IMG/VR virus record: IMGVR_UViG_2541047702_000001
Origin: a virus
Lineage: Duplodnaviria > Heunggongvirae > Uroviricota > Caudoviricetes
Strand: one strand, 5' to 3'
Length of the DNA: 36,638 bases
Shown here: piece after piece, positions 1 through 36,638 of the stretch
Layout: each line of letters begins with the position of its first letter
How positions within the stretch are numbered: position 1 is the stretch's first letter
The notes under the pieces: model-generated
Told to the model about the DNA's origin: nothing
Database searches by the model: none
The model's input: the letters and a program-made list of their open reading frames with translations, nothing else
Program-made: the position numbers and the translations under genes

Positions 1-17
1 AATCATTCCCACTCAAT
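1..17. repeat. attL core, 17-bp direct repeat AATCATTCCCACTCAAT
   Basis: Exact copy of 36622-36638. Reverse complement ATTGAGTGGGAATGATT reads I-E-W-E-stop, which I recall as the C-terminus of GMP synthase GuaA (from memory, unverified). Confidence 0.8.
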
Positions 18-104
18 TATTTACGGCATGCATAACCAATTGACTGGTAACAACTTTCTGTAACCTGATTTTCACCATACCGTTTTATATACCGTCACCG
101 GAAA

Positions 105-602
105 TCAGTGCCACGATTTTTGCTTCTTCAGTGAATCGTATTGCTGCTCGCAGAATTCCCCTGCGATACGATACTTTTCAGCCTCAGTTGCTGTTGCGTT
201 GTAAACTCGGTTGCTTTCTTCAAGCATGTCGGCGAGCACACCGATGACCTTGCTGGCTGGCGTGCCAGGGGGGAAAGATCCGGTATAGTGTTCGGCGAGC
301 CGCCTGGTTTTGTCAAGCTCGGCGCGCATGCTGTCAGCAGCGGAATTAGCATACTCAGCATCAGCACGCGCCGCATCGATACGGGATTGTGCTTCACGTT
401 CAATTTGTGTTTTCTCCTGCTCACGCTGTGACCTTAACTTATCATCAGCCTGTTTCTGATCTTCCTTCGCCTGCGCATACCCGGCATCGTACTGACGGAT
501 GCCGTGCACATTCCAGGCAACAACTCCTGATATGACCAGAACAGCAAGCATCGCCACGATAAGTAACTGTTTACGGTATGCTTTTACAAATGCCCAGATC
601 AT
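105..602 (-). CDS. Rz: i-spanin (Rz-like): N-terminal transmembrane helix followed by charged coiled-coil region
   Basis: 165 aa; TM segment [18 protein letters not shown] then highly charged periplasmic domain; start ATG overlaps endolysin stop (ATGA at 599-602); last gene of lysis cassette. Confidence 0.7.
128..376 (-). CDS. Rz1: o-spanin (Rz1-like) outer-membrane lipoprotein, embedded in +1 frame inside Rz
   Basis: Internal ATG at 376 gives [17 protein letters not shown]... with lipobox LTAC and Pro-rich mature part; fully nested in the Rz ORF as in lambda Rz/Rz1. Confidence 0.6.
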   Translation of the reverse strand: MRRVLMLSMLIPLLTACAPSLTKPGGSPNTIPDLSPLARQPARSSVCSPTCLKKATEFTTQQQLRLKSIVSQGNSASSNTIH

Positions 603-1228
603 ACCGCCAGTACCTTACTTGCTGTGATGTACCGCGCACGCCGGTCGTCGATACCGTTTCTGCCACCATTGATAATCAGAGTTACACGTACAATATCGCC
701 GGTATACTTCATGCAGCCTTTGCTGACGAAGAACCACGCCGCGCTACGAGCCGCATATTCGTCCTGCGCCAGCAGTTCAGGGCTCTCCAGCAGGTCAACC
801 TTCAGACCGTTTCCGCAATCACGATAGTTATTCAAACCGGTAATCTGGATAAGTCCGCGCCCTCGGTAATTCCAGCCATCACCAGGGGCATTGTTCCCCA
901 TGCGTTTGCTGTATACCAGATTTGCGATCGCGCGCTGGCGCTCAAGTGGCAATGGTGCTTCACCAGCACGGCGCCCCAGTGCATTAGCCTGCCCCTGAGT
1001 GAGACGCCCAGCCCGAACGAAGTTAGCCAGTCCGCTGACACTGTAGTTGAAATTCTCCTGCAACCTGGTGAAGCTCCCAGACTCATGCCCGACTTGAGCA
1101 ATAAACATTGCCTGATCTTCTGCTTTGCTGATACCAAACTCTTTCATCGCAGAAGTTATATGCGAGAACCAGCGTGCGGCCAGTGCCTCGCTGATACCAG
1201 CAGCTCGCTGGAATTGTTTAATCTCCAT
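599..1228 (-). CDS. Endolysin, glycoside hydrolase family 19 (chitinase-like lysozyme)
   Basis: ATG at 1228 gives [13 protein letters not shown]...; contains GH19 signature [15 protein letters not shown] and HESG catalytic region; closely resembles recalled Salmonella-phage GH19 endolysins. The ORF-track start at 1393 is an upstream extension overlapping the holin-like gene. Confidence 0.8.
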
Positions 1229-1526
1229 GTTTAGACCTCGATACTTTAAAAATTTGAACGACGTTACCGCGCGTTTTAATAACCGCAGCCAGCATGACAG
1301 CGTTGATAATGACCTCAGATAAATCCACAGCCATTGGCGTACGTAACCAGATTGCATAGGCGACACGAACAGGAATACTGGCCGCAGCAACAATCAGGAA
1401 ATAAGCAAGCCATCCTCCCCACCTTCGGTGTTGAGAGCCGTTACGCCGGAATGTGACAACGCGAATTGCTATGCCAGTGCAAATAACTGCATTGGTGATA
1501 AGCAAAAAAAACTCATGCGTTACCAT
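1218..1526 (-). CDS. Small membrane protein, holin-like or antiholin (2-3 predicted TM segments)
   Basis: 102 aa, hydrophobic segments [19 protein letters not shown] and [23 protein letters not shown]; sits between holin and endolysin, overlapping the endolysin start by 11 nt. Confidence 0.5.
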
Positions 1527-1926
1527 CGTCTTTTCTCCCCGGAATTAACTCGCGTGGATTATCGGAACGGTGATAGAGCCATATACCAATACGCACAGCG
1601 ACAATTGCTGACACGAATGCGCCTGCAGAGAAAACAATCCCTTTTTCAAAAGAGTCCTGCGTGATGGTAGGGATCAGGCTGGCTATGCCGATAAGAATTG
1701 ATGCTGCTGGTTTGTAAAAGAGAAGGCCGCAAAGAAAGCTGAGCATCGACAGGAGCACCCGGCGACGGATGGGGTACTCTACTGCAGAGGTAACAAAAAT
1801 TACCGCTCCAGCCAAAGCACCCAAAGCAACCTCAGGAGGAACTCCTGCTATCACCGCCGCCAGAGAACTCATGCTAAGCCACTGATTTAAAGTTTCACTG
1901 GTTAGTTGAGCTGACATGTTTTCCAC
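1513..1926 (-). CDS. Holin (multi-TM small membrane protein)
   Basis: 137 aa with several hydrophobic helices and a charged C-terminus ([19 protein letters not shown]); first gene of the lysis cassette. Confidence 0.5.
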   Translation of the reverse strand: MENMSAQLTSETLNQWLSMSSLAAVIAGVPPEVALGALAGAVIFVTSAVEYPIRRRVLLSMLSFLCGLLFYKPAASILIGIASLIPTITQDSFEKGIVFSAGAFVSAIVAVRIGIWLYHRSDNPRELIPGRKDDGNA

Positions 1927-2119
1927 CGTTTATATGCATAACAACCTCCTGAACAGTAAAGCATTACGCATAATAAACCATTTATGGTTTTTTGTTACTT
2001 TAACATCGTCAATTCCCTGTTTTTCATGCCGAGAATAAAGCTCACCTTTTACATGACTCTGAAGAAACAAACAGTGAAGAGCAGGTTGAATACCGCACCA
2101 TTTAATGGCGCGGTAGCAG

Positions 2120-2416
2120 TCAAATAGAGAAATAAACACAAAAACAAAAAACAACAGGAACAGCAAAATCCAACAGACTTCCCACATCCCACACGCGTGG
2201 ATCAAAACCTCCCCACCACGGCATGTTGATACGTTTCCCTTTCCCAAACTTTTCTATCCAGCGATATTCTGCCTGGGTGTGTTCACGCGCAATGAAGAAC
2301 GTACAACCGGCTATCGCACCGTAAGCCCAGTTTCCGGTAAAAATACCAACCAGTACCTGAGCCGCAAAAGCGCAAAGCGAGTGAAGAAATGGAGTGACAT
2401 CAATGCTCTTAATCAT
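2120..2416 (-). CDS. Small hydrophobic protein translationally coupled to tailspike (function unknown)
   Basis: ATG overlaps the tailspike stop (ATGA at 2413-2416); 98 aa with hydrophobic N- and C-terminal segments. A +1-frame ORF (1930-2247) continues beyond its stop across T5/T6 runs. Confidence 0.5.
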   Translation of the reverse strand: MIKSIDVTPFLHSLCAFAAQVLVGIFTGNWAYGAIAGCTFFIAREHTQAEYRWIEKFGKGKRINMPWWGGFDPRVWDVGSLLDFAVPVVFCFCVYFSI

Positions 2417-4602
2417 GAAACTTCCCCATTGGTTGAAAATATAGCTCCTCCAACGCCAAGTGTATTTCGTGTTGTGCTCAACCTCAGAGGGCTGGAGTCA
2501 GAATTAGAATATCCTGTAGCAGAAATAAAAGATCCTCCACTAATAGTCAACTGCGGAACATCGGCTATATCTGAATAAGTTCTGTCAGCAACAGTATTAT
2601 TTATAGCCACATATGATCCAAAAAAACTTCTTATTGTTTGGTTTTTAACTTTACTTCCTTCAATGGTTATCCTACTACCACAGTCGGCAATAAATCCTGA
2701 ATCTGCATCCAGCGTTGCATTCATAAAAGAAGCTTCAGATCTCTCTACATCAATCCATCTAATATCTTTTGTGGGATTTGCACCAAATACATGACAAATA
2801 TTAGAGTTAAACCTTACACCATCTTGGAGGTGCATTAATTTTTTTATATCTGTACCCCATAGCCTTGGAAAATTAACAGATGCTCCTGCATGGCAATCAA
2901 ATCCCAGCTCAGCCCCTGAGATATCTACAGCCTTTCCTGAAATAACAGCACCAGTGTCTGCATTAACGGCTGTTCCACAATTGCGCATATCATTACCAGC
3001 AACATCAACGCAACCCGCACCATCAATACGCACACCAAGTGCACATCCATAAAAACCTTTTTCAATATTTGGTTCAAGGACTTTACCACTTGTTTCTGCA
3101 TCACTTTCTTCAACGTCATGTCGTCTTGCATCAACATATGCTGTATGAATGCAGGTTAATCCACGATATGAGCAATGTATAGTTTTATGGTCGCGTATAT
3201 TAACATTTGAACCATCTCTTACATTCCATCCTATATAACAATAGCTTGCACTTGACCCCTGAAAATCTGCTTTAACATTATAAATACAATTAACTGACGC
3301 AACCGTACTCTCTGTGCACCGTTCAAACTTGCTTACAGGCATTGATGCCTTGACATTATTTACCAGTTGCAGGGAAGAGTATCTGCTATAAGAAAAATCA
3401 CATACGTAATACCCTTCTGGCATATATGCAGCAACACTTTCCTCATCAGGAGCACATCCGGTATGATATGCACTAATTTTTGCACCAAAACTACCATGAA
3501 TTCCAACGTAGAACTTTCGAGCACCTGAATACGGATAGAAATTAAGTTCAGCTTTTTGAGTTACAATAAATGCACAAACATCGCTATCATCTCTATTTTC
3601 TTCGATCTGAATAGCAAATACAGGACTTTTTGCTGCATCGCAAATGTAAAATAAATACTTGTATTCGTAATACGTTCTAACGATTTTAGTAAACAAACGA
3701 GTGTCAGAGAAAACCACTGAGTCTTCTGATGTTATTTTAATCCAAGACAAATCAACACCTGAACTGAATTCAATTTGATAGTTGATAATATGCCCGGTCT
3801 TAATTCTTATTTCGCAGAAAGCATTACCACCATCCCACATAGGTCTCATTGACTGGGCTGCAATGATTGCATCTTTGAGTGTAGGGTAATCACCCCATTC
3901 GCCAACAGTAATAACAAAAGTATAATATGAGTTAAAAACAGCGGCATTTTTGCCTTTGGATATCAACTCCTTAATCATAAAAATATTATCTTCGTAATCA
4001 CAAGGAGAAATTATATCCCTCATTTTGCTTTGAAATGTTCGTTGTCTTGCCCCGCTTCCTGACGGTATAAACCAACCAAAACCACCAACAACCCCGGCGA
4101 TTGCAGCATCGACATAATTACGCATTGAGCGATTATTTACAGCGTCCTGCTCAAGTGATGGATCTGCAAGGTTAGAAATTCTGTTTTGCTTTGCATCGTA
4201 ATATTTTGCAAGCAAAGATGGTTTCATCAATGCACGTCTGAACCACCCGAAACATCGCTGGATCAGCATCGTCAGGTAGTCAAATGCATCCTCATGAACT
4301 TCGGGGAAAAATTTTCCCTGATTGCGAAGATCAGTCTCCTGCACCACATCAAGCACACGCTCTATCGTAATTCGCCATCCAGCAGCAAGCGGCGACGGGA
4401 GAACCACTTCACCGCCACTATAAGTGCCCGCTCCAGTTACCTTATAACCGGTATCCAGAACCAATTCTGTTACGTTCCCGTTCAGGTCAGACACCTGAAC
4501 AACCAGGTCGGTTTTTTTGAAAATACGGAAGGTATACGGAAATGATGTCGTAACGCCGTTACCGGTGTATTCGTTGTGGTCAACTTCGGTTGAGACCGTC
4601 AT
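2413..4602 (-). CDS. Tailspike / receptor-binding protein with conserved N-terminal virion-attachment domain and C-terminal Cys/Gly-rich probable beta-helix domain
   Basis: 729 aa; N-terminus MTVSTEVDHNEYTGNGVTTSFPYTFRIF... matches the N-terminal domain I recall from epsilon15/phiV10-type tailspikes; GGAG Shine-Dalgarno 8 nt upstream of ATG 4602; C-terminal 500 aa rich in Gly, Cys, Asn, Ser. Confidence 0.7.
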   Translation of the reverse strand: MTVSTEVDHNEYTGNGVTTSFPYTFRIFKKTDLVVQVSDLNGNVTELVLDTGYKVTGAGTYSGGEVVLPSPLAAGWRITIERVLDVVQETDLRNQGKFFPEVHEDAFDYLTMLIQRCFGWFRRALMKPSLLAKYYDAKQNRISNLADPSLEQDAVNNRSMRNYVDAAIAGVVGGFGWFIPSGSGARQRTFQSKMRDIISPCDYEDNIFMIKELISKGKNAAVFNSYYTFVITVGEWGDYPTLKDAIIAAQSMRPMWDGGNAFCEIRIKTGHIINYQIEFSSGVDLSWIKITSEDSVVFSDTRLFTKIVRTYYEYKYLFYICDAAKSPVFAIQIEENRDDSDVCAFIVTQKAELNFYPYSGARKFYVGIHGSFGAKISAYHTGCAPDEESVAAYMPEGYYVCDFSYSRYSSLQLVNNVKASMPVSKFERCTESTVASVNCIYNVKADFQGSSASYCYIGWNVRDGSNVNIRDHKTIHCSYRGLTCIHTAYVDARRHDVEESDAETSGKVLEPNIEKGFYGCALGVRIDGAGCVDVAGNDMRNCGTAVNADTGAVISGKAVDISGAELGFDCHAGASVNFPRLWGTDIKKLMHLQDGVRFNSNICHVFGANPTKDIRWIDVERSEASFMNATLDADSGFIADCGSRITIEGSKVKNQTIRSFFGSYVAINNTVADRTYSDIADVPQLTISGGSFISATGYSNSDSSPLRLSTTRNTLGVGGAIFSTNGEVS

Positions 4603-4706
4603 GTTAAATCTCCAGATAGTCGCAGCACCCGTTGCGCCGCATATCTGGTTATTCTATTACCTTAAAAACCACATATGGATAGAAAGACTGTGAATACGAA
4701 TAGATA

Positions 4707-4721
4707 TTACCTTTCGGGTAA
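4707..4721. promoter_or_regulatory. Operator-like palindrome TTACC-TTTCG-GGTAA (exact)
   Basis: Exact match to the recurring motif; lies between divergent tailspike gene and the LexA-box promoter. Confidence 0.6.
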
Positions 4722-4760
4722 TTTGCAAAACGTGCTGGATAGCAAACAAATTATTTGATA

Positions 4761-4776
4761 CTGTATAAATATACAG
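4761..4776. promoter_or_regulatory. LexA (SOS) box CTGTATAAATATACAG overlapping a promoter for the plus-strand ORF 4798-5055
   Basis: Perfect CTGT-N8-ACAG with AT-rich spacer, flanked TA...TT (TACTGTATAAATATACAGTT); possible -35 TTGATA at 4755-4760; GGAGAAG ribosome-binding site at 4786-4792. Confidence 0.75.
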
Positions 4777-4797
4777 TTATTGCATGGAGAAGATAAG

Positions 4798-5055
4798 ATG
4801 CAGCAGTATCACTATCCACTGGAAGACGGATTTACCGAAAGGATTCACACGCCGGGAGGCGTCAGGTCACTGGTGGAGGGATCGCACTTGATGAAATTAC
4901 TCCGGGATCTCGATAAGGATGGATTTAATGTCGATGGCCCACTTGCCGAACTGACTGCACTGATTAACTATGTCACCAGCTCACAGATGTCTATGCAGGA
5001 TCTGCAAACACATCTCGACTATTGTGCCGAACAATTACGAAAACAAACCCGGTAA
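4798..5055 (+). CDS. Small LexA-regulated protein, candidate SOS-inducible antirepressor (function inferred from context only)
   Basis: 85 aa, ATG 4798 with ribosome-binding site; LexA box over its promoter; followed by a bidirectional terminator; opposite in orientation to all flanking genes. Confidence 0.5.
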   Translation: MQQYHYPLEDGFTERIHTPGGVRSLVEGSHLMKLLRDLDKDGFNVDGPLAELTALINYVTSSQMSMQDLQTHLDYCAEQLRKQTR

Positions 5056-5061
5056 ATTTAA

Positions 5062-5079
5062 AGGCCGCGAAAGCGGCCT
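5062..5079. terminator. Bidirectional intrinsic terminator hairpin AGGCCGC-GAAA-GCGGCCT between convergent genes
   Basis: 7-bp GC-rich stem; T-rich on the plus strand downstream (CCCTTTT) and on the minus strand (revcomp of 5041-5060 is T-rich). Confidence 0.6.
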
Positions 5080-5087
5080 GTGACATG

Positions 5088-5384
5088 TCACGTCCCTTTT
5101 CTGAATGATAGCCATTCGAAAAATGATGACATTCCACCGCAGACAATAGCAAAGATGATCCCACCAAAGAAGAGAAGGCCAGCCTGCCACCACTCCCACC
5201 GCCATACATCCACAGCGCCAACCATACCAACAATCGCTCCAACAAATGGAATATAGCTCACGATGAAAGCAATGGGGGCTGCAATTATCCAGTGCAATCC
5301 CCACCATGATTCAAGCCCAGCCATAATTGCTGCCAACTGAAAAAGACCAACGACGATATAAACAATGAATCCTATAGCTTGCAT
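5088..5384 (-). CDS. Small integral membrane protein (about 3 TM helices), function unknown; candidate superinfection-exclusion or host-surface-modification accessory protein
   Basis: 98 aa, strongly hydrophobic; AGGTGA ribosome-binding site before ATG 5384; last gene after the ejection-protein genes. Confidence 0.55.
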   Translation of the reverse strand: MQAIGFIVYIVVGLFQLAAIMAGLESWWGLHWIIAAPIAFIVSYIPFVGAIVGMVGAVDVWRWEWWQAGLLFFGGIIFAIVCGGMSSFFEWLSFRKGT

Positions 5385-5396
5385 GTAGTCACCTAT

Positions 5397-5570
5397 TTAC
5401 CCAGTAAAAATAAGAGGCCTCCCCTCAATAAGGCTTGCAACAAGAACTACTCCCTGCACAACAAAGATGAACCAGCAAATAGCTTGAGTCTGAGGGTTAA
5501 GAAAATATTTGTAGCGGTCAATAAATAACAATCCACCAGAAATTATCACACTCAAAATAATTAAAAACAC
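5397..5570 (-). CDS. Small hydrophobic protein (57 aa, 2 predicted TM), not in ORF track (below size cut-off)
   Basis: GTG at 5570 preceded by GGAAG 4 nt upstream, immediately after the stop of the 824-aa gene; translation MFLIILSVIISGGLLFIDRYKYFLNPQTQAICWFIFVVQGVVLVASLIEGRPLIFTG; stop 13 nt before next ATG. Confidence 0.4.
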   Translation of the reverse strand: MFLIILSVIISGGLLFIDRYKYFLNPQTQAICWFIFVVQGVVLVASLIEGRPLIFTG

Positions 5571-5579
5571 AACACTTCC

Positions 5580-8054
5580 TTATTGCGGAGTGACATCCTG
5601 AGGTCGCCACCAGTATGTCTGGTTAAACTCTTTCTTCGAACGTTGCTCCATTTTACGCAAATAGCCTGGTGAAAAATACTCCTGCATCTGATTAAAGATC
5701 ATGTGATCGAGAGCCGCCTTCAAGTACCAGAGATTCGCACCTGGCATCAAACCTTTCCCCAGCTTCACCAGATCACCACCAGTCTGCTCACTCTTCCCTT
5801 CCACAGCATTTAACGGTATGCCCTGAGCAATCTTCACTACGTCATCAACCAGACCAGCTACCGGGCCAAGCATCGACGCCAGCGCGCCGCTTCCGTACCT
5901 AGTGTGATCTGACAATAAAAAGTCACCATAAAGGCCAAGACCACCACCTTTCAGTAGAGCACCAAGCCAGAATTTTGCGGCATCTTCTCCTGTCATCTCT
6001 CGAGGATTACGACCAGACGCAAGGTCGTTAAGTTGTTGCGACAAAGCGCCAAGAATGGTCGTACTGGCAATAAACGTCGCAATATATGCCGCACGCCCAC
6101 CAGCAGACGGCATACCCATAGCGCGTGACCAGTGACGCATAACAACCGAGATAGGGAACGATTTAAACAGGAAAACACTTCTCGTTAATTCACCTTTCCA
6201 TGTTCCACGCTGAATACCAGAACCGGTTATCAGTTGCTCACGTGCTCCCGGTGTAATAACAGCCATATCAACTTCTTCAGTTACGGCACCGAGCAGTTTA
6301 CGCATTGCCTCAAATTTCACGCGTTCAGGCTCACCAAGATGTTTAACTGCTGAATCAGGGATACGCATAATGCTTTCCGGTGTCAGCATCGTATTATTAC
6401 CGTTCCCCCAGTCCTCCTGTTGCGCCAGCTTCCATACGCTCCAGTCTGTGTCAGTAATCCCTTTGCTTTTCAGGATACGAAAATCAGAGTCATCGAGGCT
6501 ACGAAGGTCTGGTGTTCGTGACACTACTTCTCCCAGGCTTCCCATCATGGTTACGCCATAGGCGCGCTTGTGCGCATCTGACCATGCTGTAAGCCCACTG
6601 GCACGCATTACCGCCGTTGCCGCCCAACGAGACACTGACGGCCCCATATTATCCATCGCCCAGCGGTTAACGCTGCCAAGTAGAGATTCCATCGCCAGAC
6701 CAGCGCGGCGCGCCCGCGCAAGTTCTGTACGGTTCGTTGGGTCCATAGCTTCAAGCTGGTTGCGGAATAACTGGTTCATTGGAAGGTTGGTAACCTTCGC
6801 AGACAGATACATGGTTCCAAGATCAGAGAACGATGACAGCAACGCGGATCCGAGTCTGCTGGCAACCAGCCAGTTGCGAATATTGTCAGACCATCGCGCG
6901 ATGTGCGGATTCGCTACAGGCTGTGTCTTTCCGGAAATAAAGTTGTACAGATTCTCTGTGTTGTTCGCCAGCCGCTCGACTTTACCGGTTTTACTCGGGT
7001 TAGCTGTTGCCGTTTCTGCCTTCACCTGATCAAGAAGAGAGCGGAAAACATGATCGGGGTTTGGGCCATATGTTTCCACCAGTGCAATATCTTTACTGAT
7101 ACCTTCCAGGTGACCGACCATGATTTCCCATAGAGAGCGATCGCCATAAAGTTGCTGATATTGCAGATAGGAATCTGCATCTTTGAAATGTATCTGTCGT
7201 GATGCATTACCCCGGTTAGCACGTGCGCCGGAAATTCGCATTCCGGTATCAGTAAGCTTATTCAGCCCACCAGTAGCGATCGTGTTATAAGCCTCTCCAA
7301 GAAATGCAGACAACTCGGCATCGTTCATCAGTTGTCCATCGGCTCGGGTATAATATTTGCGATCCAGCTTACCTATAACATCGCTAACCCACTTATCCTT
7401 TGATACCGCCCCAACCTTTTCCATAGAATGATGTTGAGGGAGCCCCCAGTTTTCGAGATAGCCAATGTCCCCACCAGCATCATTAAACCGGCGGCGCAGT
7501 AGCTCTGTCACTTCTCTCCACGCCTTAGCACCTTTTCTTGCTTTAGCATTGCCAGTATTTTGCCCTCGCATTTCATATACCAGGTCACGTACGCCCGCTT
7601 CATCTTCAAACAGACCAAAAAAGCGAGGATCAACTGCTTCGAATGCCTCCTGCAATTGACTCAATGCATAATCACGAGTGGCTTTTGTTCTGGATTCAAC
7701 AGAGAGGAAATTCGATTTACCGTCTGCATTAAAAGCAATAGTACGGTTAAGAGCGCCAAGTTTCCCATCAGCCCCTTGATAGCTATTGATAAATTTATCC
7801 AATCTCTGACGTGCGGCTATAGTGAGGGCCACACGACGTTTCTTTAATGCCGCTTCTCGCTGTAATTCTTCAGATGCCAATTGTGCTGCACGATATAGCC
7901 GCTCTGATTCGGAAAGTTGTCTCCACGACATCGGGTCATCACGAGCAATGGAGCGCATATTTCGATAAATGCGGTCTTCAATGTTCTGTATTTCTCGCGC
8001 CGTTAACGTGCGCTGCGCCGCCTGCTGGACCGCTTGTATACATTCCTGTCTCAT
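5580..8054 (-). CDS. Large internal virion / DNA-ejection protein (podovirus-type)
   Basis: 824 aa; one of three consecutive very large proteins between tail genes and tailspike; C-terminal region with hydrophobic/Gly-rich segments; no enzymatic motif recognised. Confidence 0.5.
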   Translation of the reverse strand: MRQECIQAVQQAAQRTLTAREIQNIEDRIYRNMRSIARDDPMSWRQLSESERLYRAAQLASEELQREAALKKRRVALTIAARQRLDKFINSYQGADGKLGALNRTIAFNADGKSNFLSVESRTKATRDYALSQLQEAFEAVDPRFFGLFEDEAGVRDLVYEMRGQNTGNAKARKGAKAWREVTELLRRRFNDAGGDIGYLENWGLPQHHSMEKVGAVSKDKWVSDVIGKLDRKYYTRADGQLMNDAELSAFLGEAYNTIATGGLNKLTDTGMRISGARANRGNASRQIHFKDADSYLQYQQLYGDRSLWEIMVGHLEGISKDIALVETYGPNPDHVFRSLLDQVKAETATANPSKTGKVERLANNTENLYNFISGKTQPVANPHIARWSDNIRNWLVASRLGSALLSSFSDLGTMYLSAKVTNLPMNQLFRNQLEAMDPTNRTELARARRAGLAMESLLGSVNRWAMDNMGPSVSRWAATAVMRASGLTAWSDAHKRAYGVTMMGSLGEVVSRTPDLRSLDDSDFRILKSKGITDTDWSVWKLAQQEDWGNGNNTMLTPESIMRIPDSAVKHLGEPERVKFEAMRKLLGAVTEEVDMAVITPGAREQLITGSGIQRGTWKGELTRSVFLFKSFPISVVMRHWSRAMGMPSAGGRAAYIATFIASTTILGALSQQLNDLASGRNPREMTGEDAAKFWLGALLKGGGLGLYGDFLLSDHTRYGSGALASMLGPVAGLVDDVVKIAQGIPLNAVEGKSEQTGGDLVKLGKGLMPGANLWYLKAALDHMIFNQMQEYFSPGYLRKMEQRSKKEFNQTYWWRPQDVTPQ

Positions 8055-8059
8055 TTAAT

Positions 8060-9862
8060 TTAACCTCTCAAGAAACACGCCACAGCGACATCAAACAGGC
8101 TGGAATCCTGTATTGCCTGCTCACTTTCCCTGTTCGCTTCATCCAGTACTTCACGCGCGCTGCGCGATTGTGGATTACCATCATCATCCAGCACGGTGAT
8201 TATCATGTCAGGTGATTCAAGCAGCGAGTCTTCAGCTATGCGCAGATCAATATCTCCTGCCTGATCCGCCATCATTTTTTGTTCTGCCTGTTGCAATATT
8301 TTATCAGGCTCAAAAGGAGCTACTTCGCCTGGCGTCCTGACCTCTGCTGTTTTATAGAATGAAACAGCCTGAGCATTAAGTTCACTTTCAGCCTGCTGTC
8401 TCCGTGCCAGTTCTGCTCGAGCTTCAAAAAACTGACCGCCAGGCTCATGCGGTGCCAACGCGTTACGGGAAAATTCCAGGCGTTCTTGTGCCTGCCGGAT
8501 TCGTTGGTCAATATCGCGAAGTCTGACCTGTTTATCTGATCGAGCACGAGACAAAGATTTACCGCTACCGGTTGGCTCTTCTGCAAGAATTTGTGCGCGC
8601 TGTTCAGTGAGATTTTCAATAATTCGTTGGCTATTAGCTATTTCAGACTGGTAAACCTGTCTATCGCCACGCGGCAAAAGCTGCGCGGCCTGTTCTTCAA
8701 GCAACCGATTTTCTATAGCGCGCGCCGTTACTCCATCATCTACAGATGACAGAGCCTCATTAACTGCCTGAGACAGCAGACTCTTGCGCCCAGGAATTTC
8801 ACTGAAAGATGCAGACTCAACAATGCTGGCAACGTCTACAGGTCTCCCCTGGCTAACATCAGACATAGCTTTTCGCAGAGCCTGAATGTGAGAATTGCGC
8901 GAAAGCACGTTGATCGGCACGCCGGGCGCAATATCAATTTCAGCATGATGAGCGGCATTCGCCGCCAGTGCAGCATCAACATCAACTGGTGAAAAATTTG
9001 GTGCGCTTGTAGACTCGCCGCGAGAGTTAATAAATCTGCCGACACCACCAAACGCCACCCCAAGAACAGCATCAATAGCAATTGCCTGTCGATCCAACAC
9101 ATCATACTGGTTAGCCATTTCGCTATAGCCACCATCACGAAGCGTTTTTGCAGTAAGCCCACGCTGTGCCATACCGAACGCAATATTTGTACCTGCGGCA
9201 TAGGCAATATCTGGCGTTGCACGTACTGCTGTTGCTGCGGCGCGTCGCACTGAACTTTCACCCGTCCGCGCAAGCTGAGCCGCCACACCTTCCGCCAGTG
9301 CACCACCAGCACGTAACCCGAGGCTCATAGGGATCAGTGTTCCGGCACCAGCAGTAATACCCTGCACTAATCCCGCTTCCTGCGCCGTCCTGAAATCAAC
9401 ACCCTGTGCTGTCAGCCGTTCAAACTCAGAAAAACCCTGTAGAGAAGTTACCGCCGCAGCACCTCCGACCGGACCACCGAGCGTTGTACCGACAACAGCC
9501 TGCCCGCCCATATCGAACAACCCATAAAGGACCTGCCCGGCGGTTCCGGTTGTCGCGGCATCAGGCGTCAGCCGCTTAACCTGCTGCTCTGCTAGTTTTC
9601 TCTGCTCAGCAATGTATGAAACTGAAGTGTCATTGATCGAGGTGTTTTCGTTAACAAACTGAGCAATCGGGGATACGATTTTATCCATCCCTGCCCATAG
9701 CAACTGATCTGGCTTTGCCACCAGCCCGGAGTACAAACCAGACAATGCCGCTCCTACAGCATTGTCGAAAAAACCAACATCGCTGTTAAAGCCAGCTGGA
9801 TTTGATGCTGCTTCGTCAAGCTGCTGATTCTGGTTTACTGGATTAAGGCCAAAGTAACTCAT
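8060..9862 (-). CDS. Internal virion / ejection protein
   Basis: 600 aa, Ala/Gly-rich N-terminal half and charged coiled-coil-like C-terminal half; start overlaps upstream gene stop. Confidence 0.45.
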   Translation of the reverse strand: MSYFGLNPVNQNQQLDEAASNPAGFNSDVGFFDNAVGAALSGLYSGLVAKPDQLLWAGMDKIVSPIAQFVNENTSINDTSVSYIAEQRKLAEQQVKRLTPDAATTGTAGQVLYGLFDMGGQAVVGTTLGGPVGGAAAVTSLQGFSEFERLTAQGVDFRTAQEAGLVQGITAGAGTLIPMSLGLRAGGALAEGVAAQLARTGESSVRRAAATAVRATPDIAYAAGTNIAFGMAQRGLTAKTLRDGGYSEMANQYDVLDRQAIAIDAVLGVAFGGVGRFINSRGESTSAPNFSPVDVDAALAANAAHHAEIDIAPGVPINVLSRNSHIQALRKAMSDVSQGRPVDVASIVESASFSEIPGRKSLLSQAVNEALSSVDDGVTARAIENRLLEEQAAQLLPRGDRQVYQSEIANSQRIIENLTEQRAQILAEEPTGSGKSLSRARSDKQVRLRDIDQRIRQAQERLEFSRNALAPHEPGGQFFEARAELARRQQAESELNAQAVSFYKTAEVRTPGEVAPFEPDKILQQAEQKMMADQAGDIDLRIAEDSLLESPDMIITVLDDDGNPQSRSAREVLDEANRESEQAIQDSSLFDVAVACFLRG

Positions 9863-12372
9863 TGCGGAATATCTCCGGAGAATCTCTGACGCTTCTGTGT
9901 CAGATTAAGAACAACGGGAGAACCATCATCTTTCAGCAGATAACCAGTACCAAGTTTCACCAGGTACTGACTATCGCCGTAACTTTGCAAACCATACTGA
10001 CCAGGCGGTGTTTTTATCCCGGAGCCGACAACTTGTTCATTCCAAGCCTGATTAACCTGCTTATCGAATTGCTCTGCAGACATTCCCCACGGCAAAAGGA
10101 CATTCCCCATTCCGTTATAGTCATGCACGCCACCTGTAGCTACGTTAACAGCCTGTTTCCAGATATCAGTGTCAATTTCGCCTGATATCACGCCTTTTTT
10201 CGCCATCACACCAGCGTAATAGTCCTTTGCGATCTCGTATGCCATTGATGCCCCCTGAGCATCACCAGCAAATGCATCCTTCACCATGTCAGAAAACTCA
10301 AGGCGAAGATCAGCATCTTTAGGCATCGGAATACCTTTCGCATCATCAGTACCTTTACGAGCCGCCGCGCCAGCAAGAATTGTCTGCGCAGCGGTTTCAG
10401 GAGACACGGAAACATCCGGATTAAACCAGTTTTTTTCTGCCAAAATACCACCAGGCTTATCCATCAGTATCCCGGCAACGGCAGCAGATGGAGCGTTGGC
10501 ACTGATCTGCTGTAGTGCTGACATATACACCTGCCCACCACCAGTGCTCTGCCTGATGGTATCGAGATATGCTGCCTGTTGGGAAACTGGAGCATCACGA
10601 AAAAAAACACCGATCTGATTGGCCTCGTCTTTGGAAAAGAACGTCAGTGGAGTGCCATATGACTTAGCAAGGTCACTGACCTGAGCGGCACGCAAGGCAA
10701 CGCTCTGTCCAAAGTTATCCTTATTGCTCATGTCGATAGGCTTTGCCTGTCCAGAGGCAAGAGAGAACTGCACAGGATCAGACTGCCGCTGCTTTATCAC
10801 CTGATTTGCAGCCGAAACAACGTTGTCATAAAGAGCTGCGCGAGCCGCATAACCCTCCCCTGTCTCACCAGTATCCGGGCGTAATTGCTCAACATATGCT
10901 GTAATGCTGCTTGTCGGCATGTTGCGGAAAGAGCCTATATACTGTCCGGCGATCTGCGTATTCTTAAACTCGGTATATCGCAGGTTTCCTTCTCTGACTC
11001 CATAAGCTGCAATAAAATCAGCCTCACCAGGTGGGTTAGGAAATTCAACGCCACGCATATACGCAGCCGTCGCATCGCGAACCTGGCTGTCAATCATCGT
11101 TTTATATTCAGCCTGCTGCTGCCGACGCAGTTGATCCGCCTGCCGCATAAAACTTGCCTGAGCCTCAGGAGATGCCGCATCGAATGCTGCATTACCGGTA
11201 TAGCGTTTGGTGTTGGTTGGAATTGTTGATAAACCAAGTGCTGCACTGACACCAGCAGTTAACTTCTGATCACTGTATGGCTGGCTACCGTTCTCATGAT
11301 GGATAATGGCTGCACAAAGCGCCTTCAGGGTATCAGGATTTGATGCATCGAGAGGCTCATCAGCAGAAACGCCAAGTTGTTCGCACACTGCTTTGATATA
11401 CGACATAGTGTCATTTTTATCAGTAGGCGGTGCCCAGCGATTAATTATCTCGCTGACGGTATCAATACCCTGCCGCTGATACGACATCAGGTTCCGCCCT
11501 AATGCACGAATCCCGTGTTCAGGTGTTTCGAATTTAGCAAATCTACCATCATCACCGGTCTGGCCTACCCACGGATTAGTTTTGCTGTATTCGAGATTTC
11601 CGGGGTTATTGTTGCGTATGCCACGGACACGCTCGGAAGAGCCACTATCTGTTACAGCACGGCGAGCTCCAGCAGCAGTATCACTTAACTCGCCATTACT
11701 TTGGATGAATGCGGTCGCATTGTTTGCCGACCACTGGGACAATGCTGCATCAGCAACCTTCTCTTTAAACTCGATTTTCTTGGCCTGTATTTGCTCGTCG
11801 CTCCAGCCATGTGCAGCACCGTACTCCTCAATTTGCTGGAAAGTTTGCTTATTAGCCAATACGTATGCGGCATTGTCGCCATACAATGCTGCGGCATTTT
11901 TACCATTGTTCAGCAGCGTCGCCTGAAACTGACCTTCTTCGTAGGCATTAATTTGCCCTATCTCGTGCCGCCCGGCCTGCGTAGTGAACTGAATGCGCTG
12001 CTGCTGCGCCTGCTGCATGAAAGCATTACGAGCCTGTTCATCCGGCAGCGACATAGCCAGTTGTTCGACCTGAGCATCAAACTGCTGCGTATACTCATGG
12101 CCTTTTCCAATAGCATTTTTCCCTTTCAGGTTAAGCAAACCTGTTTCAGGGTTATTCAGCAGATCACTGCTTATCTGACTGAGGTTAAGAGATGCCTCCT
12201 GAGCCAGAGCGATATTGGCACGCTGTTTTGCCTGCCCCAAAACATCAATTGCCTCTGTCCCTGCCCGAACAAAAGCATCACCAATACCTGGCTGAGAAAA
12301 CGTCTGCAAGCCTGCTGACTGAACTCCACGGCTCTCAACCTGGCGTCCGGATACTGTTGGTACGACTGGCAT
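9859..12372 (-). CDS. Internal virion / ejection protein with a putative peptidoglycan-hydrolase-like domain
   Basis: ATG at 12372 with GGAGG Shine-Dalgarno and TAATG overlap with upstream stop (ORF-track start at 12447 is an upstream extension); region RNNNPGNLEYS...GIRALGRNL...IINRWAP resembles virion-associated cell-wall hydrolase domains (from memory, unverified). Confidence 0.45.
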   Translation of the reverse strand: MPVVPTVSGRQVESRGVQSAGLQTFSQPGIGDAFVRAGTEAIDVLGQAKQRANIALAQEASLNLSQISSDLLNNPETGLLNLKGKNAIGKGHEYTQQFDAQVEQLAMSLPDEQARNAFMQQAQQQRIQFTTQAGRHEIGQINAYEEGQFQATLLNNGKNAAALYGDNAAYVLANKQTFQQIEEYGAAHGWSDEQIQAKKIEFKEKVADAALSQWSANNATAFIQSNGELSDTAAGARRAVTDSGSSERVRGIRNNNPGNLEYSKTNPWVGQTGDDGRFAKFETPEHGIRALGRNLMSYQRQGIDTVSEIINRWAPPTDKNDTMSYIKAVCEQLGVSADEPLDASNPDTLKALCAAIIHHENGSQPYSDQKLTAGVSAALGLSTIPTNTKRYTGNAAFDAASPEAQASFMRQADQLRRQQQAEYKTMIDSQVRDATAAYMRGVEFPNPPGEADFIAAYGVREGNLRYTEFKNTQIAGQYIGSFRNMPTSSITAYVEQLRPDTGETGEGYAARAALYDNVVSAANQVIKQRQSDPVQFSLASGQAKPIDMSNKDNFGQSVALRAAQVSDLAKSYGTPLTFFSKDEANQIGVFFRDAPVSQQAAYLDTIRQSTGGGQVYMSALQQISANAPSAAVAGILMDKPGGILAEKNWFNPDVSVSPETAAQTILAGAAARKGTDDAKGIPMPKDADLRLEFSDMVKDAFAGDAQGASMAYEIAKDYYAGVMAKKGVISGEIDTDIWKQAVNVATGGVHDYNGMGNVLLPWGMSAEQFDKQVNQAWNEQVVGSGIKTPPGQYGLQSYGDSQYLVKLGTGYLLKDDGSPVVLNLTQKRQRFSGDIPQ

Positions 12373-12917
12373 TATAATCCTCCGGGTAATCTGGTTCCTG
12401 CTGCTGCCCCGATTGGCGCAGGGGTGCTTTGAGTAAACGGACTCCACGTCCCACCAAACATCTGGTACGCACCGTATGCCTTCAGAGGCGCAGTGAGCAA
12501 TGTTGTTGCTGCTCCCACATTCCCCTGTTTACGGGCTGAACTGGCTTCTGCTTTATAGTTGGCAGCCTGAACCTGATAACCGTAAGCCTCGCGTTGCGCG
12601 TTATTCACCGTCGTCAGCGAATCAAGAGCGCCAAACTGGGCAGTGTCGCCAAATATATCCAGCGCGTTACCTGTAGATAAATCAGCGCCGGTAGCCCCCA
12701 TTGTCGCCGCCTGTGTACCAAGCCGCTGTCGGGTCTCTCTGCGTCGTTGCTCAGCTTCAGCGTTACCTCTGTTTATTGCATCATTTGCCTGAGCTGTGGC
12801 TATATCTGCGTTCGCTTCTGCAACCTTCGAGGCATACTTTCCCTGTTGGTACTGGGTGTATGCCTGAATGCCACTCATGGCGAGCATTGCGCCACCAGCA
12901 ATAACCGGATCGCACAT
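12372..12917 (-). CDS. Virion structural / internal protein (Ala/Gln-rich)
   Basis: 181 aa, in structural operon, start/stop overlaps with neighbours. Confidence 0.4.
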   Translation of the reverse strand: MCDPVIAGGAMLAMSGIQAYTQYQQGKYASKVAEANADIATAQANDAINRGNAEAEQRRRETRQRLGTQAATMGATGADLSTGNALDIFGDTAQFGALDSLTTVNNAQREAYGYQVQAANYKAEASSARKQGNVGAATTLLTAPLKAYGAYQMFGGTWSPFTQSTPAPIGAAAGTRLPGGL

Positions 12918-13381
12918 TATTTTCTCTCCATGTGAAATCTGTGGAAATTAAGACCAAGAGCACCATAAGGCGCGGCTTCTTCAAGCCTGAATCCAAGCCA
13001 GTGCAGCCATGCTTTGGCAACATGGTTTCGCTCGTCGACGTAGTTTTCCAGGCGCGGATAAACTGCCAGCATCTGCTGCAATACAGGGCGGCAGTGGCGC
13101 AGAAATGTCTTCTGATATTTTTCAATACGGCTGGTTCCTACCAGCCAGGGCGTACCATTGCCACCGATCATTGACGCCGGAGATACACCAAACATGGTTA
13201 CCAGTTCTCCGTTCGCGAACCCTGACCAGGCCATAGTCGCAGTGCGAAGACCAACGCGCAGCGCATCTTCGGTAGTCATCAGCGATACCGCATACAGTTC
13301 GTCAATATCAGCCTGACGAACATCCGGCAAAATCATCTGAAGATGCTCTTCGGTAGCGGGAATAATTTGAACATCAATCAT
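12917..13381 (-). CDS. Hypothetical virion-module protein
   Basis: 154 aa ORF tightly packed between tail protein and internal protein genes. Confidence 0.4.
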   Translation of the reverse strand: MIDVQIIPATEEHLQMILPDVRQADIDELYAVSLMTTEDALRVGLRTATMAWSGFANGELVTMFGVSPASMIGGNGTPWLVGTSRIEKYQKTFLRHCRPVLQQMLAVYPRLENYVDERNHVAKAWLHWLGFRLEEAAPYGALGLNFHRFHMERK

Positions 13382-15852
13382 CAGAATCCCCCAACAGTAA
13401 GGCGAGGAATAACGGCAAGAACAGACAGCGGCAACGGGTCAAGCTGACGGATTTTTACACGCCCGTTTTTGCCCCAGTTACTGTCCAGTTTCACTTCTAC
13501 TTTTCCGGTAGCATCATCAACAGGATCATCGTAGAACTCGAATTCACGCTGTGGATATTCGTACCATTTACCGCCGGGCGTAGTCGCCCAGATGCCGCGA
13601 CTGGCATTCACAACCAGAGTAACGGACGGGATCACCTGTTTTTTGTCCAGCAGCGTTTCCTGTCCGTTAATGTTGATATCCAGTGTTTCGAATTCAGCAG
13701 TTATTGGCAGGCCGATGTGCACTACAGCCCCCGGAGATTCCAGCGTGACGGCACCTCCGGAAACCACTTTCTGTGGTTCCACGTTCGCATCAGAGAGGAT
13801 GTTTACGGTCTGACCTTCAAGATGAGACAAGCCGCCAAATGCCCGGCGCGCCATCTGCCAGTTCGTGGTGGCCACATTCCTGAGGGATGGCGGGACGTTC
13901 CTGTTAGCACGAACCACTACAGCGGTGTTGCTGGTTACAGAAATAATGTCGCAACGTAATTCTTTTGACACTTCATCGCCAGTATCAGGAACAGTTCCGG
14001 TATAAGGGAACTGTAGTTGCGCACCGACATCACTACTGGTGAAGTACGCACCGCCAGAAATACTGATTGTATATTCCGCGTGGTAATCCCATTCGCCAGA
14101 ACCACCAGTGATGGTCATCGTTCTGTCAGACGTATTTCTTCCATCATAGCTAAGGCCAGAATCAACAAAGAAAGCATCTTCATCGCTGGTAAATAAACGG
14201 CTGGACAGTCGCTCGATGTATCTCACTGTTTGCCCGTTAACGGTTCGGTTAACGACGAAATACACCGCATCTTCATTTCCTTCGCTGATACTGCATGTGC
14301 TTTCATATTTTCCGGTACTGGATTGTGGTGCCCATGCAAAAACCTGCTGATCACGCAAATAGGTCATCACCAGTAATTTACCGTCATCACGAATGCAGAA
14401 GGCGCTGGAGTAAGGGACAATAGAGAAGCACCAGTCAACAATGCTGTGCTTCTGAAAAAGATGATTGGCAAGGATGGTCAGGTCGTTCCCCTGATAGCCG
14501 TCAACATCGAATGAGTAGGCCAGATCACGGACAACACTGCCTTTCTCCTGGACGAACAGAGCAATATTCGCCACAGCAATTGGTGGGACGTTGCTCGAGC
14601 CATTTGATCCCTGAGAGCTGAATGCAAATGATGATGGGGTTAACACTTTGTTCTGGTCGCCGGTGATGACGTACTCACCTCCGGAAGTCAGCGCCACCAG
14701 CGAACCAACATCAATCAGGTGACGGATCTCATTAACCTGACGCCCGGCATAGGTGTAGATAATTCTGTCGTCATCCTGCGTAGGATTGCTTTTGCCAAAA
14801 TCCTTATAATCCCCAGTACGGCTGGCCCAGATAGTCTGAGGGAACGCAGTCGATGCGGCGAAGTAAAGACGTTGTTGATAATAAACAACAGTGCCAGGAT
14901 AACCATTAACACTGTTCCAGGCATATTTAGCCCATTTATAGCTGGCATTATCCTCGCCAACTACCTGCGAAGGGATATAGGAAATCACCTCGGCAGTTGC
15001 AGTAGTTCCATTTGCAGCAGTGATACGGGCAATGCCAAAACCACTGTGCAGATATTCCCACTCAATGCCAGTATCATCATCACCCGATCCACCCCAGCCA
15101 TCCCATGATGTGCCTTCTGTATGCGAAGGGCGCAAAGTGCCTGTTTTGCCTGCTGTAACGGCGCGATAGTAGTTACTGTCTGCACGGCGAATATCGCCAA
15201 TCGACGTACTCTTACTGGTTTCCCATACCGGCACTGAATCCACTGCAGGCTGTTCCAGATAGAACAATTTGCCTACCTGCTCCGCGCCAAAAATAGAGGC
15301 GCTTGCCGTTAACGTAATTGTCCCGGTGCTGGCGCTGGCATAAACCGTCACTGACTCGTCAATATTGATATCTTCAAATGGCCCGTTCTTCGTTACCACA
15401 TCAACCAGTTGCCAGTTGTCATGCGCATAGCGACGCAACTCTTTCGGCGGGTATGCCGGATGAACAAGCGTAAGCACGTCTGCGCTTTGCGTGAATTTAA
15501 TTCGGAACAGATCGGCTTCAGTATATGGCGTGGCAATTTCATAAATAACATTGCTGCTGTTCAGCACCAACGCACCATCTTTGATAACGCGCATGTACTG
15601 GTGTCCGAACTCCAGAGCATAAGTCTGAACCGTCGAGAACTGGAACGGTATCAGGCGGCATTTCCGATTTGGGTATTTGGCGGCACCGACAAAACGCGTA
15701 CCAGGTCGATTCTCAACGCCGCCATACTGCCGCACGATAAAGTTATCGCACTTGCGCAATGCCACCTGGTACTTCGCCATGTCGATACGACCGTACAACG
15801 ACGGTCCAATCTCACCACCGGCAAAGCTGGGCTGGATCCAACTGATAGCCAT
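13381..15852 (-). CDS. Large tail structural protein (tail tube/nozzle or hub-like)
   Basis: 823 aa, Ser/Thr/Gly-rich, follows head-tail genes and precedes internal proteins, as for podovirus tail tubular protein B; no direct motif evidence. Confidence 0.45.
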   Translation of the reverse strand: MAISWIQPSFAGGEIGPSLYGRIDMAKYQVALRKCDNFIVRQYGGVENRPGTRFVGAAKYPNRKCRLIPFQFSTVQTYALEFGHQYMRVIKDGALVLNSSNVIYEIATPYTEADLFRIKFTQSADVLTLVHPAYPPKELRRYAHDNWQLVDVVTKNGPFEDINIDESVTVYASASTGTITLTASASIFGAEQVGKLFYLEQPAVDSVPVWETSKSTSIGDIRRADSNYYRAVTAGKTGTLRPSHTEGTSWDGWGGSGDDDTGIEWEYLHSGFGIARITAANGTTATAEVISYIPSQVVGEDNASYKWAKYAWNSVNGYPGTVVYYQQRLYFAASTAFPQTIWASRTGDYKDFGKSNPTQDDDRIIYTYAGRQVNEIRHLIDVGSLVALTSGGEYVITGDQNKVLTPSSFAFSSQGSNGSSNVPPIAVANIALFVQEKGSVVRDLAYSFDVDGYQGNDLTILANHLFQKHSIVDWCFSIVPYSSAFCIRDDGKLLVMTYLRDQQVFAWAPQSSTGKYESTCSISEGNEDAVYFVVNRTVNGQTVRYIERLSSRLFTSDEDAFFVDSGLSYDGRNTSDRTMTITGGSGEWDYHAEYTISISGGAYFTSSDVGAQLQFPYTGTVPDTGDEVSKELRCDIISVTSNTAVVVRANRNVPPSLRNVATTNWQMARRAFGGLSHLEGQTVNILSDANVEPQKVVSGGAVTLESPGAVVHIGLPITAEFETLDININGQETLLDKKQVIPSVTLVVNASRGIWATTPGGKWYEYPQREFEFYDDPVDDATGKVEVKLDSNWGKNGRVKIRQLDPLPLSVLAVIPRLTVGGF

Positions 15853-16460
15853 CAGGACAACCTCGCAATGGTAAACTCGTCAACCGGTGGCTGTGGTTCC
15901 TGTGATTCATTCTGGCTATGCGAGCCAGCACTAAGAATCACGCGATTGTACATATTGAGGGCAAACGTACCGAGGTCTGCATTCCCAGTCAGCGCCATGT
16001 TAATGGCTGCCGCAAGACGCCAGGCCAACGCCTCCATAAAAATGGCATCAAACATGTTTACATCTGAAACGCGAGAGACATACTTGAGCCATGCCTGCGG
16101 CTGGTCTGTGTAGATCAATTTTCCTGTTCCGTTGGTGTCTGCACCAACTTCGTACTGAACGCGCATTGCTGCTGTTGGATTGCGTACACCAGGAAGCATA
16201 ATTTCAGTAATGCGCAGACAATCGGACGGGTACTGGTACGCATATTCCCAGTCAGGCGGTGGATTGCTCGTATCTGCAAGCGCCACGCGTTTGGTAGCAA
16301 AGTTCCAGTCAAAATCAGAAAGCACAGCATCACGGCAGGCCTCAAAGTGCAGCGAACATTCCCCCGCTTCCTTGCTGGCTTCCGTCAGGCTGTTAATGCT
16401 GCGGCTATTGCCAATATTGGACAGCGCACGATTACAGATCTCTACTACAGAGGCCATCAC
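15852..16460 (-). CDS. Tail / head-tail adaptor structural protein
   Basis: 202 aa, position between head genes and large tail protein. Confidence 0.4.
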   Translation of the reverse strand: MMASVVEICNRALSNIGNSRSINSLTEASKEAGECSLHFEACRDAVLSDFDWNFATKRVALADTSNPPPDWEYAYQYPSDCLRITEIMLPGVRNPTAAMRVQYEVGADTNGTGKLIYTDQPQAWLKYVSRVSDVNMFDAIFMEALAWRLAAAINMALTGNADLGTFALNMYNRVILSAGSHSQNESQEPQPPVDEFTIARLS

Positions 16461-16786
16461 TCACCTCCGTTACCGTACAGAGTTTCAGCCGCTGATTTTT
16501 CTACATCCCCGGAAACAGGAGCGATCGCCATATCAGTGATCTGCAGATCGGCGCTGCGATTAACACCATCGTCAGTTTCTCTGGCAGACAGGCCTCGAAT
16601 AACAGCCTTTGCAGTTATCATCACTTCTGTTCCGACGCCCTGAGGTTGTGCCTTCAGCTTATTCAATGTGTCGTTATTAAGAGTGATGCACAGCCCCCAC
16701 GGGTATTCATCGCGAGTTCTGGTTTCTCCGCTCTCATCCTGGTAGCTGTCAGTGCCGGTTTTGAGGTTTACGAGTTCCATATACAC
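16457..16786 (-). CDS. Hypothetical head-completion-region protein
   Basis: 109 aa ORF; preceded by a terminator-like hairpin. Confidence 0.35.
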   Translation of the reverse strand: MYMELVNLKTGTDSYQDESGETRTRDEYPWGLCITLNNDTLNKLKAQPQGVGTEVMITAKAVIRGLSARETDDGVNRSADLQITDMAIAPVSGDVEKSAAETLYGNGGE

Positions 16787-16811
16787 TCCTGCAATAAAGG
16801 GGCCGAAGCCC
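16786..16811 (-). terminator. Intrinsic terminator-like hairpin (GGGGC-CGAA-GCCCC then T-rich on minus strand) downstream of the capsid gene block
   Basis: Minus-strand reading GGGGCTTCGGCCCC followed by TTTATTGC; may set capsid versus tail transcript stoichiometry. Confidence 0.4.
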
Positions 16812-16830
16812 CTTGTCTGATTCGCGAGGC

Positions 16831-17166
16831 TTACACGCCCAGTTCTTTACGCTTATCTGCGATCTTCTCGCGGAGCGTTTCGGCTTTGGCGTTATGGTGT
16901 GGCTTCTCGTTAAAGAGCAATTCGTACTCTTCACGGAGCTTATCCAGTTCACCATCATCTGACACATCGTTGATGATTTTGGTGCTGGTTGCTGCCATAG
17001 TCACCTTTCCTGCTACCTTTGCTTTTGCCTGTCTGGCTGCATCGTTAACAGGTTCCAGTGCGCTACCAGGCTCACCTTCGTATTCGATTTCTGCCCCCTC
17101 CGGCCACAGAGTGTTATGGATATGAGAGAGGCGCAGAACGCGGTATCTTGGTTTCTCACCTGACAT
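16831..17166 (-). CDS. Hypothetical head-associated protein
   Basis: ATG at 17166 with AAGGTGA ribosome-binding site (ORF track begins at GTG 17175); acidic 111-aa protein. Confidence 0.4.
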   Translation of the reverse strand: MSGEKPRYRVLRLSHIHNTLWPEGAEIEYEGEPGSALEPVNDAARQAKAKVAGKVTMAATSTKIINDVSDDGELDKLREEYELLFNEKPHHNAKAETLREKIADKRKELGV

Positions 17167-17176
17167 CGATATCACC

Positions 17177-17614
17177 TTAACCAGTTACTTTTGAGCGGAT
17201 CGGATACGGCGTATTGGCATCAACATCAAGACTGATACCAGCAGTGAATTCGCCAGCCGTTAGTGGGCCAGTTGCGACGGAGTAGTTAACACGCAGATAT
17301 CGCTGAACACCGGCAGGCACCTTTGCAGAAACAACTCGTTTACCTGCTGTCAGGGTGGTCTTTGCCAGTGCACCACTATCATAAATAGTGGTCCATGAGC
17401 TGTTATCCTCACTCGTCTGCAACTGGATGTTTACAGTTGCATCACCGCTTGCTGCGGCGGCTGTGTTAACCAGCGCCCAAAACTCAAGCGGGTAACCCAC
17501 GCCGATATCACGACGTTTTCCGTCAATTGGACCGAGATCGATTACGTCAGTAGAAGCCGCGGTATCAGTTACCGCCTGTGCTTCGGAGAACATCAACAGT
17601 TTGTCGGTGATCAT
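17177..17614 (-). CDS. Putative capsid decoration / stabilisation protein
   Basis: 145 aa, immediately downstream of major capsid gene; Ala/Thr/Gly-rich beta-type composition. Confidence 0.35.
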   Translation of the reverse strand: MITDKLLMFSEAQAVTDTAASTDVIDLGPIDGKRRDIGVGYPLEFWALVNTAAAASGDATVNIQLQTSEDNSSWTTIYDSGALAKTTLTAGKRVVSAKVPAGVQRYLRVNYSVATGPLTAGEFTAGISLDVDANTPYPIRSKVTG

Positions 17615-17665
17615 CTTCTTTCTCCATTAGTGGGTCTGTTACGACCCACAGGTTAATAACAGGCG

Positions 17666-18658
17666 TTACACCACGCGGGCTTCTGTTTCCAGAAGCGCAT
17701 CAGTTTCACGGATTGGTACACCACGGAATGACGTCCACCACTCGCCTTCAGTCTCTTTTACGCTGATCGCCAGAGATGTTTTCTCCAGAGACTGCAAATC
17801 AAGAGCCTGGCCTACAGTGCGGTTCATGTAGAACACCGGGCGCCCCATGCCACGGTTCGGAATGCGATGCAGTGCTTTAACCATCAACTTCGCAATATTT
17901 GCGGCAGAGGAAGGTTCTGAAAGATTGCTGACATCGATGTTTGCAATGCGAACAACATAACGCCAGTCACGCAGAGCAAGTCCGTTATCCCATTTGTAAT
18001 GGGTGCGATAGCCTTCGTACTTGCCGCCATTAGCATCTTCCAGTGTCACCTGGCCTTTATCTTCCATCTGGATGCCAGCCTTCTGCCCTTTCGGGAAGAT
18101 GCCATGCACGGTGTTTTCGCCCCACACCACTAACCAGATTGAGGTGTTATCTGTACCCGTGCCACCAGCATCAATGATGTTCTGAGCATTACCCGCAGAC
18201 AGGCTGGAATAGCGGGAGGACAGTCCCATAAACTGCTGAGGGTTAACGCTGGAATCACCATAAAACAGCGTCTGCGCCATCTGCTGATTCATCGCTTCAA
18301 TAAATGCGCGGTCTTCAGACAGGCGGAATTCGGCGGTATTGCCGTTCAGATCAGCCAGTGACTTATCGACTTCAGCATAGGTTTCCAGCATGCCAACGGA
18401 ATCGGTGACCTGCACCGTGGTTGATTTGCTTGGCTGTACGCCATAGTTCAGCAAACGCCAGGTAGCAGAAGGTAAACCAGAACGAATGGTGGTTCGGTGT
18501 CCGGTAGGAAGGTTTCCTTCAACAAAAGGCATATCCTGAAGAATTGGGTTAGTTTGATTGAGAAGCTCGATAATCTTATCGACTTTCCCATTTGGATCGA
18601 CGCGCTTACCCCAGTCAGCCAGCGTTAGCGCAGTTAAGCCTTTAACAGCCATTGTCAT
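17666..18658 (-). CDS. Major capsid protein
   Basis: 330 aa, follows scaffold-like gene, typical size and position; hairpin 17630-17649 downstream. Confidence 0.65.
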   Translation of the reverse strand: MTMAVKGLTALTLADWGKRVDPNGKVDKIIELLNQTNPILQDMPFVEGNLPTGHRTTIRSGLPSATWRLLNYGVQPSKSTTVQVTDSVGMLETYAEVDKSLADLNGNTAEFRLSEDRAFIEAMNQQMAQTLFYGDSSVNPQQFMGLSSRYSSLSAGNAQNIIDAGGTGTDNTSIWLVVWGENTVHGIFPKGQKAGIQMEDKGQVTLEDANGGKYEGYRTHYKWDNGLALRDWRYVVRIANIDVSNLSEPSSAANIAKLMVKALHRIPNRGMGRPVFYMNRTVGQALDLQSLEKTSLAISVKETEGEWWTSFRGVPIRETDALLETEARVV

Positions 18659-18666
18659 TTCCTCTC

Positions 18667-19368
18667 TTATTTGCCATAGAGCACTTCGGCCGCACTACGC
18701 TGGCCTTCATTACCACCGGTGACCATGCCATCTTCAGACATCGCCTTTCCGATTTTCACGAACGTTTTGACCAGATCAGGGTGATTACCCAGTCCGGTGG
18801 TGTTCAGATATTCTTTGAGTTCAGGTGTCCCGAACTGGTCAAGCGCACGCTGTGCGGCGCTAAGGTTAGAAATCAACTTGTCGCCACCGATTTCTTTGTC
18901 AGCTTTTACATCCGCAGCCCACTGCTCGGTTGTTTTCTGCCAGGCTTCTGCCTGGCGCTGCTGAACACCTGCCAGAATCTTCGGATAAGCATCAACCAGC
19001 TTTTGCGCTTGCTCGTTGGTCAGGTTTAGTTCTCGCGCCACCGGCTCGAATTCCTTCAACGCTTCTGTATCCAGCTCTACGCCTTCGGCAGCCTGAAACT
19101 CGTACTTCTCAGGCGCACCCTCTGGTTTATCGCCGCCCTTTTTTTCATCCTGCTTATCGTTTTCAGGCTTTTTGTCATCAGCAGGTTTATCGCCATCAGC
19201 AACAGGTTGTGGCTTATCACCTTCCGGTTGTGATGGATCACCAACTGGAGCAGGGTTATCACCTGCAGGCGCTGACGGTTCTGACGCAGCCGGAGCTGCT
19301 CCACCATCGACTGGTTGCTCATTGCAAAGACGGCGATACAGCAAACGCTCAAATAAATTCATGATCAC
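18667..19368 (-). CDS. Scaffolding protein (acidic, Pro/Asp/Lys-rich N-terminus)
   Basis: 233 aa; low-complexity acidic Pro-rich segment PAPVGDPSQPEGDKPQPVADGDKPADDKKPENDKQDEKKGGDKPEGAPE; position between portal and capsid. Confidence 0.5.
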   Translation of the reverse strand: MIMNLFERLLYRRLCNEQPVDGGAAPAASEPSAPAGDNPAPVGDPSQPEGDKPQPVADGDKPADDKKPENDKQDEKKGGDKPEGAPEKYEFQAAEGVELDTEALKEFEPVARELNLTNEQAQKLVDAYPKILAGVQQRQAEAWQKTTEQWAADVKADKEIGGDKLISNLSAAQRALDQFGTPELKEYLNTTGLGNHPDLVKTFVKIGKAMSEDGMVTGGNEGQRSAAEVLYGK

Positions 19369-19661
19369 TCCTGTTCACTGGCCTCTTTGGCCATCTTCAA
19401 ATACTGTTCAGGGCAATGCGCCATAACGCGCTGAAACAGTTCCAGCGCCAGATTGCGTTGCCCCTCATTAAATGCCATTGCCATAGCGTCCATCGGTGAG
19501 ATAGCGGAAAACACACGGCCTTTCTCCAGCACCGACCAGACAACGCGACGCCCCTGTTCACTGCTCATGACAAAGCGAATGTCATCAATTTCACGCTGTG
19601 CCATGTCACATTGCTTACGGGCGTTTTCTTCTTTCAGTTGATCATCTTCGTAATCTGTCAT
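19365..19661 (-). CDS. Hypothetical small acidic protein between portal and scaffold
   Basis: 98 aa ORF with overlapping start/stop to neighbours. Confidence 0.4.
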   Translation of the reverse strand: MTDYEDDQLKEENARKQCDMAQREIDDIRFVMSSEQGRRVVWSVLEKGRVFSAISPMDAMAMAFNEGQRNLALELFQRVMAHCPEQYLKMAKEASEQE

Positions 19662-21337
19662 TGTGATTGCCCACCCTGACCACTAACTGCATTCGCCATA
19701 GCTGACAAAACACTCGGCTCCGAAGTTTTAGCTTCGCTTAGCGTCTTGGCACCCTGTGCCGCCGCCATCCCCATCGCCATCATTTGTTGCTGCTGTTGTT
19801 GCTGTGCCCGTTGCTGGCGAGCCTGCTCAACCTGTTCCTGCGGAACAATGACGGTTGGAGACACTCCGGACATATCAGCGAATGCATCGATCGCCTGATC
19901 AACGTTGAGTTTGTCGAGAGCTTCTGGTTTCGCTTGCGCAAGTTGACCAATGAAGTTAACCGTGGACGCCAGACTGGACAGGCCGATAGACTTCTGCGCC
20001 TGAGCCATGACGGAAATGTATTCGACCTTCAGGGGCATGCCTTCCATCGCGTCAGGCGGTGGCGGCAACATGTTTTTACGCACCATCATCGAGAAAGTGC
20101 GGTCAATGAGAGGATTAAGACATTCGTCGTTCAGACGCTCCAGAACTGGCCCCAACATCAGAAGCTTTTCTTCTTTCATTTCGATCACTGCTTCAACAGG
20201 CATCGAGCGGGTATTGATGTTCTGCAACATCATGAACAGATCGACAAAGTAGGCGCTGTTAATGATTTGGCGGGTGTCCTGAATGTCTGCTACCAGATCT
20301 GCTGTACTGGGGTTAACCAGATAAGCAGGCCTGAAACCATCCTGACCAGTAATCTGATCGATATACGTGATGTCGCCAGGAAGAAGGGAGGCGCGCTGAT
20401 TCTTGAGGGAAGTCGGAGCAACCATCGGCGGATTGGTGGCTTTATCAATCAACTGCGACTTGCGCTTCTGGAGAAGCTGCAATGCCTTAACAGGTCCAAG
20501 CGCCAGCATACCAGGGCATGATGATCCATAAACATCTTCGCCGTTAACTTCCCAGCGCGGAGCCATAATTGGAAACTCATCGAATCCGGACTCACGCAAC
20601 AACTTGTCGTTATCGCCACCAACCTCGTAATAAACCGATTTGAATGGCTTGTTCTTGCTATCCAGCTTCGATGTATCGCGGTCAATGTTCGGGTAAACCG
20701 AATGCATCACTTCAATCCACTTCTCGTAGGTGCCGCTTTCCCACATGCTTTTTACGGATTCGCTGACGTTATTTAGCCCGAACTCCTGAACAAGCTGACG
20801 AACAGTCATAGAGAACTTGCGAAAACAGGTGTCCACACTGCCACGAGGTGAGTTAGCCAGGTAGTAACTGCCTATAGGGAATGGCATTGTGCGAATGATG
20901 TCCTCGTCATCCTCCAGCACCGCCATTGCACCAGTGCTGTATGTGCCGAGGCTTCCGTATAACTGCGGCAGCGACTGATAGAGATTCGACTTATTGAACA
21001 TATCGTTCATGCGGTTCTGCACCGCCTCAAGCCACAACTTAACAGGGCCATAATCCATCATTTCAGGATCTGGCGTAGCCAGGCGAAACCACGGACGCGC
21101 GGGGCTTGTGATGCCTGACATCATGCCGCTGGCGAGAGTGCGCGCCGCCATAGTCCCGGTCGAATCAATAATGCGTGTATTCCGTCGATCGTTACGGTTG
21201 ACCTCAGAAGTCAGAAAGCGGGAACCACGCGGGTTGATGTAATCACTCAACTCGCGCCAGTGCGGCTCGAACGACTGACGCTCGCTTTCAAGTTGTGCGA
21301 ACTGTTTGTTCAATCGCTCTTTAGTTGTTTCCGCCAT
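19658..21337 (-). CDS. Portal (head-tail connector) protein
   Basis: 559 aa, first large gene of the virion module after terminase, GGAG Shine-Dalgarno 8 nt upstream; C-terminal poly-Gln/Ala low-complexity tail. Confidence 0.6.
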   Translation of the reverse strand: MAETTKERLNKQFAQLESERQSFEPHWRELSDYINPRGSRFLTSEVNRNDRRNTRIIDSTGTMAARTLASGMMSGITSPARPWFRLATPDPEMMDYGPVKLWLEAVQNRMNDMFNKSNLYQSLPQLYGSLGTYSTGAMAVLEDDEDIIRTMPFPIGSYYLANSPRGSVDTCFRKFSMTVRQLVQEFGLNNVSESVKSMWESGTYEKWIEVMHSVYPNIDRDTSKLDSKNKPFKSVYYEVGGDNDKLLRESGFDEFPIMAPRWEVNGEDVYGSSCPGMLALGPVKALQLLQKRKSQLIDKATNPPMVAPTSLKNQRASLLPGDITYIDQITGQDGFRPAYLVNPSTADLVADIQDTRQIINSAYFVDLFMMLQNINTRSMPVEAVIEMKEEKLLMLGPVLERLNDECLNPLIDRTFSMMVRKNMLPPPPDAMEGMPLKVEYISVMAQAQKSIGLSSLASTVNFIGQLAQAKPEALDKLNVDQAIDAFADMSGVSPTVIVPQEQVEQARQQRAQQQQQQQMMAMGMAAAQGAKTLSEAKTSEPSVLSAMANAVSGQGGQSQ

Positions 21338-21351
21338 TTCAATGACTCCGG

Positions 21352-21558
21352 TTACTGACCAAGCAGCGTTTTACCGCTGGTATTAGCGGTTGATGTGTCG
21401 CCCTGAGAACCGGTAAGCAGCGTAGAACTACGACCAGCAGCAGCGCGACGGCGACGTGTTTCTTCGTCGCGGGCATCAACAACGGCGGCATCCTGCTCCT
21501 GTGGTGCTACCTGAACTTCTGGTGTTGCAGGCACTGATGGTGAGCTCCCCATGCACAT
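21352..21558 (-). CDS. Small hypothetical protein upstream of portal
   Basis: 68 aa; the initiation region CGGAGTCATTGATATG duplicates that of the portal gene (CGGAGTCATTGAAATG). Confidence 0.35.
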   Translation of the reverse strand: MCMGSSPSVPATPEVQVAPQEQDAAVVDARDEETRRRRAAAGRSSTLLTGSQGDTSTANTSGKTLLGQ

Positions 21559-21637
21559 ATCAATGACTCCGTACGCAATTAAATTATTACCAATTTAACC
21601 ACATATGATTTATTTATCGTAGATAGTTGACATTTAA

Positions 21638-21652
21638 CGCACAAATTATTAC
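21638..21652. promoter_or_regulatory. Operator-like palindrome TTACC-TTTCA-GGTAA (exact), with TTGACA -35-like hexamer 17 bp upstream
   Basis: Exact motif; TTGACA at 21616-21621; lies in the intergenic region between portal-operon start and the tRNA unit. Confidence 0.55.
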
Positions 21653-21983
21653 CTTTCAGGTAAGCAAAGGGTTCATTCCGGTTATTAACCTGACTGGCTT
21701 GTCGTTAAATTGAACAGGTGGAGTGAGCTTTTATTTTGAGCAGTACGGCGTATGGCACATGCGCCGATAGCGGTCTGGATACGTTTAAGGGGCACCCTCC
21801 CTTGCTCGGGCAAACGAACCAGGTAGCCGGAATGTGCAAGCCCCGTTCATATCGTCGGACCGAGGACTCACCATCCTGGCGATTCGGTGTGACGCCTCGG
21901 AAGAGACGAGGGTACAACGATGAGAGCATTTATGGAGCCGCGACAAAGTGTGGCGCCTTAACAGGCTAAGTGCTCTCAGCGTT

Positions 21984-22060
21984 GTGGCATTAGCTCAGTT
22001 GGACAGAGCAACCGCCTTCTAAGCGGTTGGTCGCAGGTTCGAATCCTGCATGCCACGCCA
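21984..22060 (+). tRNA. tRNA-Arg, anticodon UCU (reads AGA)
   Basis: Manual cloverleaf: acceptor GTGGCAT/ATGCCAC, D-stem GCTC/GAGC, anticodon stem ACCGC/GCGGT with loop CTTCTAA, T-stem GCAGG/CCTGC with loop TTCGAAT, discriminator G and encoded CCA; 77 nt. Confidence 0.85.
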
Positions 22061-22104
22061 GAATCACGCCTAAGGACCGTGATGCCAGAAGTTCCAGGTG
22101 CTTG

Positions 22105-22146
22105 GCGGTGATAGTTTCCCTTGAAGGACTATCACCGCCCTTTTTA
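22105..22146 (+). terminator. Rho-independent terminator downstream of tRNA-Arg
   Basis: GGCGGTGATAGT ... ACTATCACCGCC perfect 12-bp stem followed by CTTTTT. Confidence 0.75.
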
Positions 22147-22223
22147 CAGCAGGACGCCATTGCGATGACTTCATGCTGTAAACCCGTACAGCCACGGAAG
22201 GCATAACTCATTGCTTCCAGTTC

Positions 22224-22247
22224 GCCCGGTTCGCCGGGCATTTTTTT
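22224..22247 (+). terminator. Terminator-like hairpin (GCCCGG-TTCG-CCGGGC then T7) ending 1 nt before the gp49-like ribosome-binding site; candidate attenuator
   Basis: 6-bp GC stem, tetraloop, 7 T; ends at 22247, AAGGTGAG follows at 22248 and ATG at 22259. Confidence 0.6.
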
Positions 22248-22258
22248 AAGGTGAGATT

Positions 22259-22633
22259 ATGAACGACCAGCAAATCGAAAAAGAAATCGTTGAGAAAGGC
22301 AAAACGGCACCGCGTGTAACACCCGAGAAAATTGAAGGCCTCATTTGCAGTGAGCATTTTTTCACTGCTGCGCAGGGTGACCACCAGGCTAAAGAAGATG
22401 ACCTTATTTATAATCCGGAGCCTTATGTCGAAGCCACCCCTGATGCTCTGCACCTTCTCACTTTCTGCGTACTGGTGCTGAAGAATGGCTTCACCGTCAC
22501 CGGAGAGAGTGCCTGTGCAAGCCCGGAAAACTTTGATGCAGAAATTGGTCGGAAGATTGCCCGGCAGAATGCTGTAAACAAAATCTGGATGCTCGAAGGT
22601 TACTTGCTGAAGCAGAAGTTAAGCGAGCAATAA
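22259..22633 (+). CDS. Gp49-like phage protein (N4 gp49 / Sf6 gp66 family, recalled), function unknown; moron-type insertion
   Basis: 124 aa; ribosome-binding site AAGGTGAG; opposite orientation to flanking structural genes; family assignment from recalled motif LTFCVLVLKNGFTVTGESACASPENFD, unverified. Confidence 0.5.
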   Translation: MNDQQIEKEIVEKGKTAPRVTPEKIEGLICSEHFFTAAQGDHQAKEDDLIYNPEPYVEATPDALHLLTFCVLVLKNGFTVTGESACASPENFDAEIGRKIARQNAVNKIWMLEGYLLKQKLSEQ

Positions 22634-22653
22634 CACCGTGGCATGTCACAAAC

Positions 22654-22680
22654 AGCCAGCCTATGAGCTGGCTTTGTTTT
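22654..22680. terminator. Intrinsic terminator AGCCAGC-CTATGA-GCTGGCT then TTGTTTT after the gp49-like gene (plus strand; weaker on minus strand after terL)
   Basis: 7-bp stem followed by T-rich tract; preceded by the palindrome variant GTGGCATGTCAC. Confidence 0.6.
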
Positions 22681-22723
22681 ATCCTCACCAGAGGATATCA
22701 ACGACATTATCCCCACCAGCGGA

Positions 22724-24199
22724 TTAAGCATAAGGGTCATAATCCGTTATGGCCCTTCCCTGCTGGCTTTGCTGTCCTGGTATATTTATGCGTTTCGAGA
22801 CCGGGAAAGCAAACGTCAGCAGTAGCGCATCGCCTTTACCAGGAGAACGCCCAAGACGCTCTTTGATATCTTCCTTCGGTTCGATAACGATTTTACCGTC
22901 CACACGAACTTTGTACTCTGCCGCCGACAGGTCGTCTGCAGTTTCCTGGTCATCCAGCATGCCGCCCAGCCTCAGCCATGTCTTACATGAGTTGAACATC
23001 TCCCCACGCTTGTTAAGCATCTGCGGGTCAGTGGACGCACCGCCGAACGGAACAAGTTGCCATGTACGTCCCCAGCCATCACCGATTGACTTCAAACCGG
23101 TTCCATAACCGAAGTCGATGAACACCGCGTCAGCCTGATACTGGTCTTCAAAGTCAGCGATACGCTTCGCCATAATCAGATCGTCGGTGGTCTTGTTACC
23201 AGTCCATAGCACCTTACTGTGCAGCCCCTGCCGCAGGTATATCACAGCGTCATCAACGCCGGAGTATGCCGGGTCAACGCCGATTATCACCGGAGCATGT
23301 GCAACCTGCGCAGCGGTTACCACCCGTTTCATTGCCTCGTCAGTAAGGCCGGTAGGGATAAACTGCAATTCAGATGCATCCGGGAATATGCCGCGCACAC
23401 GGATTTTAACGAAGTCGCTGTCTTCCCCGTAGTCATCAACCCATTTCTGCAACTGCTGTTTGTTAGTGCCTTCCACCGTCCGGCTGTCAATCTGCGCAGT
23501 TTTCCAGCGGTGTTTATATTTGCGGAAACATTCGCGGAAACGCCCGGTGTTACGTGTAGGGTTTCCGAATGCCACCCAGATAATCTCAGTGTCTTCGTCC
23601 GTCAGCGCACCCTCTGCTACCTCCCACACCAGATCGGCAATGTTGGATGCTTCATCGAATACCACGATGATACGCTTACGCTCGTTGTGCAGCCCGGCGA
23701 ACGCCTCTGTGTTGTGCTCAGACCACGGTATTGCGTCAGCTCGCCAGCGCTTGTCGTGGCCTGGGTCATTGCTGTACATCGCCGTGGCGGTGCAGGTGAA
23801 CCACTCTTTCGTGATAGCCAGATTCGACCATTTGATGATTTCCGGCCATGTCTTGGTGCGCAGCTGGTTGTCGGTGTTGGCGGTCACCACGACCTTACAA
23901 TCCTCGCAAGTGGACATGCCCCAGTTGATCAGCATTGAGATGAATGCGGATTTACCAATACCGTGACCAGAAGCGCGTGCCAGCATAAGCGGCTGATATC
24001 GCGTCTCTGGATTCTGCAGGTGATCACGTATCTCTCGGAACGCATCGGCCTGCCACTGACGTGGACCGGTGGCATGTGCCAGTTCAGTCCCCTCTTCCCC
24101 CCACGGGAACGCATAGAGGGCATAACCAAGCGGATCGTGAGTAAACCCTGCAATATCCTCGATCAACTGCTCTTCAGGAGATAACACTGTATCTGTCAC
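22724..24199 (-). CDS. Terminase large subunit
   Basis: 491 aa; P-loop-like ASGHGIGKS near the N-terminus, acidic residues typical of the nuclease half; overlaps small subunit stop; precedes portal module. Confidence 0.75.
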   Translation of the reverse strand: MTDTVLSPEEQLIEDIAGFTHDPLGYALYAFPWGEEGTELAHATGPRQWQADAFREIRDHLQNPETRYQPLMLARASGHGIGKSAFISMLINWGMSTCEDCKVVVTANTDNQLRTKTWPEIIKWSNLAITKEWFTCTATAMYSNDPGHDKRWRADAIPWSEHNTEAFAGLHNERKRIIVVFDEASNIADLVWEVAEGALTDEDTEIIWVAFGNPTRNTGRFRECFRKYKHRWKTAQIDSRTVEGTNKQQLQKWVDDYGEDSDFVKIRVRGIFPDASELQFIPTGLTDEAMKRVVTAAQVAHAPVIIGVDPAYSGVDDAVIYLRQGLHSKVLWTGNKTTDDLIMAKRIADFEDQYQADAVFIDFGYGTGLKSIGDGWGRTWQLVPFGGASTDPQMLNKRGEMFNSCKTWLRLGGMLDDQETADDLSAAEYKVRVDGKIVIEPKEDIKERLGRSPGKGDALLLTFAFPVSKRINIPGQQSQQGRAITDYDPYA

Positions 24200-24792
24200 T
24201 GATTACCATCCTGACGTTCTTTGAGTCGCTTCCTGGCTGCTGCTATGCGATCAGCAATTGTCACATTCACATTAACATCCAGGCGTTCTTTGAATGCGTT
24301 GACGTCGACGTGCTTACCAATCAGTTCGAGGTTCTTCACCTTGTCAGGCCATTTAATTTTTTTGAGGATTGTCTCTATCGAATCCTCGTTCATGTTCATG
24401 ATGGTCGATGACAGATCAAAGCCGCTAAGCGTAGTGCGCCAGATTTTCGGCCACTCGCGGATTGGCTTAAGGCTCCCATCGTCGTTGAGGATGTCGATCA
24501 CGTCCATCTGGTCGATCTCCACCAGGCGCATGAGAACGTAATCAGCACTGACGCGCATTCGTTTGTTGCGCTCCTCCATCAACTCGGCAATCCGTTTTTG
24601 AATGCGTTCATCGCGCATCATGACACTGGCTTTAACTGCCGCTGTATTTGGGGAGAATCCTGCATTAATCGCTGCCTGAGTCTGGTTTTCAGGCGTTTTG
24701 ATGTATGACTGGCAATAAGCCTCCTGCATTGCTGTGAGCGGCTTAAATTGCGTTGATTTGCGTTTATAGGTTTTAGGTTCAGCAGGCATCAT
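24196..24792 (-). CDS. Terminase small subunit
   Basis: ATGATG at 24792/24789 (ORF-track start 24870 is an upstream extension); basic N-terminus, overlaps terL start; first gene after a terminator. Confidence 0.55.
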   Translation of the reverse strand: MMPAEPKTYKRKSTQFKPLTAMQEAYCQSYIKTPENQTQAAINAGFSPNTAAVKASVMMRDERIQKRIAELMEERNKRMRVSADYVLMRLVEIDQMDVIDILNDDGSLKPIREWPKIWRTTLSGFDLSSTIMNMNEDSIETILKKIKWPDKVKNLELIGKHVDVNAFKERLDVNVNVTIADRIAAARKRLKERQDGNQ

Positions 24793-24824
24793 AACCACCG
24801 TGGTAATAGTTACCGTTGTGGTAA
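24792..24824. promoter_or_regulatory. Two tandem operator-like sites (TAACC-ACCGT-GGTAA at 24792-24806, 1 mismatch; TTACC-GTTGT-GGTAA at 24810-24824, exact) overlapping the terS initiation region
   Basis: Appears as direct repeat GTGGTAATAGT(T)ACC x2 just upstream of ATG 24792. Confidence 0.5.
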
Positions 24825-24843
24825 TAGTACCATGCAAAATAAA

Positions 24844-24861
24844 GCCGCCATAGTTGGCGGC
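24844..24861 (-). terminator. Intrinsic terminator GCCGCC-AACTAT-GGCGGC followed by TTTATTTTG on the minus strand, immediately upstream of terS (late-operon entry point)
   Basis: 6-bp GC stem, T-rich tail on minus strand. Confidence 0.55.
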
Positions 24862-24910
24862 AGTATTCAAAACACATCAAATTCATCATGCATAATCTAC
24901 TCGTGACATG

Positions 24911-25252
24911 TCACACTATTAATTTCGTTTCATGCCAGCCTTTAGTCACCCAGCATTGCGAGTCACCATTACACGGGCATGAATTCACAGGAACTCTCTC
25001 GCCGCACTTACCGCAACGTGTTCTGCTGATCGATTTTATACGCCCGTGCACGCGTGCATCATCCTGGCGGATCAGTAACGCTATATACTCACCAAATTCG
25101 TAAGGCGCACGCCCGGGGCGACGCGTGGCACAGTTACGCTCCAGCATTTCAATTTCCTGAGCATCAAGCACAATTTCCAGCTTACGCACACCAGATGCAG
25201 CTTGTCTGGCTCTCTGAGCGGCTTTGCGCTCTGCTGCTGATTTAGCCATCAA
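24911..25252 (-). CDS. Cys-rich small protein (putative zinc-binding), candidate late-gene regulator by position
   Basis: 113 aa; C-terminal CGKCGERVPVNSCPCNGDSQC cluster; stop codon lies inside palindrome GTGACATGTCAC; last gene before the terminator and terS. Confidence 0.35.
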   Translation of the reverse strand: MMAKSAAERKAAQRARQAASGVRKLEIVLDAQEIEMLERNCATRRPGRAPYEFGEYIALLIRQDDARVHGRIKSISRTRCGKCGERVPVNSCPCNGDSQCWVTKGWHETKLIV

Positions 25253-25523
25253 TATTTACCTTTATCGCGTACACCTTTACCGGTTTATCGCCGAAGTGCG
25301 GATGTGTGATTGTTTTCACTTCATATCCTCCATACGGAACATCAATTCTGCGGCTGGAATCATCGCGCTTCGGATATCCCTTTGTGATAATCAGGCGGTC
25401 ATACTCCCGGAACATAATTCGCTTACTCCAGTAGTCATTACACAGGCGATACTCTTCCGTTTTCTCTCCGCGAATCATGGCATCGAAGTATTCACCTTTG
25501 ACGGCAAGTTGCAGGTTAGCCAC
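25242..25523 (-). CDS. ASCH/PUA-like domain protein (DUF3850-like)
   Basis: 93 aa; motif GEYFDAMIRGEKTEEYRLCNDYW matches recalled DUF3850 pattern; unverified. Confidence 0.4.
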   Translation of the reverse strand: MANLQLAVKGEYFDAMIRGEKTEEYRLCNDYWSKRIMFREYDRLIITKGYPKRDDSSRRIDVPYGGYEVKTITHPHFGDKPVKVYAIKVNIDG

Positions 25524-26052
25524 GGTTAACCTCCTGCGGCGGTTCTGGTAGCGGCATCCAGTGGGTTACTCCATGCCATATACCAGTTAAGGTTTCAAAC
25601 CTTGGCTCTCTGCCTTTCTGTGTCTTGGCATATTCATTCCTTGTATATACGCATTGTCTAACTGCATATCCATTCCATCCAATAACTGTTTGTCTAATTT
25701 CAGGCATTCGCTCACTACAGCTTATCCAACCATCCGGAGTTACCGGATAGTTGCCATTCACAAGGTCAGCTCGAACATATAGCGTGTCATCATGGTGCTG
25801 ATTGTGGCTGCACCACGTTAATTCGCTTAACTCGCCATCTTCTGGCCATACTCCAGCCGTTTGCAGCCAGATATGGGCTGGCGCATCTTGGCAAGGTGTA
25901 TTAACTGGCAACTTGTAAGTTTGGCTTACAGGTTCGGCTTCCAGTGATGCCAGTGCAATCCGTGCCACTTCCATTTGTTCGCTACGAGTAAGCCCGTTTT
26001 CAAGCGGATTTTTAATGAATAATTCGATACGTTCTTTGGTAATAGAATTCAT
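25516..26052 (-). CDS. DUF551-domain phage protein
   Basis: ATG 26052 directly after upstream stop; C-terminal HWMPLPEPP motif typical of DUF551 (recalled). Confidence 0.45.
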   Translation of the reverse strand: MNSITKERIELFIKNPLENGLTRSEQMEVARIALASLEAEPVSQTYKLPVNTPCQDAPAHIWLQTAGVWPEDGELSELTWCSHNQHHDDTLYVRADLVNGNYPVTPDGWISCSERMPEIRQTVIGWNGYAVRQCVYTRNEYAKTQKGREPRFETLTGIWHGVTHWMPLPEPPQEVNRG

Positions 26053-26053
26053 G

Positions 26054-26245
26054 CTATTTCGCCTTAATCTCAACATTTCGCAGCTTTAGCTCTACTGGCA
26101 GGTCTGACTTTCCTGTTAATGCTAATGCGAGATTTTCAGGAGTAATGAGAGCAGTTATTGTTTTCCCCATTGCCAGACGAATAATCATTCGTATTTCGCT
26201 ATCGTCACATGCTCCCGGTCGAACAATTGATATTTGTCCGTTCAT
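26054..26245 (-). CDS. Hypothetical small protein
   Basis: ATG at 26245 just after Ea22-like stop; 63 aa. Confidence 0.3.
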   Translation of the reverse strand: MNGQISIVRPGACDDSEIRMIIRLAMGKTITALITPENLALALTGKSDLPVELKLRNVEIKAK

Positions 26246-26246
26246 C

Positions 26247-26978
26247 TCACTTTCCTTTGATGCGAATGCCAGCAAGCCAGTTTCTTATGCCGATATATTC
26301 AGCGTTCCTGAAACCGCTTTTTACATATATAAATGGCAAGCGAAGATTGTGACCATTGGCTGCTAGGTAGTCTTTACAACCCTGTTCGGTGAAACAGCAG
26401 GTAACGAATTCATCAATATCTTTCACAGCAACGCGCCGCCATTTTTCTGGTGGTTCCCGAAAGTTTTCATGAAGTAGTTCGAGACGACGACTTTGGAGTT
26501 TATTGGCTTCATTGCCATCTTCATCAACCCAGACAATCCGGTCATAGTCATAATCAGCATCAACAACAATTTCGCGCTTTTGATACACACAAAACATAGG
26601 GTCTGACGTTATTCGATTATCCTGTGTTCGAATATTTTCACCGATGATGCCAAACGAATCTGGTGCAGATTTTGTCTGCAACTCTGCTATGCGCTTACTT
26701 CCATCCGAGATAACACCTTCGTAATACTCGCGTTGCTCGTTGAGTTTTGATTTTGCTTCCTCAAGCTCAACGCGCAGCTTCCCTACCGTTAGCGCAATAT
26801 CTTCGTTCTCCTGGTCGCGGCGTTTGATGTATTGCTGGTTTCTTTCCCGTTCATCCAGTAGTGCCAGCACAATCGATGGTGTTACCAGCTCATGGAAAAG
26901 GTCCGCATCAAATCCCCAGTCGTCATGCATTGCCTGCTCTGCCGCCAGTCGCAGAGCCTGATAGTTAATCTTGCTCAC
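26247..26978 (-). CDS. Ead/Ea22-like family protein
   Basis: N-terminus MSKINYQALRLAAEQAMHDDWGFD resembles the conserved Ea22-like N-terminal region of lambdoid phages (recalled); coiled-coil middle. Confidence 0.45.
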   Translation of the reverse strand: MSKINYQALRLAAEQAMHDDWGFDADLFHELVTPSIVLALLDERERNQQYIKRRDQENEDIALTVGKLRVELEEAKSKLNEQREYYEGVISDGSKRIAELQTKSAPDSFGIIGENIRTQDNRITSDPMFCVYQKREIVVDADYDYDRIVWVDEDGNEANKLQSRRLELLHENFREPPEKWRRVAVKDIDEFVTCCFTEQGCKDYLAANGHNLRLPFIYVKSGFRNAEYIGIRNWLAGIRIKGK

Positions 26979-27231
26979 TGGTTGCCTCCGCTTCCCACGT
27001 TTTCAGACTTTCACCACAGAACGGGCAAAATGAAACTCGAATCGGTGATTTAGAAAATTCACCAGACCGCAGCATGATCAGGTCTTGTGAATGAATTAAT
27101 TCATGGTTATAGATTTTGTATTTCAGCAGACCTTTCCGCGTCGTGTATTCAGCGTCATGCTCCAGGGATTGCGTCAACGCCGCGCACGGTTCTATCTTGT
27201 TGCCATTAATTTGGCATTTTGACTCACTCAC
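26965..27231 (-). CDS. Hypothetical small protein with CPFCGE zinc-ribbon-like motif
   Basis: 88 aa, start/stop overlap with neighbours. Confidence 0.3.
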   Translation of the reverse strand: MSESKCQINGNKIEPCAALTQSLEHDAEYTTRKGLLKYKIYNHELIHSQDLIMLRSGEFSKSPIRVSFCPFCGESLKTWEAEATSEQD

Positions 27232-27899
27232 TGGTTGCCTCCTTTGCGAAGCTGGGCAGCAAAGTCAACTAACCACTCAGTCATTTCAACCTTCCCTACC
27301 AGGTCTGAACCAGGGTGCATACAGCAATCACTCTGCGCCGCTTTGAAATCCTTATACTCATATTCTTGGGCCACCAGATTTTTTGCAGCTTCTATGGCAG
27401 CATCCACCCCCTGCGCCCGCACTTCAGACAGGAAAGCATCGGTGGCTGGGGTTTCGACATTAGGTCGAAGCTCATAATCACAAACTCTTTCAATCCATGG
27501 TGATACTCTGTCGCATTTCCTCTTCTTGCGTTCACCGACCTTGGTTGCCTGCTGAATAATTACCCCCCAGCAAATGCTTTCGACCTCTTCGCTCCATCCA
27601 TCGCAAGCATCGCCTCTATAGTCGTCAATTGCAGCCTCAGCAGCAGCGATAGCCTCCTCAGCAGTTTTGTGACACTCGAAACTAAATTCAGAGCCATATG
27701 AGAAATACATAGCCCCGGCCTTCAGTCTCGCATTCTCCGCCGCCAGCGCATTAGCACGCACCAGTTGCACTTCCAGTTGCGTTGCCAAATCGCTGATCAG
27801 CTTTGCCACACTACGCATATCAACGGCACCACATTCTGCTTTCAGTTCCGAAGCCATCTCATGCCCGGCGGAAACTAACCCTTTGATATTACTTTCCAT
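27228..27899 (-). CDS. Hypothetical early-region protein (Ala-rich coiled-coil N-terminus)
   Basis: 223 aa ORF in tightly packed early operon. Confidence 0.35.
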   Translation of the reverse strand: MESNIKGLVSAGHEMASELKAECGAVDMRSVAKLISDLATQLEVQLVRANALAAENARLKAGAMYFSYGSEFSFECHKTAEEAIAAAEAAIDDYRGDACDGWSEEVESICWGVIIQQATKVGERKKRKCDRVSPWIERVCDYELRPNVETPATDAFLSEVRAQGVDAAIEAAKNLVAQEYEYKDFKAAQSDCCMHPGSDLVGKVEMTEWLVDFAAQLRKGGNQ

Positions 27900-27960
27900 C
27901 TTTACCCTCGCTTATCCACATAACTTATTGATTACATTGATAACTAAAAAGATCGTCGAT

Positions 27961-28305
27961 TCAGAACTCTTCGATATTCCAGCCACCACCTGCTTTCTTT
28001 GGTTTAACCGTTACCCCGATGATTCGGAACGGATACTGATCTGCGGCGACTTTGGTTTTCACCCTGGCGTCGTCGGTCCAGAAACCTTTCACTTCGTGCA
28101 GTTCCATCTCTCCGGTGGCGAGCATCACAGCGAAATCGGGCGTATAAAACGTGTTGTCAGCCAGCCGCAGCTTGATACCCTCGAACCGATACCAGGCGAC
28201 TTCCCCTGCACGTTTACGCTGCTCAAGGTGCTGGCAATACGCAGATTCTGTTTTGTTCATCTGGCCTGTTTTGAGCCGACCAAGAGCCTGTATCTGTTTT
28301 CTCAT
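27961..28305 (-). CDS. PD-(D/E)xK-motif nuclease-like protein (DUF1064-like); possible recombination/resolution nuclease
   Basis: 114 aa; motif YTPDF...ELHEVKG (D...E-x-K); preceded by two operator-like sites. Confidence 0.4.
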   Translation of the reverse strand: MRKQIQALGRLKTGQMNKTESAYCQHLEQRKRAGEVAWYRFEGIKLRLADNTFYTPDFAVMLATGEMELHEVKGFWTDDARVKTKVAADQYPFRIIGVTVKPKKAGGGWNIEEF

Positions 28306-28308
28306 GAT

Positions 28309-28385
28309 TTACCCCTTAGGTAATTAAAAACCACATAAGACATGAAATCAATAGACGTTAGAACATTTTATTACCCACTAGGTAA
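28309..28385. promoter_or_regulatory. Two exact operator-like palindromes (TTACC-CCTTA-GGTAA 28309-28323; TTACC-CACTA-GGTAA 28371-28385) 62 bp apart
   Basis: Both exact; located between P-like gene stop and nuclease gene start, the first only 4 bp from the ATG. Confidence 0.55.
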
Positions 28386-28422
28386 TTACGTGGGCGTAAA
28401 AAAATGCGCTATCGCGCTGGTA

Positions 28423-29223
28423 TTACTTGATAAATCCTGCCGCCTTTCCCCGCCTGTATTCCTCCATCAGCCACTGCGCCGGTGTTATTCCCCCCAGGGT
28501 GGCGGCGTTAGGCATACACCCGAAACTTCGCCCTGGTGGATGGTAAACGTCTCTCCCTGTGTCCGGAGGCGTACTCATGGGTTCTGGCTTTGCCTGTATG
28601 CTGATCACCGGATCGGGTATCTGCTGTCCGGAAGCCACCTTTTTCGCCCAATCATCGAGCAGCCTGCGCGCGTGTTTCTCAACCTCAATCTCGCTAAGCT
28701 GGCGCTGATACATTGCGCGGCGGGTATCACATACGACCCAGTACATAACCGGATGTCGCCACGGGAATCTTTCGGGACCACCAGGATATAAACTTTTTTC
28801 CTTGCTGTACCGGTGAAACTCCGCCATCACATCGTCAATGGTGACGCCAAGAACCATCTTGCTGTCTTTGCACCACTTGATAAATTGCCCTGGCGACGGC
28901 CAGAACGGAGATTCACTGGCGCGAGCGTGGCGCATACCAGCAGAAACCTGTTCACGGGTTCGGATCCCCCCTTCAGCAAACGCAGCAATCCACTGCTGTT
29001 TTGCAGCAACTTCCTGCTCTGGCGTCTTCAGGTTGGTTACCACTGCCGCCGGAAACAGTTGTTTCAGCTGTTTGAAAAGGGCATCAACAAGCCTCTCTGC
29101 TGACATGTTCACTACGTTGTCATTGTTGGTGTACTGATGCTCATAACCTGACATGCGAGAAAGGGCTTCTCCGTCACGGTTTTGTATCGCGGTAAAAACG
29201 TTGTTCACAAGAAATCCTCCCAT
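28423..29223 (-). CDS. Replication protein P-like (DnaB helicase loader)
   Basis: Strong resemblance to recalled lambda P: QQWIAAFAEGGIRTREQVSAGMR and FWPSPGQFIKWCKD versus lambda RRQWVLAFRENGITTMEQVNAGMR and FLPSPGQFVAWCRE. Possible true start GTG 29208 (GGAGGA upstream, GTGA overlap with O stop). Confidence 0.7.
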   Translation of the reverse strand: MGGFLVNNVFTAIQNRDGEALSRMSGYEHQYTNNDNVVNMSAERLVDALFKQLKQLFPAAVVTNLKTPEQEVAAKQQWIAAFAEGGIRTREQVSAGMRHARASESPFWPSPGQFIKWCKDSKMVLGVTIDDVMAEFHRYSKEKSLYPGGPERFPWRHPVMYWVVCDTRRAMYQRQLSEIEVEKHARRLLDDWAKKVASGQQIPDPVISIQAKPEPMSTPPDTGRDVYHPPGRSFGCMPNAATLGGITPAQWLMEEYRRGKAAGFIK

Positions 29224-29996
29224 GCTTCAGGGCTGTTCCAGTGCGGAACGTTGTTATCAGGTAATGTTGATTGCTTCTGTCTGCTAATCTGCAGCCGCCT
29301 TGCCAGCTTCTGCTCCCACTGTGCCTGATGGTATGCCTTACCCTCAGCCATCCAGTAAATTCTGAACTCTGCAAGTTCCTGTGCCGTTGGCAGACTGTCC
29401 AGGTAGATCCCCTGCAATGAGCTTTTCCGAAGAAAGTCATCTGATGGCTGCCATTGTTCATGCATGACAAATTTGCCTAATTGCCCTGGCCCACCAGGAG
29501 GAACAAAGTTATTCATCACGGCGTTGTTTGCGCCTGGGTCATGAGGCACAGAATCCCCGGTTTTTGTCCTGCTCTCCCTCTCTTGGTTAAATGACTGGTT
29601 ATATGACTGGTTCTGGATCCCGTTTTTGGGATCATTCAACATCCCGTTTTTGGGTATATTCCCGTTTTCGGGAACATTACCGTTTTCGGGTTCATTACCC
29701 CCCTCCCGGTTGCCTTTAATGTTCCCGTTTTTGGTTATATTAAGAGAGAAAACCCGCACTCTTTTCGTCGCTCCCTTTCTCTCTCCGGTATCTGAAATAA
29801 GCCCCATTTTCATGAGCGATATAAGTCCGGCCTGCACGGTTTTTTTATTCAGGCAAGTGTCTTTAACGAGGCGTTCTATGCTGGGGTAGCAGAGGTTATA
29901 TTCATCGGCTCTGTCAGCCATCGAGAGCAGTATGAGCTTTAATGACGAGCTACCTGGATCTGTCTCCCAGGCCCAATCTGTTGCATGTCTGCTCAT
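29205..29996 (-). CDS. Replication initiator (lambda O-like) with origin iterons inside the coding sequence
   Basis: 263 aa; N-terminal HTH-like region; central Asn/Gly-rich repeat ENGNVPENGNIPKNG encoded by iterons; GGAG Shine-Dalgarno 9 nt upstream of ATG 29996; directly precedes P-like gene. Confidence 0.6.
   Translation of the reverse strand: MSRHATDWAWETDPGSSSLKLILLSMADRADEYNLCYPSIERLVKDTCLNKKTVQAGLISLMKMGLISDTGERKGATKRVRVFSLNITKNGNIKGNREGGNEPENGNVPENGNIPKNGMLNDPKNGIQNQSYNQSFNQERESRTKTGDSVPHDPGANNAVMNNFVPPGGPGQLGKFVMHEQWQPSDDFLRKSSLQGIYLDSLPTAQELAEFRIYWMAEGKAYHQAQWEQKLARRLQISRQKQSTLPDNNVPHWNSPEAWEDFL
29617..29735. repeat. Putative ori: five iterons of consensus (A/T)TCCCGTTTT(T)SGG at 29617-29630, 29641-29654, 29659-29672, 29677-29690, 29722-29735
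   Basis: Direct repeats read in sequence, spacing 24, 18, 18 and 45 bp; additional tandem ATGACTGGTT x2 at 29591-29612. Confidence 0.6.
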
Positions 29997-30011
29997 GATT
30001 AATCTCCGCTA

Positions 30012-30281
30012 TCAGCTTGAATGTTGTGGGGAGGAATTAATCATGATCTGCTTAATCTCTGCCCTGATACGACGGTTTGATTCCATGGTGCACTCAACAC
30101 AGTGTCCGTTGTAAACCCAGCGTTCACTGTCATGTCCGTGCTTACATGTTTTTCCGGTGTAGTAGCGTTTAAGTCCGCGCTTTGCGGCATCAATACGTGT
30201 AATGATTTCCATGGTAAGCCCTGTTATTGGTATTGGGATTACGGTCATTTTGTGCTGACACAAAAAAAAGATCAACCACAT
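30012..30281 (-). CDS. Small Cys/His-containing protein at the CII position (between cro-like gene and O)
   Basis: Motif YYTGKTCKHGHDSERWVYNGHCVEC; start uncertain (ATG 30281, 30248 or 30212, none with a good Shine-Dalgarno). Confidence 0.35.
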   Translation of the reverse strand: MWLIFFLCQHKMTVIPIPITGLTMEIITRIDAAKRGLKRYYTGKTCKHGHDSERWVYNGHCVECTMESNRRIRAEIKQIMINSSPQHSS

Positions 30282-30292
30282 TTGGTTTTTTA

Positions 30293-30307
30293 TTACCTTT
30301 GAGGTAC
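30293..30307. promoter_or_regulatory. Operator-like site TTACC-TTTGA-GGTAC (1 mismatch) downstream of the cro terminator
   Basis: Read in sequence; sits between terminator 30310-30341 and the CII-position gene. Confidence 0.4.
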
Positions 30308-30309
30308 GA

Positions 30310-30341
30310 ATAGATATGAAAAGACCGCCGGGTGGCGGTCT
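30310..30341 (-). terminator. Intrinsic terminator after the cro-like gene (tR1-like): AGACCGCC-GGGT-GGCGGTCT then TTTTCATATCT on minus strand
   Basis: 8-bp stem, T-run on minus strand. Confidence 0.6.
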
Positions 30342-30362
30342 ACAGAGGGTTGTAGCTGGATA

Positions 30363-30593
30363 TCATGAGTAGAAGAAGTATGCCAGTTCTGCTTTTGAGC
30401 GCAACCATTGTCTTGTTTTACAGGCTTTAAAAAGCCCATTCATCAATACTTTACCTGGCATTTTGCGCTTACCTGTTAAGTGAGTCTGGATATAATGACT
30501 CGTCGTTCCGGCTTCCTGTGCGAAGGCTTCACGCTCATCCGGAGTAAGTGCAAGCCAGTGCTTTTTGAAATCGAAATGTCCGTTATCGCTCAT
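30363..30593 (-). CDS. Cro-like HTH regulator
   Basis: 76 aa; HTH-like segment REAFAQEAGTTSHYIQTHLTGKRKMP; divergent from repressor gene across a three-operator region. Confidence 0.5.
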   Translation of the reverse strand: MSDNGHFDFKKHWLALTPDEREAFAQEAGTTSHYIQTHLTGKRKMPGKVLMNGLFKACKTRQWLRSKAELAYFFYS

Positions 30594-30628
30594 AGCTATT
30601 GCCTGATATTTATTTCAGATAATAAATA

Positions 30629-30691
30629 TTCACCCATAAGGTAACAAAAATCAAGGATAGTTACCTATGGGGTGCATTTACCTGTTGGGTA
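30629..30691. promoter_or_regulatory. Tripartite operator region between divergent cro-like and repressor genes: TCACC-CATAA-GGTAA (30629-30643), TTACC-TATGG-GGTGC (30660-30674), TTACC-TGTTG-GGTAA (30677-30691, exact)
   Basis: Three sites of the same palindromic family in a 147-bp AT-rich intergenic region, analogous to OR1-3. Confidence 0.6.
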
Positions 30692-30747
30692 ATATTGCTT
30701 TAAATTGAATCATCTACTGATTCATATATGAGGCGATTTTCCAGAAA

Positions 30748-31332
30748 ATGAAAAGTATCCAGGACGTCCGCAGGCAAAATCTCAACGACTTGATCGACCG
30801 TGAATTCAATGGTGTTCAGACGCGGATGGCAGAAAAACTTGGAACTCAGGCAAATCTGGTAAACCGCTGGGCTCTTGGCAAGAAGGTTATCGGCGACCAG
30901 GTTGCGCGAAAAATTGAAGCTGCCGCCAATAAACCCCGTAACTGGCTTGATATCGATCGCTCGCTTTCTCAGGAAGGTTTTCAGCCTGTCGGCCCAAGCG
31001 ACATTGGTCAGCTGGCGGCTCACAACCTGGAACGCTGGATGAGCGAAAGCCGCGACCTTTCAACACAGGGAAAACTTCACCGCGCATCCGGCGTCGCCCA
31101 GGTGACAATCAGCCGCCTGTTAAACAATGAGGTCAGCGTTTCCATTTCCACCCTGGAGAATGTTGCATCCGCATTCGGGCGTCACGGCTATGAATTACTG
31201 ATTCACCCGCACGACCCTGCGACCATCAACTATGACCGCTCGCGCTACGCATTGTTACCCGAAACCGAGAAAGCAAAGATCGAAAGTTACATTGAATTTG
31301 TCATCAACCAGAACGAAAAAAACAAACAATAA
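30748..31332 (+). CDS. Prophage repressor (CI-position) with two tandem XRE-type HTH domains and no recognisable S24 peptidase domain
   Basis: 194 aa; two HTH-like segments (about residues 20-70 and 95-150); C-terminus lacks Ser/Lys peptidase motifs; followed by terminator and a second operator cluster; weak ribosome-binding site (possibly leaderless-like). Confidence 0.6.
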   Translation: MKSIQDVRRQNLNDLIDREFNGVQTRMAEKLGTQANLVNRWALGKKVIGDQVARKIEAAANKPRNWLDIDRSLSQEGFQPVGPSDIGQLAAHNLERWMSESRDLSTQGKLHRASGVAQVTISRLLNNEVSVSISTLENVASAFGRHGYELLIHPHDPATINYDRSRYALLPETEKAKIESYIEFVINQNEKNKQ

Positions 31333-31353
31333 AATCATATTTTTCAGTAAGTA

Positions 31354-31378
31354 AGCCGCCTTCTGGCGGCTTTTTTAT
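31354..31378 (+). terminator. Rho-independent terminator after the repressor gene (GCCGCC-TTCT-GGCGGC then T6)
   Basis: Read directly; 22 nt after the stop codon. Confidence 0.75.
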
Positions 31379-31389
31379 TGCCTGCGCAA

Positions 31390-31466
31390 TTACCTTAAGG
31401 GTAATTTTTTTAACTCATATCTATTGACACCAAACCAAATACGCATAATTATTACCTCAACGGTAA
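31390..31466. promoter_or_regulatory. Early-left promoter/operator region: exact operators TTACC-TTAAG-GGTAA (31390-31404) and TTACC-TCAAC-GGTAA (31452-31466), with TTGACA -35 at 31424-31429
   Basis: The second operator overlaps the predicted -10 (TAATTAT about 31446-31452). Confidence 0.6.
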
Positions 31467-31485
31467 CAGACCGAGGTAACAAGTT

Positions 31486-31638
31486 ATGCAGTGGAAAATC
31501 ATCAACGGTTGGTACTGCGTTACTGCATGCGGATTCATGAGCTGGAAGTTCCGCACCTTACAGGAAGGCATTAAGTGGGCTTTCGTCAGCAAAGAAGCTC
31601 GCGATGTGGCCAACGATAACGAGATATGGGAGGGCTGA
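31486..31638 (+). CDS. Possible small first gene of the early-left operon (50 aa), not in ORF track
   Basis: ATG 31486 about 20 nt downstream of operator; translation MQWKIINGWYCVTACGFMSWKFRTLQEGIKWAFVSKEARDVANDNEIWEG; no clear Shine-Dalgarno. Confidence 0.25.
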   Translation: MQWKIINGWYCVTACGFMSWKFRTLQEGIKWAFVSKEARDVANDNEIWEG

Positions 31639-31640
31639 TA

Positions 31641-31940
31641 ATGAACGTTAATCAGCAGAAAAATCTTCAAAAAATCATGCTGGCATTCGACAAGGACTAC
31701 AGCCTGTCAGAACAGCTATATGACCGACAAGTTGAACTGATTGAGAGTATCCGGCTTCATCAACTGGCATCAACTTTCGACGTTGTAACAGTTAAAGGCG
31801 TTCGCCAGGAAGTACTGGAGGCCGCTAAAGACAGCCCTGAGTTCGAAGAACTAATGGATGCCTACCGGCGCGAGGCAATGGCAATTATCGCCCGCTGGGA
31901 TCTGGCTGATCAGATTGATGGGCAGAGGGACGCGGCATGA
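31641..31940 (+). CDS. Hypothetical early protein
   Basis: ATG 31641 (in-frame internal start of the ORF-track entry 31626-31940); stop overlaps exonuclease start. Confidence 0.4.
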   Translation: MNVNQQKNLQKIMLAFDKDYSLSEQLYDRQVELIESIRLHQLASTFDVVTVKGVRQEVLEAAKDSPEFEELMDAYRREAMAIIARWDLADQIDGQRDAA

Positions 31941-32758
31941 ATCCGGGAATTTATTTCGATATCAGCAACGAGGACTACCACGCCGGTGACGGCGTGAGTA
32001 AGTCGCAGCTAGATATGGTGGCTAAGAACCCTGCCCTTCTGAAATGGGTGAAGGCTGCTCCGGAAGACGAAGAGAAGAAGTCTGCACTGGACATGGGTAC
32101 TGCTCTGCACTGTCTGCTTCTGGAACCTGGAGAGTTTGACAAACGCTTCATCGTTTCACCGAAATTCGATCGTCGGACAAAACAAGGTAAAGCTGACGAA
32201 GAGGCATTTCTTCGTGATGTAGCGGATATGGGGATTACGGTACTTGATGCCGAGCAGTGGCGGAAACTGGAGCTGATGCGTGATAGCGCAATGGCTCACC
32301 CGGCGGCACGCTGGATGCTGGAAGCACCTGGTTACTGCGAAGCATCAATGTACTGGAACGATGAAGAGACTGGTGAGTTGTGCCGCATTCGTCCAGACAA
32401 ATGGCTGAACGAGCACAACGTGATCGTCGACGTGAAAAAGGTTGCAGATATGGACCGTTTTGCACGCCACATCGAGGAATTCCGCTACCACGTGCAGGAC
32501 GCAATGTACCGCGAAGGCGCAATGAGGGTTACTGGTCAGCCGCATGGTTTTTTCTTTCTTGCCGTGAGCGAAAGCATTGATTGTGGTCGGTATCCGGTAC
32601 GCGTGTTCGAGCTGGATGCGCCGGATGTCGATGCCGGTCACGATCTGTTCCGCCGGGATCTGAATACCTATCACGAATGCCGCATCAACGATGAGTGGGG
32701 CGGAGTGGAAATTATTAAACGCCCTGACTGGGCACGTAAACAGGATATGTACGTATGA
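31937..32758 (+). CDS. PD-(D/E)xK exonuclease, RecE-like (exonuclease VIII-type nuclease domain)
   Basis: 273 aa; N-terminal YFDISNEDYHAGDGVSKSQL motif as recalled for RecE-type nuclease domains; translationally coupled to the downstream RecT gene. Confidence 0.55.
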   Translation: MNPGIYFDISNEDYHAGDGVSKSQLDMVAKNPALLKWVKAAPEDEEKKSALDMGTALHCLLLEPGEFDKRFIVSPKFDRRTKQGKADEEAFLRDVADMGITVLDAEQWRKLELMRDSAMAHPAARWMLEAPGYCEASMYWNDEETGELCRIRPDKWLNEHNVIVDVKKVADMDRFARHIEEFRYHVQDAMYREGAMRVTGQPHGFFFLAVSESIDCGRYPVRVFELDAPDVDAGHDLFRRDLNTYHECRINDEWGGVEIIKRPDWARKQDMYV

Positions 32759-33636
32759 GCAATGATATCGCAATCACATCACAACCAGGCGCAACTGTAG
32801 GTACTGCTGCGGCAATCTTCAGCCCGGAGGGCATGAATCAACTGGTGCGTTTCGCGGAGTTGATGTCACAAAGCAAAGCGACTGTACCGGAACATCTTGA
32901 AGGCAAACCTGCCGATTGTCTGGCGGTGACCATGCAGGCGGCACAGTGGGGAATGAACCCTTTCGCCGTGGCGCAGAAAACGCATGTGGTAAACGGAAAG
33001 TTAGGCTACGAAGCACAGTTGGTAAACGCGGTCGTATCCTCTTCCAGCCTGCTAGCGACACGCCTGAATTATCGCTGGAGCGGTGACTGGTCGAATGTTA
33101 ACGGCAAAACAGATAAATCACCGAATCTGACGGTAACTGTGTCAGCAGTTCTTAAAGGAGAAGCAGAACCCCGTGAGCTTACCATCAGTATGGCGCAAGC
33201 CGGAGTGCGTAACTCTCCATTGTGGGAACAGGATCCGCGCCAGCAGCTTGCCTATCTTTGCACGAAACGATGGGCTCGCCTGCACGCTCCTGATGTGCTT
33301 CTCGGTGTTTATACCCCTGACGAATTACAGGAAACGGCACCGCGCGTTGAGCGAGACATTACTCCGCAAACAACTACTGCTGCGGGAATGAACAGTCTGA
33401 TCAACGCTAAACCAGTGAAAAAGCCTGATGAGCAAACTCGTAAAGCGGATAGCCGTGATCCAGAAGAAATGCTGATGGCCTTTACCAGCGCAGCGATGAA
33501 TTACAGCACTGTCTCCGAACTGGATAAGGCTTACAAATACATTGCACAAAAACTTTCAGATGATGACGAACTGCTGGCAAAAGCCACCGACGTTTACAGC
33601 GTTCGTCGGGAAGAATTAAACGAAACATCTATGTAA
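32755..33636 (+). CDS. recT: RecT-family single-strand annealing recombinase
   Basis: 293 aa; position after exonuclease with ATGA overlap; overall resemblance to RecT (recalled). Confidence 0.6.
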   Translation: MSNDIAITSQPGATVGTAAAIFSPEGMNQLVRFAELMSQSKATVPEHLEGKPADCLAVTMQAAQWGMNPFAVAQKTHVVNGKLGYEAQLVNAVVSSSSLLATRLNYRWSGDWSNVNGKTDKSPNLTVTVSAVLKGEAEPRELTISMAQAGVRNSPLWEQDPRQQLAYLCTKRWARLHAPDVLLGVYTPDELQETAPRVERDITPQTTTAAGMNSLINAKPVKKPDEQTRKADSRDPEEMLMAFTSAAMNYSTVSELDKAYKYIAQKLSDDDELLAKATDVYSVRREELNETSM

Positions 33637-33685
33637 CCACCACCGCGGCGCCACGCGCGCCGCACTGCAACCAAGAGAGGTATTT

Positions 33686-33934
33686 ATGAAAGGTGCATTA
33701 GGTAAGAAGGAACTCCTGGCGGTGGTGCCACTGTCATGGAGCACTATCGACCGTATGGAGCGCGCAGGGGAATTTCCTAAACGCTGGTATATCACCGACA
33801 AACGCTGCGCATGGAACCGTGACGAAGTTGAGCGTTGGCTTGATGAACGTCAGGCAGCAAGCCCGGCAGAGTTCCAGGGTAAAAAACCTCCTGTTCAGCA
33901 ACGTGTATATCGTCCTGTGAGCAACGCTGCATGA
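33686..33934 (+). CDS. AlpA-family HTH protein (excisionase / transcriptional regulator)
   Basis: 82 aa; motif LSWSTIDRMERAGEFPKRWYITDKRCAWNRDEVERWL typical of AlpA/Xis-like proteins; AGAGAGG ribosome-binding site. Confidence 0.6.
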   Translation: MKGALGKKELLAVVPLSWSTIDRMERAGEFPKRWYITDKRCAWNRDEVERWLDERQAASPAEFQGKKPPVQQRVYRPVSNAA

Positions 33935-34043
33935 GTGTGCTGCTAAGACACTGGAGCAAATGGTCAGGATGGTACTTATTCCTGGCCTCTGTTTCAGCAT
34001 GGCTTTATCTGCTGGCATTAATTTTCAGAGAGGGTTGGATTAA

Positions 34044-34343
34044 GTGAGAAAGTTAAGCCGACTTGAAAAATATCACATGAATAAGGTTTCAATGCGCAGT
34101 CCGTCAAAGATTGTCGCCGTTACTCCTGCGGCGATAGAGATCGAAAAACGCGCGATTGAAAGAGAGAAAAAAGGGCAATTCCGAATTGCCGCCTACCTTT
34201 GGCTTCAGTGTATGGATGTTGCTTCTGGTGATGTTGAGCGTGCAAGGATCGCGGTTCGCAGGGACCAATGTATCACAAAAGGTAACGGCCTTCGCCGTGG
34301 CGACTATAGCGGCATAGGATGTTGTGGGGTGGTTTATGACTAA
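34044..34343 (+). CDS. PerC-family-like transcriptional activator (tentative)
   Basis: Segment FRIAAYLWLQCMDVASGDVERARIAVRRDQC resembles the PerC/Pch conserved core (recalled); start uncertain (GTG 34044, ATG 34077 or 34092). Confidence 0.4.
   Translation: MRKLSRLEKYHMNKVSMRSPSKIVAVTPAAIEIEKRAIEREKKGQFRIAAYLWLQCMDVASGDVERARIAVRRDQCITKGNGLRRGDYSGIGCCGVVYD

Positions 34344-36638: not shown

What the first reader, a model, noticed from the sequence alone, without database searches (positions are those of the whole stretch)
1..17. Integration site: 17-bp att core likely equals the 3-prime end of guaA
Identical 17-mers at both ends delimit the prophage exactly. The reverse complement ATTGAGTGGGAATGA encodes I-E-W-E-stop, which I recall as the C-terminus of GMP synthase, so the phage appears to integrate into the end of guaA and supply a replacement 3-prime end. 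A minus-strand terminator (36541-36577) is then positioned to terminate guaA transcripts before the integrase. Integration into a protein-coding gene is less usual for a P4-type integrase, which typically targets tRNA genes.
Basis: partly seen in the sequence, partly recalled or inferred. Interest (0 to 1): 0.45.

Follow-up and report, generated by a model that had tools for sequence, protein, structure and literature searches.

The report
Prophage attachment site in guaA end
The identical 17-base sequences at the two ends of this window are the attachment-site core of a phiV10/epsilon15-type E. coli prophage inserted into the last codons of the GMP synthase gene guaA, a correct reading of a site that was already published and shown by experiment.

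Summary
Observation confirmed. AATCATTCCCACTCAAT occurs only at 1-17 and 36622-36638, with 0 matches expected by chance. Its reverse complement reads I-E-W-E-stop plus two bases.

The window is a Uetakevirus prophage, about 97% identical to phiV10. No host flank is in the window, and no complete genome in the collection holds this exact prophage, so the flanks come from relatives:
- In 547 of 5426 complete E. coli genomes the same int-core junction abuts guaA (60 of 60 sampled records).
- guaA lies on the minus strand and its stop codon falls at window-equivalent 36624-36626.
- The other side is yfgI.
- Empty K-12 attB and phiV10 attP share exactly these 17 bp.
- GuaA keeps its length and C-terminus in a lysogen.

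A strong minus-strand terminator (36544-36577) lies between guaA and int.

The integrase has P4-like architecture but is only 28% identical to P4 Int. Homologues of 43-54% identity sit about 300 bp downstream of guaA in alpha-, beta- and gammaproteobacteria. This matches the published 'epsilon15 cluster' of guaA-targeting integrases.

The same 17-mer was shown by PCR and Sanger sequencing to be attP/attB of phage vB_EcoP_ZX5 (PMC9782041), which also reports it for phiV10 and epsilon15.

Verdict: correct and already known; low interest.

Side observation: the phage terminator matches E. coli's own guaA/yfgI terminator at 25 of 27 bases.

The parts
1..17 (.). Core copy at attL (the yfgI side). 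In lysogens it is flanked on the left by host DNA and on the right by the phage P' arm.
   Evidence: Host flank with yfgI seen in L003 and L005.
36622..36638 (.). Core copy at attR (the guaA side). On the minus strand, 36638-36624 are the last four guaA codons (I-E-W-E) plus the TGA stop; 36623-36622 are the first two bases after the stop.
   Evidence: (the guaA CDS ends at window-equivalent 36624).
36544..36577 (-). Intrinsic terminator AACCCTCTGT-TTTT-ACAGAGGGTT followed by TTTGTTTTTA. In the prophage it is the first terminator downstream of guaA. In the circular phage it lies downstream of the lysis genes and upstream of int.
   Evidence: Annotated as a rho-independent terminator in the phiV10 and epsilon15 records. 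Conserved in five Uetakevirus attP regions.
36588..36601 (-). Imperfect inverted copy of the core. In the minus-strand transcript it pairs with 36624-36636 to form a hairpin that encloses the guaA stop codon.
   Evidence: In five phages the hairpin is -16.5 to -20.5 kcal/mol on the minus strand against -6.9 to -13.5 on the plus strand. The equivalent segment is annotated as a putative RNase III site in the epsilon15 record.
35181..36431 (-). int, a 416-aa tyrosine integrase with a GTG start, 190 nt from the core.
   Evidence: Pfam Arm-DNA-bind_3, Phage_int_M and Phage_integrase. 99% identical to phiV10 Int, 87% to epsilon15 Int and 28% to P4 Int, with R238, H335, R338, H361 and Y370 aligned.
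36488..36497 (+). Candidate arm-type Int-binding site ATACCGTCAC (P arm).
   Evidence: 11 matches at up to 1 mismatch against 1.4 expected, 6 of them clustered around attP. The same site is annotated 'integrase' binding in the epsilon15 record.
36458..36467 (-). Candidate arm-type site ATACCGTCAT (one mismatch, inverted; P arm).
36253..36262 (+). Candidate arm-type site ATACCGTCAC inside the 5' part of int.
36163..36172 (+). Candidate arm-type site ATACCGTCAC inside int.
35910..35919 (-). Exact ATACCGTCAC inside int. It is the most distal copy and its role is uncertain.
89..98 (+). Candidate arm-type site ATACCGTCAC (P' arm), preceded by the half-site ATACCGTTTT at 79-88.
   Evidence: invariant in all six attP regions aligned.
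33686..33934 (+). 82-aa AlpA-family helix-turn-helix protein, a candidate excisionase (recombination directionality factor).
   Evidence: Pfam Phage_AlpA, E = 3e-5. The role is inferred by analogy with P4 Vis and AlpA; it was not tested.
105..602 (-). Rz-like spanin (DUF2514), the last gene of the late/lysis operon. It ends 88 nt from the core.

Best explanation
The two 17-mers are the common core of attL and attR of a phiV10/epsilon15-type (Uetakevirus) prophage. The phage tyrosine integrase (35181-36431, minus strand) recombined the phage attP with the chromosomal attB.

- attP: the core lies 190 nt upstream of int and is flanked by ATACCGTCAC arm-type sites.
- attB: the last 15 nt of guaA plus the next 2 nt.

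The crossover falls inside a block that is identical in phage and host. The guaA reading frame is therefore rebuilt exactly, ending in ...IEWE-stop. What changes is everything downstream of the stop. guaA loses its own terminator, which it shares with the convergent gene yfgI. It gains phage sequence instead: a hairpin that includes the stop codon, then a strong intrinsic terminator, then int.

The phage late (lysis) operon ends at the other junction and now runs into the host terminator.

Shown here or in published work:
- the repeat;
- the junction anatomy in relatives;
- the intact GuaA C-terminus;
- the terminator structure;
- integration of ZX5 at this 17-mer by experiment.

Inferred:
- Int binds the ATACCGTCAC motifs.
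- Strand exchange lies around GAGTGGGA, as proposed for the related GIsul2 integrase.
- The AlpA-family protein acts as excisionase.
- The terminator actually shields int from guaA read-through.
For: - Repeat is unique and non-random.
- Window is about 97% identical to phiV10, HEMP4, phiv142-3 and ZX5.
- int-core-guaA junction is present in 547 of 5426 complete E. coli genomes, and guaA is under the match in 60 of 60 evenly sampled records.
- guaA, on the minus strand, ends at the core in CE10. yfgI is on the other side.
- The empty K-12 site has one core between the convergent genes yfgI and guaA.
- attB and attP are identical over exactly 17 bp.
- GuaA is 525 aa with the same C-terminus in lysogen and non-lysogen.
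- Integrase domains and catalytic residues are present. Int is 99% identical to that of the viable phage phiV10.
- Arm-type motif is enriched around attP and annotated likewise in the epsilon15 record.
- Terminator confirmed.
- Published experiment: PCR and Sanger sequencing of attB, attL and attR for ZX5 with the same 17-mer, 190 bp 5' of int, and no growth effect of lysogeny. The same paper states that the 17-mer is the attP of phiV10 and epsilon15 (PMC9782041).
- TL-2011b is inserted in guaA (PMC3293862).
- The 'epsilon15 cluster' of integrases targets the guaA 3' flank (PMC8138268).
- 29 Int homologues of 43-54% identity lie 290-325 bp from the guaA end in other Proteobacteria.
Against: - The window contains no host flank.
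- No complete E. coli genome in the collection carries this exact prophage; the best has 93% coverage at 97.5% identity. The junctions are therefore inferred from close relatives.
- No sigma-70-like promoter for int was found between the terminator and the int start, so how int is expressed, and whether read-through matters, is open.
- Int binding to the ATACCGTCAC motifs, the crossover position and the excisionase assignment are untested.
Confidence: 0.95

Rival explanations
1. The terminator at 36544-36577 is primarily the phage's own late-operon terminator, stopping lysis-gene transcripts before int in the circular genome. Terminating guaA is a by-product of the geometry rather than an adaptation. 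This refines the best explanation and does not replace it.
For: In attP the order on the minus strand is Rz - core - terminator - int. The hairpin is conserved in phages of Escherichia, Salmonella and Enterobacter.
Against: The two roles are not exclusive. After integration each transcription unit that crosses the core still meets a terminator in the right orientation: guaA meets the phage one and the late operon meets the host one. This is what a site selected to leave guaA expression intact would look like.
Confidence: 0.5
2. The 17-bp repeats are a target-site duplication made by a transposase on insertion.
For: Direct repeats flanking an inserted element are also what transposition produces.
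Against: The free phage genomes already carry one copy. The empty site carries one copy. The same sequence is used in 547 genomes. A tyrosine integrase with arm-type sites sits beside it. No transposase was noted: the gene content matches phiV10-type phages.
Confidence: 0.01
3. The phage entered by RecA-dependent homologous recombination through a captured guaA fragment.
For: The phage carries host-identical sequence.
Against: The identity is only 17 bp, which from general knowledge is too short for efficient RecA recombination. A related guaA-targeting integrase, that of GIsul2, integrates at this attB in recA-deficient E. coli DH5alpha (PMC9376610).
Confidence: 0.01
4. The repeat is a chance match or an artefact of how the window was cut.
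For: The window boundaries coincide exactly with the repeats, so they were probably chosen by a prophage-boundary tool.
Against: 0 matches expected by chance. Independent junction sequences in hundreds of genomes agree.
Confidence: 0.01

Closest known systems
attP/attB of Uetakevirus phages vB_EcoP_ZX5, phiV10 and epsilon15 (integration at the 3' end of guaA)
   Same: Identical 17-bp core (attgagtgggaatgatt) and the same 190-nt distance to int. Int is 99% identical to phiV10 Int and 87% to epsilon15 Int. The terminator, the core-containing hairpin and the ATACCGTCAC arm motifs are the same.
   Different: Nothing at the attachment site. The prophage is 36.6 kb against about 39 kb, and it differs in accessory and early genes.
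Satellite phage P4 integrase and its attP (target: the leuX tRNA gene, from general knowledge)
   Same: Same three-domain Int architecture. The catalytic R-H-R-H-Y residues align. The core lies 150-190 bp upstream of int, and arm repeats lie on both sides and inside the 5' end of int.
   Different: Only 28% identity. The target is a protein-coding gene, not a tRNA. The literature places it in a separate 'epsilon15 cluster', distinct from the 'P4 cluster' (PMC8138268).
GIsul2 and other genomic islands, ICEs and IMEs inserted at the guaA 3' end (GIsul2, CMGI-3)
   Same: Same target codons. The proposed GIsul2 core GAGTGGGA lies inside this 17-mer (PMC9376610). Int homologues of 43-54% identity sit about 300 bp downstream of guaA in many Proteobacteria, in the same orientation.
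   Different: Those are islands or conjugative or mobilizable elements, not phages. Their arms and cargo are unrelated.
Lambdoid phage 21 and element e14 integrating inside icd (from general knowledge; not examined here)
   Same: The element carries a copy of the 3' end of a housekeeping protein gene, so the gene stays intact after insertion.
   Different: In my recollection those elements replace a much longer, non-identical segment and change some codons. Here only 15 coding bases are involved and they are identical.

Membership tests
Uetakevirus (phiV10/epsilon15-type) guaA integration module | Core sequence ATTGAGTGGGAATGATT shared by attP and attB | tested here: met
   Exact match at both window ends, in phiV10 and epsilon15 attP and in K-12 attB. 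The published core is identical.
Uetakevirus (phiV10/epsilon15-type) guaA integration module | Integrase orthologous to phiV10/epsilon15 Int, with the gene adjacent to attP | tested here: met
   99% and 87% identity over 416 aa. The core is 190 nt from the int start.
Uetakevirus (phiV10/epsilon15-type) guaA integration module | Prophage flanked by guaA on the int side and by downstream host DNA on the lysis side | tested here: met
   Shown in relatives only: CE10, 20Y000092, GPEC1186 and 60 of 60 sampled records. The source genome's flanks were not available.
Uetakevirus (phiV10/epsilon15-type) guaA integration module | Genome-wide similarity to phiV10-type podophages | tested here: met
   86-97% coverage at about 97% identity to HEMP4, phiv142-3, ZX5 and phiV10.
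Arm-binding tyrosine integrases (lambda/P4 type) | N-terminal arm-binding domain, core-binding domain and catalytic domain with R-H-R-H-Y | tested here: met
   Pfam PF13356, PF22022 and PF00589. R238, H335, R338, H361 and Y370 align with P4 Int.
Arm-binding tyrosine integrases (lambda/P4 type) | Repeated arm-type sites on both sides of the core | tested here: met
   ATACCGTCAC: 11 matches at up to 1 mismatch against 1.4 expected, 6 of them within about 730 bp of the core on both arms. This shows a sequence pattern only; binding was not tested.
P4 cluster proper (P4, Sf6 and related integrases) | Integration into or next to a tRNA gene | tested here: not met
   The target is guaA. Identity to P4 Int is only 28%. 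The literature puts epsilon15 Int in a separate guaA-targeting cluster.
'epsilon15 cluster' of guaA-targeting integrases (Smyshlyaev et al. 2021) | Homologous integrases consistently located at the guaA 3' flank across taxa | tested here: met
   Of 120 species loci with the 17-mer, 33 hold an Int homologue. In 29 of them it is 43-54% identical, with its N-terminus 290-325 bp from the guaA end and the same orientation.
Site-specific recombination mechanism | Position of strand exchange (overlap region) and dependence on Int, IHF and an excisionase | not testable with these tools
   Only leads are available: the GAGTGGGA core proposed for GIsul2, the predicted IHF sites in the epsilon15 record and the AlpA-family ORF.

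The most novel reading that the evidence does not exclude
The phage-borne terminator is not just any terminator. It matches E. coli's own guaA/yfgI terminator at 25 of 27 bases, with the same 8-bp CCCTCTGT/ACAGAGGG stem. The phage version is conserved in Uetakeviruses of three host genera. The host version is a single-copy feature of essentially all E. coli, and it is absent from the 120 other species examined. Integration therefore swaps like for like. This could reflect an old exchange of DNA between a phage attP arm and the chromosomal site, or selection for a mimic. Separately, lysogens gain a conserved, strand-specific RNA hairpin that encloses the guaA stop codon. That hairpin could alter guaA mRNA stability or translation termination.
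Probability: 0.2. Interest if true: 0.3.

Novelty: already known. Interest (0 to 1): 0.1.

Why it matters
It fixes the exact prophage boundaries and shows that the insertion leaves an essential purine-biosynthesis gene intact. That is useful for annotation, for curing or engineering the prophage, and for reading guaA as a shared insertion hotspot.

About 10% of complete E. coli genomes carry a phage of this family at the site, and related integrases use the same codons across Proteobacteria.

It adds nothing conceptually new. The site, its sequence and the guaA-targeting integrase clade are all published.

Tried and rejected
- **Source genome.** Searched for it among complete E. coli genomes to read the true flanks. 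The best match has 93% coverage at 97.5% identity, so it is not present. GPEC1186 matches the left end at 99.9% but carries a 41.7-kb tandem pair, so it is not this prophage.
- **Kropinski et al. 2007 (PMC2698709).** The paper is not held in the library, so its content is cited only through PMC8138268 and the annotation of the epsilon15 record.
- **int promoter.** Scanned the region between the terminator and the int start; no sigma-70-like site was found.
- **Rfam.** Nothing in 36300-36638 approaches a gathering score.
- **Extent of host/phage similarity.** Tested whether it goes beyond the terminator hairpin. It does not: local alignment returns only the 27-nt block.
- **Origin of the terminator similarity.** Tried to resolve it from other hosts' attL flanks in IMG/VR. 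Most are E. coli. L221 shares E. coli's 22-nt spacer but has a different terminator, and only 165 nt of its host flank are available. This was inconclusive.
- **GIsul2 Int.** A tblastn search of plasmids, listed with evenly spread rows, did not single it out, so the identity to GIsul2 Int was not measured.
- **Rival readings.** Transposon target duplication, RecA recombination and chance were considered and rejected (see the rival explanations).

Full report
**1. The observation**

Window 1-17 and 36622-36638 both read AATCATTCCCACTCAAT. With up to two mismatches allowed these are the only two matches on either strand, and none is expected in 100 dinucleotide-preserving shuffles. Nothing else aligns between the two ends. 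The reverse complement is ATT GAG TGG GAA TGA TT, which reads I-E-W-E-stop plus two bases.

**2. What the window is**

The first 25 kb match Escherichia phages at about 97% identity, with these coverages:
- HEMP4, 97%;
- phiv142-3, 90%;
- vB_EcoP_ZX5, 87%;
- phiV10, 86%.

They match Salmonella phage epsilon15 and Enterobacter phage Tyrion at 77-81%. All are podophages of the genus Uetakevirus.

The right end carries a 416-aa integrase gene on the minus strand (35181-36431). The left end carries the Rz-like spanin that closes the lysis cassette (105-602, minus strand).

**3. Host flanks**

The window has no host DNA. No complete E. coli genome in the collection holds this exact prophage; the best has 93% coverage at 97.5% identity. 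I therefore used close relatives.

- The 639 bases at the right end occur in 547 of 5426 complete E. coli genomes, almost always once per genome. In 60 of 60 records sampled evenly down the ranking, the annotated feature at the end of the match is guaA.
- In strain CE10, guaA lies on the minus strand immediately to the right. Its CDS ends at the base equivalent to window 36624, so TCA at 36624-36626 is the stop codon.
- On the left side the host genes are yfgI, yfgH, yfgG and pdeF.
- In K-12, which has no prophage, yfgI and guaA converge and a single copy of the 17-mer sits at the guaA stop.
- Comparing K-12 attB with phiV10 attP, the bases on both sides of the 17-mer differ: a against t on one side and g against t on the other. 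The identity block is exactly 17 bp.
- GuaA is 525 aa and ends in KPPATIEWE in both K-12 and the CE10 lysogen. The only difference is an unrelated I155V polymorphism.

**4. Anatomy of the site**

Joining the two window ends reconstructs an attP that is colinear with those of phiV10, epsilon15, Tyrion, PAT1 and SPN1S. Reading on the minus strand, which is the sense of guaA, of int and of the late operon, the order is:

- Rz stop;
- a P' arm with ATACCGTTTT-ATACCGTCAC (79-98);
- the core;
- an imperfect inverted copy of the core (36588-36601);
- an intrinsic terminator with a 10-bp stem at 36577-36554 and tail TTTGTTTTTA (-15.9 kcal/mol);
- two more ATACCGTCAC-type motifs (36488-36497 and 36458-36467);
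- the GTG start of int at 36431.

Further exact copies of the motif lie inside int at 36253, 36163 and 35910. ATACCGTCAC gives 11 matches at up to one mismatch against 1.4 expected, and six of them cluster here. Four of these positions are annotated as integrase-binding sites in the epsilon15 record. That record also predicts IHF sites and calls the core-containing hairpin an RNase III site.

The layout resembles P4, where the core lies about 150 bp upstream of int and arm repeats lie on both sides and inside the 5' end of int.

**5. The integrase**

Pfam finds Arm-DNA-bind_3, Phage_int_M and Phage_integrase domains.

| Compared with | Identity |
|---|---|
| phiV10 Int | 99% |
| epsilon15 Int | 87% |
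| P4 Int (over 409 residues) | 28% |

In the P4 alignment, R238, H335, R338, H361 and Y370 line up with the catalytic residues.

An 82-aa AlpA-family protein (33686-33934) is a plausible excisionase by analogy with P4 Vis. That role is inferred, not tested.

**6. Why guaA, and how unusual is it**

About 105 of them are true guaA ends (KPPATIEWE* or KPPGTIEWE*). They come from Alpha-, Beta- and Gammaproteobacteria, Firmicutes, Cyanobacteria and some Archaea. The target is therefore one of the most conserved short coding sequences available.

In 33 of these loci an Int homologue is present. In 29 it is 43-54% identical, with its N-terminus 290-325 bp from the guaA end and in the same orientation as here.

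This reproduces what Smyshlyaev et al. describe as the 'epsilon15 cluster' of integrases. [quoted passage not shown] GIsul2 uses the same codons, with the proposed core GAGTGGGA, and integrates into E. coli DH5alpha attB without RecA (PMC9376610).

It does not hold for this clade.

**7. Prior knowledge**

The ZX5 paper reports attP 'attgagtgggaatgatt' located 190 bp 5' of int and an identical attB at the 3' end of guaA. It verified this by PCR and Sanger sequencing of attB, attL and attR, and found no effect of lysogeny on growth. It also states that the same sequence was already established as the attP of phiV10 and epsilon15 (PMC9782041). Phage TL-2011b was likewise reported as inserted in guaA (PMC3293862). 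The finding is therefore correct and already known.

**8. Mechanism**

- *Shown:* the recombination joints, the conserved reading frame and the terminator structure.
- *Established for close relatives by experiment:* integration at this 17-mer.
- *Inferred:* Int monomers bridge arm-type ATACCGTCAC sites and core-type sites, probably with IHF. They exchange strands within the identical block, plausibly around GAGTGGGA, to give attL and attR. The AlpA-family protein would direct excision.

One consequence follows directly from the geometry. Both the host and the phage carry a minus-strand terminator just past the core. After recombination, guaA transcripts meet the phage terminator before int, and late-operon transcripts leaving the prophage meet the host terminator. 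In the free phage, the same phage terminator separates the lysis genes from int. It is therefore not dedicated to guaA. Whether it actually protects int from read-through was not tested, and no sigma-70-like int promoter was found.

**9. Side observations**

- *Terminator similarity.* The host and phage terminators share AACCCTCTGTTnnTACAGAGGGTTTTT at 25 of 27 positions, and 0 of 2000 shuffles reach that score. The similarity does not extend beyond the hairpin. The host version is a single-copy feature in 5404 of 5426 E. coli genomes. It is absent from the 120 other species' guaA loci. The phage version is conserved across Uetakeviruses of three host genera. Because the sequence is a palindrome the match is less improbable than it looks, and I could not settle its origin.
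- *Strand-specific hairpin.* The hairpin that pairs the core with 36588-36601 is 5-10 kcal/mol more stable in the minus-strand RNA than in the plus-strand RNA in all five phages. The K-12 guaA 3' region lacks this hairpin. This is consistent with G-U pairs and an RNA-level role. No Rfam family matches.

**10. Verdict**

The site is already known, and interest is low.

Noticed in passing
window 36550-36577; K-12 locus L006 5905-5936: The phage terminator and E. coli's own bidirectional yfgI/guaA terminator share the same 8-bp stem and flanks (25 of 27 bases; 0 of 2000 shuffles reach this). The host copy is single-copy in 5404 of 5426 E. coli genomes and absent from 120 other species' guaA loci. 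The phage copy is conserved in Uetakeviruses of Escherichia, Salmonella and Enterobacter.
   Followed up: partly
window 36588-36636, minus strand: A conserved RNA hairpin pairs the att core, including the guaA stop codon, with an imperfect inverted copy in the P arm. It is much more stable on the minus-strand transcript than on the plus strand in five phages. It exists at attP and attR but not at attB. The epsilon15 record annotates the equivalent as a putative RNase III site.
   Followed up: partly
NZ_CM142789.1 (E. coli GPEC1186) 4396000-4480000; loci L002, L004, L005: Two tandem copies of a 41.7-kb phiV10-like prophage sit at this site: the same protein accessions recur at a 41,749-bp offset. 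An attP-type junction (int - core - Rz) lies between them at about 4437605. This is either a true tandem dilysogen or an assembly artefact. The guaA-side junction lay just outside the stretch fetched.
   Followed up: partly
NZ_CP079771.1 (41,027-bp 'plasmid' of an E. coli duck isolate): This record encodes an integrase 98.8% identical to the window's. It is probably the circular, excised form of a phage of this family, deposited as a plasmid.
   Followed up: no
IMG/VR loci L154, L174, L222, L238, L138, L241, L249, L178, L248: In these prophage contigs the attL core does not abut host DNA. It abuts the int-side arm of a different guaA-targeting element, the same arm that follows guaA in Citrobacter L026 and Tatumella L016/L028, where an Int 53% identical is present. 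These are tandem arrays of unrelated elements sharing one att site.
   Followed up: partly
genome loci L025 (Halopseudomonas), L032 (Methylophaga), L062 (Candidimonas), L077 (Massilia): The sequence after the guaA stop is identical over the available stretch (47 nt in L032, 60 nt in the others) in four unrelated genera. Where the locus extends far enough, an Int 54% identical to the window's follows. This is one broad-host element, possibly GIsul2-like, and it was not identified.
   Followed up: no
IMG/VR loci L226, L251: An attP variant in which the terminator loop reads TTTT instead of AAAA while the stem is unchanged (a flipped loop).
   Followed up: no
IMG/VR locus L221, 1-165: This attL flank shares E. 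coli's 22-nt spacer next to the core but has a different terminator hairpin (CCTCCGGC-TAT-GCCGGAGG). The host is unidentified.
   Followed up: partly
window 21984-22060 (+): A tRNA-Arg (anticodon TCT) gene lies inside the prophage, between the terminase and portal genes. The GPEC1186 relative has one too.
   Followed up: no
genome locus L036 (labelled Gordonia sp. IEGM753): Its guaA C-terminus and downstream flank are of the Pseudomonas type, nearly identical to L046, L057 and L063. This suggests a contaminating contig or a mislabelled record.
   Followed up: no

Follow-up and report, generated by a model that had tools for sequence, protein, structure and literature searches.

The window, which is the whole 36,638-nucleotide stretch of DNA analysed here, carries on its plus strand a small gene, ant, encoding a protein of 85 residues. 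The gene lies amid minus-strand genes, with the tailspike gene on one side and genes for membrane and virion proteins on the other (Table 1), and the reverse orientation of this open reading frame between the virion genes and the tailspike, as recorded in the initial annotation, is borne out by these flanking minus-strand genes.

The 17-bp repeat AATCATTCCCACTCAAT is found at both ends of the window (1–17 and 36622–36638), and the DNA is ~97% identical to the E. coli Uetakeviruses phiv142-3, PAS61, ZX5, TL-2011b, and phiV10; the window is therefore a complete integrated epsilon15-like (Uetakevirus) E. coli prophage. According to a study of ZX5, the same 17-bp att core is known from ZX5, phiV10, and epsilon15, and integration occurs at the 3′ end of guaA (PMC9782041). 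The gene order is lysis cassette, tailspike, ant, virion genes, tRNA-Arg, terminase genes, and early genes, followed by the cro-like and rep genes, the recombination genes, and int; an Rfam scan of the window matched the tRNA alone. The position of ant, reversed between the late virion genes and the tailspike, is that seen in the Uetakevirus relatives. The two genes are neighbours in all phage loci whose annotation was read (SPC32H/SPC32N, phiV10, two Klebsiella phages, and Enterobacter phage BUCT554), so this comparison of phage loci yielded no ant away from a tailspike by which the two possible roles of the palindrome described below could have been told apart.

Table 1. Features of the ant locus and related elements of the prophage, with positions in the window.
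Feature	Position	Strand	Remarks
Tailspike/tail-fibre gene	2413–4602	−	phrog_5662, E = 0; divergent from ant
Tailspike-side element	4652–4682	−	half-site ATTACC (4656–4661) and AACCACATATGGAT; phylogenetic footprint
Phage operator palindrome ATTACCTTTCGGGTAAT	4706–4722	.	ATTACC-N5-GGTAAT; Pal1 of the tailspike-side promoter module
Conserved CTGGATAG	4735–4742	+	TGGATA (4736–4741), proposed −35 of P_ant
Proposed extended −10 of P_ant	4756–4764	+	TG-a-TACTGT; overlaps the SOS box (left arm)
SOS (LexA) box TACTGTATAAATATACAGTT	4759–4778	.	core CTGT-N8-ACAG at 4761–4776, 16-mer CTGTATAAATATACAG
Ribosome-binding site GGAG	4786–4789	+	8 nt before the ant ATG
ant, 85-aa antirepressor, SPC32H Ant orthologue	4798–5055 (ATG to TAA)	+	homology
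G+C hairpin terminator	5062–5079	−	AGGCCGC-GAAA-GCGGCCT; predicted to end the converging late transcript of gene 5088–5384
Small membrane protein gene	5088–5384	−	neighbour of ant
Large virion protein genes	5580–8054, 8060–9862	−	beyond the membrane protein gene
Three operator palindromes, rep–cro intergenic region	30629–30693	.	starts at 30629, 30660, and 30677; last two abut
rep, immunity repressor, predicted Ant target	30748–31332	+	5D50_A homology; two HTH domains
Operator pair 62 bp apart (31389/31451)	31389–31467	+	flanks a P_L-like TTGACA promoter just downstream of rep

Ant and its predicted target Rep

The Ant protein is 88% identical to the ‘ant’ product of Salmonella phage SPC32H (SPC32H_020) over residues 2–84 by tblastn, and over the same residues phmmer matches it to chain E of PDB 5D50, an ‘Anti-repressor protein’ (E = 4e-47). 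The protein is homologous along its entire length to SPC32H Ant, which has about 86 aa, and its match to phrog_450 (PHROGs, E = 9e-48) is also full-length; residues 27–75 additionally show a weak match to the C-terminus of the ‘anti-repressor’ phrog_1760 (positions 177–225, E = 4.5e-7). Using tblastn, ant was found in 35 phage records, including SPC32H and SPC32N, in which it is annotated ‘ant: anti-repressor protein’, and an ORF left unannotated in E. coli phage ZX5 encodes a protein with 100% identity to it. Among 5.8 billion proteins searched there were 136 Ant homologues, most of them without an organism name; the named ones are nearly all from Enterobacterales, and several are called ‘Anti-repressor protein’ by UniRef. 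No other Ant-like sequence turned up when the window was searched for a further copy. No model in Pfam or NCBIfam matches Ant, which explains why the initial annotation saw no recognizable family and why RefSeq gives ‘hypothetical protein’; that description holds for Pfam and NCBIfam, but not for PHROGs (phrog_450) or the PDB (5D50_E).

The predicted partner of Ant is the immunity repressor Rep, which matches the ‘Repressor’ chain of the same PDB entry (5D50_A, E = 4e-42), while its C-terminal half matches the repressor fragment 5D4Z_A (E = 4e-20). Pfam detects only an HTH_3 and a YdaS-like HTH domain in Rep and no Peptidase_S24 autocleavage domain; as the S24 module is missing, Rep cannot be a repressor that, like lambda cI, cleaves itself when stimulated by RecA. 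The genome thus contains a cognate Rep-type repressor composed of HTH domains and a C-terminal 5D4Z-like domain without a cleavage module. Rep is 42% identical to SPC32H Rep and 100% identical to ZX5 ORF21 and to the phiV10 repressor, and overexpression of ZX5 ORF21 abolished the transcription of lytic genes (PMC9782041). Ant homologues occur in 35 phage records and Rep homologues in 37, essentially the same set with the same genus counts. The suggestion that the small protein acts on the product of 30748–31332 is supported by the homology of Rep and by its lack of an autocleavage domain, and Rep is accordingly listed as the predicted target.

A LexA box over the putative ant promoter

The sequence between the tailspike gene and ant (...TTTGATACTGTATAAATATACAGTTATTGCATGGAGAAGATAAGATG...) contains the SOS box TACTGTATAAATATACAGTT, which matches the E. 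coli LexA consensus TACTGTATATATATACAGTA at 18 of 20 positions and lies 20 nt upstream of the ant ATG. It is the sole site in the 36.6-kb window with three or fewer mismatches to the consensus, and sites of this quality appeared in none of 100 dinucleotide-preserving shuffles of the window. A search of the window for further SOS boxes scoring at least 14/20 found none besides 4759–4778; three other matches to CTGT-N8-ACAG exist, all with G+C-rich spacers. As in members of the gammaproteobacterial LexA regulon, the arms CTGT and ACAG enclose an A/T-rich spacer, ATAAATAT, and the box lies over the putative promoter. The textbook SOS box at 4761–4776 described in the initial annotation is therefore confirmed, with its flanks completing the 18/20 match and with no second copy in the window. 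The whole SPC32H genome likewise contains exactly one SOS box, located at ant.

Conservation of the region was examined in 15 distinct ant-upstream sequences from at least 10 genera, comprising five phages and 10 species-representative bacterial loci (two from Citrobacter, and one each from ‘Ca. Erwinia dacicola’, Superficieibacter, Pseudocitrobacter, Scandinavium, Kluyvera, Pseudescherichia, Klebsiella, and Buttiauxella). The core of an SOS box is present 35–41 nt before the ant ATG in all 15 relatives, their best 20-mers matching 14–18 of the 20 LexA consensus positions, and the boxes come in two flavours, TACTGT-N8-ACAG and ATATGT-N8-ACAG. The ant–tailspike intergenic region of ~195 bp is poorly conserved in the alignment outside short islands, namely the tailspike ribosome-binding site and start, TTCTATTACC..AACC..ATATGAAT (4652–4682), the palindrome ATTACC-N5-GGTAA (4706–4722), CTGGA (4735–4739), and TGnTA(C)TGT-N8-ATACAG.

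SPC32H and SPC32N, which are deposited as separate genomes, differ by a single base in the aligned ant–tailspike intergenic region, and this base lies inside the box (...TATACAGT in SPC32H and ...TATAAAGT in SPC32N), where a C to A change converts the right arm from ACAG to AAAG. Kim and Ryu are said to have reported in 2013 that the box mutation makes Ant synthesis constitutive and SPC32N lytic. In the alignment, the box in the window falls on that of SPC32H, the one altered in SPC32N, and a functional role for the SOS box predicted at ant is supported by these comparisons. At the level of sequence, the ant locus possesses every feature by which membership in the SPC32H Ant/Rep/LexA system was judged.

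The promoter of ant (P_ant) is proposed from conservation. CTGGA is invariant or nearly so in the 15 sequences, while its flanks diverge, and the TGnTA..TGT columns are invariant; TGGATA and TG-a-TACTGT are accordingly proposed as the −35 and extended −10 elements, with a spacer of 17 nt between TGGATA and TACTGT. The hexamers were taken from this phylogenetic footprint because a consensus promoter scanner made no call at P_ant, which matches ~7 of 12 hexamer positions. Other candidate hexamers, TTGCAA (4723–4728), −10 candidates within the box, and a downstream TATTGC, were rejected since they are not conserved in the relatives. On the proposed assignment, LexA would cover the −10 and the likely start site of P_ant, which is predicted at about 4770–4772 on the plus strand. 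The overlap of the box with the promoter of the ORF, as claimed earlier, is supported at the level of sequence by the conserved TGnTACTGT.

Terminator, operators, and alternative readings

The hairpin downstream of ant has a 7-bp G+C stem and a GAAA loop (about −18 kcal/mol) and lies 9 nt past the stop codon of gene 5088–5384; the stem is conserved in SPC32H, while the loop differs. On the minus strand the T-run TTTAAATTT follows the hairpin directly, and a terminator scanner calls it on this strand only. On the plus strand, another small palindrome, GTGACATGTCAC, comes next, and a U-rich run occurs only ~17 nt later. The hairpin is a canonical predicted terminator for the converging late transcript, and would shield ant from antisense read-through; it may also stop the ant mRNA, at best in a non-canonical manner without a U-tract. 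The bidirectional terminator of the initial annotation is hence a real hairpin that is canonical on the minus strand but has no canonical T-run on the plus strand.

On the other side of ant, the palindrome ATTACC-N5-GGTAAT lies 38 nt upstream of the SOS box core. The exact phage operator placed at 4707–4721, about 35 bp upstream, is genuine, but those coordinates cover only the inner part of a palindrome that spans 4706–4722. The window contains 14 sites with two or fewer mismatches to ATTACC-N5-GGTAAT where 0.98 would be expected, and the exact sequence recurs at 28370 and 31389. Besides the sites around rep, a pair at 28370/28308 resembles that at 31389/31451, and further sites, single or paired, lie ahead of the terminase genes at 24791/24809, of the structural operon at 21648, and of int at 36473. 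SPC32H carries an equivalent of the rep–cro triplet (34389/34406/34436) and the same ATTACC/GGTAAT half-sites at equivalent places, including before the lysis cassette. In the promoters flanking rep, the downstream operator site overlaps the −10, as expected of an immunity repressor operator, and the designation as phage operators was accepted for this reason; these sites are probably the operators of Rep. Under a network reading, the operators would usually be paired, 62 bp or 50 bp apart, bracketing each promoter.

The element at 4652–4682 is the probable core of the tailspike promoter, with a start site predicted near 4644 on the minus strand, and the tailspike gene needs a promoter of its own because the hairpin at 5062–5079 is predicted to terminate the upstream late transcript. 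The palindrome at 4706–4722 most likely belongs to this tailspike promoter. The initial annotation had instead suggested dual control. On such a reading, Rep bound at the palindrome would regulate the ant promoter jointly with LexA, and how much Ant is made would vary with occupancy by Rep, for example in a positive feedback loop that starts when Ant displaces Rep. The palindrome is indeed a member of the phage operator family that overlaps the −10 of the rep-flanking promoters, it lies 13 nt upstream of the proposed P_ant −35, and it is kept upstream of ant in 14 of the 15 relatives. However, it is positioned upstream of the P_ant core without overlapping it (centre near −57), and its spacing is locked to the tailspike-side half-site, at 51 nt in 14/15 relatives, whereas its distances to the CTGG of the −35 and to the SOS box vary (26–29 and 52–56 nt, respectively). 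The same module, consisting of Pal1, ~30 nt, ATATGTGGT, ~5 nt, and GGTAAT, also precedes late units that have no ant, namely the operon opening with a small gene upstream of portal in both the window and SPC32H, and the SPC32H lysis cassette. Furthermore, ant has to be switched on before Rep has left the DNA, and SPC32N differs from SPC32H at the ant–tailspike locus by the LexA-box base alone. According to published work on SPC32H, Rep dimers bind weakly to single sites, so a lone palindrome would be a poor repressing site unless paired; if the Rep tetramer needs paired sites, the only partner here is on the tailspike side. Dual control is thus unsupported by the anatomy of the region and appears unlikely. 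It is similarly doubtful that Rep directly silences all prophage units (early, late, lysis, and int) through an operator network and also tunes P_ant; if this were true, the removal of Rep driven by Ant would feed back on ant and give an all-or-none commitment in response to a graded SOS input.

The remaining alternatives concern the box and the protein themselves. The SOS box could be a chance match or a relic, leaving ant constitutive or under another signal in the E. coli prophage, and the high spontaneous induction described for ZX5 lysogens, which have identical Ant and Rep, in the ZX5 study (PMC9782041) would be in keeping with this idea. The absence of comparable sites from all 100 shuffles and the conserved position of the box across genera in otherwise divergent DNA nevertheless make it very improbable. 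In SPC32N, moreover, the one-base change in the box accompanies a reportedly altered lifestyle. Alternatively, the ORF might encode a toxin induced by the SOS response, such as a small membrane toxin, or an inhibitor of cell division resembling SulA, DicB, or Kil, rather than regulate the repressor, a reading with which its small size, putative LexA control, phage origin, and lack of a Pfam match would be compatible. This possibility is more remote still and was dropped, as the closest solved structure is an antirepressor and the protein with which Ant shares 88% identity has been solved in complex with its repressor; no toxin or division-inhibitor family was matched in Pfam, NCBIfam, or PHROGs, where the sole link other than phrog_450 is that to the C-terminus of the ‘anti-repressor’ phrog_1760.

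Antirepression as the predicted route to induction

The locus is very probably the induction trigger of this epsilon15-like prophage, operating as a LexA/Ant/Rep antirepression switch of the SPC32H type. This mechanism is by far the likeliest because Ant is 88% identical, Rep is homologous, the box is conserved, and the synteny is identical, and nothing in the sequence contradicts it. The earlier proposal of a small, LexA-repressed antirepressor is likewise supported by the identity to the characterised SPC32H Ant and by the conserved box. By homology, LexA binding, SOS inducibility, and Ant–Rep contact would extend to the E. coli copy, with Ant–Rep binding extrapolated across 42% Rep identity.

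This prophage and SPC32H both belong to the genus Uetakevirus and share the order of virion genes, reversed ant, and tailspike, an SOS box at the same distance from the ATG of closely similar ant genes, the palindrome farther upstream, and a terminator hairpin of similar design, as well as a Rep homologue with two HTH domains and no autocleavage domain and the half-sites ATTACC/GGTAAT. They differ in that the host of the window prophage is E. coli, in the modest conservation of Rep (just 42% identity), in the box spacer (ATAAATAT in the window and ATGTTTAT in SPC32H), and in the size of the neighbouring membrane protein, which has 98 aa in the window and 46 aa in SPC32H. The genetics of the SPC32H system was reportedly described by Kim and Ryu in 2013 (J Virol 87:11775), and its structure by Kim et al. 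in 2016 (PNAS 113:E2480). Both the mechanism and a crystal structure have been published for this Salmonella orthologue, and the present locus is of a known type.

In a lysogen, host LexA would occupy the SOS box at 4759–4778, over the extended −10 and the likely start site, and keep ant off, while Rep, having no LexA-like autocleavage domain, would be unable to sense DNA damage itself. DNA damage would lead to RecA-stimulated self-cleavage of LexA and free the ant promoter; in SPC32H, LexA cleavage permits the synthesis of Ant, which inhibits the repressor, according to published accounts. The 85-aa Ant would then be made, and its tetramer would bind the C-terminal tetramerisation domain of Rep, as in SPC32H, where Rep is described as binding DNA as a tetramer, the Ant tetramer as binding two Rep dimers and thereby breaking the Rep tetramer, and the Rep C-terminal domain (PDB 5D4Z) as mediating both tetramerisation and Ant binding. 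Through this contact, Ant would separate the Rep tetramer, which is the DNA-binding form, into dimers that leave the ATTACC-N5-GGTAAT operators, and the early and late lytic promoters would become active.

Related strategies are found in other phages. Tum of coliphage 186 and GfoA/GfhA of the Gifsy prophages resemble Ant in being small, LexA-repressed proteins that inactivate a non-cleavable repressor (Lemire et al. 2011, PMC3121763). These genes, however, belong to phages of another type and occupy a different place in the genome, and no Tum, GfoA, or GfhA family was found among the Pfam, NCBIfam, and PHROG matches of Ant. Because of this lack of a family match, Ant is viewed as working like the Tum/Gifsy antirepressors without being a member of their group. 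In the SPC32H paper, Ant is said to have been called structurally distinct from antirepressors of the Tum/Gifsy type.

The immI region of P22, also a short-tailed temperate phage, is similar in position only, with an antirepressor gene among the late virion genes, flanked by those for the ejection proteins and by gene 9, which encodes the tailspike. In contrast, P22 Ant is large, unrelated, and under the control of the phage repressors Mnt and Arc instead of LexA, and P22 ant mutants are still SOS-inducible because C2 is cleavable. Closer at hand, the gene for a Bro-N ‘anti-repressor’ (phiV10 p23; ZX5 ORF4, PMC9782041) lies within a few hundred bases of ant in both phages, and the C-terminal part of this protein resembles Ant (phrog_1760 positions 177–225; tblastn E = 4.5e-10 in phiV10), while the protein as a whole is larger and contains a Bro-N domain. 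A search for this Bro-N protein in the window found none, and no SOS box was detected upstream of the phiV10 Bro-N gene. The 2022 study of lysogeny regulators in ZX5 tested the Bro-N protein ORF4 and left the small, identical Ant as ‘hypothetical’ (PMC9782041).

Among 5,426 complete E. coli genomes, 535 (~10%) carry the locus, and RefSeq lists the gene there as a ‘hypothetical protein’. Its practical value lies in the annotation of a gene carried by about a tenth of complete E. coli genomes, a gene whose identical counterpart was overlooked in the ZX5 study (PMC9782041), and no new question is opened by it. For this E. coli prophage family, induction would depend on an antirepressor gated by LexA rather than on cleavage of the repressor, which bears on the prediction of inducibility, and co-resident prophages with near-identical Ant proteins may be able to induce one another.

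Prophage ends and operator network

The identical 17-bp sequence AATCATTCCCACTCAAT is found at both ends of the window, and it is the att core given for ZX5 (a related E. coli Uetakevirus), phiV10, and epsilon15, for which integration occurs at the 3′ end of guaA (PMC9782041). As its ends are the att core repeats, the window is exactly one complete integrated prophage, no more and no less.

Operator palindromes of the form ATTACC-N5-GGTAAT reside in almost every promoter-bearing intergenic region of the window and are often paired, being either 62 bp apart around a TTGAC/T −35 element or abutting at 17–18 bp, and the same pattern is present in Salmonella phage SPC32H. The recurrence of the palindromes at these promoter-bearing regions suggests that the early, late, lysis, and int units would be directly controlled by the repressor. 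In several promoter modules, a second repeated motif, AACCACAT(A/T)(T/A)G (ATGTGGTT on the opposite strand), lies 5–6 nt from an operator or half-site; this motif could be a portion of the promoter spacer or the binding site of another factor.

Features located in the window and in phiV10
Feature	Position	Strand	Remark
att core repeats	1-17, 36622-36638
Operator palindromes (17-bp sites)	4706, 21648, 24791, 24809, 28308, 28370, 30629, 30660, 30677, 31389, 31451, 36473
Second motif	4667-4677, about 21600-21610, about 28330-28340, about 30283-30293
tRNA-Arg(TCT)	21984-22060	+	opposite orientation to flanking late genes
Other CTGT-N8-ACAG matches (n=3)	17636-17651, 22176-22191, 26382-26397
Membrane protein gene (98 aa)	5088-5384		phrog_3075
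Bro-N "anti-immunity" gene	phiV10 (L001) 4769-5448		adjoins ant

The tRNA-Arg region and further LexA-like matches

In the region 21620-22060, a promoter-like site, TTGACA-17-TACCTT, lies about 350 nt upstream of the tRNA-Arg gene and shares its −10 element with the 21648 palindrome, which overlaps it. The stretch of roughly 300 nt between this site and the tRNA gave no Rfam match and is without an annotated gene in PAS61, another related E. coli Uetakevirus.

Including the SOS box of ant, the pattern CTGT-N8-ACAG occurs four times in the window against an expectation of 0.44. The spacers of the three additional matches, one of which (22176) is intergenic, downstream of the tRNA, and flanked by two terminator-like hairpins, are rich in G+C, and none of the three reaches 14/20 when compared with the LexA consensus. 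LexA probably does not bind them, but the pattern as a whole is in excess of expectation.

The ant locus among relatives

In phiV10, ant is adjoined by the Bro-N gene, which is absent from the window, where the membrane protein gene is found instead. The phiV10 Bro-N protein has an Ant-like C-terminal part, split across two reading frames (p23/p22), and no SOS box lies upstream of its gene. Its ZX5 counterpart is "the" anti-repressor tested in the study of that phage (PMC9782041).

The SOS box upstream of ant also varies, and in the Klebsiella, Kluyvera, Superficieibacter, and Pseudescherichia lineages (loci L012, L015, L016, L017, L005, and L006) its left arm is ATGT rather than CTGT, with a 1-nt insertion (TATATGT). 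The ATGT-arm box would be weaker in the prophages of these lineages, and ant is possibly leakier.

Between SPC32H and the window, Ant (4798-5055) is 88% identical, whereas identity falls to only 42% for Rep (30748-31332), its target, and the operator half-sites are the same. The ant locus is present in up to four copies in some E. coli genomes. The asymmetry between Ant and Rep identity hints that a single type of Ant may be able to act on diverged Rep proteins, which may lead to the cross-induction of co-resident prophages.

What the first reader, a model, noticed from the sequence alone, without database searches (positions are those of the whole stretch)
5080..24914. 12-bp perfect palindrome GTGACATGTCAC recurring at operon junctions and overlapping stop codons
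Exact copies at 5080-5091 and 24903-24914 (about 0.002 expected by chance) and a one-base variant GTGGCATGTCAC at 22638-22649. Each lies beside a terminator hairpin at a transcription-unit boundary, and in both exact copies the TGA stop of the upstream minus-strand gene is palindrome positions 2-4. This is a second candidate regulatory protein-binding site distinct from the TTACC-N5-GGTAA operator, possibly for a late-transcription factor. A looser coding copy (GTGCCATGTCAC) occurs at 19608-19619.
Basis: seen in the sequence. Interest (0 to 1): 0.6.

Follow-up and report, generated by a model that had tools for sequence, protein, structure and literature searches.

The report
Phage regulator's palindromic DNA target site
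The repeated 12-base palindrome is real and is conserved in every relative of this epsilon15-like prophage that was checked; it travels with one small phage gene, whose stop codon it overlaps, so it is most likely that uncharacterised DNA-binding protein's own target site and not a late-promoter element.

Summary
The window is an E. coli epsilon15/phiV10-like (Uetakevirus) prophage with its late genes on the minus strand.

The exact palindrome sits at the same three junctions in epsilon15, phiV10, SPN1S, PAT1, Tyrion, TL-2011b, PAS61 and about 80 metagenomic relatives, while the flanks and neighbouring cargo genes differ.

Site A overlaps the stop codon of a 112-aa protein (epsilon15 gp49 / phiV10 gp55 / N15 gp46, phrog_536). 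It is modelled as a ribbon-helix-helix fold plus a four-cysteine knuckle. YGTGAC-NN-GTCACR follows this gene into N15-like, Mu-like and lambda-like phages, down to 35% protein identity, nearly always at the gene's 3' end. Epsilon15-like Pseudomonas phages that lack the gene also lack the motif.

I read it as that protein's operator. In this phage the copies sit beside terminators at the ends of transcription units, not at late promoters, which carry the TTACC-N5-GGTAA operator. The most likely action is an orientation-independent block or boundary, but this is inferred. The half-sites equal those of matS (MatP), one base closer together. I found no description in the literature. It is a new variant of a known kind, of moderate interest.

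The parts
24903..24914 (.). Site A: exact GTGACATGTCAC. It overlaps the TGA stop of the gp55-family gene and lies 41 nt upstream of the terminator that precedes terS.
   Evidence: Exact in 75 of 80 close relatives and one mismatch in 4. Present in epsilon15, SPN1S, PAT1, TL-2011b and PAS61.
24911..25252 (-). Gene of the 112-aa ribbon-helix-helix plus Cys4 protein (epsilon15 gp49 / phiV10 gp55 / N15 gp46 family, phrog_536), the proposed binder. It is the last gene of the early-right operon. The ATG is at 25249.
24844..24861 (-). Intrinsic terminator hairpin (GCCGCCAACTATGGCGGC followed by a T run) between site A and the terS operator/start.
   Evidence: Conserved in relatives.
22638..22649 (.). 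Site B: the degenerate copy GTGGCATGTCAC, with one half-site mutated. It lies between the stop of the plus-strand cargo gene (22259-22633) and the bidirectional terminator after terL.
   Evidence: At this junction 57 of 77 relatives have the exact palindrome, 8 have one mismatch and 12 lack it together with the whole cassette.
22654..22673 (+). Bidirectional terminator hairpin between terL (minus strand) and the reversed cargo gene (plus strand).
   Evidence: In the site-B alignment the stem sequence differs in epsilon15 and Tyrion (GCGGGC arm instead of GCTGGC); these differences look compensatory but were not tested.
5080..5091 (.). Site C: exact GTGACATGTCAC at the end of the structural (portal-to-tail) operon. 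It overlaps the stop of the 98-aa membrane-protein gene 5088-5384 and abuts the terminator.
   Evidence: Palindrome and terminator stem are the only invariant block in the 7-genome alignment.
5062..5079 (-). Bidirectional terminator hairpin AGGCCGCTTTCGCGGCCT between the structural operon (minus strand) and the reversed gene 4780-5055 (plus strand).
19598..19609 (.). One-mismatch copy inside the coding sequence of gene 19365-19661. Probably incidental.
   Evidence: It is a fixed variant (GTGACATGGCAC on the late strand) in E. coli relatives and is not found within one mismatch in epsilon15 or Tyrion.

Best explanation
The palindrome (general form YGTGAC-NN-GTCACR) is the DNA target of the phage's own small ribbon-helix-helix plus zinc-knuckle protein: epsilon15 gp49, phiV10 gp55, N15 gp46, phrog_536, here 24911-25252 on the minus strand. 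A dimer would sit on the dyad. One site is always kept at the 3' end of the protein's own gene, usually with the TGA stop inside the left half-site.

In this Uetakevirus, two further sites lie against the bidirectional terminators that end the terS-terL unit and the structural operon. I infer that the bound protein is an orientation-independent block or boundary that reinforces these unit ends. It would gate read-through from the early-right operon into terS and keep late and reversed cargo transcription apart. By stalling RNA polymerase at its own stop codon it may also limit its own synthesis.

Shown: the site is under selection, and gene and motif co-occur. Inferred: that this protein is the binder. 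Speculative: the roadblock, boundary and autoregulation steps.
For: 1) Selection. The 12-mer is exact at the same three junctions in epsilon15, phiV10, TL-2011b, PAS61, Tyrion, phiv142-3, SPN1S and PAT1, while the flanks are unalignable. At least six different reversed cargo genes abut site B with the palindrome unchanged.

2) Linkage to the gene in unrelated phages.
- 61% homologue in a lambdoid prophage: GTGACCTGTCAC over the stop.
- 56% homologue: GTGACCGGTCAC over the stop.
- 55% homologue: TAG stop, then GTGACATGTCAC beginning 2 nt after the stop codon, so the site is not coding-driven.
- 53% homologue in a TelK phage: exact over the stop, plus 2 more copies.
- N15 gene 46: GTGACTGGTCAC over the stop, plus 2 more copies.
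- Mu-like 47% homologue: motif retained inside a C-terminal extension.
- 35% homologue: GTGACAGGTCAC over the stop.
- Lambda-like Chlobot: site 7 nt after the stop.

3) Reverse test. Of 80 viral loci holding CGTGACTGGTCACG, 15 encode a family member. In 12 of them the motif lies at that gene's stop, in 2 it lies 24-36 nt inside the gene's 3' end, and in 1 the gene runs off the end of the locus.

4) Controls. The epsilon15-like Pseudomonas phages AF and Flu_PA14_4 (terL 54-65% identical) have neither the gene nor any GTGAC-N1-3-GTCAC.

5) Centre dinucleotide. In the genomes not chosen by the search pattern it is the same at all sites within a genome: AT three times in Uetakeviruses and the TelK phage, TG three times in N15. 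PAT1 site B (AG) is an exception. The concordance count includes loci selected for the TG pattern, so it is biased.

7) DNA-level, non-directional. The palindrome lies on either side of its terminator. As RNA it folds at only -1.2 kcal/mol.
Against: - No binding data exist.
- Three homologue lineages (45%, 51% and 41% identity) have no site at the stop.
- Site B is degenerate in this window and absent from 12 of 77 close relatives, so it cannot be essential.
- The roadblock or boundary role has no direct support. The protein is an early lytic product, and why a phage would need to reinforce terminators is unclear.
- In N15 the extra sites are inside repA and upstream of a promoter-like element, not at terminators. 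The downstream function may therefore differ between phages.
Confidence: 0.55

Rival explanations
1. Late-transcription control element. The palindrome would be the binding site of an activator or Q-like antiterminator that switches on the late operons.
For: - Site A lies directly after the last early gene and before a terminator and terS. This resembles the Q gene, qut/PR' and tR' layout of lambdoid phages.
- A weak promoter-like GTGACA-18-CATGAT overlaps site A on the late strand.
- The gene occupies the position that Q holds in lambdoid maps.
Against: - Sites B and C are at 3' ends of units, on either side of bidirectional terminators, and have no conserved promoter.
- Each late unit has its own TTACC-N5-GGTAA operator far from the palindrome.
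- In about 20 relatives a 70-aa gene starts 10 nt after site A with no promoter room.
- The protein has no Q, Ogr or Delta family signature.
- N15-like phages carry the gene-site pair in addition to a Phage_antiter_Q gene.
- The pair also occurs beside int in lambdoid prophages.
Confidence: 0.1
2. MatP-like DNA organiser. The same protein would bind the sites, but its job would be to bridge them (A to B 2.3 kb, B to C 17.5 kb) into loops, as MatP tetramers bridge matS sites, rather than to block RNA polymerase.
For: - The half-sites are identical to matS, GTGACRNYGTCAC.
- There are several dispersed copies per genome, independent of orientation.
- The protein has an extra C-terminal domain that could mediate dimer-dimer contacts.
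Against: - There is no sequence homology to MatP. The four-helix bundle and coiled coil that MatP uses are absent.
- Some phages have only one site: Chlobot has a single copy in its whole 46-kb genome, and the 20-kb loci L088 and L092 show only one. Bridging cannot be the core function.
Confidence: 0.12
3. Module-boundary recombination joint. The palindrome, with its terminator, would be a conserved linker at which cargo cassettes are exchanged, by homology or by a site-specific enzyme, and would have no regulatory role.
For: - BLAST matches to different relatives break exactly in the terminator-palindrome block. PAS61 ends at window 5092 and HEMP4 begins at 5061.
- At least six different cargo genes abut site B.
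- Two alternative modules follow site A.
Against: - Any conserved functional island between variable cargo will show such breakpoints.
- The motif keeps its position at the 3' end of one gene family in unrelated phage types, where flanks on both sides differ.
- One copy is kept inside the repA coding sequence of N15-like phages.
- No recombinase co-occurs.
- Where cassettes at site B are replaced wholesale, the palindrome goes too.
Confidence: 0.08
4. Host-factor site. The palindrome would be read by a host nucleoid protein such as MatP (13-bp matS) or SlmA (12-bp GTGAGTACTCAC).
For: - It shares GTGAC/GTCAC with matS.
- It shares the 12-bp length and 8 of 12 bases with the SlmA site.
Against: - The spacing is one base shorter than matS, and no true matS occurs in the window even with one mismatch.
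- Positions 5-8 differ from the SlmA consensus.
- Presence and absence follow a phage gene, not the host.
Confidence: 0.05
5. Part of the terminators or another RNA element. The transcribed palindrome would fold and act in termination, processing or translation.
For: - All three copies are within 0-41 nt of an intrinsic terminator.
- In several phages the next gene's Shine-Dalgarno sequence abuts the palindrome.
Against: - The hairpin is marginal, at -1.2 kcal/mol with z -0.03, and does not join the terminator fold.
- It lies upstream of the hairpin at C and downstream at B on the late strand.
- One-mismatch variants are not biased towards G-U wobble pairs.
- Copies occur without any terminator.
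Confidence: 0.03

Closest known systems
Ribbon-helix-helix repressors with palindromic operators (Arc, Mnt, CopG, MetJ, ParD and TacA antitoxins, AmrZ)
   Different: - No Pfam family or above-threshold NCBIfam family matches.
- It carries a C-terminal four-cysteine knuckle.
- The conserved site lies at the 3' end of the gene and contains the stop codon, instead of over its promoter.
- It is a single 12-14 bp dyad, not tandem sub-sites.
MatP-matS (Ter macrodomain organiser of enterobacteria)
   Different: - The spacer is 2 bp, not 3 (12 vs 13 bp).
- There is no detectable sequence homology.
- It has no four-helix bundle or coiled coil, and has a zinc knuckle instead.
- The sites are on phage genomes, and no matS occurs in the window.
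SlmA-binding sequence (GTGAGTACTCAC)
   Same: 12-bp perfect palindrome sharing GTGA....TCAC.
   Different: The central four bases differ. SlmA is a TetR-family host protein. The phage motif follows a phage gene.
Lambda Q with its binding site at PR' followed by tR'
   Same: A regulator gene at the end of the early-right operon, a cis site immediately after it, then a terminator before the late genes.
   Different: Unrelated protein. Extra copies lie at 3' ends of operons. The site-gene pair coexists with a genuine Q gene in N15-like phages. No conserved promoter overlaps the site.
LacI roadblock at the end of lacI giving stop-less mRNA and tmRNA tagging (Abo et al. 2000, recalled from memory and not checked here)
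   Same: A DNA-binding protein whose site lies at the 3' end of its own gene could stall RNA polymerase before the stop codon and so limit its own synthesis.
   Different: This is purely an analogy. Nothing here tests stalling or tagging.

Membership tests
Ribbon-helix-helix (CopG/Arc/MetJ) DNA-binding proteins with dyad operators | Beta-strand, helix, helix core fold | tested here: met
Ribbon-helix-helix (CopG/Arc/MetJ) DNA-binding proteins with dyad operators | Sequence membership in a curated ribbon-helix-helix family | tested here: not met
   No Pfam hit at E below 0.01. NCBIfam gives only a sub-threshold hit to YbfE, 14 bits against a cut-off of 62. The PDB profile search is empty.
Ribbon-helix-helix (CopG/Arc/MetJ) DNA-binding proteins with dyad operators | Dimer binds the dyad site specifically | not testable with these tools
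   Only co-occurrence evidence is available.
MatP/matS | 13-bp site GTGACRNYGTCAC | tested here: not met
   The site is 12 bp with a 2-bp spacer in all lineages. There is no 13-bp matS in the window. The consensus is from PMC6907758.
MatP/matS | MatP-family protein (four-helix bundle, ribbon-helix-helix, coiled coil) | tested here: not met
   hhalign probability 0.2%. The model lacks a bundle and a coiled coil. The MatP domain description is from PMC6538776.
SlmA / SBS | 12-bp palindrome GTGAGTACTCAC | tested here: not met
   4 of 12 positions differ, positions 5-8. The consensus is from PMC3020112.
Q-type late antitermination (Q gene, Q-binding element in the late promoter, downstream terminator) | Q-family protein | tested here: not met
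   No Phage_antiter_Q or other Q family hit. N15-like phages carry a separate Phage_antiter_Q gene.
Q-type late antitermination (Q gene, Q-binding element in the late promoter, downstream terminator) | Site embedded in a sigma-70 promoter that is followed by a terminator | tested here: inconclusive
   A weak 9-of-12 promoter-like match overlaps site A, and a terminator follows. It is not conserved in the variant with a gene directly after the site, and nothing comparable exists at sites B and C.
Intrinsic terminator / RNA element | Stable RNA structure that includes the motif | tested here: not met
   -1.2 kcal/mol, z -0.03. In the centroid structures of the site B and site C folds the terminator hairpin forms without the motif.

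The most novel reading that the evidence does not exclude
A widespread but unstudied family of phage ribbon-helix-helix plus zinc-knuckle proteins reads matS-type half-sites (GTGAC) at a 12-bp spacing and keeps its operator inside its own stop codon. Binding there stalls RNA polymerase to give stop-less mRNA, a built-in self-limiting gate for whatever lies downstream. Extra copies serve as orientation-independent insulators at bidirectional terminators. A bolder version is that the protein also engages host matS or SlmA-type sites and so interferes with Ter organisation or division during infection.
Probability: 0.12. Interest if true: 0.8.

Novelty: new variant of a known kind. Interest (0 to 1): 0.55.

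Why it matters
It gives a specific, testable target site to a protein family found in about 150 clusters at 50% identity and in Uetakeviruses, N15-like telomere phages, Mu-like, P2-like and lambdoid prophages. Until now this family has been labelled only 'hypothetical' or 'transcriptional regulator'.

It also adds a second cis-element to the epsilon15/phiV10 regulatory map, beside the annotated repressor operators. phiV10-type phages are used as E. coli O157 reporter phages (recalled from memory, not checked here), so unit boundaries matter for engineering.

An operator conserved at a gene's own stop codon, and sitting against bidirectional terminators, would be an unusual regulatory design if the roadblock idea holds.

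Tried and rejected
- Genome end (cos/pac). The phiV10 record is cut inside site A, but the cut simply follows the stop of the last annotated gene. The site also occurs three times per genome, so I rejected this.
- Promoter. Only weak 9-of-12 matches were found.
- RNA hairpin or terminator extension. Rejected on the folding result.
- True matS. Absent from the window.
- Sequence homology to MatP. None by hhalign.
- PDB sequence search with the family profile. Empty.
- PADLOC defence models. No hit.
- BFVD fold search. It returned only a fragment of the same family.
- AFDB fold library. Not available.
- The search for related loci with the diverse alignment. Failed because the alignment was too divergent.
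- Literature. Full-text searches for the 12-mers and for Uetakevirus regulators found nothing relevant.
- Chlobot. I first took its copy of the gene for a fragment, but the profile search shows a full-length reading frame with the site 7 nt after its stop.
Full report
**What the window is.** BLAST to annotated phages shows an E. coli prophage of the epsilon15/phiV10 type, genus Uetakevirus. Comparison with phiV10, TL-2011b, PAS61, Tyrion, epsilon15 and phiv142-3 and the ORF list put the late genes on the minus strand:
- terS at 24196 to about 24789
- terL at 22724-24199
- portal at 19658-21337
- structural genes down to 5580-8054
- tailspike at 2413-4602
- lysis genes at the left end
- integrase at 35181-36431

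The gene at 24911-25252 (minus strand) is the last gene of the early-right operon.

**The observation.** GTGACATGTCAC is exact at 5080 and 24903. The specific motif is far above chance. After correcting for the choice of motif, only 1.2% of permuted windows contain any repeated 12-bp palindrome. Terminator hairpins lie 0, 4 and 41 nt from the three intergenic copies.

**Conservation.** The exact 12-mer occupies the same three junctions in every Uetakevirus examined: epsilon15 (2142, 19517, 39612), phiV10, TL-2011b, PAS61, Tyrion, phiv142-3, SPN1S and PAT1.
- In a seven-genome alignment of site C, the only invariant block is the palindrome plus the terminator stem.
- At site B the palindrome is nearly invariant, while the terminator stem sequence differs between genomes and the sequence to its right is unalignable.
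- In 80 IMG/VR loci, site A is exact in 75 and has one mismatch in 4.
- Site B is exact in 57 of 77, has one mismatch in 8 and is absent in 12. In those 12 the whole segment after terL has been replaced.
- At least six unrelated reversed cargo genes abut site B, and two alternative modules follow site A, with the palindrome unchanged.
- The window's site B is one of the degenerate variants.
- The copy at 19598 is a fixed coding variant in the E. coli phages and is not found within one mismatch in the Salmonella and Enterobacter relatives checked (epsilon15, Tyrion, SPN1S, PAT1). I regard it as incidental.

**Gene and motif travel together.** I looked up the contigs of increasingly distant homologues.

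| Homologue | Phage context | Motif and position |
|---|---|---|
| 61% | lambdoid prophage beside int | GTGACCTGTCAC over the stop |
| 56% | other phage | GTGACCGGTCAC over the stop, then a terminator |
| 55% | other phage | TAG stop, then GTGACATGTCAC starting 2 nt after the stop codon |
| 53% | TelK telomere phage | exact over the stop, plus two more exact copies |
| N15 gene 46 | N15 | GTGACTGGTCAC over the stop, plus copies at 28550 and 33237 |
| 47% | Mu-like phage | same motif kept inside a C-terminal extension, 38 nt before the stop |
| 35% | contig with a phage integrase and Dam methylase | GTGACAGGTCAC over the stop |
| Chlobot | lambda-like | GTGACATGTCAC 7 nt after the stop |

Three lineages (51%, 45% and 41% identity) have no site at the stop. 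The 55% and 47% cases show that the overlap with the stop is not a coding artefact.

Three further checks point the same way:
- Reverse test. Of 80 viral loci that hold CGTGACTGGTCACG, 15 encode a family member. The motif is at that gene's stop in 12, lies 24-36 nt inside its 3' end in 2, and in 1 the gene runs off the locus.
- Negative controls. The epsilon15-like Pseudomonas phages AF and Flu_PA14_4 have neither the gene nor a single GTGAC-N1-3-GTCAC.
- Centre dinucleotide. It is uniform within the genomes that were not chosen by the search pattern: AT three times in Uetakeviruses and the TelK phage, TG three times in N15. PAT1 site B, with AG, is an exception.

The simplest reading is that the protein recognises YGTGAC-NN-GTCACR.

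**What it does here.** The three late units begin at TTACC-N5-GGTAA operators, at 24810 (with a one-mismatch copy at 24792), 21649 and 4707. The epsilon15 record annotates the equivalent sites as repressor sites. The palindromes are not at these starts. They lie at the ends of the early-right operon, the terS-terL unit and the structural operon.

On the late strand the palindrome is upstream of the terminator at A and C and downstream at B. As RNA it barely folds. The element therefore acts as DNA and without direction.

My preferred inference is a bound dimer that blocks or marks the boundary beside each terminator, in either direction. At site A it would gate read-through into whatever follows. 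In other phages the next gene's ribosome-binding site abuts the palindrome, which fits a gate. A block at the protein's own stop codon could also produce stop-less mRNA and self-limitation. This is by analogy with LacI, which I recall from memory. None of this is tested.

In N15 the extra sites sit inside repA and about 25 bp upstream of a TTGACG-18-TAGAGT promoter-like element ahead of the gene 32-30 operon, which includes the annotated anti-repressor gene 30. Secondary uses probably differ between phages.

**Rivals.** A late activator or Q-like role fits only the layout of site A. It is contradicted by the positions of B and C, by the separate late operators, by relatives with a gene starting 10 nt after site A, and by coexistence with true Q genes. 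MatP-like bridging is possible but cannot be the core function, because the complete Chlobot genome has a single site. The recombination-joint idea explains the BLAST breakpoints but not the gene linkage. Host MatP or SlmA are unlikely because spacing or sequence differ. An RNA role is not supported.

**Known or new.** The epsilon15 and phiV10 records do not annotate these sites. Full-text searches for the 12-mers and for work on this protein found nothing relevant. The ZX5 paper studies the repressor, anti-repressor and integrase only. A ribbon-helix-helix regulator with a dyad operator is a known kind of system. The unusual features are:
- the fused cysteine knuckle
- the operator kept at the gene's own stop codon across unrelated phages
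- copies set against bidirectional terminators
- half-sites identical to matS, one base closer together

**Verdict.** The feature is real and under selection, and is very probably the operator of an uncharacterised phage protein family. The mechanism is inferred only. It is of moderate interest.

Noticed in passing
window 21984-22060 (+): A tRNA-Arg(UCU) gene (Rfam 73 bits, also ARAGORN) lies on the strand opposite to the late genes. It overlaps the minus-strand ORF 21990-22241, which relatives annotate as a hypothetical protein (phiV10 p04). That CDS is probably spurious. phiv142-3 annotates the tRNA on the other strand from the one ARAGORN finds.
   Followed up: partly
window 4707-4721, 21649-21663, 24792-24806, 24810-24824; also 28309, 28371, 30293-31466, 36474: TTACC-N5-GGTAA dyads (12 with at most one mismatch, 0.6 expected) sit upstream of each late unit and around the immunity region. 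They match the sites annotated as repressor-binding in the epsilon15 record. Late operons therefore seem to be directly under this operator.
   Followed up: partly
window 24862-24902 (minus strand): The 41 nt between site A and the terminator are the remnant of a 70-aa gene that is intact in about 20 relatives (e.g. L022 10357-10569). Only an 8-codon frame, ATG CAT GAT GAA TTT GAT GTG TTT TGA, survives here.
   Followed up: partly
window 24789-24870: The long terS frame with a TTG start at 24870, as annotated in phiV10 and PAS61, would run through the terminator hairpin and the operator. The ATG at 24789 or 24792, used in TL-2011b and phiv142-3, is the more likely start.
   Followed up: no
window 22259-22633 (+) and 4780-5055 (+): Two reversed genes interrupt the late operons, each bounded by a bidirectional terminator. 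One is a Phage_gp49_66 family protein. The other is a phrog_450 protein with a C-terminal resemblance to anti-repressors. The slot after terL holds at least six different cargo genes in relatives.
   Followed up: partly
L089 and L097/L098 (N15-like contigs): Seven copies per 20 kb of a palindrome with the half-site GGACC (seen as GGGACC-NN-GGTCCC in L089) are scattered through the N15-like loci. From memory these resemble the dispersed partition sites of N15. They are a separate system from the GTGAC motif.
   Followed up: no
L103 1326-1373: After the stop of a 41%-identical homologue, the two halves of the motif (GCGTGACCGG ... CCGGTCACGC) are separated by about 28 nt, as if the palindrome had been split by an insertion or had turned into a long hairpin.
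   Followed up: no
L226 (Salmonella virus PAT1) 23824-26274: terL is annotated at 816 aa against 491 aa here, and the match covers only residues 84-491. This suggests an insertion, possibly an intein or homing element, or a fused frame at the N-terminus.
   Followed up: no
L099 (N15) 33237; L097 6647; L089 5092: One GTGAC-NN-GTCAC copy is kept at the same place, about 620 nt into the repA coding sequence of three different N15-like phages. Its centre dinucleotide matches that genome's other copies.
   Followed up: partly

Follow-up and report, generated by a model that had tools for sequence, protein, structure and literature searches.

Cargo genes for small membrane proteins beside the ejection genes and tailspike of a phiV10-like Uetakevirus

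What are the small hydrophobic proteins whose genes accompany the ejection genes and the tailspike of this phage? The window, by which we mean the whole 36,638-nucleotide stretch of viral DNA analyzed here (IMG/VR record IMGVR_UViG_2541047702_000001), is a phiV10-like Uetakevirus, i.e., a temperate podovirus of the epsilon15 type, as the earlier note on this DNA had thought. The region around the genes for a 57-aa protein and a 98-aa protein (98A) shares 95-99% identity with phiV10, the O157 typing phages, and phiv142-3. On the minus strand, three genes for ejection (internal virion) proteins of 862 aa (with an SLT, lytic transglycosylase domain), 600 aa, and 824 aa are followed by the 57-aa gene, 98A, a palindrome and terminator, the tailspike gene, a second 98-aa gene (98B), and the lysis cassette; a homologue of epsilon15 gp19 on the plus strand lies between the terminator and the tailspike gene. 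Slot 1 is our name for the interval whose borders, both conserved, are the end of the last ejection gene on one side and the palindrome and terminator on the other. The features are as follows.

5580..8054, minus strand: gene for the third and last ejection (internal virion) protein, 824 aa; phrog_684 virion structural protein; upstream border of slot 1
5397..5570, minus strand: gene for the 57-aa mini-protein, a hairpin of two transmembrane (TM) helices; GTG start at 5570; basic loop DRYKY; predicted N-out/C-out
5088..5384, minus strand: 98A, a 98-aa 3-TM protein rich in Trp and Gly; phrog_3075; basic C-terminal tail predicted to be cytoplasmic
5080..5091, no strand assigned: perfect 12-bp palindrome GTGACATGTCAC; supplies the TGA of 98A; conserved downstream border of slot 1
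5062..5079, minus strand: rho-independent terminator AGGCCGC-TTTC-GCGGCCT with a T-rich tail; common to the convergent plus-strand gene
4798..5055, plus strand: homologue of epsilon15 gp19 and phiV10 p24, 85 aa counted from the ATG; phrog_450; assigned by synteny; convergent with 98A
2413..4602, minus strand: tailspike, 729 aa; phrog_5662; conserved N-terminal head-binding part
2120..2416, minus strand: 98B, a 98-aa membrane protein; phrog_1443; its ATG overlaps the tailspike TGA as ATGA

The neighbors of the small genes have clear counterparts. The 824-aa gene is 98.6% identical in DNA to phiV10 p20, and its product is homologous to epsilon15 gp17, BcepC6B gp17, and VP2 p19. The plus-strand gene at 4798..5055 has a weak C-terminal match to an anti-repressor PHROG and is part of an immI-like variable region. 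The N-terminal 203 aa of the tailspike are 92% identical to EC.W1-9, whereas the remainder is unrelated. The C-terminal receptor-binding part (2413-4002) has a GC content of 37.7% and a GC3 of 24%, versus about 49% for the window, which fits a recently imported specificity module; this part was found in only 1 of 80 related viral loci. A complete lysis cassette with two holins, an endolysin, and Rz/Rz1 occupies 1926-105. Elsewhere in the window, a tRNA-Arg gene (anticodon UCU) is present at 21984-22060 on the plus strand, opposite to the structural genes, in a stretch of small ORFs, about 1.3 kb long, that separates the presumed large-terminase gene (24199-22724) from the presumed portal gene (21337-19658). 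This stretch may be another accessory slot within the late operon.

The earlier note, made from the sequence alone, had placed two ORFs with ribosome-binding sites after the last ejection gene (5397-5570 and 5088-5384) and a third hydrophobic protein coupled to the tailspike (2120-2416), had read all three as membrane proteins, and could name no family for them. Our analysis bears out each of these observations. The 57-aa ORF starts 9 nt past the TAA of the 824-aa ejection gene and is preceded by AGGAAG; it has a GRAVY of 1.31 and two hydrophobic spans. The ATG of 98A, at 5384, lies 12 nt beyond the stop codon of the 57-aa gene and is preceded by AGGTGA. Its TGA falls inside the 12-bp palindrome, and the rho-independent terminator comes next. 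98A has a GRAVY of 1.24 and three hydrophobic spans, and its AlphaFold model (AF2, pLDDT 90) places helices at residues 2-28, 32-59 (kinked at P46), and 65-97. Together, hydropathy and model give 98A a middle helix that is kinked and rich in Gly, loops rich in Trp, and a basic C-terminus. 98B begins at an ATG at 2416 with GGGGAA upstream and is translationally coupled to the tailspike; it has two to three hydrophobic spans, and its AF2 model (pLDDT 90) is that of a three-helix membrane protein.

All three are real genes, on the evidence of their ribosome-binding sites, each at normal spacing, and, for the 57-aa gene and 98A, of their dN/dS. The ratio, which indicates purifying selection on both, is 0.17-0.23 for the 57-aa gene and 0.014-0.045 for 98A against Klebsiella and other homologues, comparisons in which dS is saturated. 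The GC content of the 57-aa gene (36.8%) differs clearly from that of the flanking gene (49.5%); the difference is marginal for 98A (46.5%). A terminator-like hairpin with a T-run is present at 5411-5427 on the minus strand, in the last codons of the 57-aa gene and ahead of the 98A ribosome-binding site. It is not conserved in the Klebsiella version of the gene.

Database searches assigned families but no function. 98A matches phrog_3075 over its full length (E 1.6e-54, residues 1-98 of 98) and 98B matches phrog_1443 (E 2.5e-55), both PHROGs of unknown function, and the 57-aa protein had no match in PHROG, Pfam, or PADLOC. The small proteins gave nothing significant in Pfam or NCBIfam and no matches in PADLOC-DB 2.0 at E<=1, and no PDB or BFVD structure resembles the AlphaFold models. 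The literature on epsilon15, phiV10, Uetakevirus, phiv142-3, gp18, and small membrane sie proteins yielded no experiment or expression data for these families; orf12 of phiv142-3 is 98A, and the phiv142-3 paper deals with orf6 and orf10.

We then asked whether the position of the 57-aa gene and 98A is fixed or variable. Both borders of slot 1 are conserved. The palindrome GTGACATGTCAC keeps this position in epsilon15, phiV10, SPN1S, PAS61, and nearly every Uetakevirus-like locus retrieved, regardless of which small gene comes before it; a count over 110 loci gave 89 with it. The terminator at 5062-5079 is identical in phiV10, where it is annotated as such. The junction AAATAGGTGACTAC-ATG upstream of 98A is likewise kept across slot 1 arrangements, together with the palindrome and terminator downstream. 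Within the window, GTGACATGTCAC occurs exactly twice, at 5080-5091 and at 24903-24914. A 113-aa ORF immediately precedes the second copy, and about 35 nt beyond it comes a terminator-like hairpin, itself upstream of the presumed small-terminase gene; the two copies thus bracket the minus-strand morphogenesis operon. The palindrome may be a regulator-binding site or a recombination anchor. A direct repeat, GGTA(C/A)CTATTACCAC, occurs twice at about 24800-24831 on the minus strand, just downstream of the second palindrome and near the start of the presumed small-terminase ORF.

The content between these borders varies. In phiV10, a non-homologous gene for a 46-aa 2-TM protein (p21) stands between the 98.6%-identical ejection gene and the same terminator; epsilon15 has gp18 (64 aa, 2-TM) in slot 1, and SPN1S (SPN1S_0020) and PAS61 have 46-aa genes. 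The 57-aa gene is directly upstream of 98A in 65 of the 80 IMG/VR loci that carry 98A; in the other 15, the upstream gene encodes a 54-aa or 103-aa TM protein or a signal-peptide protein of 102, 123, or 175 aa. In Cronobacter and Salmonella prophages from genomic loci, 98A has no gene upstream of it within the slot and begins 1-35 nt past the ejection gene. Conversely, the 57-aa gene is present without 98A in prophages of Salmonella Muenchen and Klebsiella oxytoca. Because each occurs without the other, the 57-aa gene and 98A are independent modules. In Vibrio VP2, Pelagibacter Skadi-4, Burkholderia BcepC6B, and Pseudomonas Ab31, a tail-fibre gene follows 3-63 nt past the homologous last ejection gene, so that in these relatives the genes flanking slot 1 are adjacent, as around a moron. 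Of the promoter and terminator that a moron would carry, the terminator is present (5079-5062) and no promoter was found.

The alternative occupants (signal-peptide periplasmic proteins of 102, 123, and 175 aa and 2-TM proteins of 103 and 54 aa) are all envelope-targeted and uncharacterized. They lie at 5621-5992 in L064, L079, and L052, 5684-5992 in L085, 5461-5988 in L095, 5685-5996 in L062, and 5800-5964 in L077. In Cronobacter prophages (L005-L007; 6362-7620 and 10663-12300), this hot spot contains genes for a HicA toxin, for its DUF1902 (HicB-like) partner, and for a Bro-N protein, and gtr-type glucosyltransferase genes lie on the opposite strand past the tailspike.

The earlier note had proposed a conservation check in related prophages, and homologues of all three genes were found there. 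The 57-aa protein has homologues in 13 clusters (Escherichia, Citrobacter, Klebsiella, Salmonella, and Enterobacter). The 57-aa-98A block is present in 221 of 5,426 complete E. coli genomes, nearly always on the chromosome, where it is annotated as two hypothetical proteins. 98A has close homologues in 52 clusters, and a profile search extended the family to 748 clusters at E<=1e-3 (325 at E<=1e-10). The broader alignment (A3) was too diverse for locus searching; a scan of genome contigs with alignment A1 gave six loci. By sequence comparison, 98A belongs to a broad, unnamed family of predicted 3-TM proteins; in some members the domain is fused to DUF805, RDD, or MORN-repeat proteins, and one protein has it four times in tandem.

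98A is linked neither to a given ejection protein nor to a given tailspike. It is 94-100% identical beside ejection proteins that share 28% identity. Fifty of the viral loci with 98A extend as far as the holin gene; in 49 of these, with 98A at 79-100% identity, the tailspike has a receptor-binding part unrelated to that of the window tailspike. 98A is present, too, in Klebsiella, Cronobacter, Salmonella, and Yersinia and in islands outside phages. Distant homologues are autonomous genes beside integrase and Bro-N genes (L118/119) or in a primase/AlpA/integrase island with Abi_2 and SocA genes (L120/121), and another stands behind an opposite-strand gene in a Yersinia prophage (L122). The non-phage contexts are a serine-recombinase island in Microvirga comM, where the gene adjoins one for a DUF6804 protein, and Buttiauxella, where it adjoins umuDC.

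98B is a separate cargo family, unrelated to the 57-aa protein and 98A. The family comprises at least 428 clusters. Its members lie downstream of receptor-binding genes, mostly directly, in podo-, sipho-, and myovirus-type prophages of Escherichia, Aeromonas, and Comamonas. The preceding genes encode Uetakevirus tailspikes, the phage 21 side tail fibre, the Peptidase_S74 fibre of E. coli lambdoid prophages, a GpJ-like fibre (Comamonas), or a P2-type tail fibre (Aeromonas). In EC.W1-9, too, 98B lies past a receptor-binding gene. An invariant polar motif, AREHTQAEYRWI...R.NMPWWGGFD, lies in a basic loop predicted to be cytoplasmic (alignment A4), which suggests a putative specific binding or catalytic site. 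We rejected the idea that 98B is specific for its tailspike's receptor, because a 98B of 85% identity stands beside an unrelated tailspike and another follows the side tail fibre of phage 21; the specificity domains of phage 21 Stf and of the EC.W1-9 receptor-binding protein are unrelated to that of the window tailspike. Distant 98B homologues in lytic Aeromonas phages are not adjacent to fibre genes. Family loci outside the window include L102 (4001-4294) and L111-L115 (5001-5303).

In map position, slot 1 is equivalent to the gene16-gene9 region of P22, where sieA lies (PMC10883804). The order there is gene16-sieA-mnt-arc-ant-gene9, with immI between sieA and gene9. P22, a temperate podovirus, encodes SieA, a multi-TM protein of the inner membrane, in a variable stretch that separates its last ejection gene from its tailspike gene; sieA adjoins an antirepressor/immI-type cassette there (PMC10883804), and not all relatives have it. 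The 57-aa gene and 98A likewise lie between the last ejection gene and the tailspike gene and encode proteins predicted to be in the inner membrane. The likeness does not extend to sequence: a comparison of the 98A profile with P22 SieA gave an hhalign probability of 0.2%, i.e., no relationship, and the motif FxRYPxEAxxFNK of SieA types A-C is absent from all three small proteins. SieA is also larger (164 aa versus 57 and 98 aa). Its gene is convergent to the late operon with an annotated promoter of its own, whereas the window genes are co-oriented with that operon at gaps of 9-12 nt, a difference that we count against exclusion. Finally, exclusion is a demonstrated phenotype for SieA, whereas we infer it for the 57-aa protein and 98A.

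Within the genus, epsilon15 gp18, phiV10 p21, and SPN1S_0020 share with the window genes the same slot past the last ejection gene and the same palindrome and terminator. Like the 57-aa protein, gp18 and p21 are 2-TM hairpins with a short basic loop (SPN1S_0020 matches p21 in size), but hhalign probabilities of 0.4-0.5% between the 57-aa protein and these two indicate no detectable homology. Epsilon15 gp22 (the alpha-polymerase inhibitor) and phiV10 Oac are also small or membrane proteins of the same genus, are encoded next to the tailspike gene, and alter the cell surface. In contrast to the window genes, theirs lie on the opposite strand past the tailspike and their function is bound to a given O-antigen, whereas 98A is not bound to a tailspike type. 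P22 sieA, the epsilon15 conversion genes (gp21 and gp22), and phiV10 oac all lie on the strand opposite to the late genes. Beyond these phages, the HK97 gp15 moron and T4 Imm are small inner-membrane TM proteins that block phage DNA entry and are encoded in or beside structural operons; HK97 gp15 is described as carrying a promoter and a terminator of its own, and the imm gene of T4, a virulent phage, is expressed early.

These observations describe two proteins that are predicted to be membrane-embedded and whose genes are strongly constrained, are optional, shuffle independently of each other, and recur at other cargo sites of mobile elements. The variable slot, the independent occurrence of the two genes, their non-core position, and the absence of homology to SieA or the polymerase inhibitor firmly support the view that the 57-aa gene and 98A are independent, accessory (moron-like) inner-membrane cargo, and not core morphogenetic parts. 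What this cargo does is a matter of weighing alternatives. Slot 1, which lies at the 3' end of the operon for the ejection proteins, would be prone to recombination. From the inner membrane, the 57-aa and 98A proteins would obstruct the entry of DNA from incoming phages, that is, mediate superinfection exclusion at the ejection-protein conduit in a manner functionally like P22 SieA. Map position and protein type make entry exclusion the best fit, and accessory cargo with such a role is the likeliest explanation, which we favor tentatively; its function, its target, and expression in the lysogen are what we infer. Counted against it, no sigma-70-like promoter was detected on the minus strand from 8200 to 5380, in scans that were uninformative both within the window and upstream of the autonomous 98A homologues.

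The main rival, because the 98A domain is so widely distributed, is a membrane function that benefits the lysogen or host and is unrelated to phage entry: the proteins might, for example, confer immunity to a toxin or bacteriocin that targets the membrane, help the cell tolerate envelope stress, or modulate a host transporter. The 748 clusters spread across phyla, the non-phage contexts, and the DUF805, RDD, and MORN fusions suggest a generic membrane function that is not necessarily phage-related, and a dN/dS of about 0.02, independent of the adjoining ejection protein or tailspike, fits a conserved host target. On the other hand, the Enterobacterales neighborhoods inspected, including the 80 IMG/VR loci, are nearly all prophage or satellite hot spots, usually after ejection genes, with Buttiauxella as the exception. 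The inspected neighborhoods had no toxin or bacteriocin gene beside 98A, and fold searches of PDB and BFVD gave no similarity to known immunity proteins. We consider a host-benefit function somewhat unlikely, but a serious contender. The proteins could instead be made from the late operon during the lytic cycle as helpers of the ejection proteins: as membrane chaperones or antidotes, they would prevent freshly synthesized ejection proteins from inserting into the membrane of the producing cell, or, as small hydrophobic components of the virion, they would be ejected along with the DNA. This would agree with the shared strand and tight spacing (gaps of 9 and 12 nt here and 1 nt in Cronobacter, and an ATGA overlap of epsilon15 gp17 and gp18), with the lack of a detected promoter, and with the presence of some small envelope-protein gene in slot 1 of every Uetakevirus examined. 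Yet slot 1 holds non-homologous occupants beside ejection genes that are 98-99% identical, the ejection proteins beside 98A can share as little as 28% identity, VP2, Skadi-4, BcepC6B, and Ab31 have no gene in the slot, and 98A also occurs detached from ejection genes and outside phages. The non-homologous occupants, varying partners, and absence in relatives disfavor an obligatory role in ejection-protein assembly, and we regard the helper reading as improbable.

Two further readings fare worse. Small 2-3-TM proteins of a late operon could control lysis timing as a holin, antiholin, or pinholin-like protein, and 98A has a weak Pfam match to Phage_holin_5_2 (E 0.027). Its 15.2 bits, however, fall short of the 29.2-bit gathering threshold of that family (Phage_holin_5_2 / Hol44), and the complete lysis cassette lies elsewhere (1926-105); on these two grounds, a holin role is very unlikely. 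A charged cytoplasmic C-tail is typical of holins, and the 57-aa protein is without one; the non-phage contexts of 98A also argue against such a role. O-antigen modification (seroconversion), which the earlier note had offered beside superinfection exclusion, would have the 57-aa protein, for example, act as a Wzy-polymerase inhibitor like epsilon15 gp22, which is itself a 66-aa 2-TM protein. The small genes are indeed near the tailspike, and the post-tailspike slot that 98B occupies holds wzy-beta and its inhibitor in epsilon15, oac in phiV10, and gtr-like genes in the Cronobacter prophages. But the hhalign probability of the 57-aa protein with gp22 is 0.15%, no Wzy, Gtr, or Oac gene was found between positions 1 and 5600 of the window, and the known conversion genes are on the opposite strand. 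Moreover, 98A accompanies many unrelated tailspike specificities (49 of 50 loci) in several genera, and 98B, too, recurs beside an unrelated tailspike (85% identity) and after the phage 21 side tail fibre. Because neither tailspike type nor homology nor a partner enzyme points to it, an O-antigen function is the most improbable of these readings. The earlier note's picture of modules appended to the ejection operon stands, with the genes behaving as accessory modules in swap-prone slots; its superinfection-exclusion part is reasonable, and its seroconversion part is unlikely.

A broader interpretation we offer as speculation and think rather unlikely: 98A, as an unnamed, widespread 3-TM domain, would represent a new entry-blocking or defense class carried on prophages, satellites, and integrative islands, and slot 1 of Uetakevirus would be a dedicated exchange site for envelope-acting anti-phage cassettes.

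The 57-aa gene, 98A, and 98B are uncharacterized phage cargo genes for small membrane proteins, well-documented hypothetical genes rather than a demonstrated mechanism. 98A and 98B are flagged here as two uncharacterized, highly conserved membrane families, and slot 1 is a bounded hot spot in which to mine for new envelope-acting phage cargo. About 4% of the complete E. coli genomes carry the 57-aa-98A pair, STEC and APEC lineages among them, and the pair has relatives across Enterobacterales. If the proteins block phage DNA entry, they would shape which phages infect such strains, and this would, if true, bear on phage typing and on phage therapy against O157 and other STEC.

Follow-up and report, generated by a model that had tools for sequence, protein, structure and literature searches.

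In lambdoid phages that lack N, HK022 (putL/putR) and HK639 (a putL-like RNA) carry protein-independent structured RNAs directly past a repressor-controlled early promoter, with terminators lying further downstream. The put element is short (~70 nt, two stem-loops), the HK639 element measures 126 nt, and put antitermination requires that the RNA remain tethered to polymerase. ROOL and GOLLD, by comparison, are large ornate RNAs of phages and prophages that often lie beside tRNA genes and have no known dedicated protein partner. Processing defines yet other RNAs: P1 c4 and P4 CI are matured by RNase P, and 3'ETS-leuZ derives from a tRNA-punctuated transcript. Finally, DicF (Qin), the dicF-like region of P1 and lambda PreS/LPR1 are noncoding RNAs embedded in repressor-controlled early operons, from which they are freed by host RNases; RNAs of the DicF/PreS type are short (50-90 nt), Hfq-dependent, act by base pairing and have a terminator. 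DicF is one sRNA that originates in an early-left phage operon and acts on the host. Lambda PreS/LPR1 is another (10.1101/2024.10.31.621285).

Here we describe a compact structured RNA, referred to below as the core, that shares individual features with each of these systems and that, with high confidence, we regard as a real and new RNA family. It was found in a stretch of 36,638 nucleotides (the window), an Escherichia coli prophage of the phiV10/epsilon15 type (Uetakevirus), in which a rightward unit with tRNA-Arg(TCT) and a Phage_gp49_66 ORF is set between the leftward portal operon and the terminase (Table 1). The 702 bases around the region share 96-98% identity with phiV10, with O157 typing phages 9 and 10 and with ~500 E. 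coli chromosomes in a similarity search. The original prediction had singled out positions 21559-21983 as a GC-rich, structured stretch ahead of the tRNA. That stretch subdivides into a promoter with an operator palindrome, a leader, the 166-nt core and a long hairpin (H) that abuts tRNA-Arg. It is not uniformly GC-rich, since the promoter and leader (21500-21799) have a GC content of 0.40-0.43, and the structured part (21700-21999), at ~0.56, does not exceed its flanking genes. The tRNA itself was identified as expected, and the data support the view that the earlier reading was essentially right but that a tRNA leader does not describe the region in full: a discrete 166-nt module, whose family reaches into lambdoids and P1, is present together with a separate hairpin.

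Table 1. Features of the rightward unit and its surroundings, in window positions
Feature	Position	Strand	Remarks
Portal gene	19658-21337	-	
68-aa ORF	21352-21558	-	ends the portal operon; start at 21558
Predicted sigma-70-type promoter	21627-21655	+	-35 TTGACA 21627-21632; 17-bp spacer; -10 TACCTT 21650-21655
Operator-like palindrome ATTACCTTTCAGGTAA	21648-21663	.	ATTACC-N5-GGTAA; overlaps the -10 and the predicted start
Leader	21662-21745	+	poorly conserved; indels relative to epsilon15 and SPN1S in the alignment
Core RNA	21746-21911	+	166 nt; four helices and an H-type pseudoknot; ~160-187 nt across the family
Core P1	21746-53 / 21759-66	+	loop GGCAC
Core P2 base	21774-78 / 21819-23	+	variable tip with UCCCUUG motif
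Core invariant junction GGUAGCCGGAAUGUGCAAG	21822-21840	+	19 nt
Core P3	~21841-62	+	variable region
Core P4	21863-66 / 21874-77	+	
Core pseudoknot P5	21869-72 / 21886-89	+	CACC / GGUG
Core P6	21895-99 / 21907-11	+	loop GAAGAGA
H hairpin	21915-21984	+	CAACGAUGAGAGCA ... UGCUCUCAGCGUUG; variable tip; last base is G1 of tRNA-Arg
tRNA-Arg	21984-22060	+	anticodon TCT; CCA encoded; ARAGORN; Rfam tRNA model 73.3 bits
tRNA trailer	22061-22145	+	hairpin 22063-22083, linker, terminator T1 (22104-22139 and U run); terminator scan
Intrinsic terminator T2	22224-22246	+	directly before the ribosome-binding site of the Gp49 ORF
Phage_gp49_66 ORF (PF13876)	22259-22633	+	sole protein gene of the rightward unit
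Large terminase	22724-24199	-	

Read from the sequence, transcription of the rightward unit is predicted to start at ~21662. The -35 hexamer, the 17-bp spacing and a TACCYT -10 recur in epsilon15, SPN1S, Tyrion and a Klebsiella relative (L106), while the sequence between and after the hexamers drifts among these four. A simple consensus promoter scan did not report the promoter, because its -10 matches the consensus at only three of six positions. The palindrome that overlaps the -10 is strongly over-represented, with 20 strand matches to ATTACC-N5-GGTAA (~11 sites) in the whole window against 0.38 expected. Its sites (4706, 21648, 24791, 24809, 28308, 28370, 30292, 30677, 31389, 31451 and 36474) include positions on both sides of an ORF for a Cro/CI-type HTH protein (30748-31332) and near the replication genes, and the epsilon15 record annotates a repressor site at the position equivalent to the palindrome at 21648-21663. 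From this recurrence and from the sites flanking the HTH ORF, the palindrome looks like the phage's putative dispersed repressor operator, comparable to the C1 operators of P1, and the rightward unit would accordingly be a repressor-controlled transcript. The TTGACA promoter with an operator that had been proposed for this region is thus corroborated, both by its conservation in epsilon15 and SPN1S and by the recurrence of the palindrome. The 3' part of the leader (GGUGGAGUGAGCUUUU...) is similar to the 3' half of a hairpin of the H type, which Klebsiella relatives have in full (cf. the upstream sequence in L142).

The case for the core as a structured RNA is carried mainly by covariation across homologues, because the fold of the single sequence beats chance only moderately (z = -2.45 against shuffles, with 2 of 200 shuffles as low). 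The invariant blocks of the core (UGGCACAUG, AGCGGUC, GGUAGCCGGAAUGUGCAAG, UCACCA, GGCGAU, GGUGUGAC and GGAAGAGA) are separated by stems that vary in both length and sequence. Helices were proposed from this pattern of change and then tested on 47 sequences with mutual identity below 96%. Standard pairs fill 94.8% of the 1216 helix cells, compared with 85.1% in shuffled alignments and 30-52% when the partner strand is slid out of register. Half of the core pairs (13/26) change on both sides, and compensatory cells number 109 as opposed to 31.8 ± 6.2 in shuffles, none of 500 of which scored as high. Individual exchanges are found in every supported helix: P1 pair 8-20 is GC in 25 sequences and AU in 20; P2 pair 34-89 is CG in 31 and UA in 15; P4 pair 143-155 is CG in 36 and GC in 10, and its pair 145-153 is AU in 31, UG in 10 and CG in 5; P6 pairs 177-190 and 178-189 give further clear examples; and the pseudoknot pair 148-168 is CG in 43 sequences and AU in 4. 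G-U pairs are frequent, at 9-19 (45 sequences) and 32-91 (46 sequences) and also at 142-156 and 6-22, and because these would read as A-C on the opposite strand, the functional strand is that of the tRNA (+). A structured noncoding RNA on the tRNA strand, and covariation among related phages as the way to recognize it, had both been anticipated, and both held. Of the general marks of a structured noncoding RNA, compensatory helices were found in the core and in H alike, and strand-specific G-U pairs in the core.

A covariance model of the family (R1) scores the window core at 151 bits and full-length matches in differing surroundings at 119-169 bits. An independent RNAalifold run on the model-fitted alignment recovered P2, P4 and P6; it also proposed that the P1 loop (GCACAU) pairs with the junction AUGUGC, and since both sides are invariant, covariation neither supports nor excludes this contact. 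For P2, the alternative UCCGG/CCGGA from RNAalifold on the raw MAFFT alignment was dropped in favour of UCYRG/CYRGG, which shows compensatory changes. Sequences that share only 70-80% identity elsewhere agree at every position of the 19-nt junction; part of this invariance comes from the sampling, since an exact search with this 19-mer supplied most of the loci. A second scan, which used P1 and the following junction as its anchors, returned ~40 real loci, most of which keep the 19-mer and at least two of which carry a single substitution in it.

No described RNA family accounts for the core. In a scan of the window with all 4227 models of Rfam 15, the tRNA was the one match, and a scan of the 1-kb region placed nothing on 21559-21983 even at E <= 10, as the original prediction, unable to name a family, had led us to expect; the core of 18 homologous loci likewise went without an Rfam match. 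Searches of the literature with diagnostic 11-16-mers in DNA and RNA spelling, and with keywords, found no description of the core, nor is it covered in the papers on the Pas sRNA, Minerva, P1vir/hfq and PreS. Homology to HK022 put or the HK639 putL-like RNA was also tried with R1, filters off, and rejected, the best scores being 6.4 bits in the HK022 immunity region and 4.8 bits in HK639, including its putL-like RNA.

The family is nonetheless widespread in enteric bacteria. In a similarity search, ~245 nt (21745-21987) share 70-94% identity with DNA of unrelated phages, comprising three groups of carriers: lambdoids (mEp460, cdtI, mEp390, Stx2c and some Stx2a phages, and one phage deposited as a Stenotrophomonas phage); the P1 group (P1, P7, D6, SJ46 and 591 mostly non-mobilizable, P1-like plasmids); and other Uetakeviruses. 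With the core alone as query, about a third of complete E. coli genomes (1837/5426) were matched, and a single genome may carry as many as four copies. A further ~200 loci came from viral, genome and metagenome collections; two MAG contigs among them bear the label Bacillota or Oscillospiraceae, and every other source belongs to Enterobacterales. A metagenome scan with the P1-J pattern, about two thirds of whose matches were due to chance, yielded no markedly divergent relatives. Among 185 cores, 39 have a tRNA-Arg ~63 nt downstream, 27 have a tRNA-Ile2 13 nt upstream (the P1 type) and 119 have no adjacent tRNA. This distribution argues that the core is an autonomous RNA and not the 5' leader of a tRNA operon; of the two options first offered for this region, a structured leader or a small RNA, the unannotated structured RNA therefore stands and the mere tRNA leader does not.

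Every context examined places the core within a predicted early transcript under repressor control. Of the 128 loci with enough flanking sequence, 60 have a repressor gene as the closest same-strand neighbour upstream. In mEp460, a terminator comes after the repressor gene, then two TTGC-N7-GCAA sites overlapping a TTGCAT/CATAAT promoter, then the core; operators of this type are found in OR as well. mEp390, which belongs to another immunity type, has GTAAG-N4-CCTAC sites both in OR and in the interval from cI to the core. These operators, common to OR and the core promoter, identify the core as the first element of the PL transcript in both phages, where it lies ~55 nt downstream of the cI-controlled PL, in the place of lambda nutL-N or the HK639 putL-like RNA. 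In P1, the core belongs to the C1-controlled ban operon, between trnI and ban, and this operon holds the dicF-like region as well. Some copies have a hairpin and a convergent gene immediately after the core. One lambdoid prophage (L029) carries two cores after cI on the - strand (3990-4155 and 4797-4960), each convergent with a membrane-protein ORF on the opposite strand, one of them SieB (PF14163); the second core has changes at otherwise invariant positions and may be decaying. In epsilon15 (L001 2811-2903, aligned with window 21746-22145), the promoter, P1 and half of P2 are kept and lead directly into the 3' half of T1, the core, H and tRNA having been lost through a deletion that fused the UUCCCUUGAUGCU copy of the P2 tip with the one in the T1 loop. 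Since epsilon15 is viable without it, the function of the core is dispensable.

Several neighbouring features of these loci merit mention in their own right. Hypothetical proteins are annotated over the tRNA, core or H region in phiV10 (PhiV10p04, L006 3257-3508, - strand), mEp460 (mEp460_037, L002 2943-3311, - strand) and Tyrion (gp54, L009 2101-2262, + strand), and all three calls are probably spurious. A C4 antisense RNA and isrK lie next to the Rha gene in mEp460 (L002 706-894, - strand) and in the Stx2c phage, and an int-alpA RNA is found further down the RNA island of Tyrion (L009 3098-3162).

Downstream of the core, the order of core, H, tRNA or tRNA-shaped module, trailer and terminator recurs at other loci. 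The stem of H has undergone compensatory change, with both GC (21 sequences) and AU (18 sequences) found at pair 252-399; the tip of H is hypervariable, and 76.7% of its cells are paired in an alignment of which about a quarter of the rows lack H. The 3' strand of H (GUGCUCUUU or GUGCUCUCA) resembles the boxA of rrn operons; we rejected a boxA role because this strand is base-paired and the motif is kept in only half of the copies. At one locus (L091), an exact rrn-type boxA, UGCUCUUUAACAA, lies ~30 nt past a core-only copy, after the hairpin downstream of it; L035 and L048 have GCUCUUUAA. These likenesses to boxA may be a coincidence, the sequence coming from the end of a convergent gene. The P1 ban operon (L005, NC_005856) has three further H-type hairpins on the + strand (3005-3100, 3198-3342 and 3502-3593), each followed by GGUGAAUGC(R)CAGGCUGAUG. 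Opposite them, the other strand is annotated with the CDSs plp and upl, which are either doubtful ORFs or protein genes overlapping RNA genes.

Precisely where the window has tRNA-Arg, mEp460 (L002 3240-3378) and Tyrion (L009 2172-2300) have a tRNA-shaped module (module X) that comprises an acceptor-like stem of 7 bp (GUGGUGA/UCACCAC), hairpins resembling a D arm and a T arm, and a long variable arm. ARAGORN calls no tRNA on this module, and the P1 copy gives a weak STnc100 match (33 bits, below threshold). The trailer of the window tRNA folds better than chance (z = -3.06) and looks like an sRNA of the 3'ETS type; the loop of T1 contains UUUCCCUUG, a motif found in the P2 tip as well, and a UCCYUU motif resembling an anti-Shine-Dalgarno sequence is common to the P2-tip and T1 loops across the family. 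At the trailer position, some relatives (L011 2131-2250, L012 and L060) have UGCUGUGUGUAGUCUU, a sequence common to the host sRNA RprA, with an Rfam RprA score of 50 bits against a threshold of 70. Between T1 and T2, positions 22146-22247 form two conserved hairpins that end in T2 and appear sRNA-like; a RyhB-like match of 18 bits in this interval is not significant.

Set beside the known systems, the core most resembles the put elements in position, lying just past a repressor-controlled early promoter with terminators further down. Yet at 160-187 nt and with a pseudoknot it is larger and more elaborate than put or the HK639 element, shares no homology with them, and is found in P1 and Uetakeviruses too, at sites with no obvious need for antitermination. 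Like DicF, the P1 dicF-like region and PreS/LPR1, it is a noncoding RNA within a repressor-controlled early operon; unlike the DicF/PreS type, it is large and pseudoknotted, mostly lacks an adjacent terminator, and has a conservation pattern that resembles a binding surface and not a seed. An Hfq-type base-pairing sRNA was accordingly rejected, the first terminator in the window lying ~190 nt past the core and conservation spanning the junctions and loops of the pseudoknotted fold; complementarity between the core and the phage's own genes reaches at most 9-10 nt, the level expected by chance. ROOL and GOLLD are likewise phage-borne and tRNA-adjacent but are three to five times larger and belong to other bacterial phyla, and the scan of all Rfam families gave no match to either, provided that both models are in this release. 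As with P1 c4, P4 CI and 3'ETS-leuZ, a tRNA or tRNA-shaped element abuts the core, so that tRNA-processing enzymes would set its ends, but two thirds of the core family have no true tRNA adjacent to them.

Our preferred reading, which we advance tentatively and at less than even confidence, is that the core is a trans-acting RNA that binds a conserved host factor after its release from a polycistronic RNA operon. This operon is ordered as predicted repressor-controlled promoter, leader, core, H hairpin, tRNA-Arg, trailer hairpin and terminator, with the core as its first module, and would be transcribed early, once the repressor leaves. Cutting by RNase P at the 5' end of the tRNA, probably together with RNase III or RNase E at H, would then free the core as a discrete, stable RNA, whose 5' end in P1 would be set by 3' processing of tRNA-Ile. 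The invariant single-stranded and junction nucleotides may form a surface for a macromolecule that is conserved across Enterobacterales, and the core could act in trans as a protein-binding decoy or modulator, aiding early lytic development or countering host defence. We favour action in trans because the core is autonomous across contexts, because its flanks (tRNAs, H hairpins and the tRNA-shaped module) are substrates of host RNases, because its conservation resembles a three-dimensional binding surface and not a pairing seed, and because RNAs from early operons that act on the host have precedent in PreS and DicF. Against this reading stand the viability of epsilon15 without the core, the shortness of any complementarity to the phage's own genes, and the location of the core in mEp460 and mEp390, which speaks for a role in cis.

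The main rival, which we judge unlikely, holds that the core acts in cis as a processive antiterminator like HK022 put or Bacillus EAR, the nascent RNA binding polymerase and enabling it to read through terminators and Rho sites before the first protein genes. The exact nutL/putL position in mEp460 and mEp390, both N-less, favours such a role, as does the repressor gene so often found just upstream on the same strand. No recognizable N follows the core, the first ORF having neither a Pfam match nor an arginine-rich N terminus, and at 66 of 101 loci, the window with T1 and T2 included, at least one strong terminator (-18 to -22 kcal/mol) separates the core from the first same-strand ORF, with no evident promoter past T1/T2. 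An untranslated stretch of more than 500 nt at the start of an operon would, moreover, invite Rho, and the invariant surface would suit binding to a conserved machine such as RNA polymerase. These points must be set against the dissimilarity of the core to the put and putL-like RNAs in both sequence and structure, the absence of a second copy from the PR operon, and the organization of two of the carriers: in P1, the one clear terminator in the ban operon precedes the core, with none between core and ban, and in the window the unit comprises one small ORF before running head-on into the terminase gene, so that strong read-through looks undesirable. Additionally, a tRNA directly downstream would cut the RNA off polymerase. 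A sensor resembling a riboswitch in the leader of the early transcript, coupling a small-molecule or ion signal to read-through, would explain the aptamer-like conservation (invariant junctions, covarying stems), the location at the 5' end of operons and the hairpin with a U-rich stretch that some copies have within 20 nt downstream. We nevertheless consider it improbable: no expression platform was found, as the 3' strand of the core has no alternative pairing with a terminator and T1 is ~190 nt away, the core is followed by elements as varied as the H hairpin, a tRNA, ban or a convergent gene, and the downstream genes, which differ by context, have no function in common. A self-cleaving or otherwise catalytic RNA that helps to cut the polycistronic RNA operon into its parts is scarcely more credible. 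The pseudoknotted fold, invariant junction nucleotides and variable peripheral stems would fit a ribozyme, and so would the changing gene contexts in phages, beside RNAs that need processing; however, no Rfam ribozyme model matches, host RNase P, RNase III and RNase E already account for processing, and no conserved cleavage-site signature could be defined.

Two further explanations would deny the core a role as RNA. That it is a DNA-level element acting as single-stranded DNA, for example as a priming signal or other site, draws on the P1 copy, which lies just upstream of the helicase gene ban, and strikes us as very improbable, given that the core everywhere stands behind promoters with operators, ahead of terminators and on one fixed strand relative to transcription, that the pseudoknot covariation and tRNA punctuation fit an RNA, and that no link to known origins was found. 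A small protein gene, in the window a 77-aa ORF on the + strand or a 74-aa ORF on the - strand, has almost negligible probability. Positions 21559-21983 hold just short overlapping ORFs (42-77 aa, both strands), as was first noted in finding no convincing ORF there. Frames open from end to end do exist in 54 of 126 distinct cores on the + strand and 95 of 126 on the - strand, and the mEp460, Tyrion and phiV10 records contain hypothetical CDSs; such open frames are common only because the core is GC-rich. No reading frame is conserved among the 126 cores, as the spacing between conserved blocks takes all values modulo 3 (64/34/28 from the P1 loop to the junction, 42/27/57 from the junction to the GGCG block). 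Sequence changes are paired and compensatory, not concentrated at third positions, the 19-nt block lacks synonymous variation, and PGAP left the matched stretch blank in 58 of the 60 listed E. coli records, with a 'hypothetical protein' in the other 2.

A broader proposal, which is speculative and to which we assign a fairly low probability, is that the core represents a new class of RNA-only effector, made first on derepression by temperate enterobacterial phages, either as a polymerase-binding antiterminator that takes the place of N/nut in N-less lambdoids or as a neutralizing decoy for a host factor or defence that sits beside counter-defence tRNAs in an 'RNA island'. What was found is a ~170-nt pseudoknotted RNA with a 19-nt invariant junction, overlooked by annotation in P1, in Stx phages and in one of every three complete E. 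coli genomes, all of them heavily studied. It would give Rfam and annotation pipelines a new family, and its inclusion would clear away falsely called 'hypothetical proteins', mEp460_037 and Tyrion gp54 among them. For the biology of these phages, the core is a candidate answer to the question of how N-less lambdoids transcribe through the terminators of their early-left operon, or else a candidate for a host-takeover or anti-defence factor made of RNA alone.

What the first reader, a model, noticed from the sequence alone, without database searches (positions are those of the whole stretch)
22150..22633. Gp49-like moron gene preceded by a terminator-like hairpin abutting its ribosome-binding site and a CTGT-N8-ACAG element
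The ORF 22259-22633 is reverse-oriented relative to the virion genes. A strong terminator-like hairpin with a T7 tract (22224-22247) ends 1 nt before the ribosome-binding site, and another terminator (22105-22146) lies upstream. The gene therefore either needs read-through or antitermination (an attenuator or conditional switch), or its transcript starts inside this 100-bp window with the hairpin as a 5-prime UTR element. A LexA-like half-site pair CTGTAAACCCGTACAG (22176-22191) sits in that window, though its GC-rich spacer makes it a weak candidate.
Basis: seen in the sequence. Interest (0 to 1): 0.55.

Follow-up and report, generated by a model that had tools for sequence, protein, structure and literature searches.

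The report
Anti-CBASS sponge gene behind conserved terminators
The small reverse-oriented gene is a member of the known Acb4 family of phage proteins that soak up bacterial immune signals, and the hairpin in front of it is the conserved end of an upstream phage RNA operon behind which related phages plug in different anti-defence genes.

Summary
The window is a phiV10/epsilon15-like (Uetakevirus) prophage. ORF 22259-22633 belongs to PF13876, which is now known as the Acb4 family of anti-CBASS cyclic-dinucleotide sponges; the Pfam score and the fold match to SPO1 Acb4 both support this.

The hairpin plus T7 (22224-22247) does not belong to the ORF. It is the distal intrinsic terminator (T2) of a conserved + strand RNA module: a promoter with an operator-like palindrome, a ~240-nt structured RNA, tRNA-Arg, hairpin-terminator T1, a conserved spacer, then T2. 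In more than 100 related loci, homology runs up to the T-run and usually a shared RBS, then breaks. About 15 different genes follow, including three classes of immune-signal sponge (Acb4, Tad2-like, Acb2/Tad1-like). The T2 stem shows compensatory changes.

No promoter-like site lies between the tRNA and the ORF. I therefore infer that acb4 is expressed by read-through or antitermination of T1 and T2 from the upstream, probably repressor-controlled, promoter. This is inferred, not shown.

The CTGT-N8-ACAG site is not a LexA box: it has 8 of 20 mismatches to the consensus and one half is lost in relatives. A real LexA box lies at 4759-4778.

The most novel item is outside the finding: the upstream structured RNA is unannotated, has no Rfam family, shows strong covariation, and occurs in about 40% of complete E. 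coli genomes.

The parts
21627..21655 (+). Promoter-like site TTGACA-17 nt-TACCTT. It is the best candidate start of the + strand unit.
   Evidence: Relaxed scan gives 9/12 matches with a perfect -35. TTGACA/TTGACC and ATTATTACCTTT are conserved in E. coli, Salmonella and Klebsiella relatives. The -10 is weak, and the stricter scan did not call the site.
21649..21663 (.). Operator-like palindrome TTACCTTTCAGGTAA overlapping the -10.
   Evidence: TTACC-N5-GGTAA occurs 12 times in the window against 0.62 expected. The copies sit mostly in intergenic regulatory regions, including beside the HTH repressor gene at 30748-31332. The binding protein is inferred, not shown.
21746..21984 (+). Conserved structured RNA element. 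The core is 21746-21911. A closing stem, 21915-21928 paired with 21971-21984, abuts the tRNA 5' end.
   Evidence: Alignment of 24 diverse copies. 28 to 32 pairs are 99% paired. 11 to 12 pairs carry compensatory changes, against 5.8 +/- 1.2 in shuffles and 2 to 3 in slid controls, and one pseudoknot covaries. G-U pairs fit the + strand. No Rfam family matches.
21984..22060 (+). tRNA-Arg (anticodon TCT).
   Evidence: ARAGORN. Rfam tRNA model, 73.3 bits.
22104..22146 (+). T1: 14-bp hairpin followed by CTTTTTAC, an intrinsic terminator-like site after the tRNA.
   Evidence: It is conserved, with compensatory stem variants (GATGG/CTATC against GGCAG/CTGACC), in more than 100 loci. It resembles DicF only weakly: 16.9 bits against a gathering score of 48.
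22147..22223 (+). Conserved spacer X. It contains the invariant ACGCCATTGCGATGAC and the CTGT-N8-ACAG site at 22176-22191. Its function is unknown.
   Evidence: Alignments. The CTGT half is part of a 9-nt self-complementarity, 22143-22151 with 22174-22182. The ACAG half is lost in Salmonella and Klebsiella relatives. No promoter-like site is present.
22224..22247 (+). T2: GCCCGG-TTCG-CCGGGC, then A and T7. It is the distal intrinsic terminator of the RNA module and the upstream boundary of the cargo slot.
   Evidence: Two stem pairs covary (GCCCGG/CCGGGC against GCCCAC/GTGGGC), and the T-run is 5 to 10 nt long in 104 loci. Homology between loci ends just after it. It is homologous to the terminator of the phage P1 Pban leader.
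22248..22255 (+). Ribosome-binding site AAGGTGAG, shared by many different cargo genes.
   Evidence: AAGGTGA/AAGGTGT or AGAGAGGA follows the T-run directly in 82 of 112 loci.
22259..22633 (+). acb4-like gene: PF13876, N4 Gp49 / Sf6 gene 66 family, a predicted cyclic-dinucleotide sponge.
   Evidence: Pfam 118 bits against a cutoff of 27. Sequence hit to PDB 9e4w, SPO1 Acb4, at E 0.0039. AF2 model with pLDDT 84, whose only meaningful Foldseek PDB hits are 9e4w chains. The paper PMC11722364 equates PF13876 with Acb4.
22654..22680 (.). T3: hairpin AGCCAGC...GCTGGCT between the convergent acb4 and terL genes. T-rich tail on the + strand, weaker tail on the - strand.
   Evidence: Annotated as a putative rho-independent terminator in phiV10.

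Best explanation
ORF 22259-22633 encodes an Acb4-family protein. [quoted passage not shown]

The gene sits in a hypervariable cargo slot of phiV10/epsilon15-like phages. The hairpin plus T7 in front of it (T2) is not a device of this gene. It is the conserved distal intrinsic terminator of a + strand RNA operon embedded between terL and the portal gene. That operon runs: an operator-controlled promoter (~21627-21663), a ~240-nt structured RNA, tRNA-Arg, hairpin-terminator T1, conserved spacer X, then T2.

Different phages carry different genes immediately behind the T-run. Most use the same RBS and have no promoter. The cassette's other boundary is the conserved CATGTCACA / T3 / terL end.

acb4 is therefore transcribed only by polymerases that started at the upstream promoter and passed both T1 and T2. 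This could happen by leak or by antitermination. The result would be graded output, tRNA > X RNA > cargo mRNA, and cargo expression tied to the phage's early, probably repressor-controlled, programme.

What is shown: the family and fold of the protein, the conservation and covariation of the hairpins, the position of the homology break, and the absence of a promoter-like site. What is inferred: actual termination, read-through, the timing of expression, and the identity of the operator-binding protein.
For: Protein:
- PF13876 at E 2.4e-34, with full domain coverage.
- phmmer hit to SPO1 Acb4, PDB 9e4w.
- The AF2 model (pLDDT 84) matches only 9e4w chains in the PDB: probability 1.0, TM 0.6-0.71, next hit at E 0.16.
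- PMC11722364 reports that PF13876 is the Acb4 family and that 8 of 8 tested homologues bind 3'3'-cGAMP.

Module:
- Continuous homology across E. coli, Salmonella and Klebsiella phages from 21559 to the end of the T-run.
- Identity to the window among 90 other distinct loci is 0.69-0.96 before the T-run end, 0.73 over the next 10 nt, and about 0.35 after that.

Cargo diversity, from 107 loci:
- Acb4-like 43, phrog_4780 22, phrog_4846 15, Tad2-like (PF11195) 7, phrog_18493 4.
- One Acb2/Tad1-hairpin protein (PF24729), plus others.

Hairpins are under selection:
- T2 is GCCCGG/CCGGGC in about 80 loci and GCCCAC/GTGGGC in 14. T1 also has compensatory variants.
- If T1 stopped all transcription there would be no selection on T2. 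So transcription must reach T2 (inference).

Promoters:
- No promoter-like site scoring 8/12 or better lies in 22061-22262, and none in 21300-23000 under the strict scan.
- The best upstream site is TTGACA-17-TACCTT at 21627. It is overlapped by a palindrome present 12 times in the window against 0.62 expected.
- About a quarter of loci instead carry a promoter-like piece with the same palindrome between T2 and the cargo. This suggests T2 is an effective barrier when no such promoter is present.

Same layout elsewhere:
- The mEp460 PL leader has promoter, structured element, T1-like hairpin terminator, a large hairpin, then the first gene.
- The P1 Pban leader has a terminator homologous to T2.
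Against: - There are no transcript data of any kind.
- T1 and T2 both look strong. Passive read-through of the pair might be too low for a protein that must be abundant enough to sequester a signal.
- The upstream promoter has a weak -10 (TACCTT), and the strict scan does not call it.
- Non-sigma-70 or activator-dependent promoters in X cannot be excluded.
- X is very conserved, and its function is unexplained.
- Of the ten SPO1 Acb4 ligand-contact residues, only some are kept. F48, F62 and I66 are conserved. E49, Y57, T70 and probably K36 are not. The ligand could therefore differ.
Confidence: 0.6

Rival explanations
1. This refines the main explanation. The conserved ~240-nt structured RNA at the 5' end of the unit would act in cis as a processive antiterminator, as HK022 put RNA does. 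Only polymerases that transcribed it would read through T1 and T2 and express the cargo. Unmodified polymerases would stop and yield only the small RNAs.
For: - The element is a real structured RNA with pseudoknot support.
- In unrelated contexts it sits 10-40 nt downstream of promoter-like sites.
- In N-less lambdoid phages (mEp460, cdtI, PhiR63_1, Stx2c phages) it sits directly after cI, where the PL leader or nutL would be. There it is followed by a T1-like terminator hairpin and a large hairpin before the first gene.
- In P1 it lies in the C1-controlled ban operon, just upstream of ban.
- Two strong terminators in front of a protein that must be made in quantity fit active antitermination better than leak.
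Against: - It has no sequence similarity to HK022 put, and the element is absent from HK022.
- It is much larger than put.
- In P1 no terminator lies between the element and ban.
- Its 3' end abuts a tRNA. That arrangement would release it by RNase P as a free RNA, which suits a trans-acting role equally well.
- Nothing functional has been tested.
Confidence: 0.25
2. The gene would be an autonomous moron. A promoter inside 22147-22223 would start the transcript, and the hairpin would be a 5' UTR stabiliser or conditional attenuator. The 13-codon mini-ORF at 22165-22206 could serve as a leader peptide.
For: - X is strongly conserved and unexplained.
- A mini-ORF encoding MTSCCKPVQPRKA exists, with AGGA 10 nt upstream.
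- The simple scans used cover only sigma-70 consensus promoters.
Against: - No site scoring 8/12 or better lies in 22061-22262. Shuffles give 0.6 per segment and the observed count is 0.
- The MFE and centroid folds of 22147-22250 keep the terminator hairpin, and no alternative pairing involves its arms.
- The mini-ORF stop codon and its AGGA are not conserved. In Klebsiella and Salmonella relatives the frame runs through T2.
- The same X and T2 precede many unrelated genes.
Confidence: 0.1
3. X plus T2 would be a small regulatory RNA in its own right, Hfq-type, either processed from the tRNA transcript as a 3' trailer or terminated at T2. The cargo gene would merely sit behind it.
For: - The layout fits: a conserved ~100 nt ending in a GC hairpin and U7.
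- CAUUGCUUCCAGU at 22208-22220 is identical to the RyhB core. It gives a weak RyhB model hit of 18.1 bits, E 0.36 to 2.1.
- The same GCUUCCAGUU-hairpin-U run ends the P1 Pban leader, which P1's annotators call the 'dicF-like region'.
Against: - The score is far below RyhB's gathering threshold of 55 bits.
- The RyhB-like stretch is replaced in most Klebsiella-type copies.
- It has no promoter of its own.
- This reading is compatible with the main explanation rather than an alternative to it.
Confidence: 0.15
4. LexA would bind CTGTAAACCCGTACAG (22176-22191) and place the gene under SOS control.
For: The CTGT-N8-ACAG pattern is present. The pattern as a whole is enriched in the window, 4 copies against 0.44 expected.
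Against: - It has 8 of 20 mismatches to TACTGTATATATATACAGTA, counted from the sequence, and a GC-rich spacer. A scan allowing 3 mismatches finds only the site at 4759-4778.
- The ACAG half is lost in Salmonella (CGTA-AGCC) and Klebsiella (CTGTGACACCCAGCC) relatives, while the flanks stay conserved.
- There is no promoter here for it to repress.
- The CTGT half is explained by RNA self-complementarity with 22143-22151.
Confidence: 0.03

Closest known systems
Acb4 (anti-CBASS 4) of Bacillus phage SPO1; Pfam PF13876 (N4 Gp49 / Sf6 gene 66 family); PDB 9e4w
   Same: The window protein matches the same Pfam family across the full domain. It has the same fold by Foldseek, with beta-strands flanked by helices and a long C-terminal helix. 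The hydrophobic and stacking ligand contacts F48, F62 and I66 are kept. The paper reports that all 8 tested family members bind 3'3'-cGAMP, and that those from Gram-negative hosts also bind 3'3'-cAA.
   Different: It shares about 25% identity with SPO1 Acb4 and carries an extra ~25-residue N-terminal extension. The guanine-reading E49 and K36, and the phosphate contacts Y57 and T70, are not conserved in the pairwise alignment. Ligand preference is therefore untested. Tetramer formation was not modelled.
Phage P1 ban operon leader (C1-controlled Pban, the annotated 'dicF-like region' with its terminator, tRNAs, then ban)
   Same: Both are repressor-controlled early units that begin with non-coding RNA pieces and tRNAs. 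Both contain a terminator homologous to T2 (GCTTCCAGTTTGCCCATCTTCGGGTGGGCGTTTTTT) upstream of the protein genes. Both contain the same structured element, which in P1 lies between trnI and ban.
   Different: The order of the pieces differs. P1 has three other tRNAs and the tci genes in between. P1's downstream gene is a replicative helicase, not an anti-defence cargo.
Promoter-proximal terminators overridden by antitermination in lambdoid phages (lambda PR'-tR'/Q, which gives StxS in Stx phages; HK022 PL-put)
   Same: The layout matches: a promoter, a short or structured RNA, intrinsic terminator(s), then the genes. The short RNA appears as a by-product. The same structured element occupies the PL-leader position in N-less lambdoid phages.
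   Different: No Q, N or put homologue was identified here. Antitermination is a hypothesis for this locus. The element is unrelated in sequence to put.
Lambdoid 'morons' and phage anti-defence hot spots
   Same: The gene is accessory and is present or absent between close relatives. It sits between essential virion genes, in opposite orientation, with a terminator behind it. The slot holds known counter-defence genes: Acb4, Tad2-like and Acb2/Tad1-like.
   Different: A classical moron brings its own promoter. This variant has none, and a terminator lies directly in front of its RBS. There is no base-composition anomaly: the ORF is 48% GC against 49% for the window.
LexA (SOS) box
   Same: Only the outer CTGT...ACAG tetranucleotides match.
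   Different: The spacer is GC-rich, the site has 8 of 20 mismatches to the consensus, it is not conserved, and it does not lie at a promoter. The window's genuine box is TACTGTATAAATATACAGTT at 4759-4778.

Membership tests
Acb4 / PF13876 cyclic-dinucleotide sponge | Match to the Pfam family model above the curated cutoff, over the whole domain | tested here: met
   118.1 bits against a cutoff of 27, model positions 1-82 of 82. Homologues carry PF13876 throughout.
Acb4 / PF13876 cyclic-dinucleotide sponge | Fold of the solved founding member (SPO1 Acb4, 9e4w) | tested here: met
   AF2 model with pLDDT 84. The top 13 Foldseek PDB hits are all 9e4w chains, with probability 1.0 and TM (target) 0.51-0.71. 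The next hit has E 0.16.
Acb4 / PF13876 cyclic-dinucleotide sponge | Conservation of the ligand-contact residues K36, F48, E49, V56, Y57, F62, N63, I66, T70 and K81 | tested here: inconclusive
   In the phmmer alignment, read against the residue list from the paper, F48, F62 and I66 are kept. E49 becomes T, Y57 becomes A, T70 becomes I and K36 becomes D (next to a gap). N63 makes backbone contacts, so its side chain is uninformative.
Acb4 / PF13876 cyclic-dinucleotide sponge | Tetramer formation, binding of 3'3'-cGAMP, and rescue of phage from CBASS | not testable with these tools
   This needs biochemistry and plaque assays. The paper reports binding for 8 of 8 tested homologues, but not for this protein.
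Intrinsic (Rho-independent) terminator, for T2 at 22224-22247 | GC-rich stem-loop followed within 0-2 nt by a run of at least 5 U | tested here: met
   Stem of 6 G-C pairs, 4-nt loop, then A and U7. Fold energy -12.7 kcal/mol, z = -3.3.
Intrinsic (Rho-independent) terminator, for T2 at 22224-22247 | Structure maintained by selection | tested here: met
   Two stem pairs change together (GG/CC to AC/GT) in 14 loci. One locus has an inverted loop. The T-run is kept at 5-10 nt.
Intrinsic (Rho-independent) terminator, for T2 at 22224-22247 | RNA 3' ends produced at the U-run | not testable with these tools
   Needs Term-seq or in vitro transcription.
Transcription attenuator or riboswitch-type conditional terminator | A mutually exclusive antiterminator pairing that involves a terminator arm | tested here: not met
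   The MFE and centroid folds of 22147-22250 both keep the hairpin. No complement of 8 nt or more to the region was found apart from 22143-22151 with 22174-22182, which does not touch T2.
Transcription attenuator or riboswitch-type conditional terminator | A conserved leader peptide with a conserved stop position | tested here: not met
   The 13-codon ORF at 22165-22206 is not conserved in length or SD sequence in Salmonella and Klebsiella copies.
LexA / SOS box | Close match to TACTGTATATATATACAGTA with an AT-rich spacer | tested here: not met
   8 of 20 mismatches, counted from the sequence. A scan allowing 3 mismatches returns only 4759-4778.
LexA / SOS box | Both half-sites conserved in orthologous loci | tested here: not met
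   The ACAG half is lost in Salmonella-type and Klebsiella-type copies.
Moron (autonomous promoter-gene-terminator cassette) | Variable presence between close relatives, and a terminator downstream | tested here: met
   About 15 alternative genes occupy the slot. T3 lies at 22654-22673.
Moron (autonomous promoter-gene-terminator cassette) | A promoter of its own | tested here: not met
   No sigma-70-like site in 22061-22262. The RBS starts directly after the T-run. Other cargo variants do carry a promoter-like piece.
DicF sRNA (for T1) and RyhB sRNA (for X/T2) | Rfam covariance model score at or above the gathering threshold | tested here: not met
   DicF 16.9 bits against 48. RyhB 18.1 bits against 55. 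No DicF hit at gathering score in related loci either.

The most novel reading that the evidence does not exclude
The unannotated ~240-nt pseudoknotted RNA at 21746-21984 heads this unit. It also heads the PL operon of N-less lambdoid phages and sits upstream of ban in the P1 ban operon. It could be a new class of phage cis-acting RNA, for example a put-like processive antiterminator. Such an RNA would license read-through of the tandem terminators, so that tRNA, small RNAs and anti-defence cargo such as acb4 are expressed only from the phage's own early promoter.
Probability: 0.2. Interest if true: 0.8.

Novelty: new member of a known kind. Interest (0 to 1): 0.5.

Why it matters
The gene itself can now be named: it is a likely anti-CBASS sponge in a temperate E. 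coli phage. That bears on phage-host range and on prophage-carrying strains.

The comparative picture is more useful than the single gene. One fixed junction, the T-run of T2 plus a shared RBS, marks a slot where phiV10/epsilon15-like phages of E. coli, Salmonella and Klebsiella swap anti-defence genes. Three known sponge families occur there. So do several abundant families of unknown function (phrog_4846, phrog_18493, phrog_27507, phrog_4780). These are good candidates for new counter-defence proteins.

The layout also raises a concrete and testable question: how does a protein needed in quantity get expressed behind two strong terminators? That question points to the conserved, unannotated structured RNA upstream as a possible regulator.

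Tried and rejected
- LexA control: rejected on consensus match and conservation.
- A promoter inside the 100-bp window: none found by the strict scan or by a relaxed scan of at least 8/12.
- An attenuator with alternative pairing or a leader peptide: rejected.
- T2 acting on the - strand: the reverse strand has no U-run after the stem (read from the sequence).
- A known RNA family for T1, X/T2 or the upstream element: only sub-threshold DicF, RyhB and AgvB hits in the window, and no DicF in related loci.
- HK022 put as a homologue of the upstream element: no similarity.
- The 'GTGGTGAAT...CCACAAC' pieces that replace the tRNA in some loci: ARAGORN does not call them as tRNAs.
- A base-composition anomaly of the ORF: none.
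- Function of other cargo families: Pfam and PDB sequence searches gave nothing for phrog_4846 or for the small ORF inserted after T1 in BUCT711.
- Literature: no paper in the library prints the element's invariant 17-mer. The P1 genome paper is not held in the library.
- The genome-contig scan with a 17-mer returned many chance hits, of which about 69 were expected. These were filtered out by requiring the flanking motifs.
Full report
**What the window is.** The region matches phiV10, TL-2011b, O157 typing phages 9 and 10 and other Uetakevirus genomes at about 96% identity. The window is an integrated copy in an E. coli chromosome; the element just upstream of the ORF is 100% identical to strain GPEC1405. 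The virion genes are on the - strand: terS 24196-24870, terL 22724-24199, a small ORF at 21352-21558, and the portal gene at 19658-21337. Between terL and the small ORF lies a 1.1-kb island read on the + strand. The finding covers its right-hand third.

**Observation.** The finding did not mention that a tRNA-Arg(TCT) gene lies at 21984-22060. The "upstream terminator" therefore follows a tRNA.

**The protein.**
- The ORF matches PF13876 (N4 Gp49 / Sf6 gene 66) at 118 bits.
- Its only sequence hit in the PDB is 9e4w, Acb4 of Bacillus phage SPO1.
- An AF2 model built on 39 homologues (pLDDT 84) matches only the 9e4w chains by Foldseek.
- The paper that describes Acb4 states that PF13876 is the Acb4 family. 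It counts 1,331 members, describes tetrameric sponges for 3'3'-cGAMP, and reports that 8 of 8 tested homologues bind the ligand.
- The aromatic and hydrophobic ligand contacts are kept in the window protein. The guanine-specific contacts and some phosphate contacts are not. Family membership is therefore solid, but ligand preference is open.

**What the hairpin belongs to.** I aligned the island with phiV10, TL-2011b, EC.W1-9, SPN9TCW and two Klebsiella phages. Homology is uninterrupted from the small ORF's start, through the tRNA, T1 and spacer X, to the end of the T7 tract. The sequences then diverge.

A scan of viral contigs for the invariant 16-mer of X gave 120 loci. Among 90 other distinct sequences, identity to the window is:
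- 0.69-0.96 in the 40 nt before the end of the T-run,
- 0.73 in the next 10 nt,
- about 0.35 after that.

In 82 of 112 loci an RBS (AAGGTGA..., AGAGAGGA) follows the T-run directly. In about a quarter of loci a ~60-nt promoter-like piece comes first.

The gene behind the junction falls into about 15 unrelated families:
- Acb4-like, 43 of 107 loci.
- A coiled-coil membrane protein, phrog_4780, 22 loci.
- phrog_4846, 15 loci.
- Tad2-like (PF11195), 7 loci.
- phrog_18493, 4 loci.
- One Acb2/Tad1-hairpin protein (PF24729), plus others.

Three of these are known immune-signal sponges, so this is an anti-defence cargo slot. T2 is its fixed upstream border. CATGTCACA / T3 / the terL end is its downstream border.

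**Are the hairpins functional?** The T2 stem is GCCCGG/CCGGGC in about 80 loci and GCCCAC/GTGGGC in 14, which is two compensatory pairs. T1 has its own compensatory variants. The T-run is kept. P1's Pban leader ends in a homologous terminator. Selection on T2 implies that transcription reaches it, so T1 cannot be absolute. An RBS and a conserved ORF directly behind T2 imply that some transcription also passes T2. Both points are inferences.

**Where transcription starts.** No sigma-70-like site exists between the tRNA and the ORF. The best site is TTGACA-17-TACCTT at 21627-21655. It is conserved across genera and overlapped by TTACCTTTCAGGTAA.

The palindrome TTACC-N5-GGTAA occurs 12 times in the window against 0.62 expected. 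The copies cluster in intergenic regulatory regions, including the region next to the HTH repressor gene. The same palindrome lies inside the promoter-like pieces that precede some cargo genes. A published study of the related phage ZX5 shows that the orthologous HTH protein is the lysogeny repressor. I therefore read the + strand island as an early, repressor-controlled unit. The operator assignment is inferred.

**Mechanism.** acb4 is the last and most attenuated product of this unit. Polymerases start near 21660, make the structured RNA and the tRNA, and mostly stop at T1 or T2. The fraction that continues makes the acb4 mRNA, which ends at T3.

Whether the passage is passive leak or active antitermination cannot be decided here. 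Two strong terminators in front of a protein that must be abundant enough to sequester a signal favour antitermination. The N-less lambdoid phages carry the same arrangement of promoter, element, terminators and first gene.

**Rejected readings.**
- LexA. The site has 8 of 20 mismatches to the consensus. Its ACAG half is lost in relatives. The CTGT half belongs to a 9-nt RNA self-complementarity. The true SOS box is at 4759-4778.
- Attenuator. No alternative pairing involves T2, and there is no conserved leader peptide.
- Autonomous moron. The gene has no promoter and no composition anomaly.
- DicF or RyhB membership. Both score far below threshold.

**The upstream element.** The 240 nt before the tRNA consist of invariant blocks separated by indel-rich stretches.
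- The core recurs in P1, P7, D6 and SJ46 (between trnI and ban in P1).
- It also recurs in the lambdoid phages cdtI, mEp460, PhiR63_1 and Stx2c phages (directly after cI), in Stenotrophomonas phages, and in many Enterobacterales genomes.
- It is present in 2,153 of 5,426 complete E. coli genomes, and no feature was annotated under it except one 'hypothetical protein' in the 40 listed hits.
- On 24 diverse copies, 99% of cells in 28-32 predicted pairs are paired. 11-12 pairs carry compensatory changes, against 5.8 +/- 1.2 in shuffles and 2-3 in slid controls. A loop-to-3' pseudoknot covaries in three sequences. G-U pairs fit the + strand.
- No Rfam family matches, and no paper in the library prints its invariant 17-mer.
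- Its function is unknown. A cis antiterminator and a processed trans-acting RNA are both open possibilities.

**Verdict.** It is partly wrong: the site is not LexA, the hairpin is not an ORF-specific switch, and the gene is not a self-contained moron. The gene is a new member of a known family. The conserved cargo junction and the RNA operon in front of it are what deserve follow-up.

Noticed in passing
window 21746-21984 (core 21746-21911; closing stem 21915-21928 with 21971-21984): An unannotated, strongly covarying, pseudoknotted RNA-like element lies directly 5' of the tRNA-Arg. It has no Rfam family. It occurs in P1-like phages, in N-less lambdoid phages just after cI, in Stenotrophomonas phages, and in 2,153 of 5,426 complete E. 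coli genomes. It is a candidate new RNA family: either a cis antiterminator or a trans-acting RNA released by RNase P.
   Followed up: partly
window 4759-4778: A near-consensus LexA box, TACTGTATAAATATACAGTT, has 2 mismatches. It lies about 40 nt from an operator-like palindrome (4707-4721) and an AACCACATATG motif (4667-4677). It probably places the phage antirepressor region under SOS control.
   Followed up: no
window 4707, 21649, 24792, 24810, 28309, 28371, 30293, 30630, 30678, 31390, 31452, 36474: The palindrome TTACC-N5-GGTAA occurs 12 times against 0.62 expected. The copies are mostly intergenic and often followed by TAATAx, which resembles a -10. This is probably the operator of the phage repressor (HTH protein, 30748-31332). 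Two copies lie immediately upstream of the likely true terS start.
   Followed up: partly
window 4667-4677, 21597-21607, 28329-28339, 30274-30284: A second motif, AACCACATWWG, occurs 4 times against 0.10 expected. Each copy is 9 to 42 nt from a TTACC-N5-GGTAA site. The copy at 21597 lies in a 45-nt block that is invariant across E. coli, Salmonella and Klebsiella phages, upstream of the small ORF and portal genes. It may be a second regulator site or part of a late promoter.
   Followed up: no
window 22093-22146 and 22193-22247; L130 269-370 (P1): T1 resembles DicF (UUGGCGGU...ACCGCCCUUUUU; 16.9 bits, below threshold). The 3' part of X has 13 nt identical to the RyhB core (CAUUGCUUCCAGU; 18.1 bits, below threshold). 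The same GCUUCCAGUU-hairpin-U run ends the 'dicF-like region' of the P1 Pban leader. A shared phage small-RNA module is possible.
   Followed up: partly
L007 (Klebsiella phage BUCT711) ~2700-2940 and L072: A second cargo insertion point lies directly after the T-run of T1. It holds a ~230-nt cassette with an 81-codon ORF and its own terminator hairpin, flanked by TTTAC on both sides. In this module, new genes seem to enter right behind terminator U-runs.
   Followed up: partly
L145, L156 (Citrobacter), L131/L132/L008 (lambdoid phages), L172, L175: In some loci the tRNA-Arg slot is occupied by a ~120-nt piece, 'GTGGTGAAT...CCACAAC', with an acceptor-like terminal stem. ARAGORN does not call it a tRNA, and it matches no Rfam family. 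The flanking sequences are the same as in the window. Its nature is unexplained.
   Followed up: partly
L001 3193-3444 (PhiV10p04), L003 2193-2444, L004 2700-2951; L005 2845-3351 (SPN9TCW_003): Probable annotation errors in public records. An 83-codon ORF is annotated antisense to the tRNA-Arg, T1 and X in phiV10, TL-2011b and EC.W1-9. The start of SPN9TCW_003 is placed inside spacer X, so the annotated protein reads through the T2 terminator. The real start is at L005 2936, after the RBS.
   Followed up: partly
L070 (T1) and one locus in the list (T2): Single loci carry the loop of T1 or of T2 as its exact reverse complement (for example TTCG to CGAA) with the stems unchanged. These are hairpin-mediated DNA inversions.
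   Followed up: no
L131 206-394, L132 208-396 (- strand of the loci): The lambdoid phages that carry the structured element also carry P1-type C4 antisense RNA and isrK RNA at Rfam gathering score, next to an antirepressor gene. They therefore share several regulatory RNA modules with P1.
   Followed up: no

What the first reader, a model, noticed from the sequence alone, without database searches (positions are those of the whole stretch)
24792..24916. Late-operon entry: terminator plus tandem operators over the terS start, downstream of a Cys-rich small gene
Going leftward, the early operon ends with the 113-aa Cys-rich protein, then the palindrome, then an intrinsic terminator (24844-24861), then two tandem operator-like sites that overlap the terS Shine-Dalgarno/ATG region. 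This resembles a lambda tR-prime/Q-type checkpoint with an additional repressor lock on terminase expression. The GTGGTAATAGT direct repeat could alternatively be part of a pac/terminase recognition region.
Basis: partly seen in the sequence, partly recalled or inferred. Interest (0 to 1): 0.5.

Follow-up and report, generated by a model that had tools for sequence, protein, structure and literature searches.

The report
Repressor-locked late promoter behind a terminator
In this phiV10/epsilon15-like prophage the early genes end at a transcription terminator and the DNA-packaging genes start behind two binding sites for the prophage's own repressor, an arrangement already annotated in the type phage, so the finding is real but ordinary; the small Cys-rich gene next to it is not a lambda-Q-type factor but a DNA binder tied to a separate palindrome.

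Summary
On the - strand, in order: the 113-aa gene (24911..25252); the palindrome GTGACATGTCAC (24903-24914); an intrinsic terminator (24861-24836, -13.8 kcal/mol); then two tandem sites over the terS ribosome-binding site and ATG.

The "GTGGTAATAGT direct repeat" is really two 15-bp dyads, TTACC-N5-GGTAA (24810-24824 perfect; 24792-24806 one mismatch). The perfect dyad occurs 8 times in the window (0.02 expected), including the cro/repressor intergenic region. The epsilon15 GenBank record labels the homologous terS-proximal site "repressor" and the hairpin "rho-independent terminator". The window's repressor is homologous to SPC32H Rep (PDB 5D50).

Across 28 distinct relatives an invariant TG-n-TA-nn-AT abuts dyad 1. 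That is an extended -10 with the same geometry as the strong early-left promoter.

Best reading: the terminator insulates the late operon, which has its own repressor-blocked promoter.

The Q-type idea is not supported. The 113-aa protein has no Q-family match and a ribbon-helix-helix core, and its homologs sit in non-late contexts (N15 has its own Q-like gene). The pac idea is rejected because the motif is multi-copy.

New side result: GTGAC-NN-GTCAC lies at the stop codon of this gene family in 181 of 189 loci.

The parts
24911..25252 (-). Last gene of the early-right unit: a 113-aa protein of phrog_536 (N15 gp46 / epsilon15 gp49 family). Predicted ribbon-helix-helix core plus a C-terminal 4-Cys motif.
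24903..24914 (.). 12-bp perfect palindrome GTGACATGTCAC with the gene's TGA stop inside its left arm. Probable binding site of the 113-aa protein.
   Evidence: The sequence is. GTGAC-NN-GTCAC lies within -3..+7 nt of the homolog's stop codon in 181 of 189 loci of three protein lineages, with only 4 other copies in 800 kb. It has other genomic copies next to terminators.
24862..24887 (-). Relic of the 3' end of another gene (GATGAATTTGATGTGTTTTGAATACT, ...DEFDxx*). It is a recombination scar, not a regulatory spacer.
   Evidence: In L165-, L122- and L007-type relatives the same sequence is the C-terminal coding end of an extra gene that lies between the 113-aa gene and the terminator.
24836..24861 (-). 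Intrinsic terminator closing the early-right transcription unit. The stem is 24861-24844 and the U-tract is 24843-24836.
   Evidence: Found by the scan. Folding energy is -13.8 kcal/mol, z = -4.2. It is conserved with an invariant stem in most relatives. It is annotated as a rho-independent terminator in epsilon15 and phiV10.
24824..24832 (-). Putative extended -10 element TGgTACTAT of a late promoter. The inferred start site is about 24817.
   Evidence: TG-n-TA-nn-AT is invariant in 28 distinct upstream sequences, while hexamer positions 3 and 4 vary: TACTAT, TAGTAT, TATTAT, TACCAT, TACAAT. The -10/operator geometry is the same as at the 10-of-12 promoter at 31424-31452. No -35 is present. 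Promoter function is inferred.
24810..24824 (.). Operator dyad 1, TTACC-ACAAC-GGTAA (perfect). It overlaps the last base of the -10 and the predicted start site.
   Evidence: It is homologous to the epsilon15 feature 'protein_bind repressor' at 12..27.
24792..24806 (.). Operator dyad 2, TTACC-ACGGT-GGTTA (one mismatch), 18 bp from dyad 1. It covers the Shine-Dalgarno GGTGG (24799-24795) and the first ATG.
   Evidence: It is conserved as a one-mismatch dyad in all relatives; the mismatch is in the right arm in the window type and in the left arm in the epsilon15 type. It is not annotated in epsilon15.
24196..24792 (-). terS, the small terminase (SPP1/SF6 G1P family) and first gene of the late operon. 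Annotated relatives start at the second ATG, 24789.
   Evidence: Pfam PF03592 at 1e-29. The protein is 100% identical in phiV10, typing phages 9 and 10, ZX5 and TL-2011b.
30748..31332 (+). Prophage repressor gene (Rep). The protein is presumed to bind the dyads.
   Evidence: It matches the SPC32H Repressor chain 5D50_A at E = 4e-42 over residues 1-190.
30630..30692 (.). Three dyads in the cro/Rep intergenic region (30630, 30661, 30678). This is the reference operator set that defines the motif.
   Evidence: The predicted rightward promoter TTGTTA-17-TATTAT spans the dyad at 30630.

Best explanation
This is the junction between the early-right unit and the packaging/morphogenesis unit of a Uetakevirus prophage.

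Transcription arriving from the replication/nin-like genes stops at the intrinsic terminator (24861-24836). The late unit has its own promoter directly behind the terminator: an extended -10 (TGgTACTAT, 24832-24824) with no recognisable -35.

Two adjacent 15-bp dyads, TTACC-N5-GGTAA, begin at the last base of that -10 and run to the terS start codon. They are operators for the prophage repressor, an SPC32H-Rep-type protein encoded at 30748..31332. In a lysogen, bound repressor covers the -10, the start site and the 5' leader. That blocks initiation and also blocks any polymerase that leaks through the terminator. When the repressor is inactivated, the site opens together with the other operator-controlled units of the phage.

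Shown here: the sequence features, their conservation, the identity of the dyads with the immunity-region motif, and the presence of a Rep homolog.

Inferred: that Rep binds here, that the TG-n-TA-nn-AT element is a working promoter, and that the terminator is efficient.

The 113-aa protein is not needed for this scheme. It is a separate ribbon-helix-helix-type DNA binder whose likely site is the palindrome at its own stop codon.
For: 1. Motif statistics. The perfect dyad occurs 8 times in the window against 0.02 expected. Further sites have one or two mismatches. Three lie between cro and the repressor gene, and two flank a 10-of-12 sigma-70 promoter just downstream of the repressor gene.
2. 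Prior annotation. The epsilon15 record labels seven such sites 'protein_bind repressor/lysogeny', one of them 20 nt upstream of terS, and marks a rho-independent terminator after gp49. phiV10 also marks that terminator.
3. Repressor. The window's repressor matches SPC32H Rep 5D50 at E = 4e-42.
4. Linkage to terS. The block TG-n-TA-nn-ATTACC-N5-GGTAA...TTAC-N6-GGT travels with terS. It is kept in 28 distinct sequences from Escherichia, Salmonella, Citrobacter, Klebsiella, Erwinia, Kluyvera and others. It is kept where the upstream gene differs and where the terminator is absent.
5. Promoter signature. TG and TA..AT are invariant while hexamer positions 3 and 4 vary, as expected of a -10. The -10/operator register equals that of the promoter at 31424-31452.
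6. Terminator quality: -13.8 kcal/mol, z = -4.2.
7. Recurrence. The same 'terminator, then dyad(s), then gene' layout recurs after cro and after the P-like gene.
8. Expression data. Repressor overexpression in the near-identical phage ZX5 cut holin and endolysin transcripts by more than 99.9% (PMC9782041).
Against: - No binding, transcript-end or start-site data exist for this site. The epsilon15 'repressor' features carry no evidence qualifier in the record, and I could not read the paper, so I take them as sequence-based predictions.
- The putative promoter has no -35 and only a 4-of-6 hexamer, so it may be weak or need an unidentified activator.
- The final AT of the hexamer is also part of the operator flank, so only TG-n-TA is independent evidence for a promoter.
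- Nothing identified here explains late timing.
- Cro might bind the same dyads.
- Operators before the other late segments do not show the TG-n-TA-nn-AT register.
Confidence: 0.62

Rival explanations
1. Read-through checkpoint. There is no late promoter here. Late genes are transcribed from the early-right promoter, and a phage factor lets polymerase pass the terminator. That factor could be the 113-aa protein acting at its palindrome. The dyads then act only as a repressor roadblock in lysogens.
For: - The palindrome is tightly linked to the 113-aa gene.
- In Uetakeviruses every copy lies beside a terminator on the path of late-strand transcription.
- Vibrio K233 has a copy 30 nt upstream of terS.
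- The gene is the last early gene, which is the Q position.
- The putative late promoter is weak on paper.
Against: - There is no match to any Q or N family.
- The fold is ribbon-helix-helix, a class known from established knowledge mainly as repressors.
- Homologs with their palindrome occur in N15, which has its own Q-like gp40 and PR'-like promoter/terminator, and in P2-like phages and Chlobot with no terminator or late gene nearby.
- Palindrome-to-terminator spacing is 41 nt here and 22 nt in epsilon15. In L007-type phages a whole gene lies between them, and the 26 nt upstream of the terminator (24887-24862) are a gene relic.
- Five lineages have no terminator.
Confidence: 0.17
2. RNA-level control. 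The tandem dyads matter mainly as RNA. In transcripts that read through the terminator they fold into a long hairpin that buries the terS Shine-Dalgarno and AUG. Only RNA started inside the hairpin, or RNA that is processed, is translated.
For: RNA from 24835 to 24786 folds to -15.4 kcal/mol (z = -2.6) and pairs the SD and AUG. RNA from the inferred start site (24817) folds only to -5.7 kcal/mol (z = -0.6). The whole region has z = -4.0.
Against: Any pair of adjacent DNA dyads gives such a hairpin, so the fold is expected as a by-product. There is no covariation independent of the operator consensus. The same dyads occur at 10 or more other places with no start codon involved.
Confidence: 0.1
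3. Packaging site. The GTGGTAATAGT repeats are small-terminase recognition elements of a pac site, like SPP1 pacL.
For: terS belongs to the SPP1/SF6 G1P family. The relative Tyrion is reported as circularly permuted with terminal redundancy, i.e. headful packaging (PMC5754475). The repeats travel with terS. Several deposited genomes are opened just upstream.
Against: The motif is the multi-copy operator, with 8 perfect and at least 4 near-perfect copies spread over the genome. A packaging start needs to be unique. Record starts differ between phages (window positions 24910, 24890 and 24871 by my arithmetic), which fits a convention of opening genomes before terS rather than mapped ends.
Confidence: 0.04

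Closest known systems
Salmonella phage epsilon15 (NC_004775.2): annotated 'repressor' binding sites and the rho-independent terminator at the gp49/terS junction
   Same: The locus is homologous. It has a gp49 homolog, the GTGACATGTCAC palindrome, a terminator, the ATTACC-N5-GGTAAT site 20 nt before terS, and the same dyad at the immunity region and at other unit starts.
   Different: The window is phiV10-type (98.7% identical to O157 typing phages 9 and 10). It carries a 26-nt gene relic between palindrome and terminator. The second dyad, the TG-extended -10 and the palindrome are not annotated in epsilon15. The epsilon15 sites carry no evidence qualifier and I take them as predictions.
Salmonella phage SPC32H Rep/Ant switch (PDB 5D50, 5D4Z)
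   Same: The repressor is homologous (E = 4e-42). The window also has a LexA box in front of a small gene in the position of epsilon15 gp19, which I take to be the Ant homolog. A later paper summarises Rep as binding palindromic DNA as a tetramer (PMC9638917). That would suit paired dyads.
   Different: I could not read the primary papers. I therefore do not know whether binding at the terS-proximal site was ever tested.
Lambda Q / PR' / tR' late-gene antitermination module
   Same: It shares the position of a small regulator gene as the last early gene, followed by a terminator in front of the late genes.
   Different: There is no Q-family protein and no conserved promoter with a Q-binding element ahead of the terminator. 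The terminator is dispensable in some lineages. The repressor acts directly at the late genes, which lambda does not do (established knowledge of lambda).
Multi-operator prophage repressors (P1 C1; N15 CB; mycobacteriophage L5 gp71 'stoperators'), recalled from established knowledge
   Same: One repressor has many sites spread over the prophage, including sites in front of late or structural genes.
   Different: Here the sites are symmetric 15-bp dyads in intergenic regions, often in pairs 18 or 62 bp apart. They are not asymmetric, orientation-dependent sites inside transcribed regions.
P22 Arc/Mnt, CopG and other ribbon-helix-helix regulators
   Same: The modelled core of the 113-aa protein superposes on RHH domains (PutA, TraM, NikR, CopG, MazE, AmrZ, Arc). 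It has a short palindromic candidate site.
SPP1 pac (pacL/pacC/pacR) recognised by G1P
   Same: The small-terminase family is the same, and there are repeats at the 5' edge of terS.
   Different: The repeats here are copies of a genome-wide operator, not a unique site.

Membership tests
Lambda-type Q antitermination module | A Q-family antiterminator protein is encoded just upstream | tested here: not met
   The 113-aa protein has no Pfam or NCBIfam match. Its model core resembles RHH domains. No N or Q family was found in any other early gene scanned.
Lambda-type Q antitermination module | A constitutive promoter with a Q-binding element lies immediately before the terminator | tested here: not met
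   The only match is a 9-of-12 promoter-like site, GTGACA-18-CATGAT at 24914-24885. The sequence between palindrome and terminator is unrelated in epsilon15-type relatives, and in the window it is partly a gene relic.
Lambda-type Q antitermination module | A terminator lies between the regulator gene and the late genes | tested here: met
   The hairpin plus U-tract is at 24861-24836. It is absent in five lineages.
Lambda-type Q antitermination module | The regulator gene is consistently linked to late or lysis genes | tested here: not met
   Homologs lie in the N15 early operon (N15 has a separate Q-like gp40), after gpA in P2-like Yersinia phages, and beside recombination and integrase genes in Chlobot.
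Operator of the prophage repressor (epsilon15 gp38 / SPC32H Rep type) | The sequence matches the dyad found in the repressor/cro intergenic region | tested here: met
   TTACC-N5-GGTAA is perfect at 24810 and has one mismatch at 24792. The same dyad is at 30630, 30661 and 30678. There are 8 perfect copies against 0.02 expected.
Operator of the prophage repressor (epsilon15 gp38 / SPC32H Rep type) | The cognate repressor is encoded in the same element | tested here: met
   The protein of window 30748..31332 matches 5D50_A at E = 4e-42.
Operator of the prophage repressor (epsilon15 gp38 / SPC32H Rep type) | The site overlaps promoter elements or the start site of the controlled unit | tested here: inconclusive
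   A conserved TG-n-TA-nn-AT abuts dyad 1 in the same register as at the 31424-31452 promoter. There is no -35 and there are no transcript data.
Operator of the prophage repressor (epsilon15 gp38 / SPC32H Rep type) | The repressor physically binds the site | not testable with these tools
   This needs EMSA, footprinting or ChIP.
Intrinsic (rho-independent) terminator | A G+C-rich hairpin is followed directly by a U-run on the transcribed strand | tested here: met
   The stem has 7 bp (6 G-C), the loop is 4 nt, and the tail is UUUAUUUU. Folding energy is -13.8 kcal/mol, z = -4.2. The reverse strand has no T-run.
Intrinsic (rho-independent) terminator | The stem is supported by compensatory changes | tested here: inconclusive
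   The stem is invariant in nearly all relatives (one G-to-U wobble in L167). Only the loop and tail vary.
pac site of an SPP1-type headful phage | The recognition sequence is unique, or nearly so, in the genome | tested here: not met
   The motif is present at 12 or more sites.
pac site of an SPP1-type headful phage | The first packaging cut maps to the site | not testable with these tools
   No virion-end data are available. Tyrion is reported as circularly permuted.
Ribbon-helix-helix regulators (for the 113-aa protein) | A beta-alpha-alpha core fold | tested here: inconclusive
Ribbon-helix-helix regulators (for the 113-aa protein) | A short symmetric or repeated DNA site is genetically linked to the gene | tested here: met
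   GTGAC-NN-GTCAC lies at the stop codon in 181 of 189 loci of three lineages. The arms are invariant and the centre is lineage-specific.

The most novel reading that the evidence does not exclude
The 113-aa ribbon-helix-helix/zinc protein (N15 gp46 / epsilon15 gp49 family, with no described function that I could find) and the palindrome GTGAC-NN-GTCAC embedded in its own stop codon form a conserved protein-site module. The module would act at the ends of transcription units.

The protein would bind the palindrome and stall or modify polymerase there. That could limit its own synthesis through transcripts that lack a stop codon, in the way reported for LacI at O3 (recalled from established knowledge). 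In Uetakeviruses it could also set how much transcription crosses the three terminator-flanked boundaries, including the early-to-late junction of this finding.

If so, the palindrome rather than the operators would be the real early/late checkpoint.
Probability: 0.2. Interest if true: 0.6.

Novelty: already known. Interest (0 to 1): 0.28.

Why it matters
It shows how this phage group keeps its packaging, structural and lysis genes silent in a lysogen. Each transcription unit, the late one included, sits behind a terminator and carries the repressor's own operators. There is no single early-to-late antitermination switch of the lambda kind. This matters for engineering phiV10-type reporter phages and for predicting what a repressor or antirepressor change will unleash. 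For this locus it is confirmation of an existing annotation, not a discovery.

The linkage between the 113-aa gene family and a palindrome at its stop codon is the only part that might be new. It gives a directly testable binding site for a widespread phage protein of unknown function.

Tried and rejected
- pac hypothesis: rejected, because the repeat is the multi-copy operator.
- Promoter at the palindrome (GTGACA-18-CATGAT): not conserved in relatives.
- Mini-ORF MHDEFDVF between palindrome and terminator as a leader peptide: rejected. It is the relic of another gene's 3' end.
- Covariation test of operator against repressor using epsilon15 (repressor reported as 42% identical): uninformative, because epsilon15 uses the same dyad core.
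- First AF2 model from a shallow alignment: pLDDT 65, unusable. A second alignment with Yersinia- and Serratia-type homologs gave pLDDT 78.
- Literature: the primary papers on epsilon15, phiV10 and SPC32H Rep are not held. No paper in the library contains the palindrome sequences in a phage context. No transcriptome of this genus was found.
- CRP or LexA identity of the palindrome: rejected on spacing (my reading of the sequence against the known consensus sites).
- The search for related loci with the mixed alignment returned only close relatives. Separate queries with the N15 and Yersinia proteins were needed.
Full report
**What the window is.** The region is 98.7% identical over 901 bases to E. 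coli O157 typing phages 9 and 10, and closely related to phiV10, TL-2011b, ZX5 and PAS61. These are Uetakeviruses, the epsilon15 group. The lytic genes lie on the - strand. terS (24196..24792) is a Terminase_2 protein, E = 1e-29, and terL follows at 22724..24199. Upstream lie accessory early genes: DUF1064, Ead/Ea22, DUF551 and an ASCH-like gene. Further upstream are the lambda-P-like and DnaT-like replication genes, a cro-like gene at 30363..30593, and the divergent repressor gene at 30748..31332.

**Checking the observation.** Reading the - strand, the features appear in this order:
- The 113-aa ORF ends at TGA 24913-24911.
- The perfect palindrome GTGACATGTCAC spans 24914-24903.
- A hairpin GCCGCCAACTATGGCGGC (24861-24844) is followed by TTTATTTT. 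It folds to -13.8 kcal/mol, z = -4.2.
- The sequence then reads GCATGGTACTATTACCACAACGGTAACTATTACCACGGTGGTTATGATG, which ends in the terS start codons.

**What the repeats are.** The direct repeat is the visible part of two 15-bp dyads, TTACC-N5-GGTAA. One is at 24810-24824 (perfect) and the other at 24792-24806 (one mismatch), 18 bp apart.
- The perfect dyad occurs eight times in the 36.6-kb window, against 0.02 expected from shuffles. Four more sites have one mismatch.
- Three dyads fill the cro/repressor intergenic region (30630, 30661, 30678).
- Two flank a 10-of-12 sigma-70 promoter (TTGACA-17-AATTAT, 31424-31452) just downstream of the repressor gene. That promoter points into the RecT/exonuclease operon.
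- This is the layout expected of the operators of the prophage repressor.
- The epsilon15 GenBank record says the same. It carries seven 'protein_bind: repressor, lysogeny' features with the core ATTACC-N5-GGTAAT. One of them is at 12..27, 20 nt before terS. It also carries a 'rho-independent terminator' at 39646..39672 after gp49, the 113-aa homolog. phiV10 also flags that terminator.
- The window's repressor matches the SPC32H Repressor chain 5D50_A at E = 4e-42.
- A later paper summarises SPC32H Rep as binding palindromic sites as a tetramer. That would fit paired dyads. I could not read the primary papers.

**Comparative anatomy.** I collected terS loci from 80 bacterial species and Uetakevirus contigs from IMG/VR. 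I then compared 54 distinct upstream sequences, of which 28 are distinct in the last 68 nt.
- The block from TG-n-TA-nn-ATTACC through dyad 2 to the ATG travels with terS, whatever lies upstream.
- It is kept where a different gene precedes it (L007, L013, L165 types).
- It is kept in five lineages that have no terminator at all (L008, L138, L139, L140, L163).
- Within the block, TG, TA, ATTACC and GTAA are invariant.
- The hexamer reads TACTAT, TAGTAT, TATTAT, TACCAT or TACAAT. That is TAnnAT preceded by TGn, the signature of an extended -10.
- Its register to dyad 1 (the last T of the hexamer is the first T of TTACC) equals the register at the strong promoter at 31424-31452.
- I therefore infer a late promoter at 24832-24824 with a start near 24817. 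No transcript data support this.
- Dyad 2 is always a one-mismatch dyad. Its spacer and right arm contain the Shine-Dalgarno GGTGG.
- The terminator stem is almost invariant, so there is no covariation evidence for or against it.

**The wider pattern.** The same 'terminator, then dyad(s), then gene start' layout recurs on the lytic strand.
- After cro: the terminator is at 30341-30322 and the dyad at 30293.
- After the P-like gene: dyads lie at 28371 and 28309, and the second ends three bases before the DUF1064 start.
- epsilon15 has dyads in front of the portal operon and the tailspike gene (annotated), and in front of the lysis cassette (24704, found by my scan).
- No N- or Q-type antiterminator family was found in any early gene scanned.
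- The phage therefore looks like a chain of short units, each insulated by a terminator and each carrying the repressor's operators. The locus in this finding is the unit that opens the packaging genes.
- Overexpressing the repressor of the near-identical phage ZX5 reduced holin and endolysin transcripts by more than 99.9%. That is consistent but not specific to this site.

**The Q-type idea.** The evidence does not support it.
- The 113-aa protein belongs to phrog_536, labelled 'transcriptional regulator'. It has no Pfam, NCBIfam or PDB sequence match above noise.
- Four cysteines (C80, C83, C92, C100) are invariant.
- Homologs sit in the N15 early operon (gp46), while N15 has a separate Q-like gp40 and a PR'-like promoter/terminator. 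Others sit after gpA in P2-like Yersinia phages and beside recombination genes in Chlobot.
- The only promoter-like match ahead of the terminator is not conserved.
- The 26 nt at 24887-24862 are the relic of the 3' end of another gene, which in L165- and L007-type relatives lies between the 113-aa gene and the terminator.
- Together with the terminator-less lineages, this leaves little room for a lambda-like Q/qut/tR' module.

**The pac idea.** terS is of the SPP1/SF6 family, and Tyrion is reported as circularly permuted. A pac site near terS is therefore plausible. The repeat itself is the multi-copy operator and cannot be the unique recognition site. The differing record starts of phiV10, Tyrion and E15 look like the convention of opening genomes before terS.

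**RNA-level reading.** RNA running from the terminator to the start codon can fold into a -15.4 kcal/mol hairpin (z = -2.6) that pairs the SD and AUG. RNA from the inferred start site folds only to -5.7 kcal/mol. This could make read-through RNA poorly translatable. Any two adjacent dyads produce such a fold, and nothing independent supports it.

**Side result: the palindrome.** GTGACATGTCAC occurs at three homologous places in epsilon15 and two in phiV10, where the record breaks at the third. In the window it occurs at 24903 and 5080, with a one-mismatch copy at 22638. Each copy lies beside a terminator at the end of a transcription unit.
- Four unrelated phages that encode a homolog of the 113-aa protein each carry a GTGAC-NN-GTCAC palindrome. 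It lies at or within 7 nt of the homolog's stop codon in Chlobot, N15 and the Yersinia phage. In Vibrio K233 the nearest copy is 226 nt downstream, and a second lies 30 nt before terS.
- Over 189 loci from three protein lineages (32-40% identical to each other), 181 have the palindrome within -3..+7 nt of the stop. Usually TGA is embedded as G-TGA-C. Only 4 other copies exist in 800 kb.
- The arms are invariant and the centre is lineage-specific: AT, TG or GC.
- A homolog with a 26-residue C-terminal extension still has the palindrome right after its new stop (L012).
- N15 has three copies: at the gp46 stop, in the intergenic region between genes 32 and 33, which I recall as the immA (anti-repressor) control region, and inside repA.
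- Exceptions exist: L016, L270 and L139.
- Invariant arms with a free centre point to a dimeric DNA-binding protein rather than an RNA hairpin. The gene-site linkage points to the 113-aa protein itself.
- What binding achieves is open: roadblock, insulation, autoregulation or terminator modulation.
- I found no paper containing these sequences in a phage context.

**Verdict.** The terminator and the repressor lock are supported and were already annotated in the type phage. The Q-like role of the Cys-rich protein and the pac alternative are not supported. The locus is an ordinary, already-annotated feature of a well-sequenced phage group. The palindrome/113-aa linkage is the only lead worth a separate look.

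Noticed in passing
window 24903-24914, 5080-5091, 22638-22649; L086 2142, 19517, 39612; L273 (N15) 28550, 33237, 39269; L002-L005: The palindrome GTGAC-NN-GTCAC is genetically linked to the 113-aa gene family. It lies at the stop codon in 181 of 189 loci of three lineages. Its extra copies in Uetakeviruses sit beside terminators at unit boundaries. The protein models as a ribbon-helix-helix fold with a 4-Cys tail.
   Followed up: yes
window 4655-5055: A LexA box TACTGTATAAATATACAGTT (4759-4778) lies directly before a small + strand ORF (about 4799..5055, in the position of epsilon15 gp19). It is preceded by a repressor dyad (4707) and a half-site (4655). This looks like the SPC32H-type LexA-controlled antirepressor.
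   Followed up: partly
window 21585-22673: A + strand insert lies between terL and the portal gene. It contains a TTGACA promoter flanked by TATTACC (21585) and a perfect dyad (21649), then tRNA-Arg(TCT) at 21984-22060, then an N4 gp49 / Sf6 gp66-family gene at 22259..22633. It ends in a one-mismatch palindrome plus a terminator.
   Followed up: partly
window 4666, 21596, 28328, 31432: The motif AAACCACATA (with variants) recurs next to operators. Operator pairs are spaced 62 bp apart (28309/28371, 31390/31452, 21585/21647; epsilon15 32555/32617, 35907/35969). The count of the motif alone is not significant (5 found, 2.4 expected).
   Followed up: no
window 30293-30341 and 28305-28400: The layout 'terminator, then repressor dyad(s), then gene start' recurs after cro and after the lambda-P-like gene. 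The lytic strand therefore seems cut into separately repressed units.
   Followed up: partly
window 24862-24887: A 26-nt relic of the 3' end of another gene (...DEFDxx*) lies between palindrome and terminator. The intact gene sits at this position in L165-, L122- and L007-type relatives. This marks a recombination junction right after the palindrome.
   Followed up: yes
window 36474-36488: A one-mismatch repressor dyad lies just upstream of the integrase gene (35181..36431, - strand). epsilon15 has the counterpart at 26882.
   Followed up: no
L015 (Pseudomonas lundensis) 1886; L016 (Samsonia erythrinae) 2417: A perfect TTACC-N5-GGTAA dyad lies upstream of terS in loci whose terS is only 66-67% identical (38 nt before the terS match in L015, about 12 nt before the start codon in L016). 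L016 keeps a 113-aa homolog but has no palindrome at its stop and no terminator.
   Followed up: no
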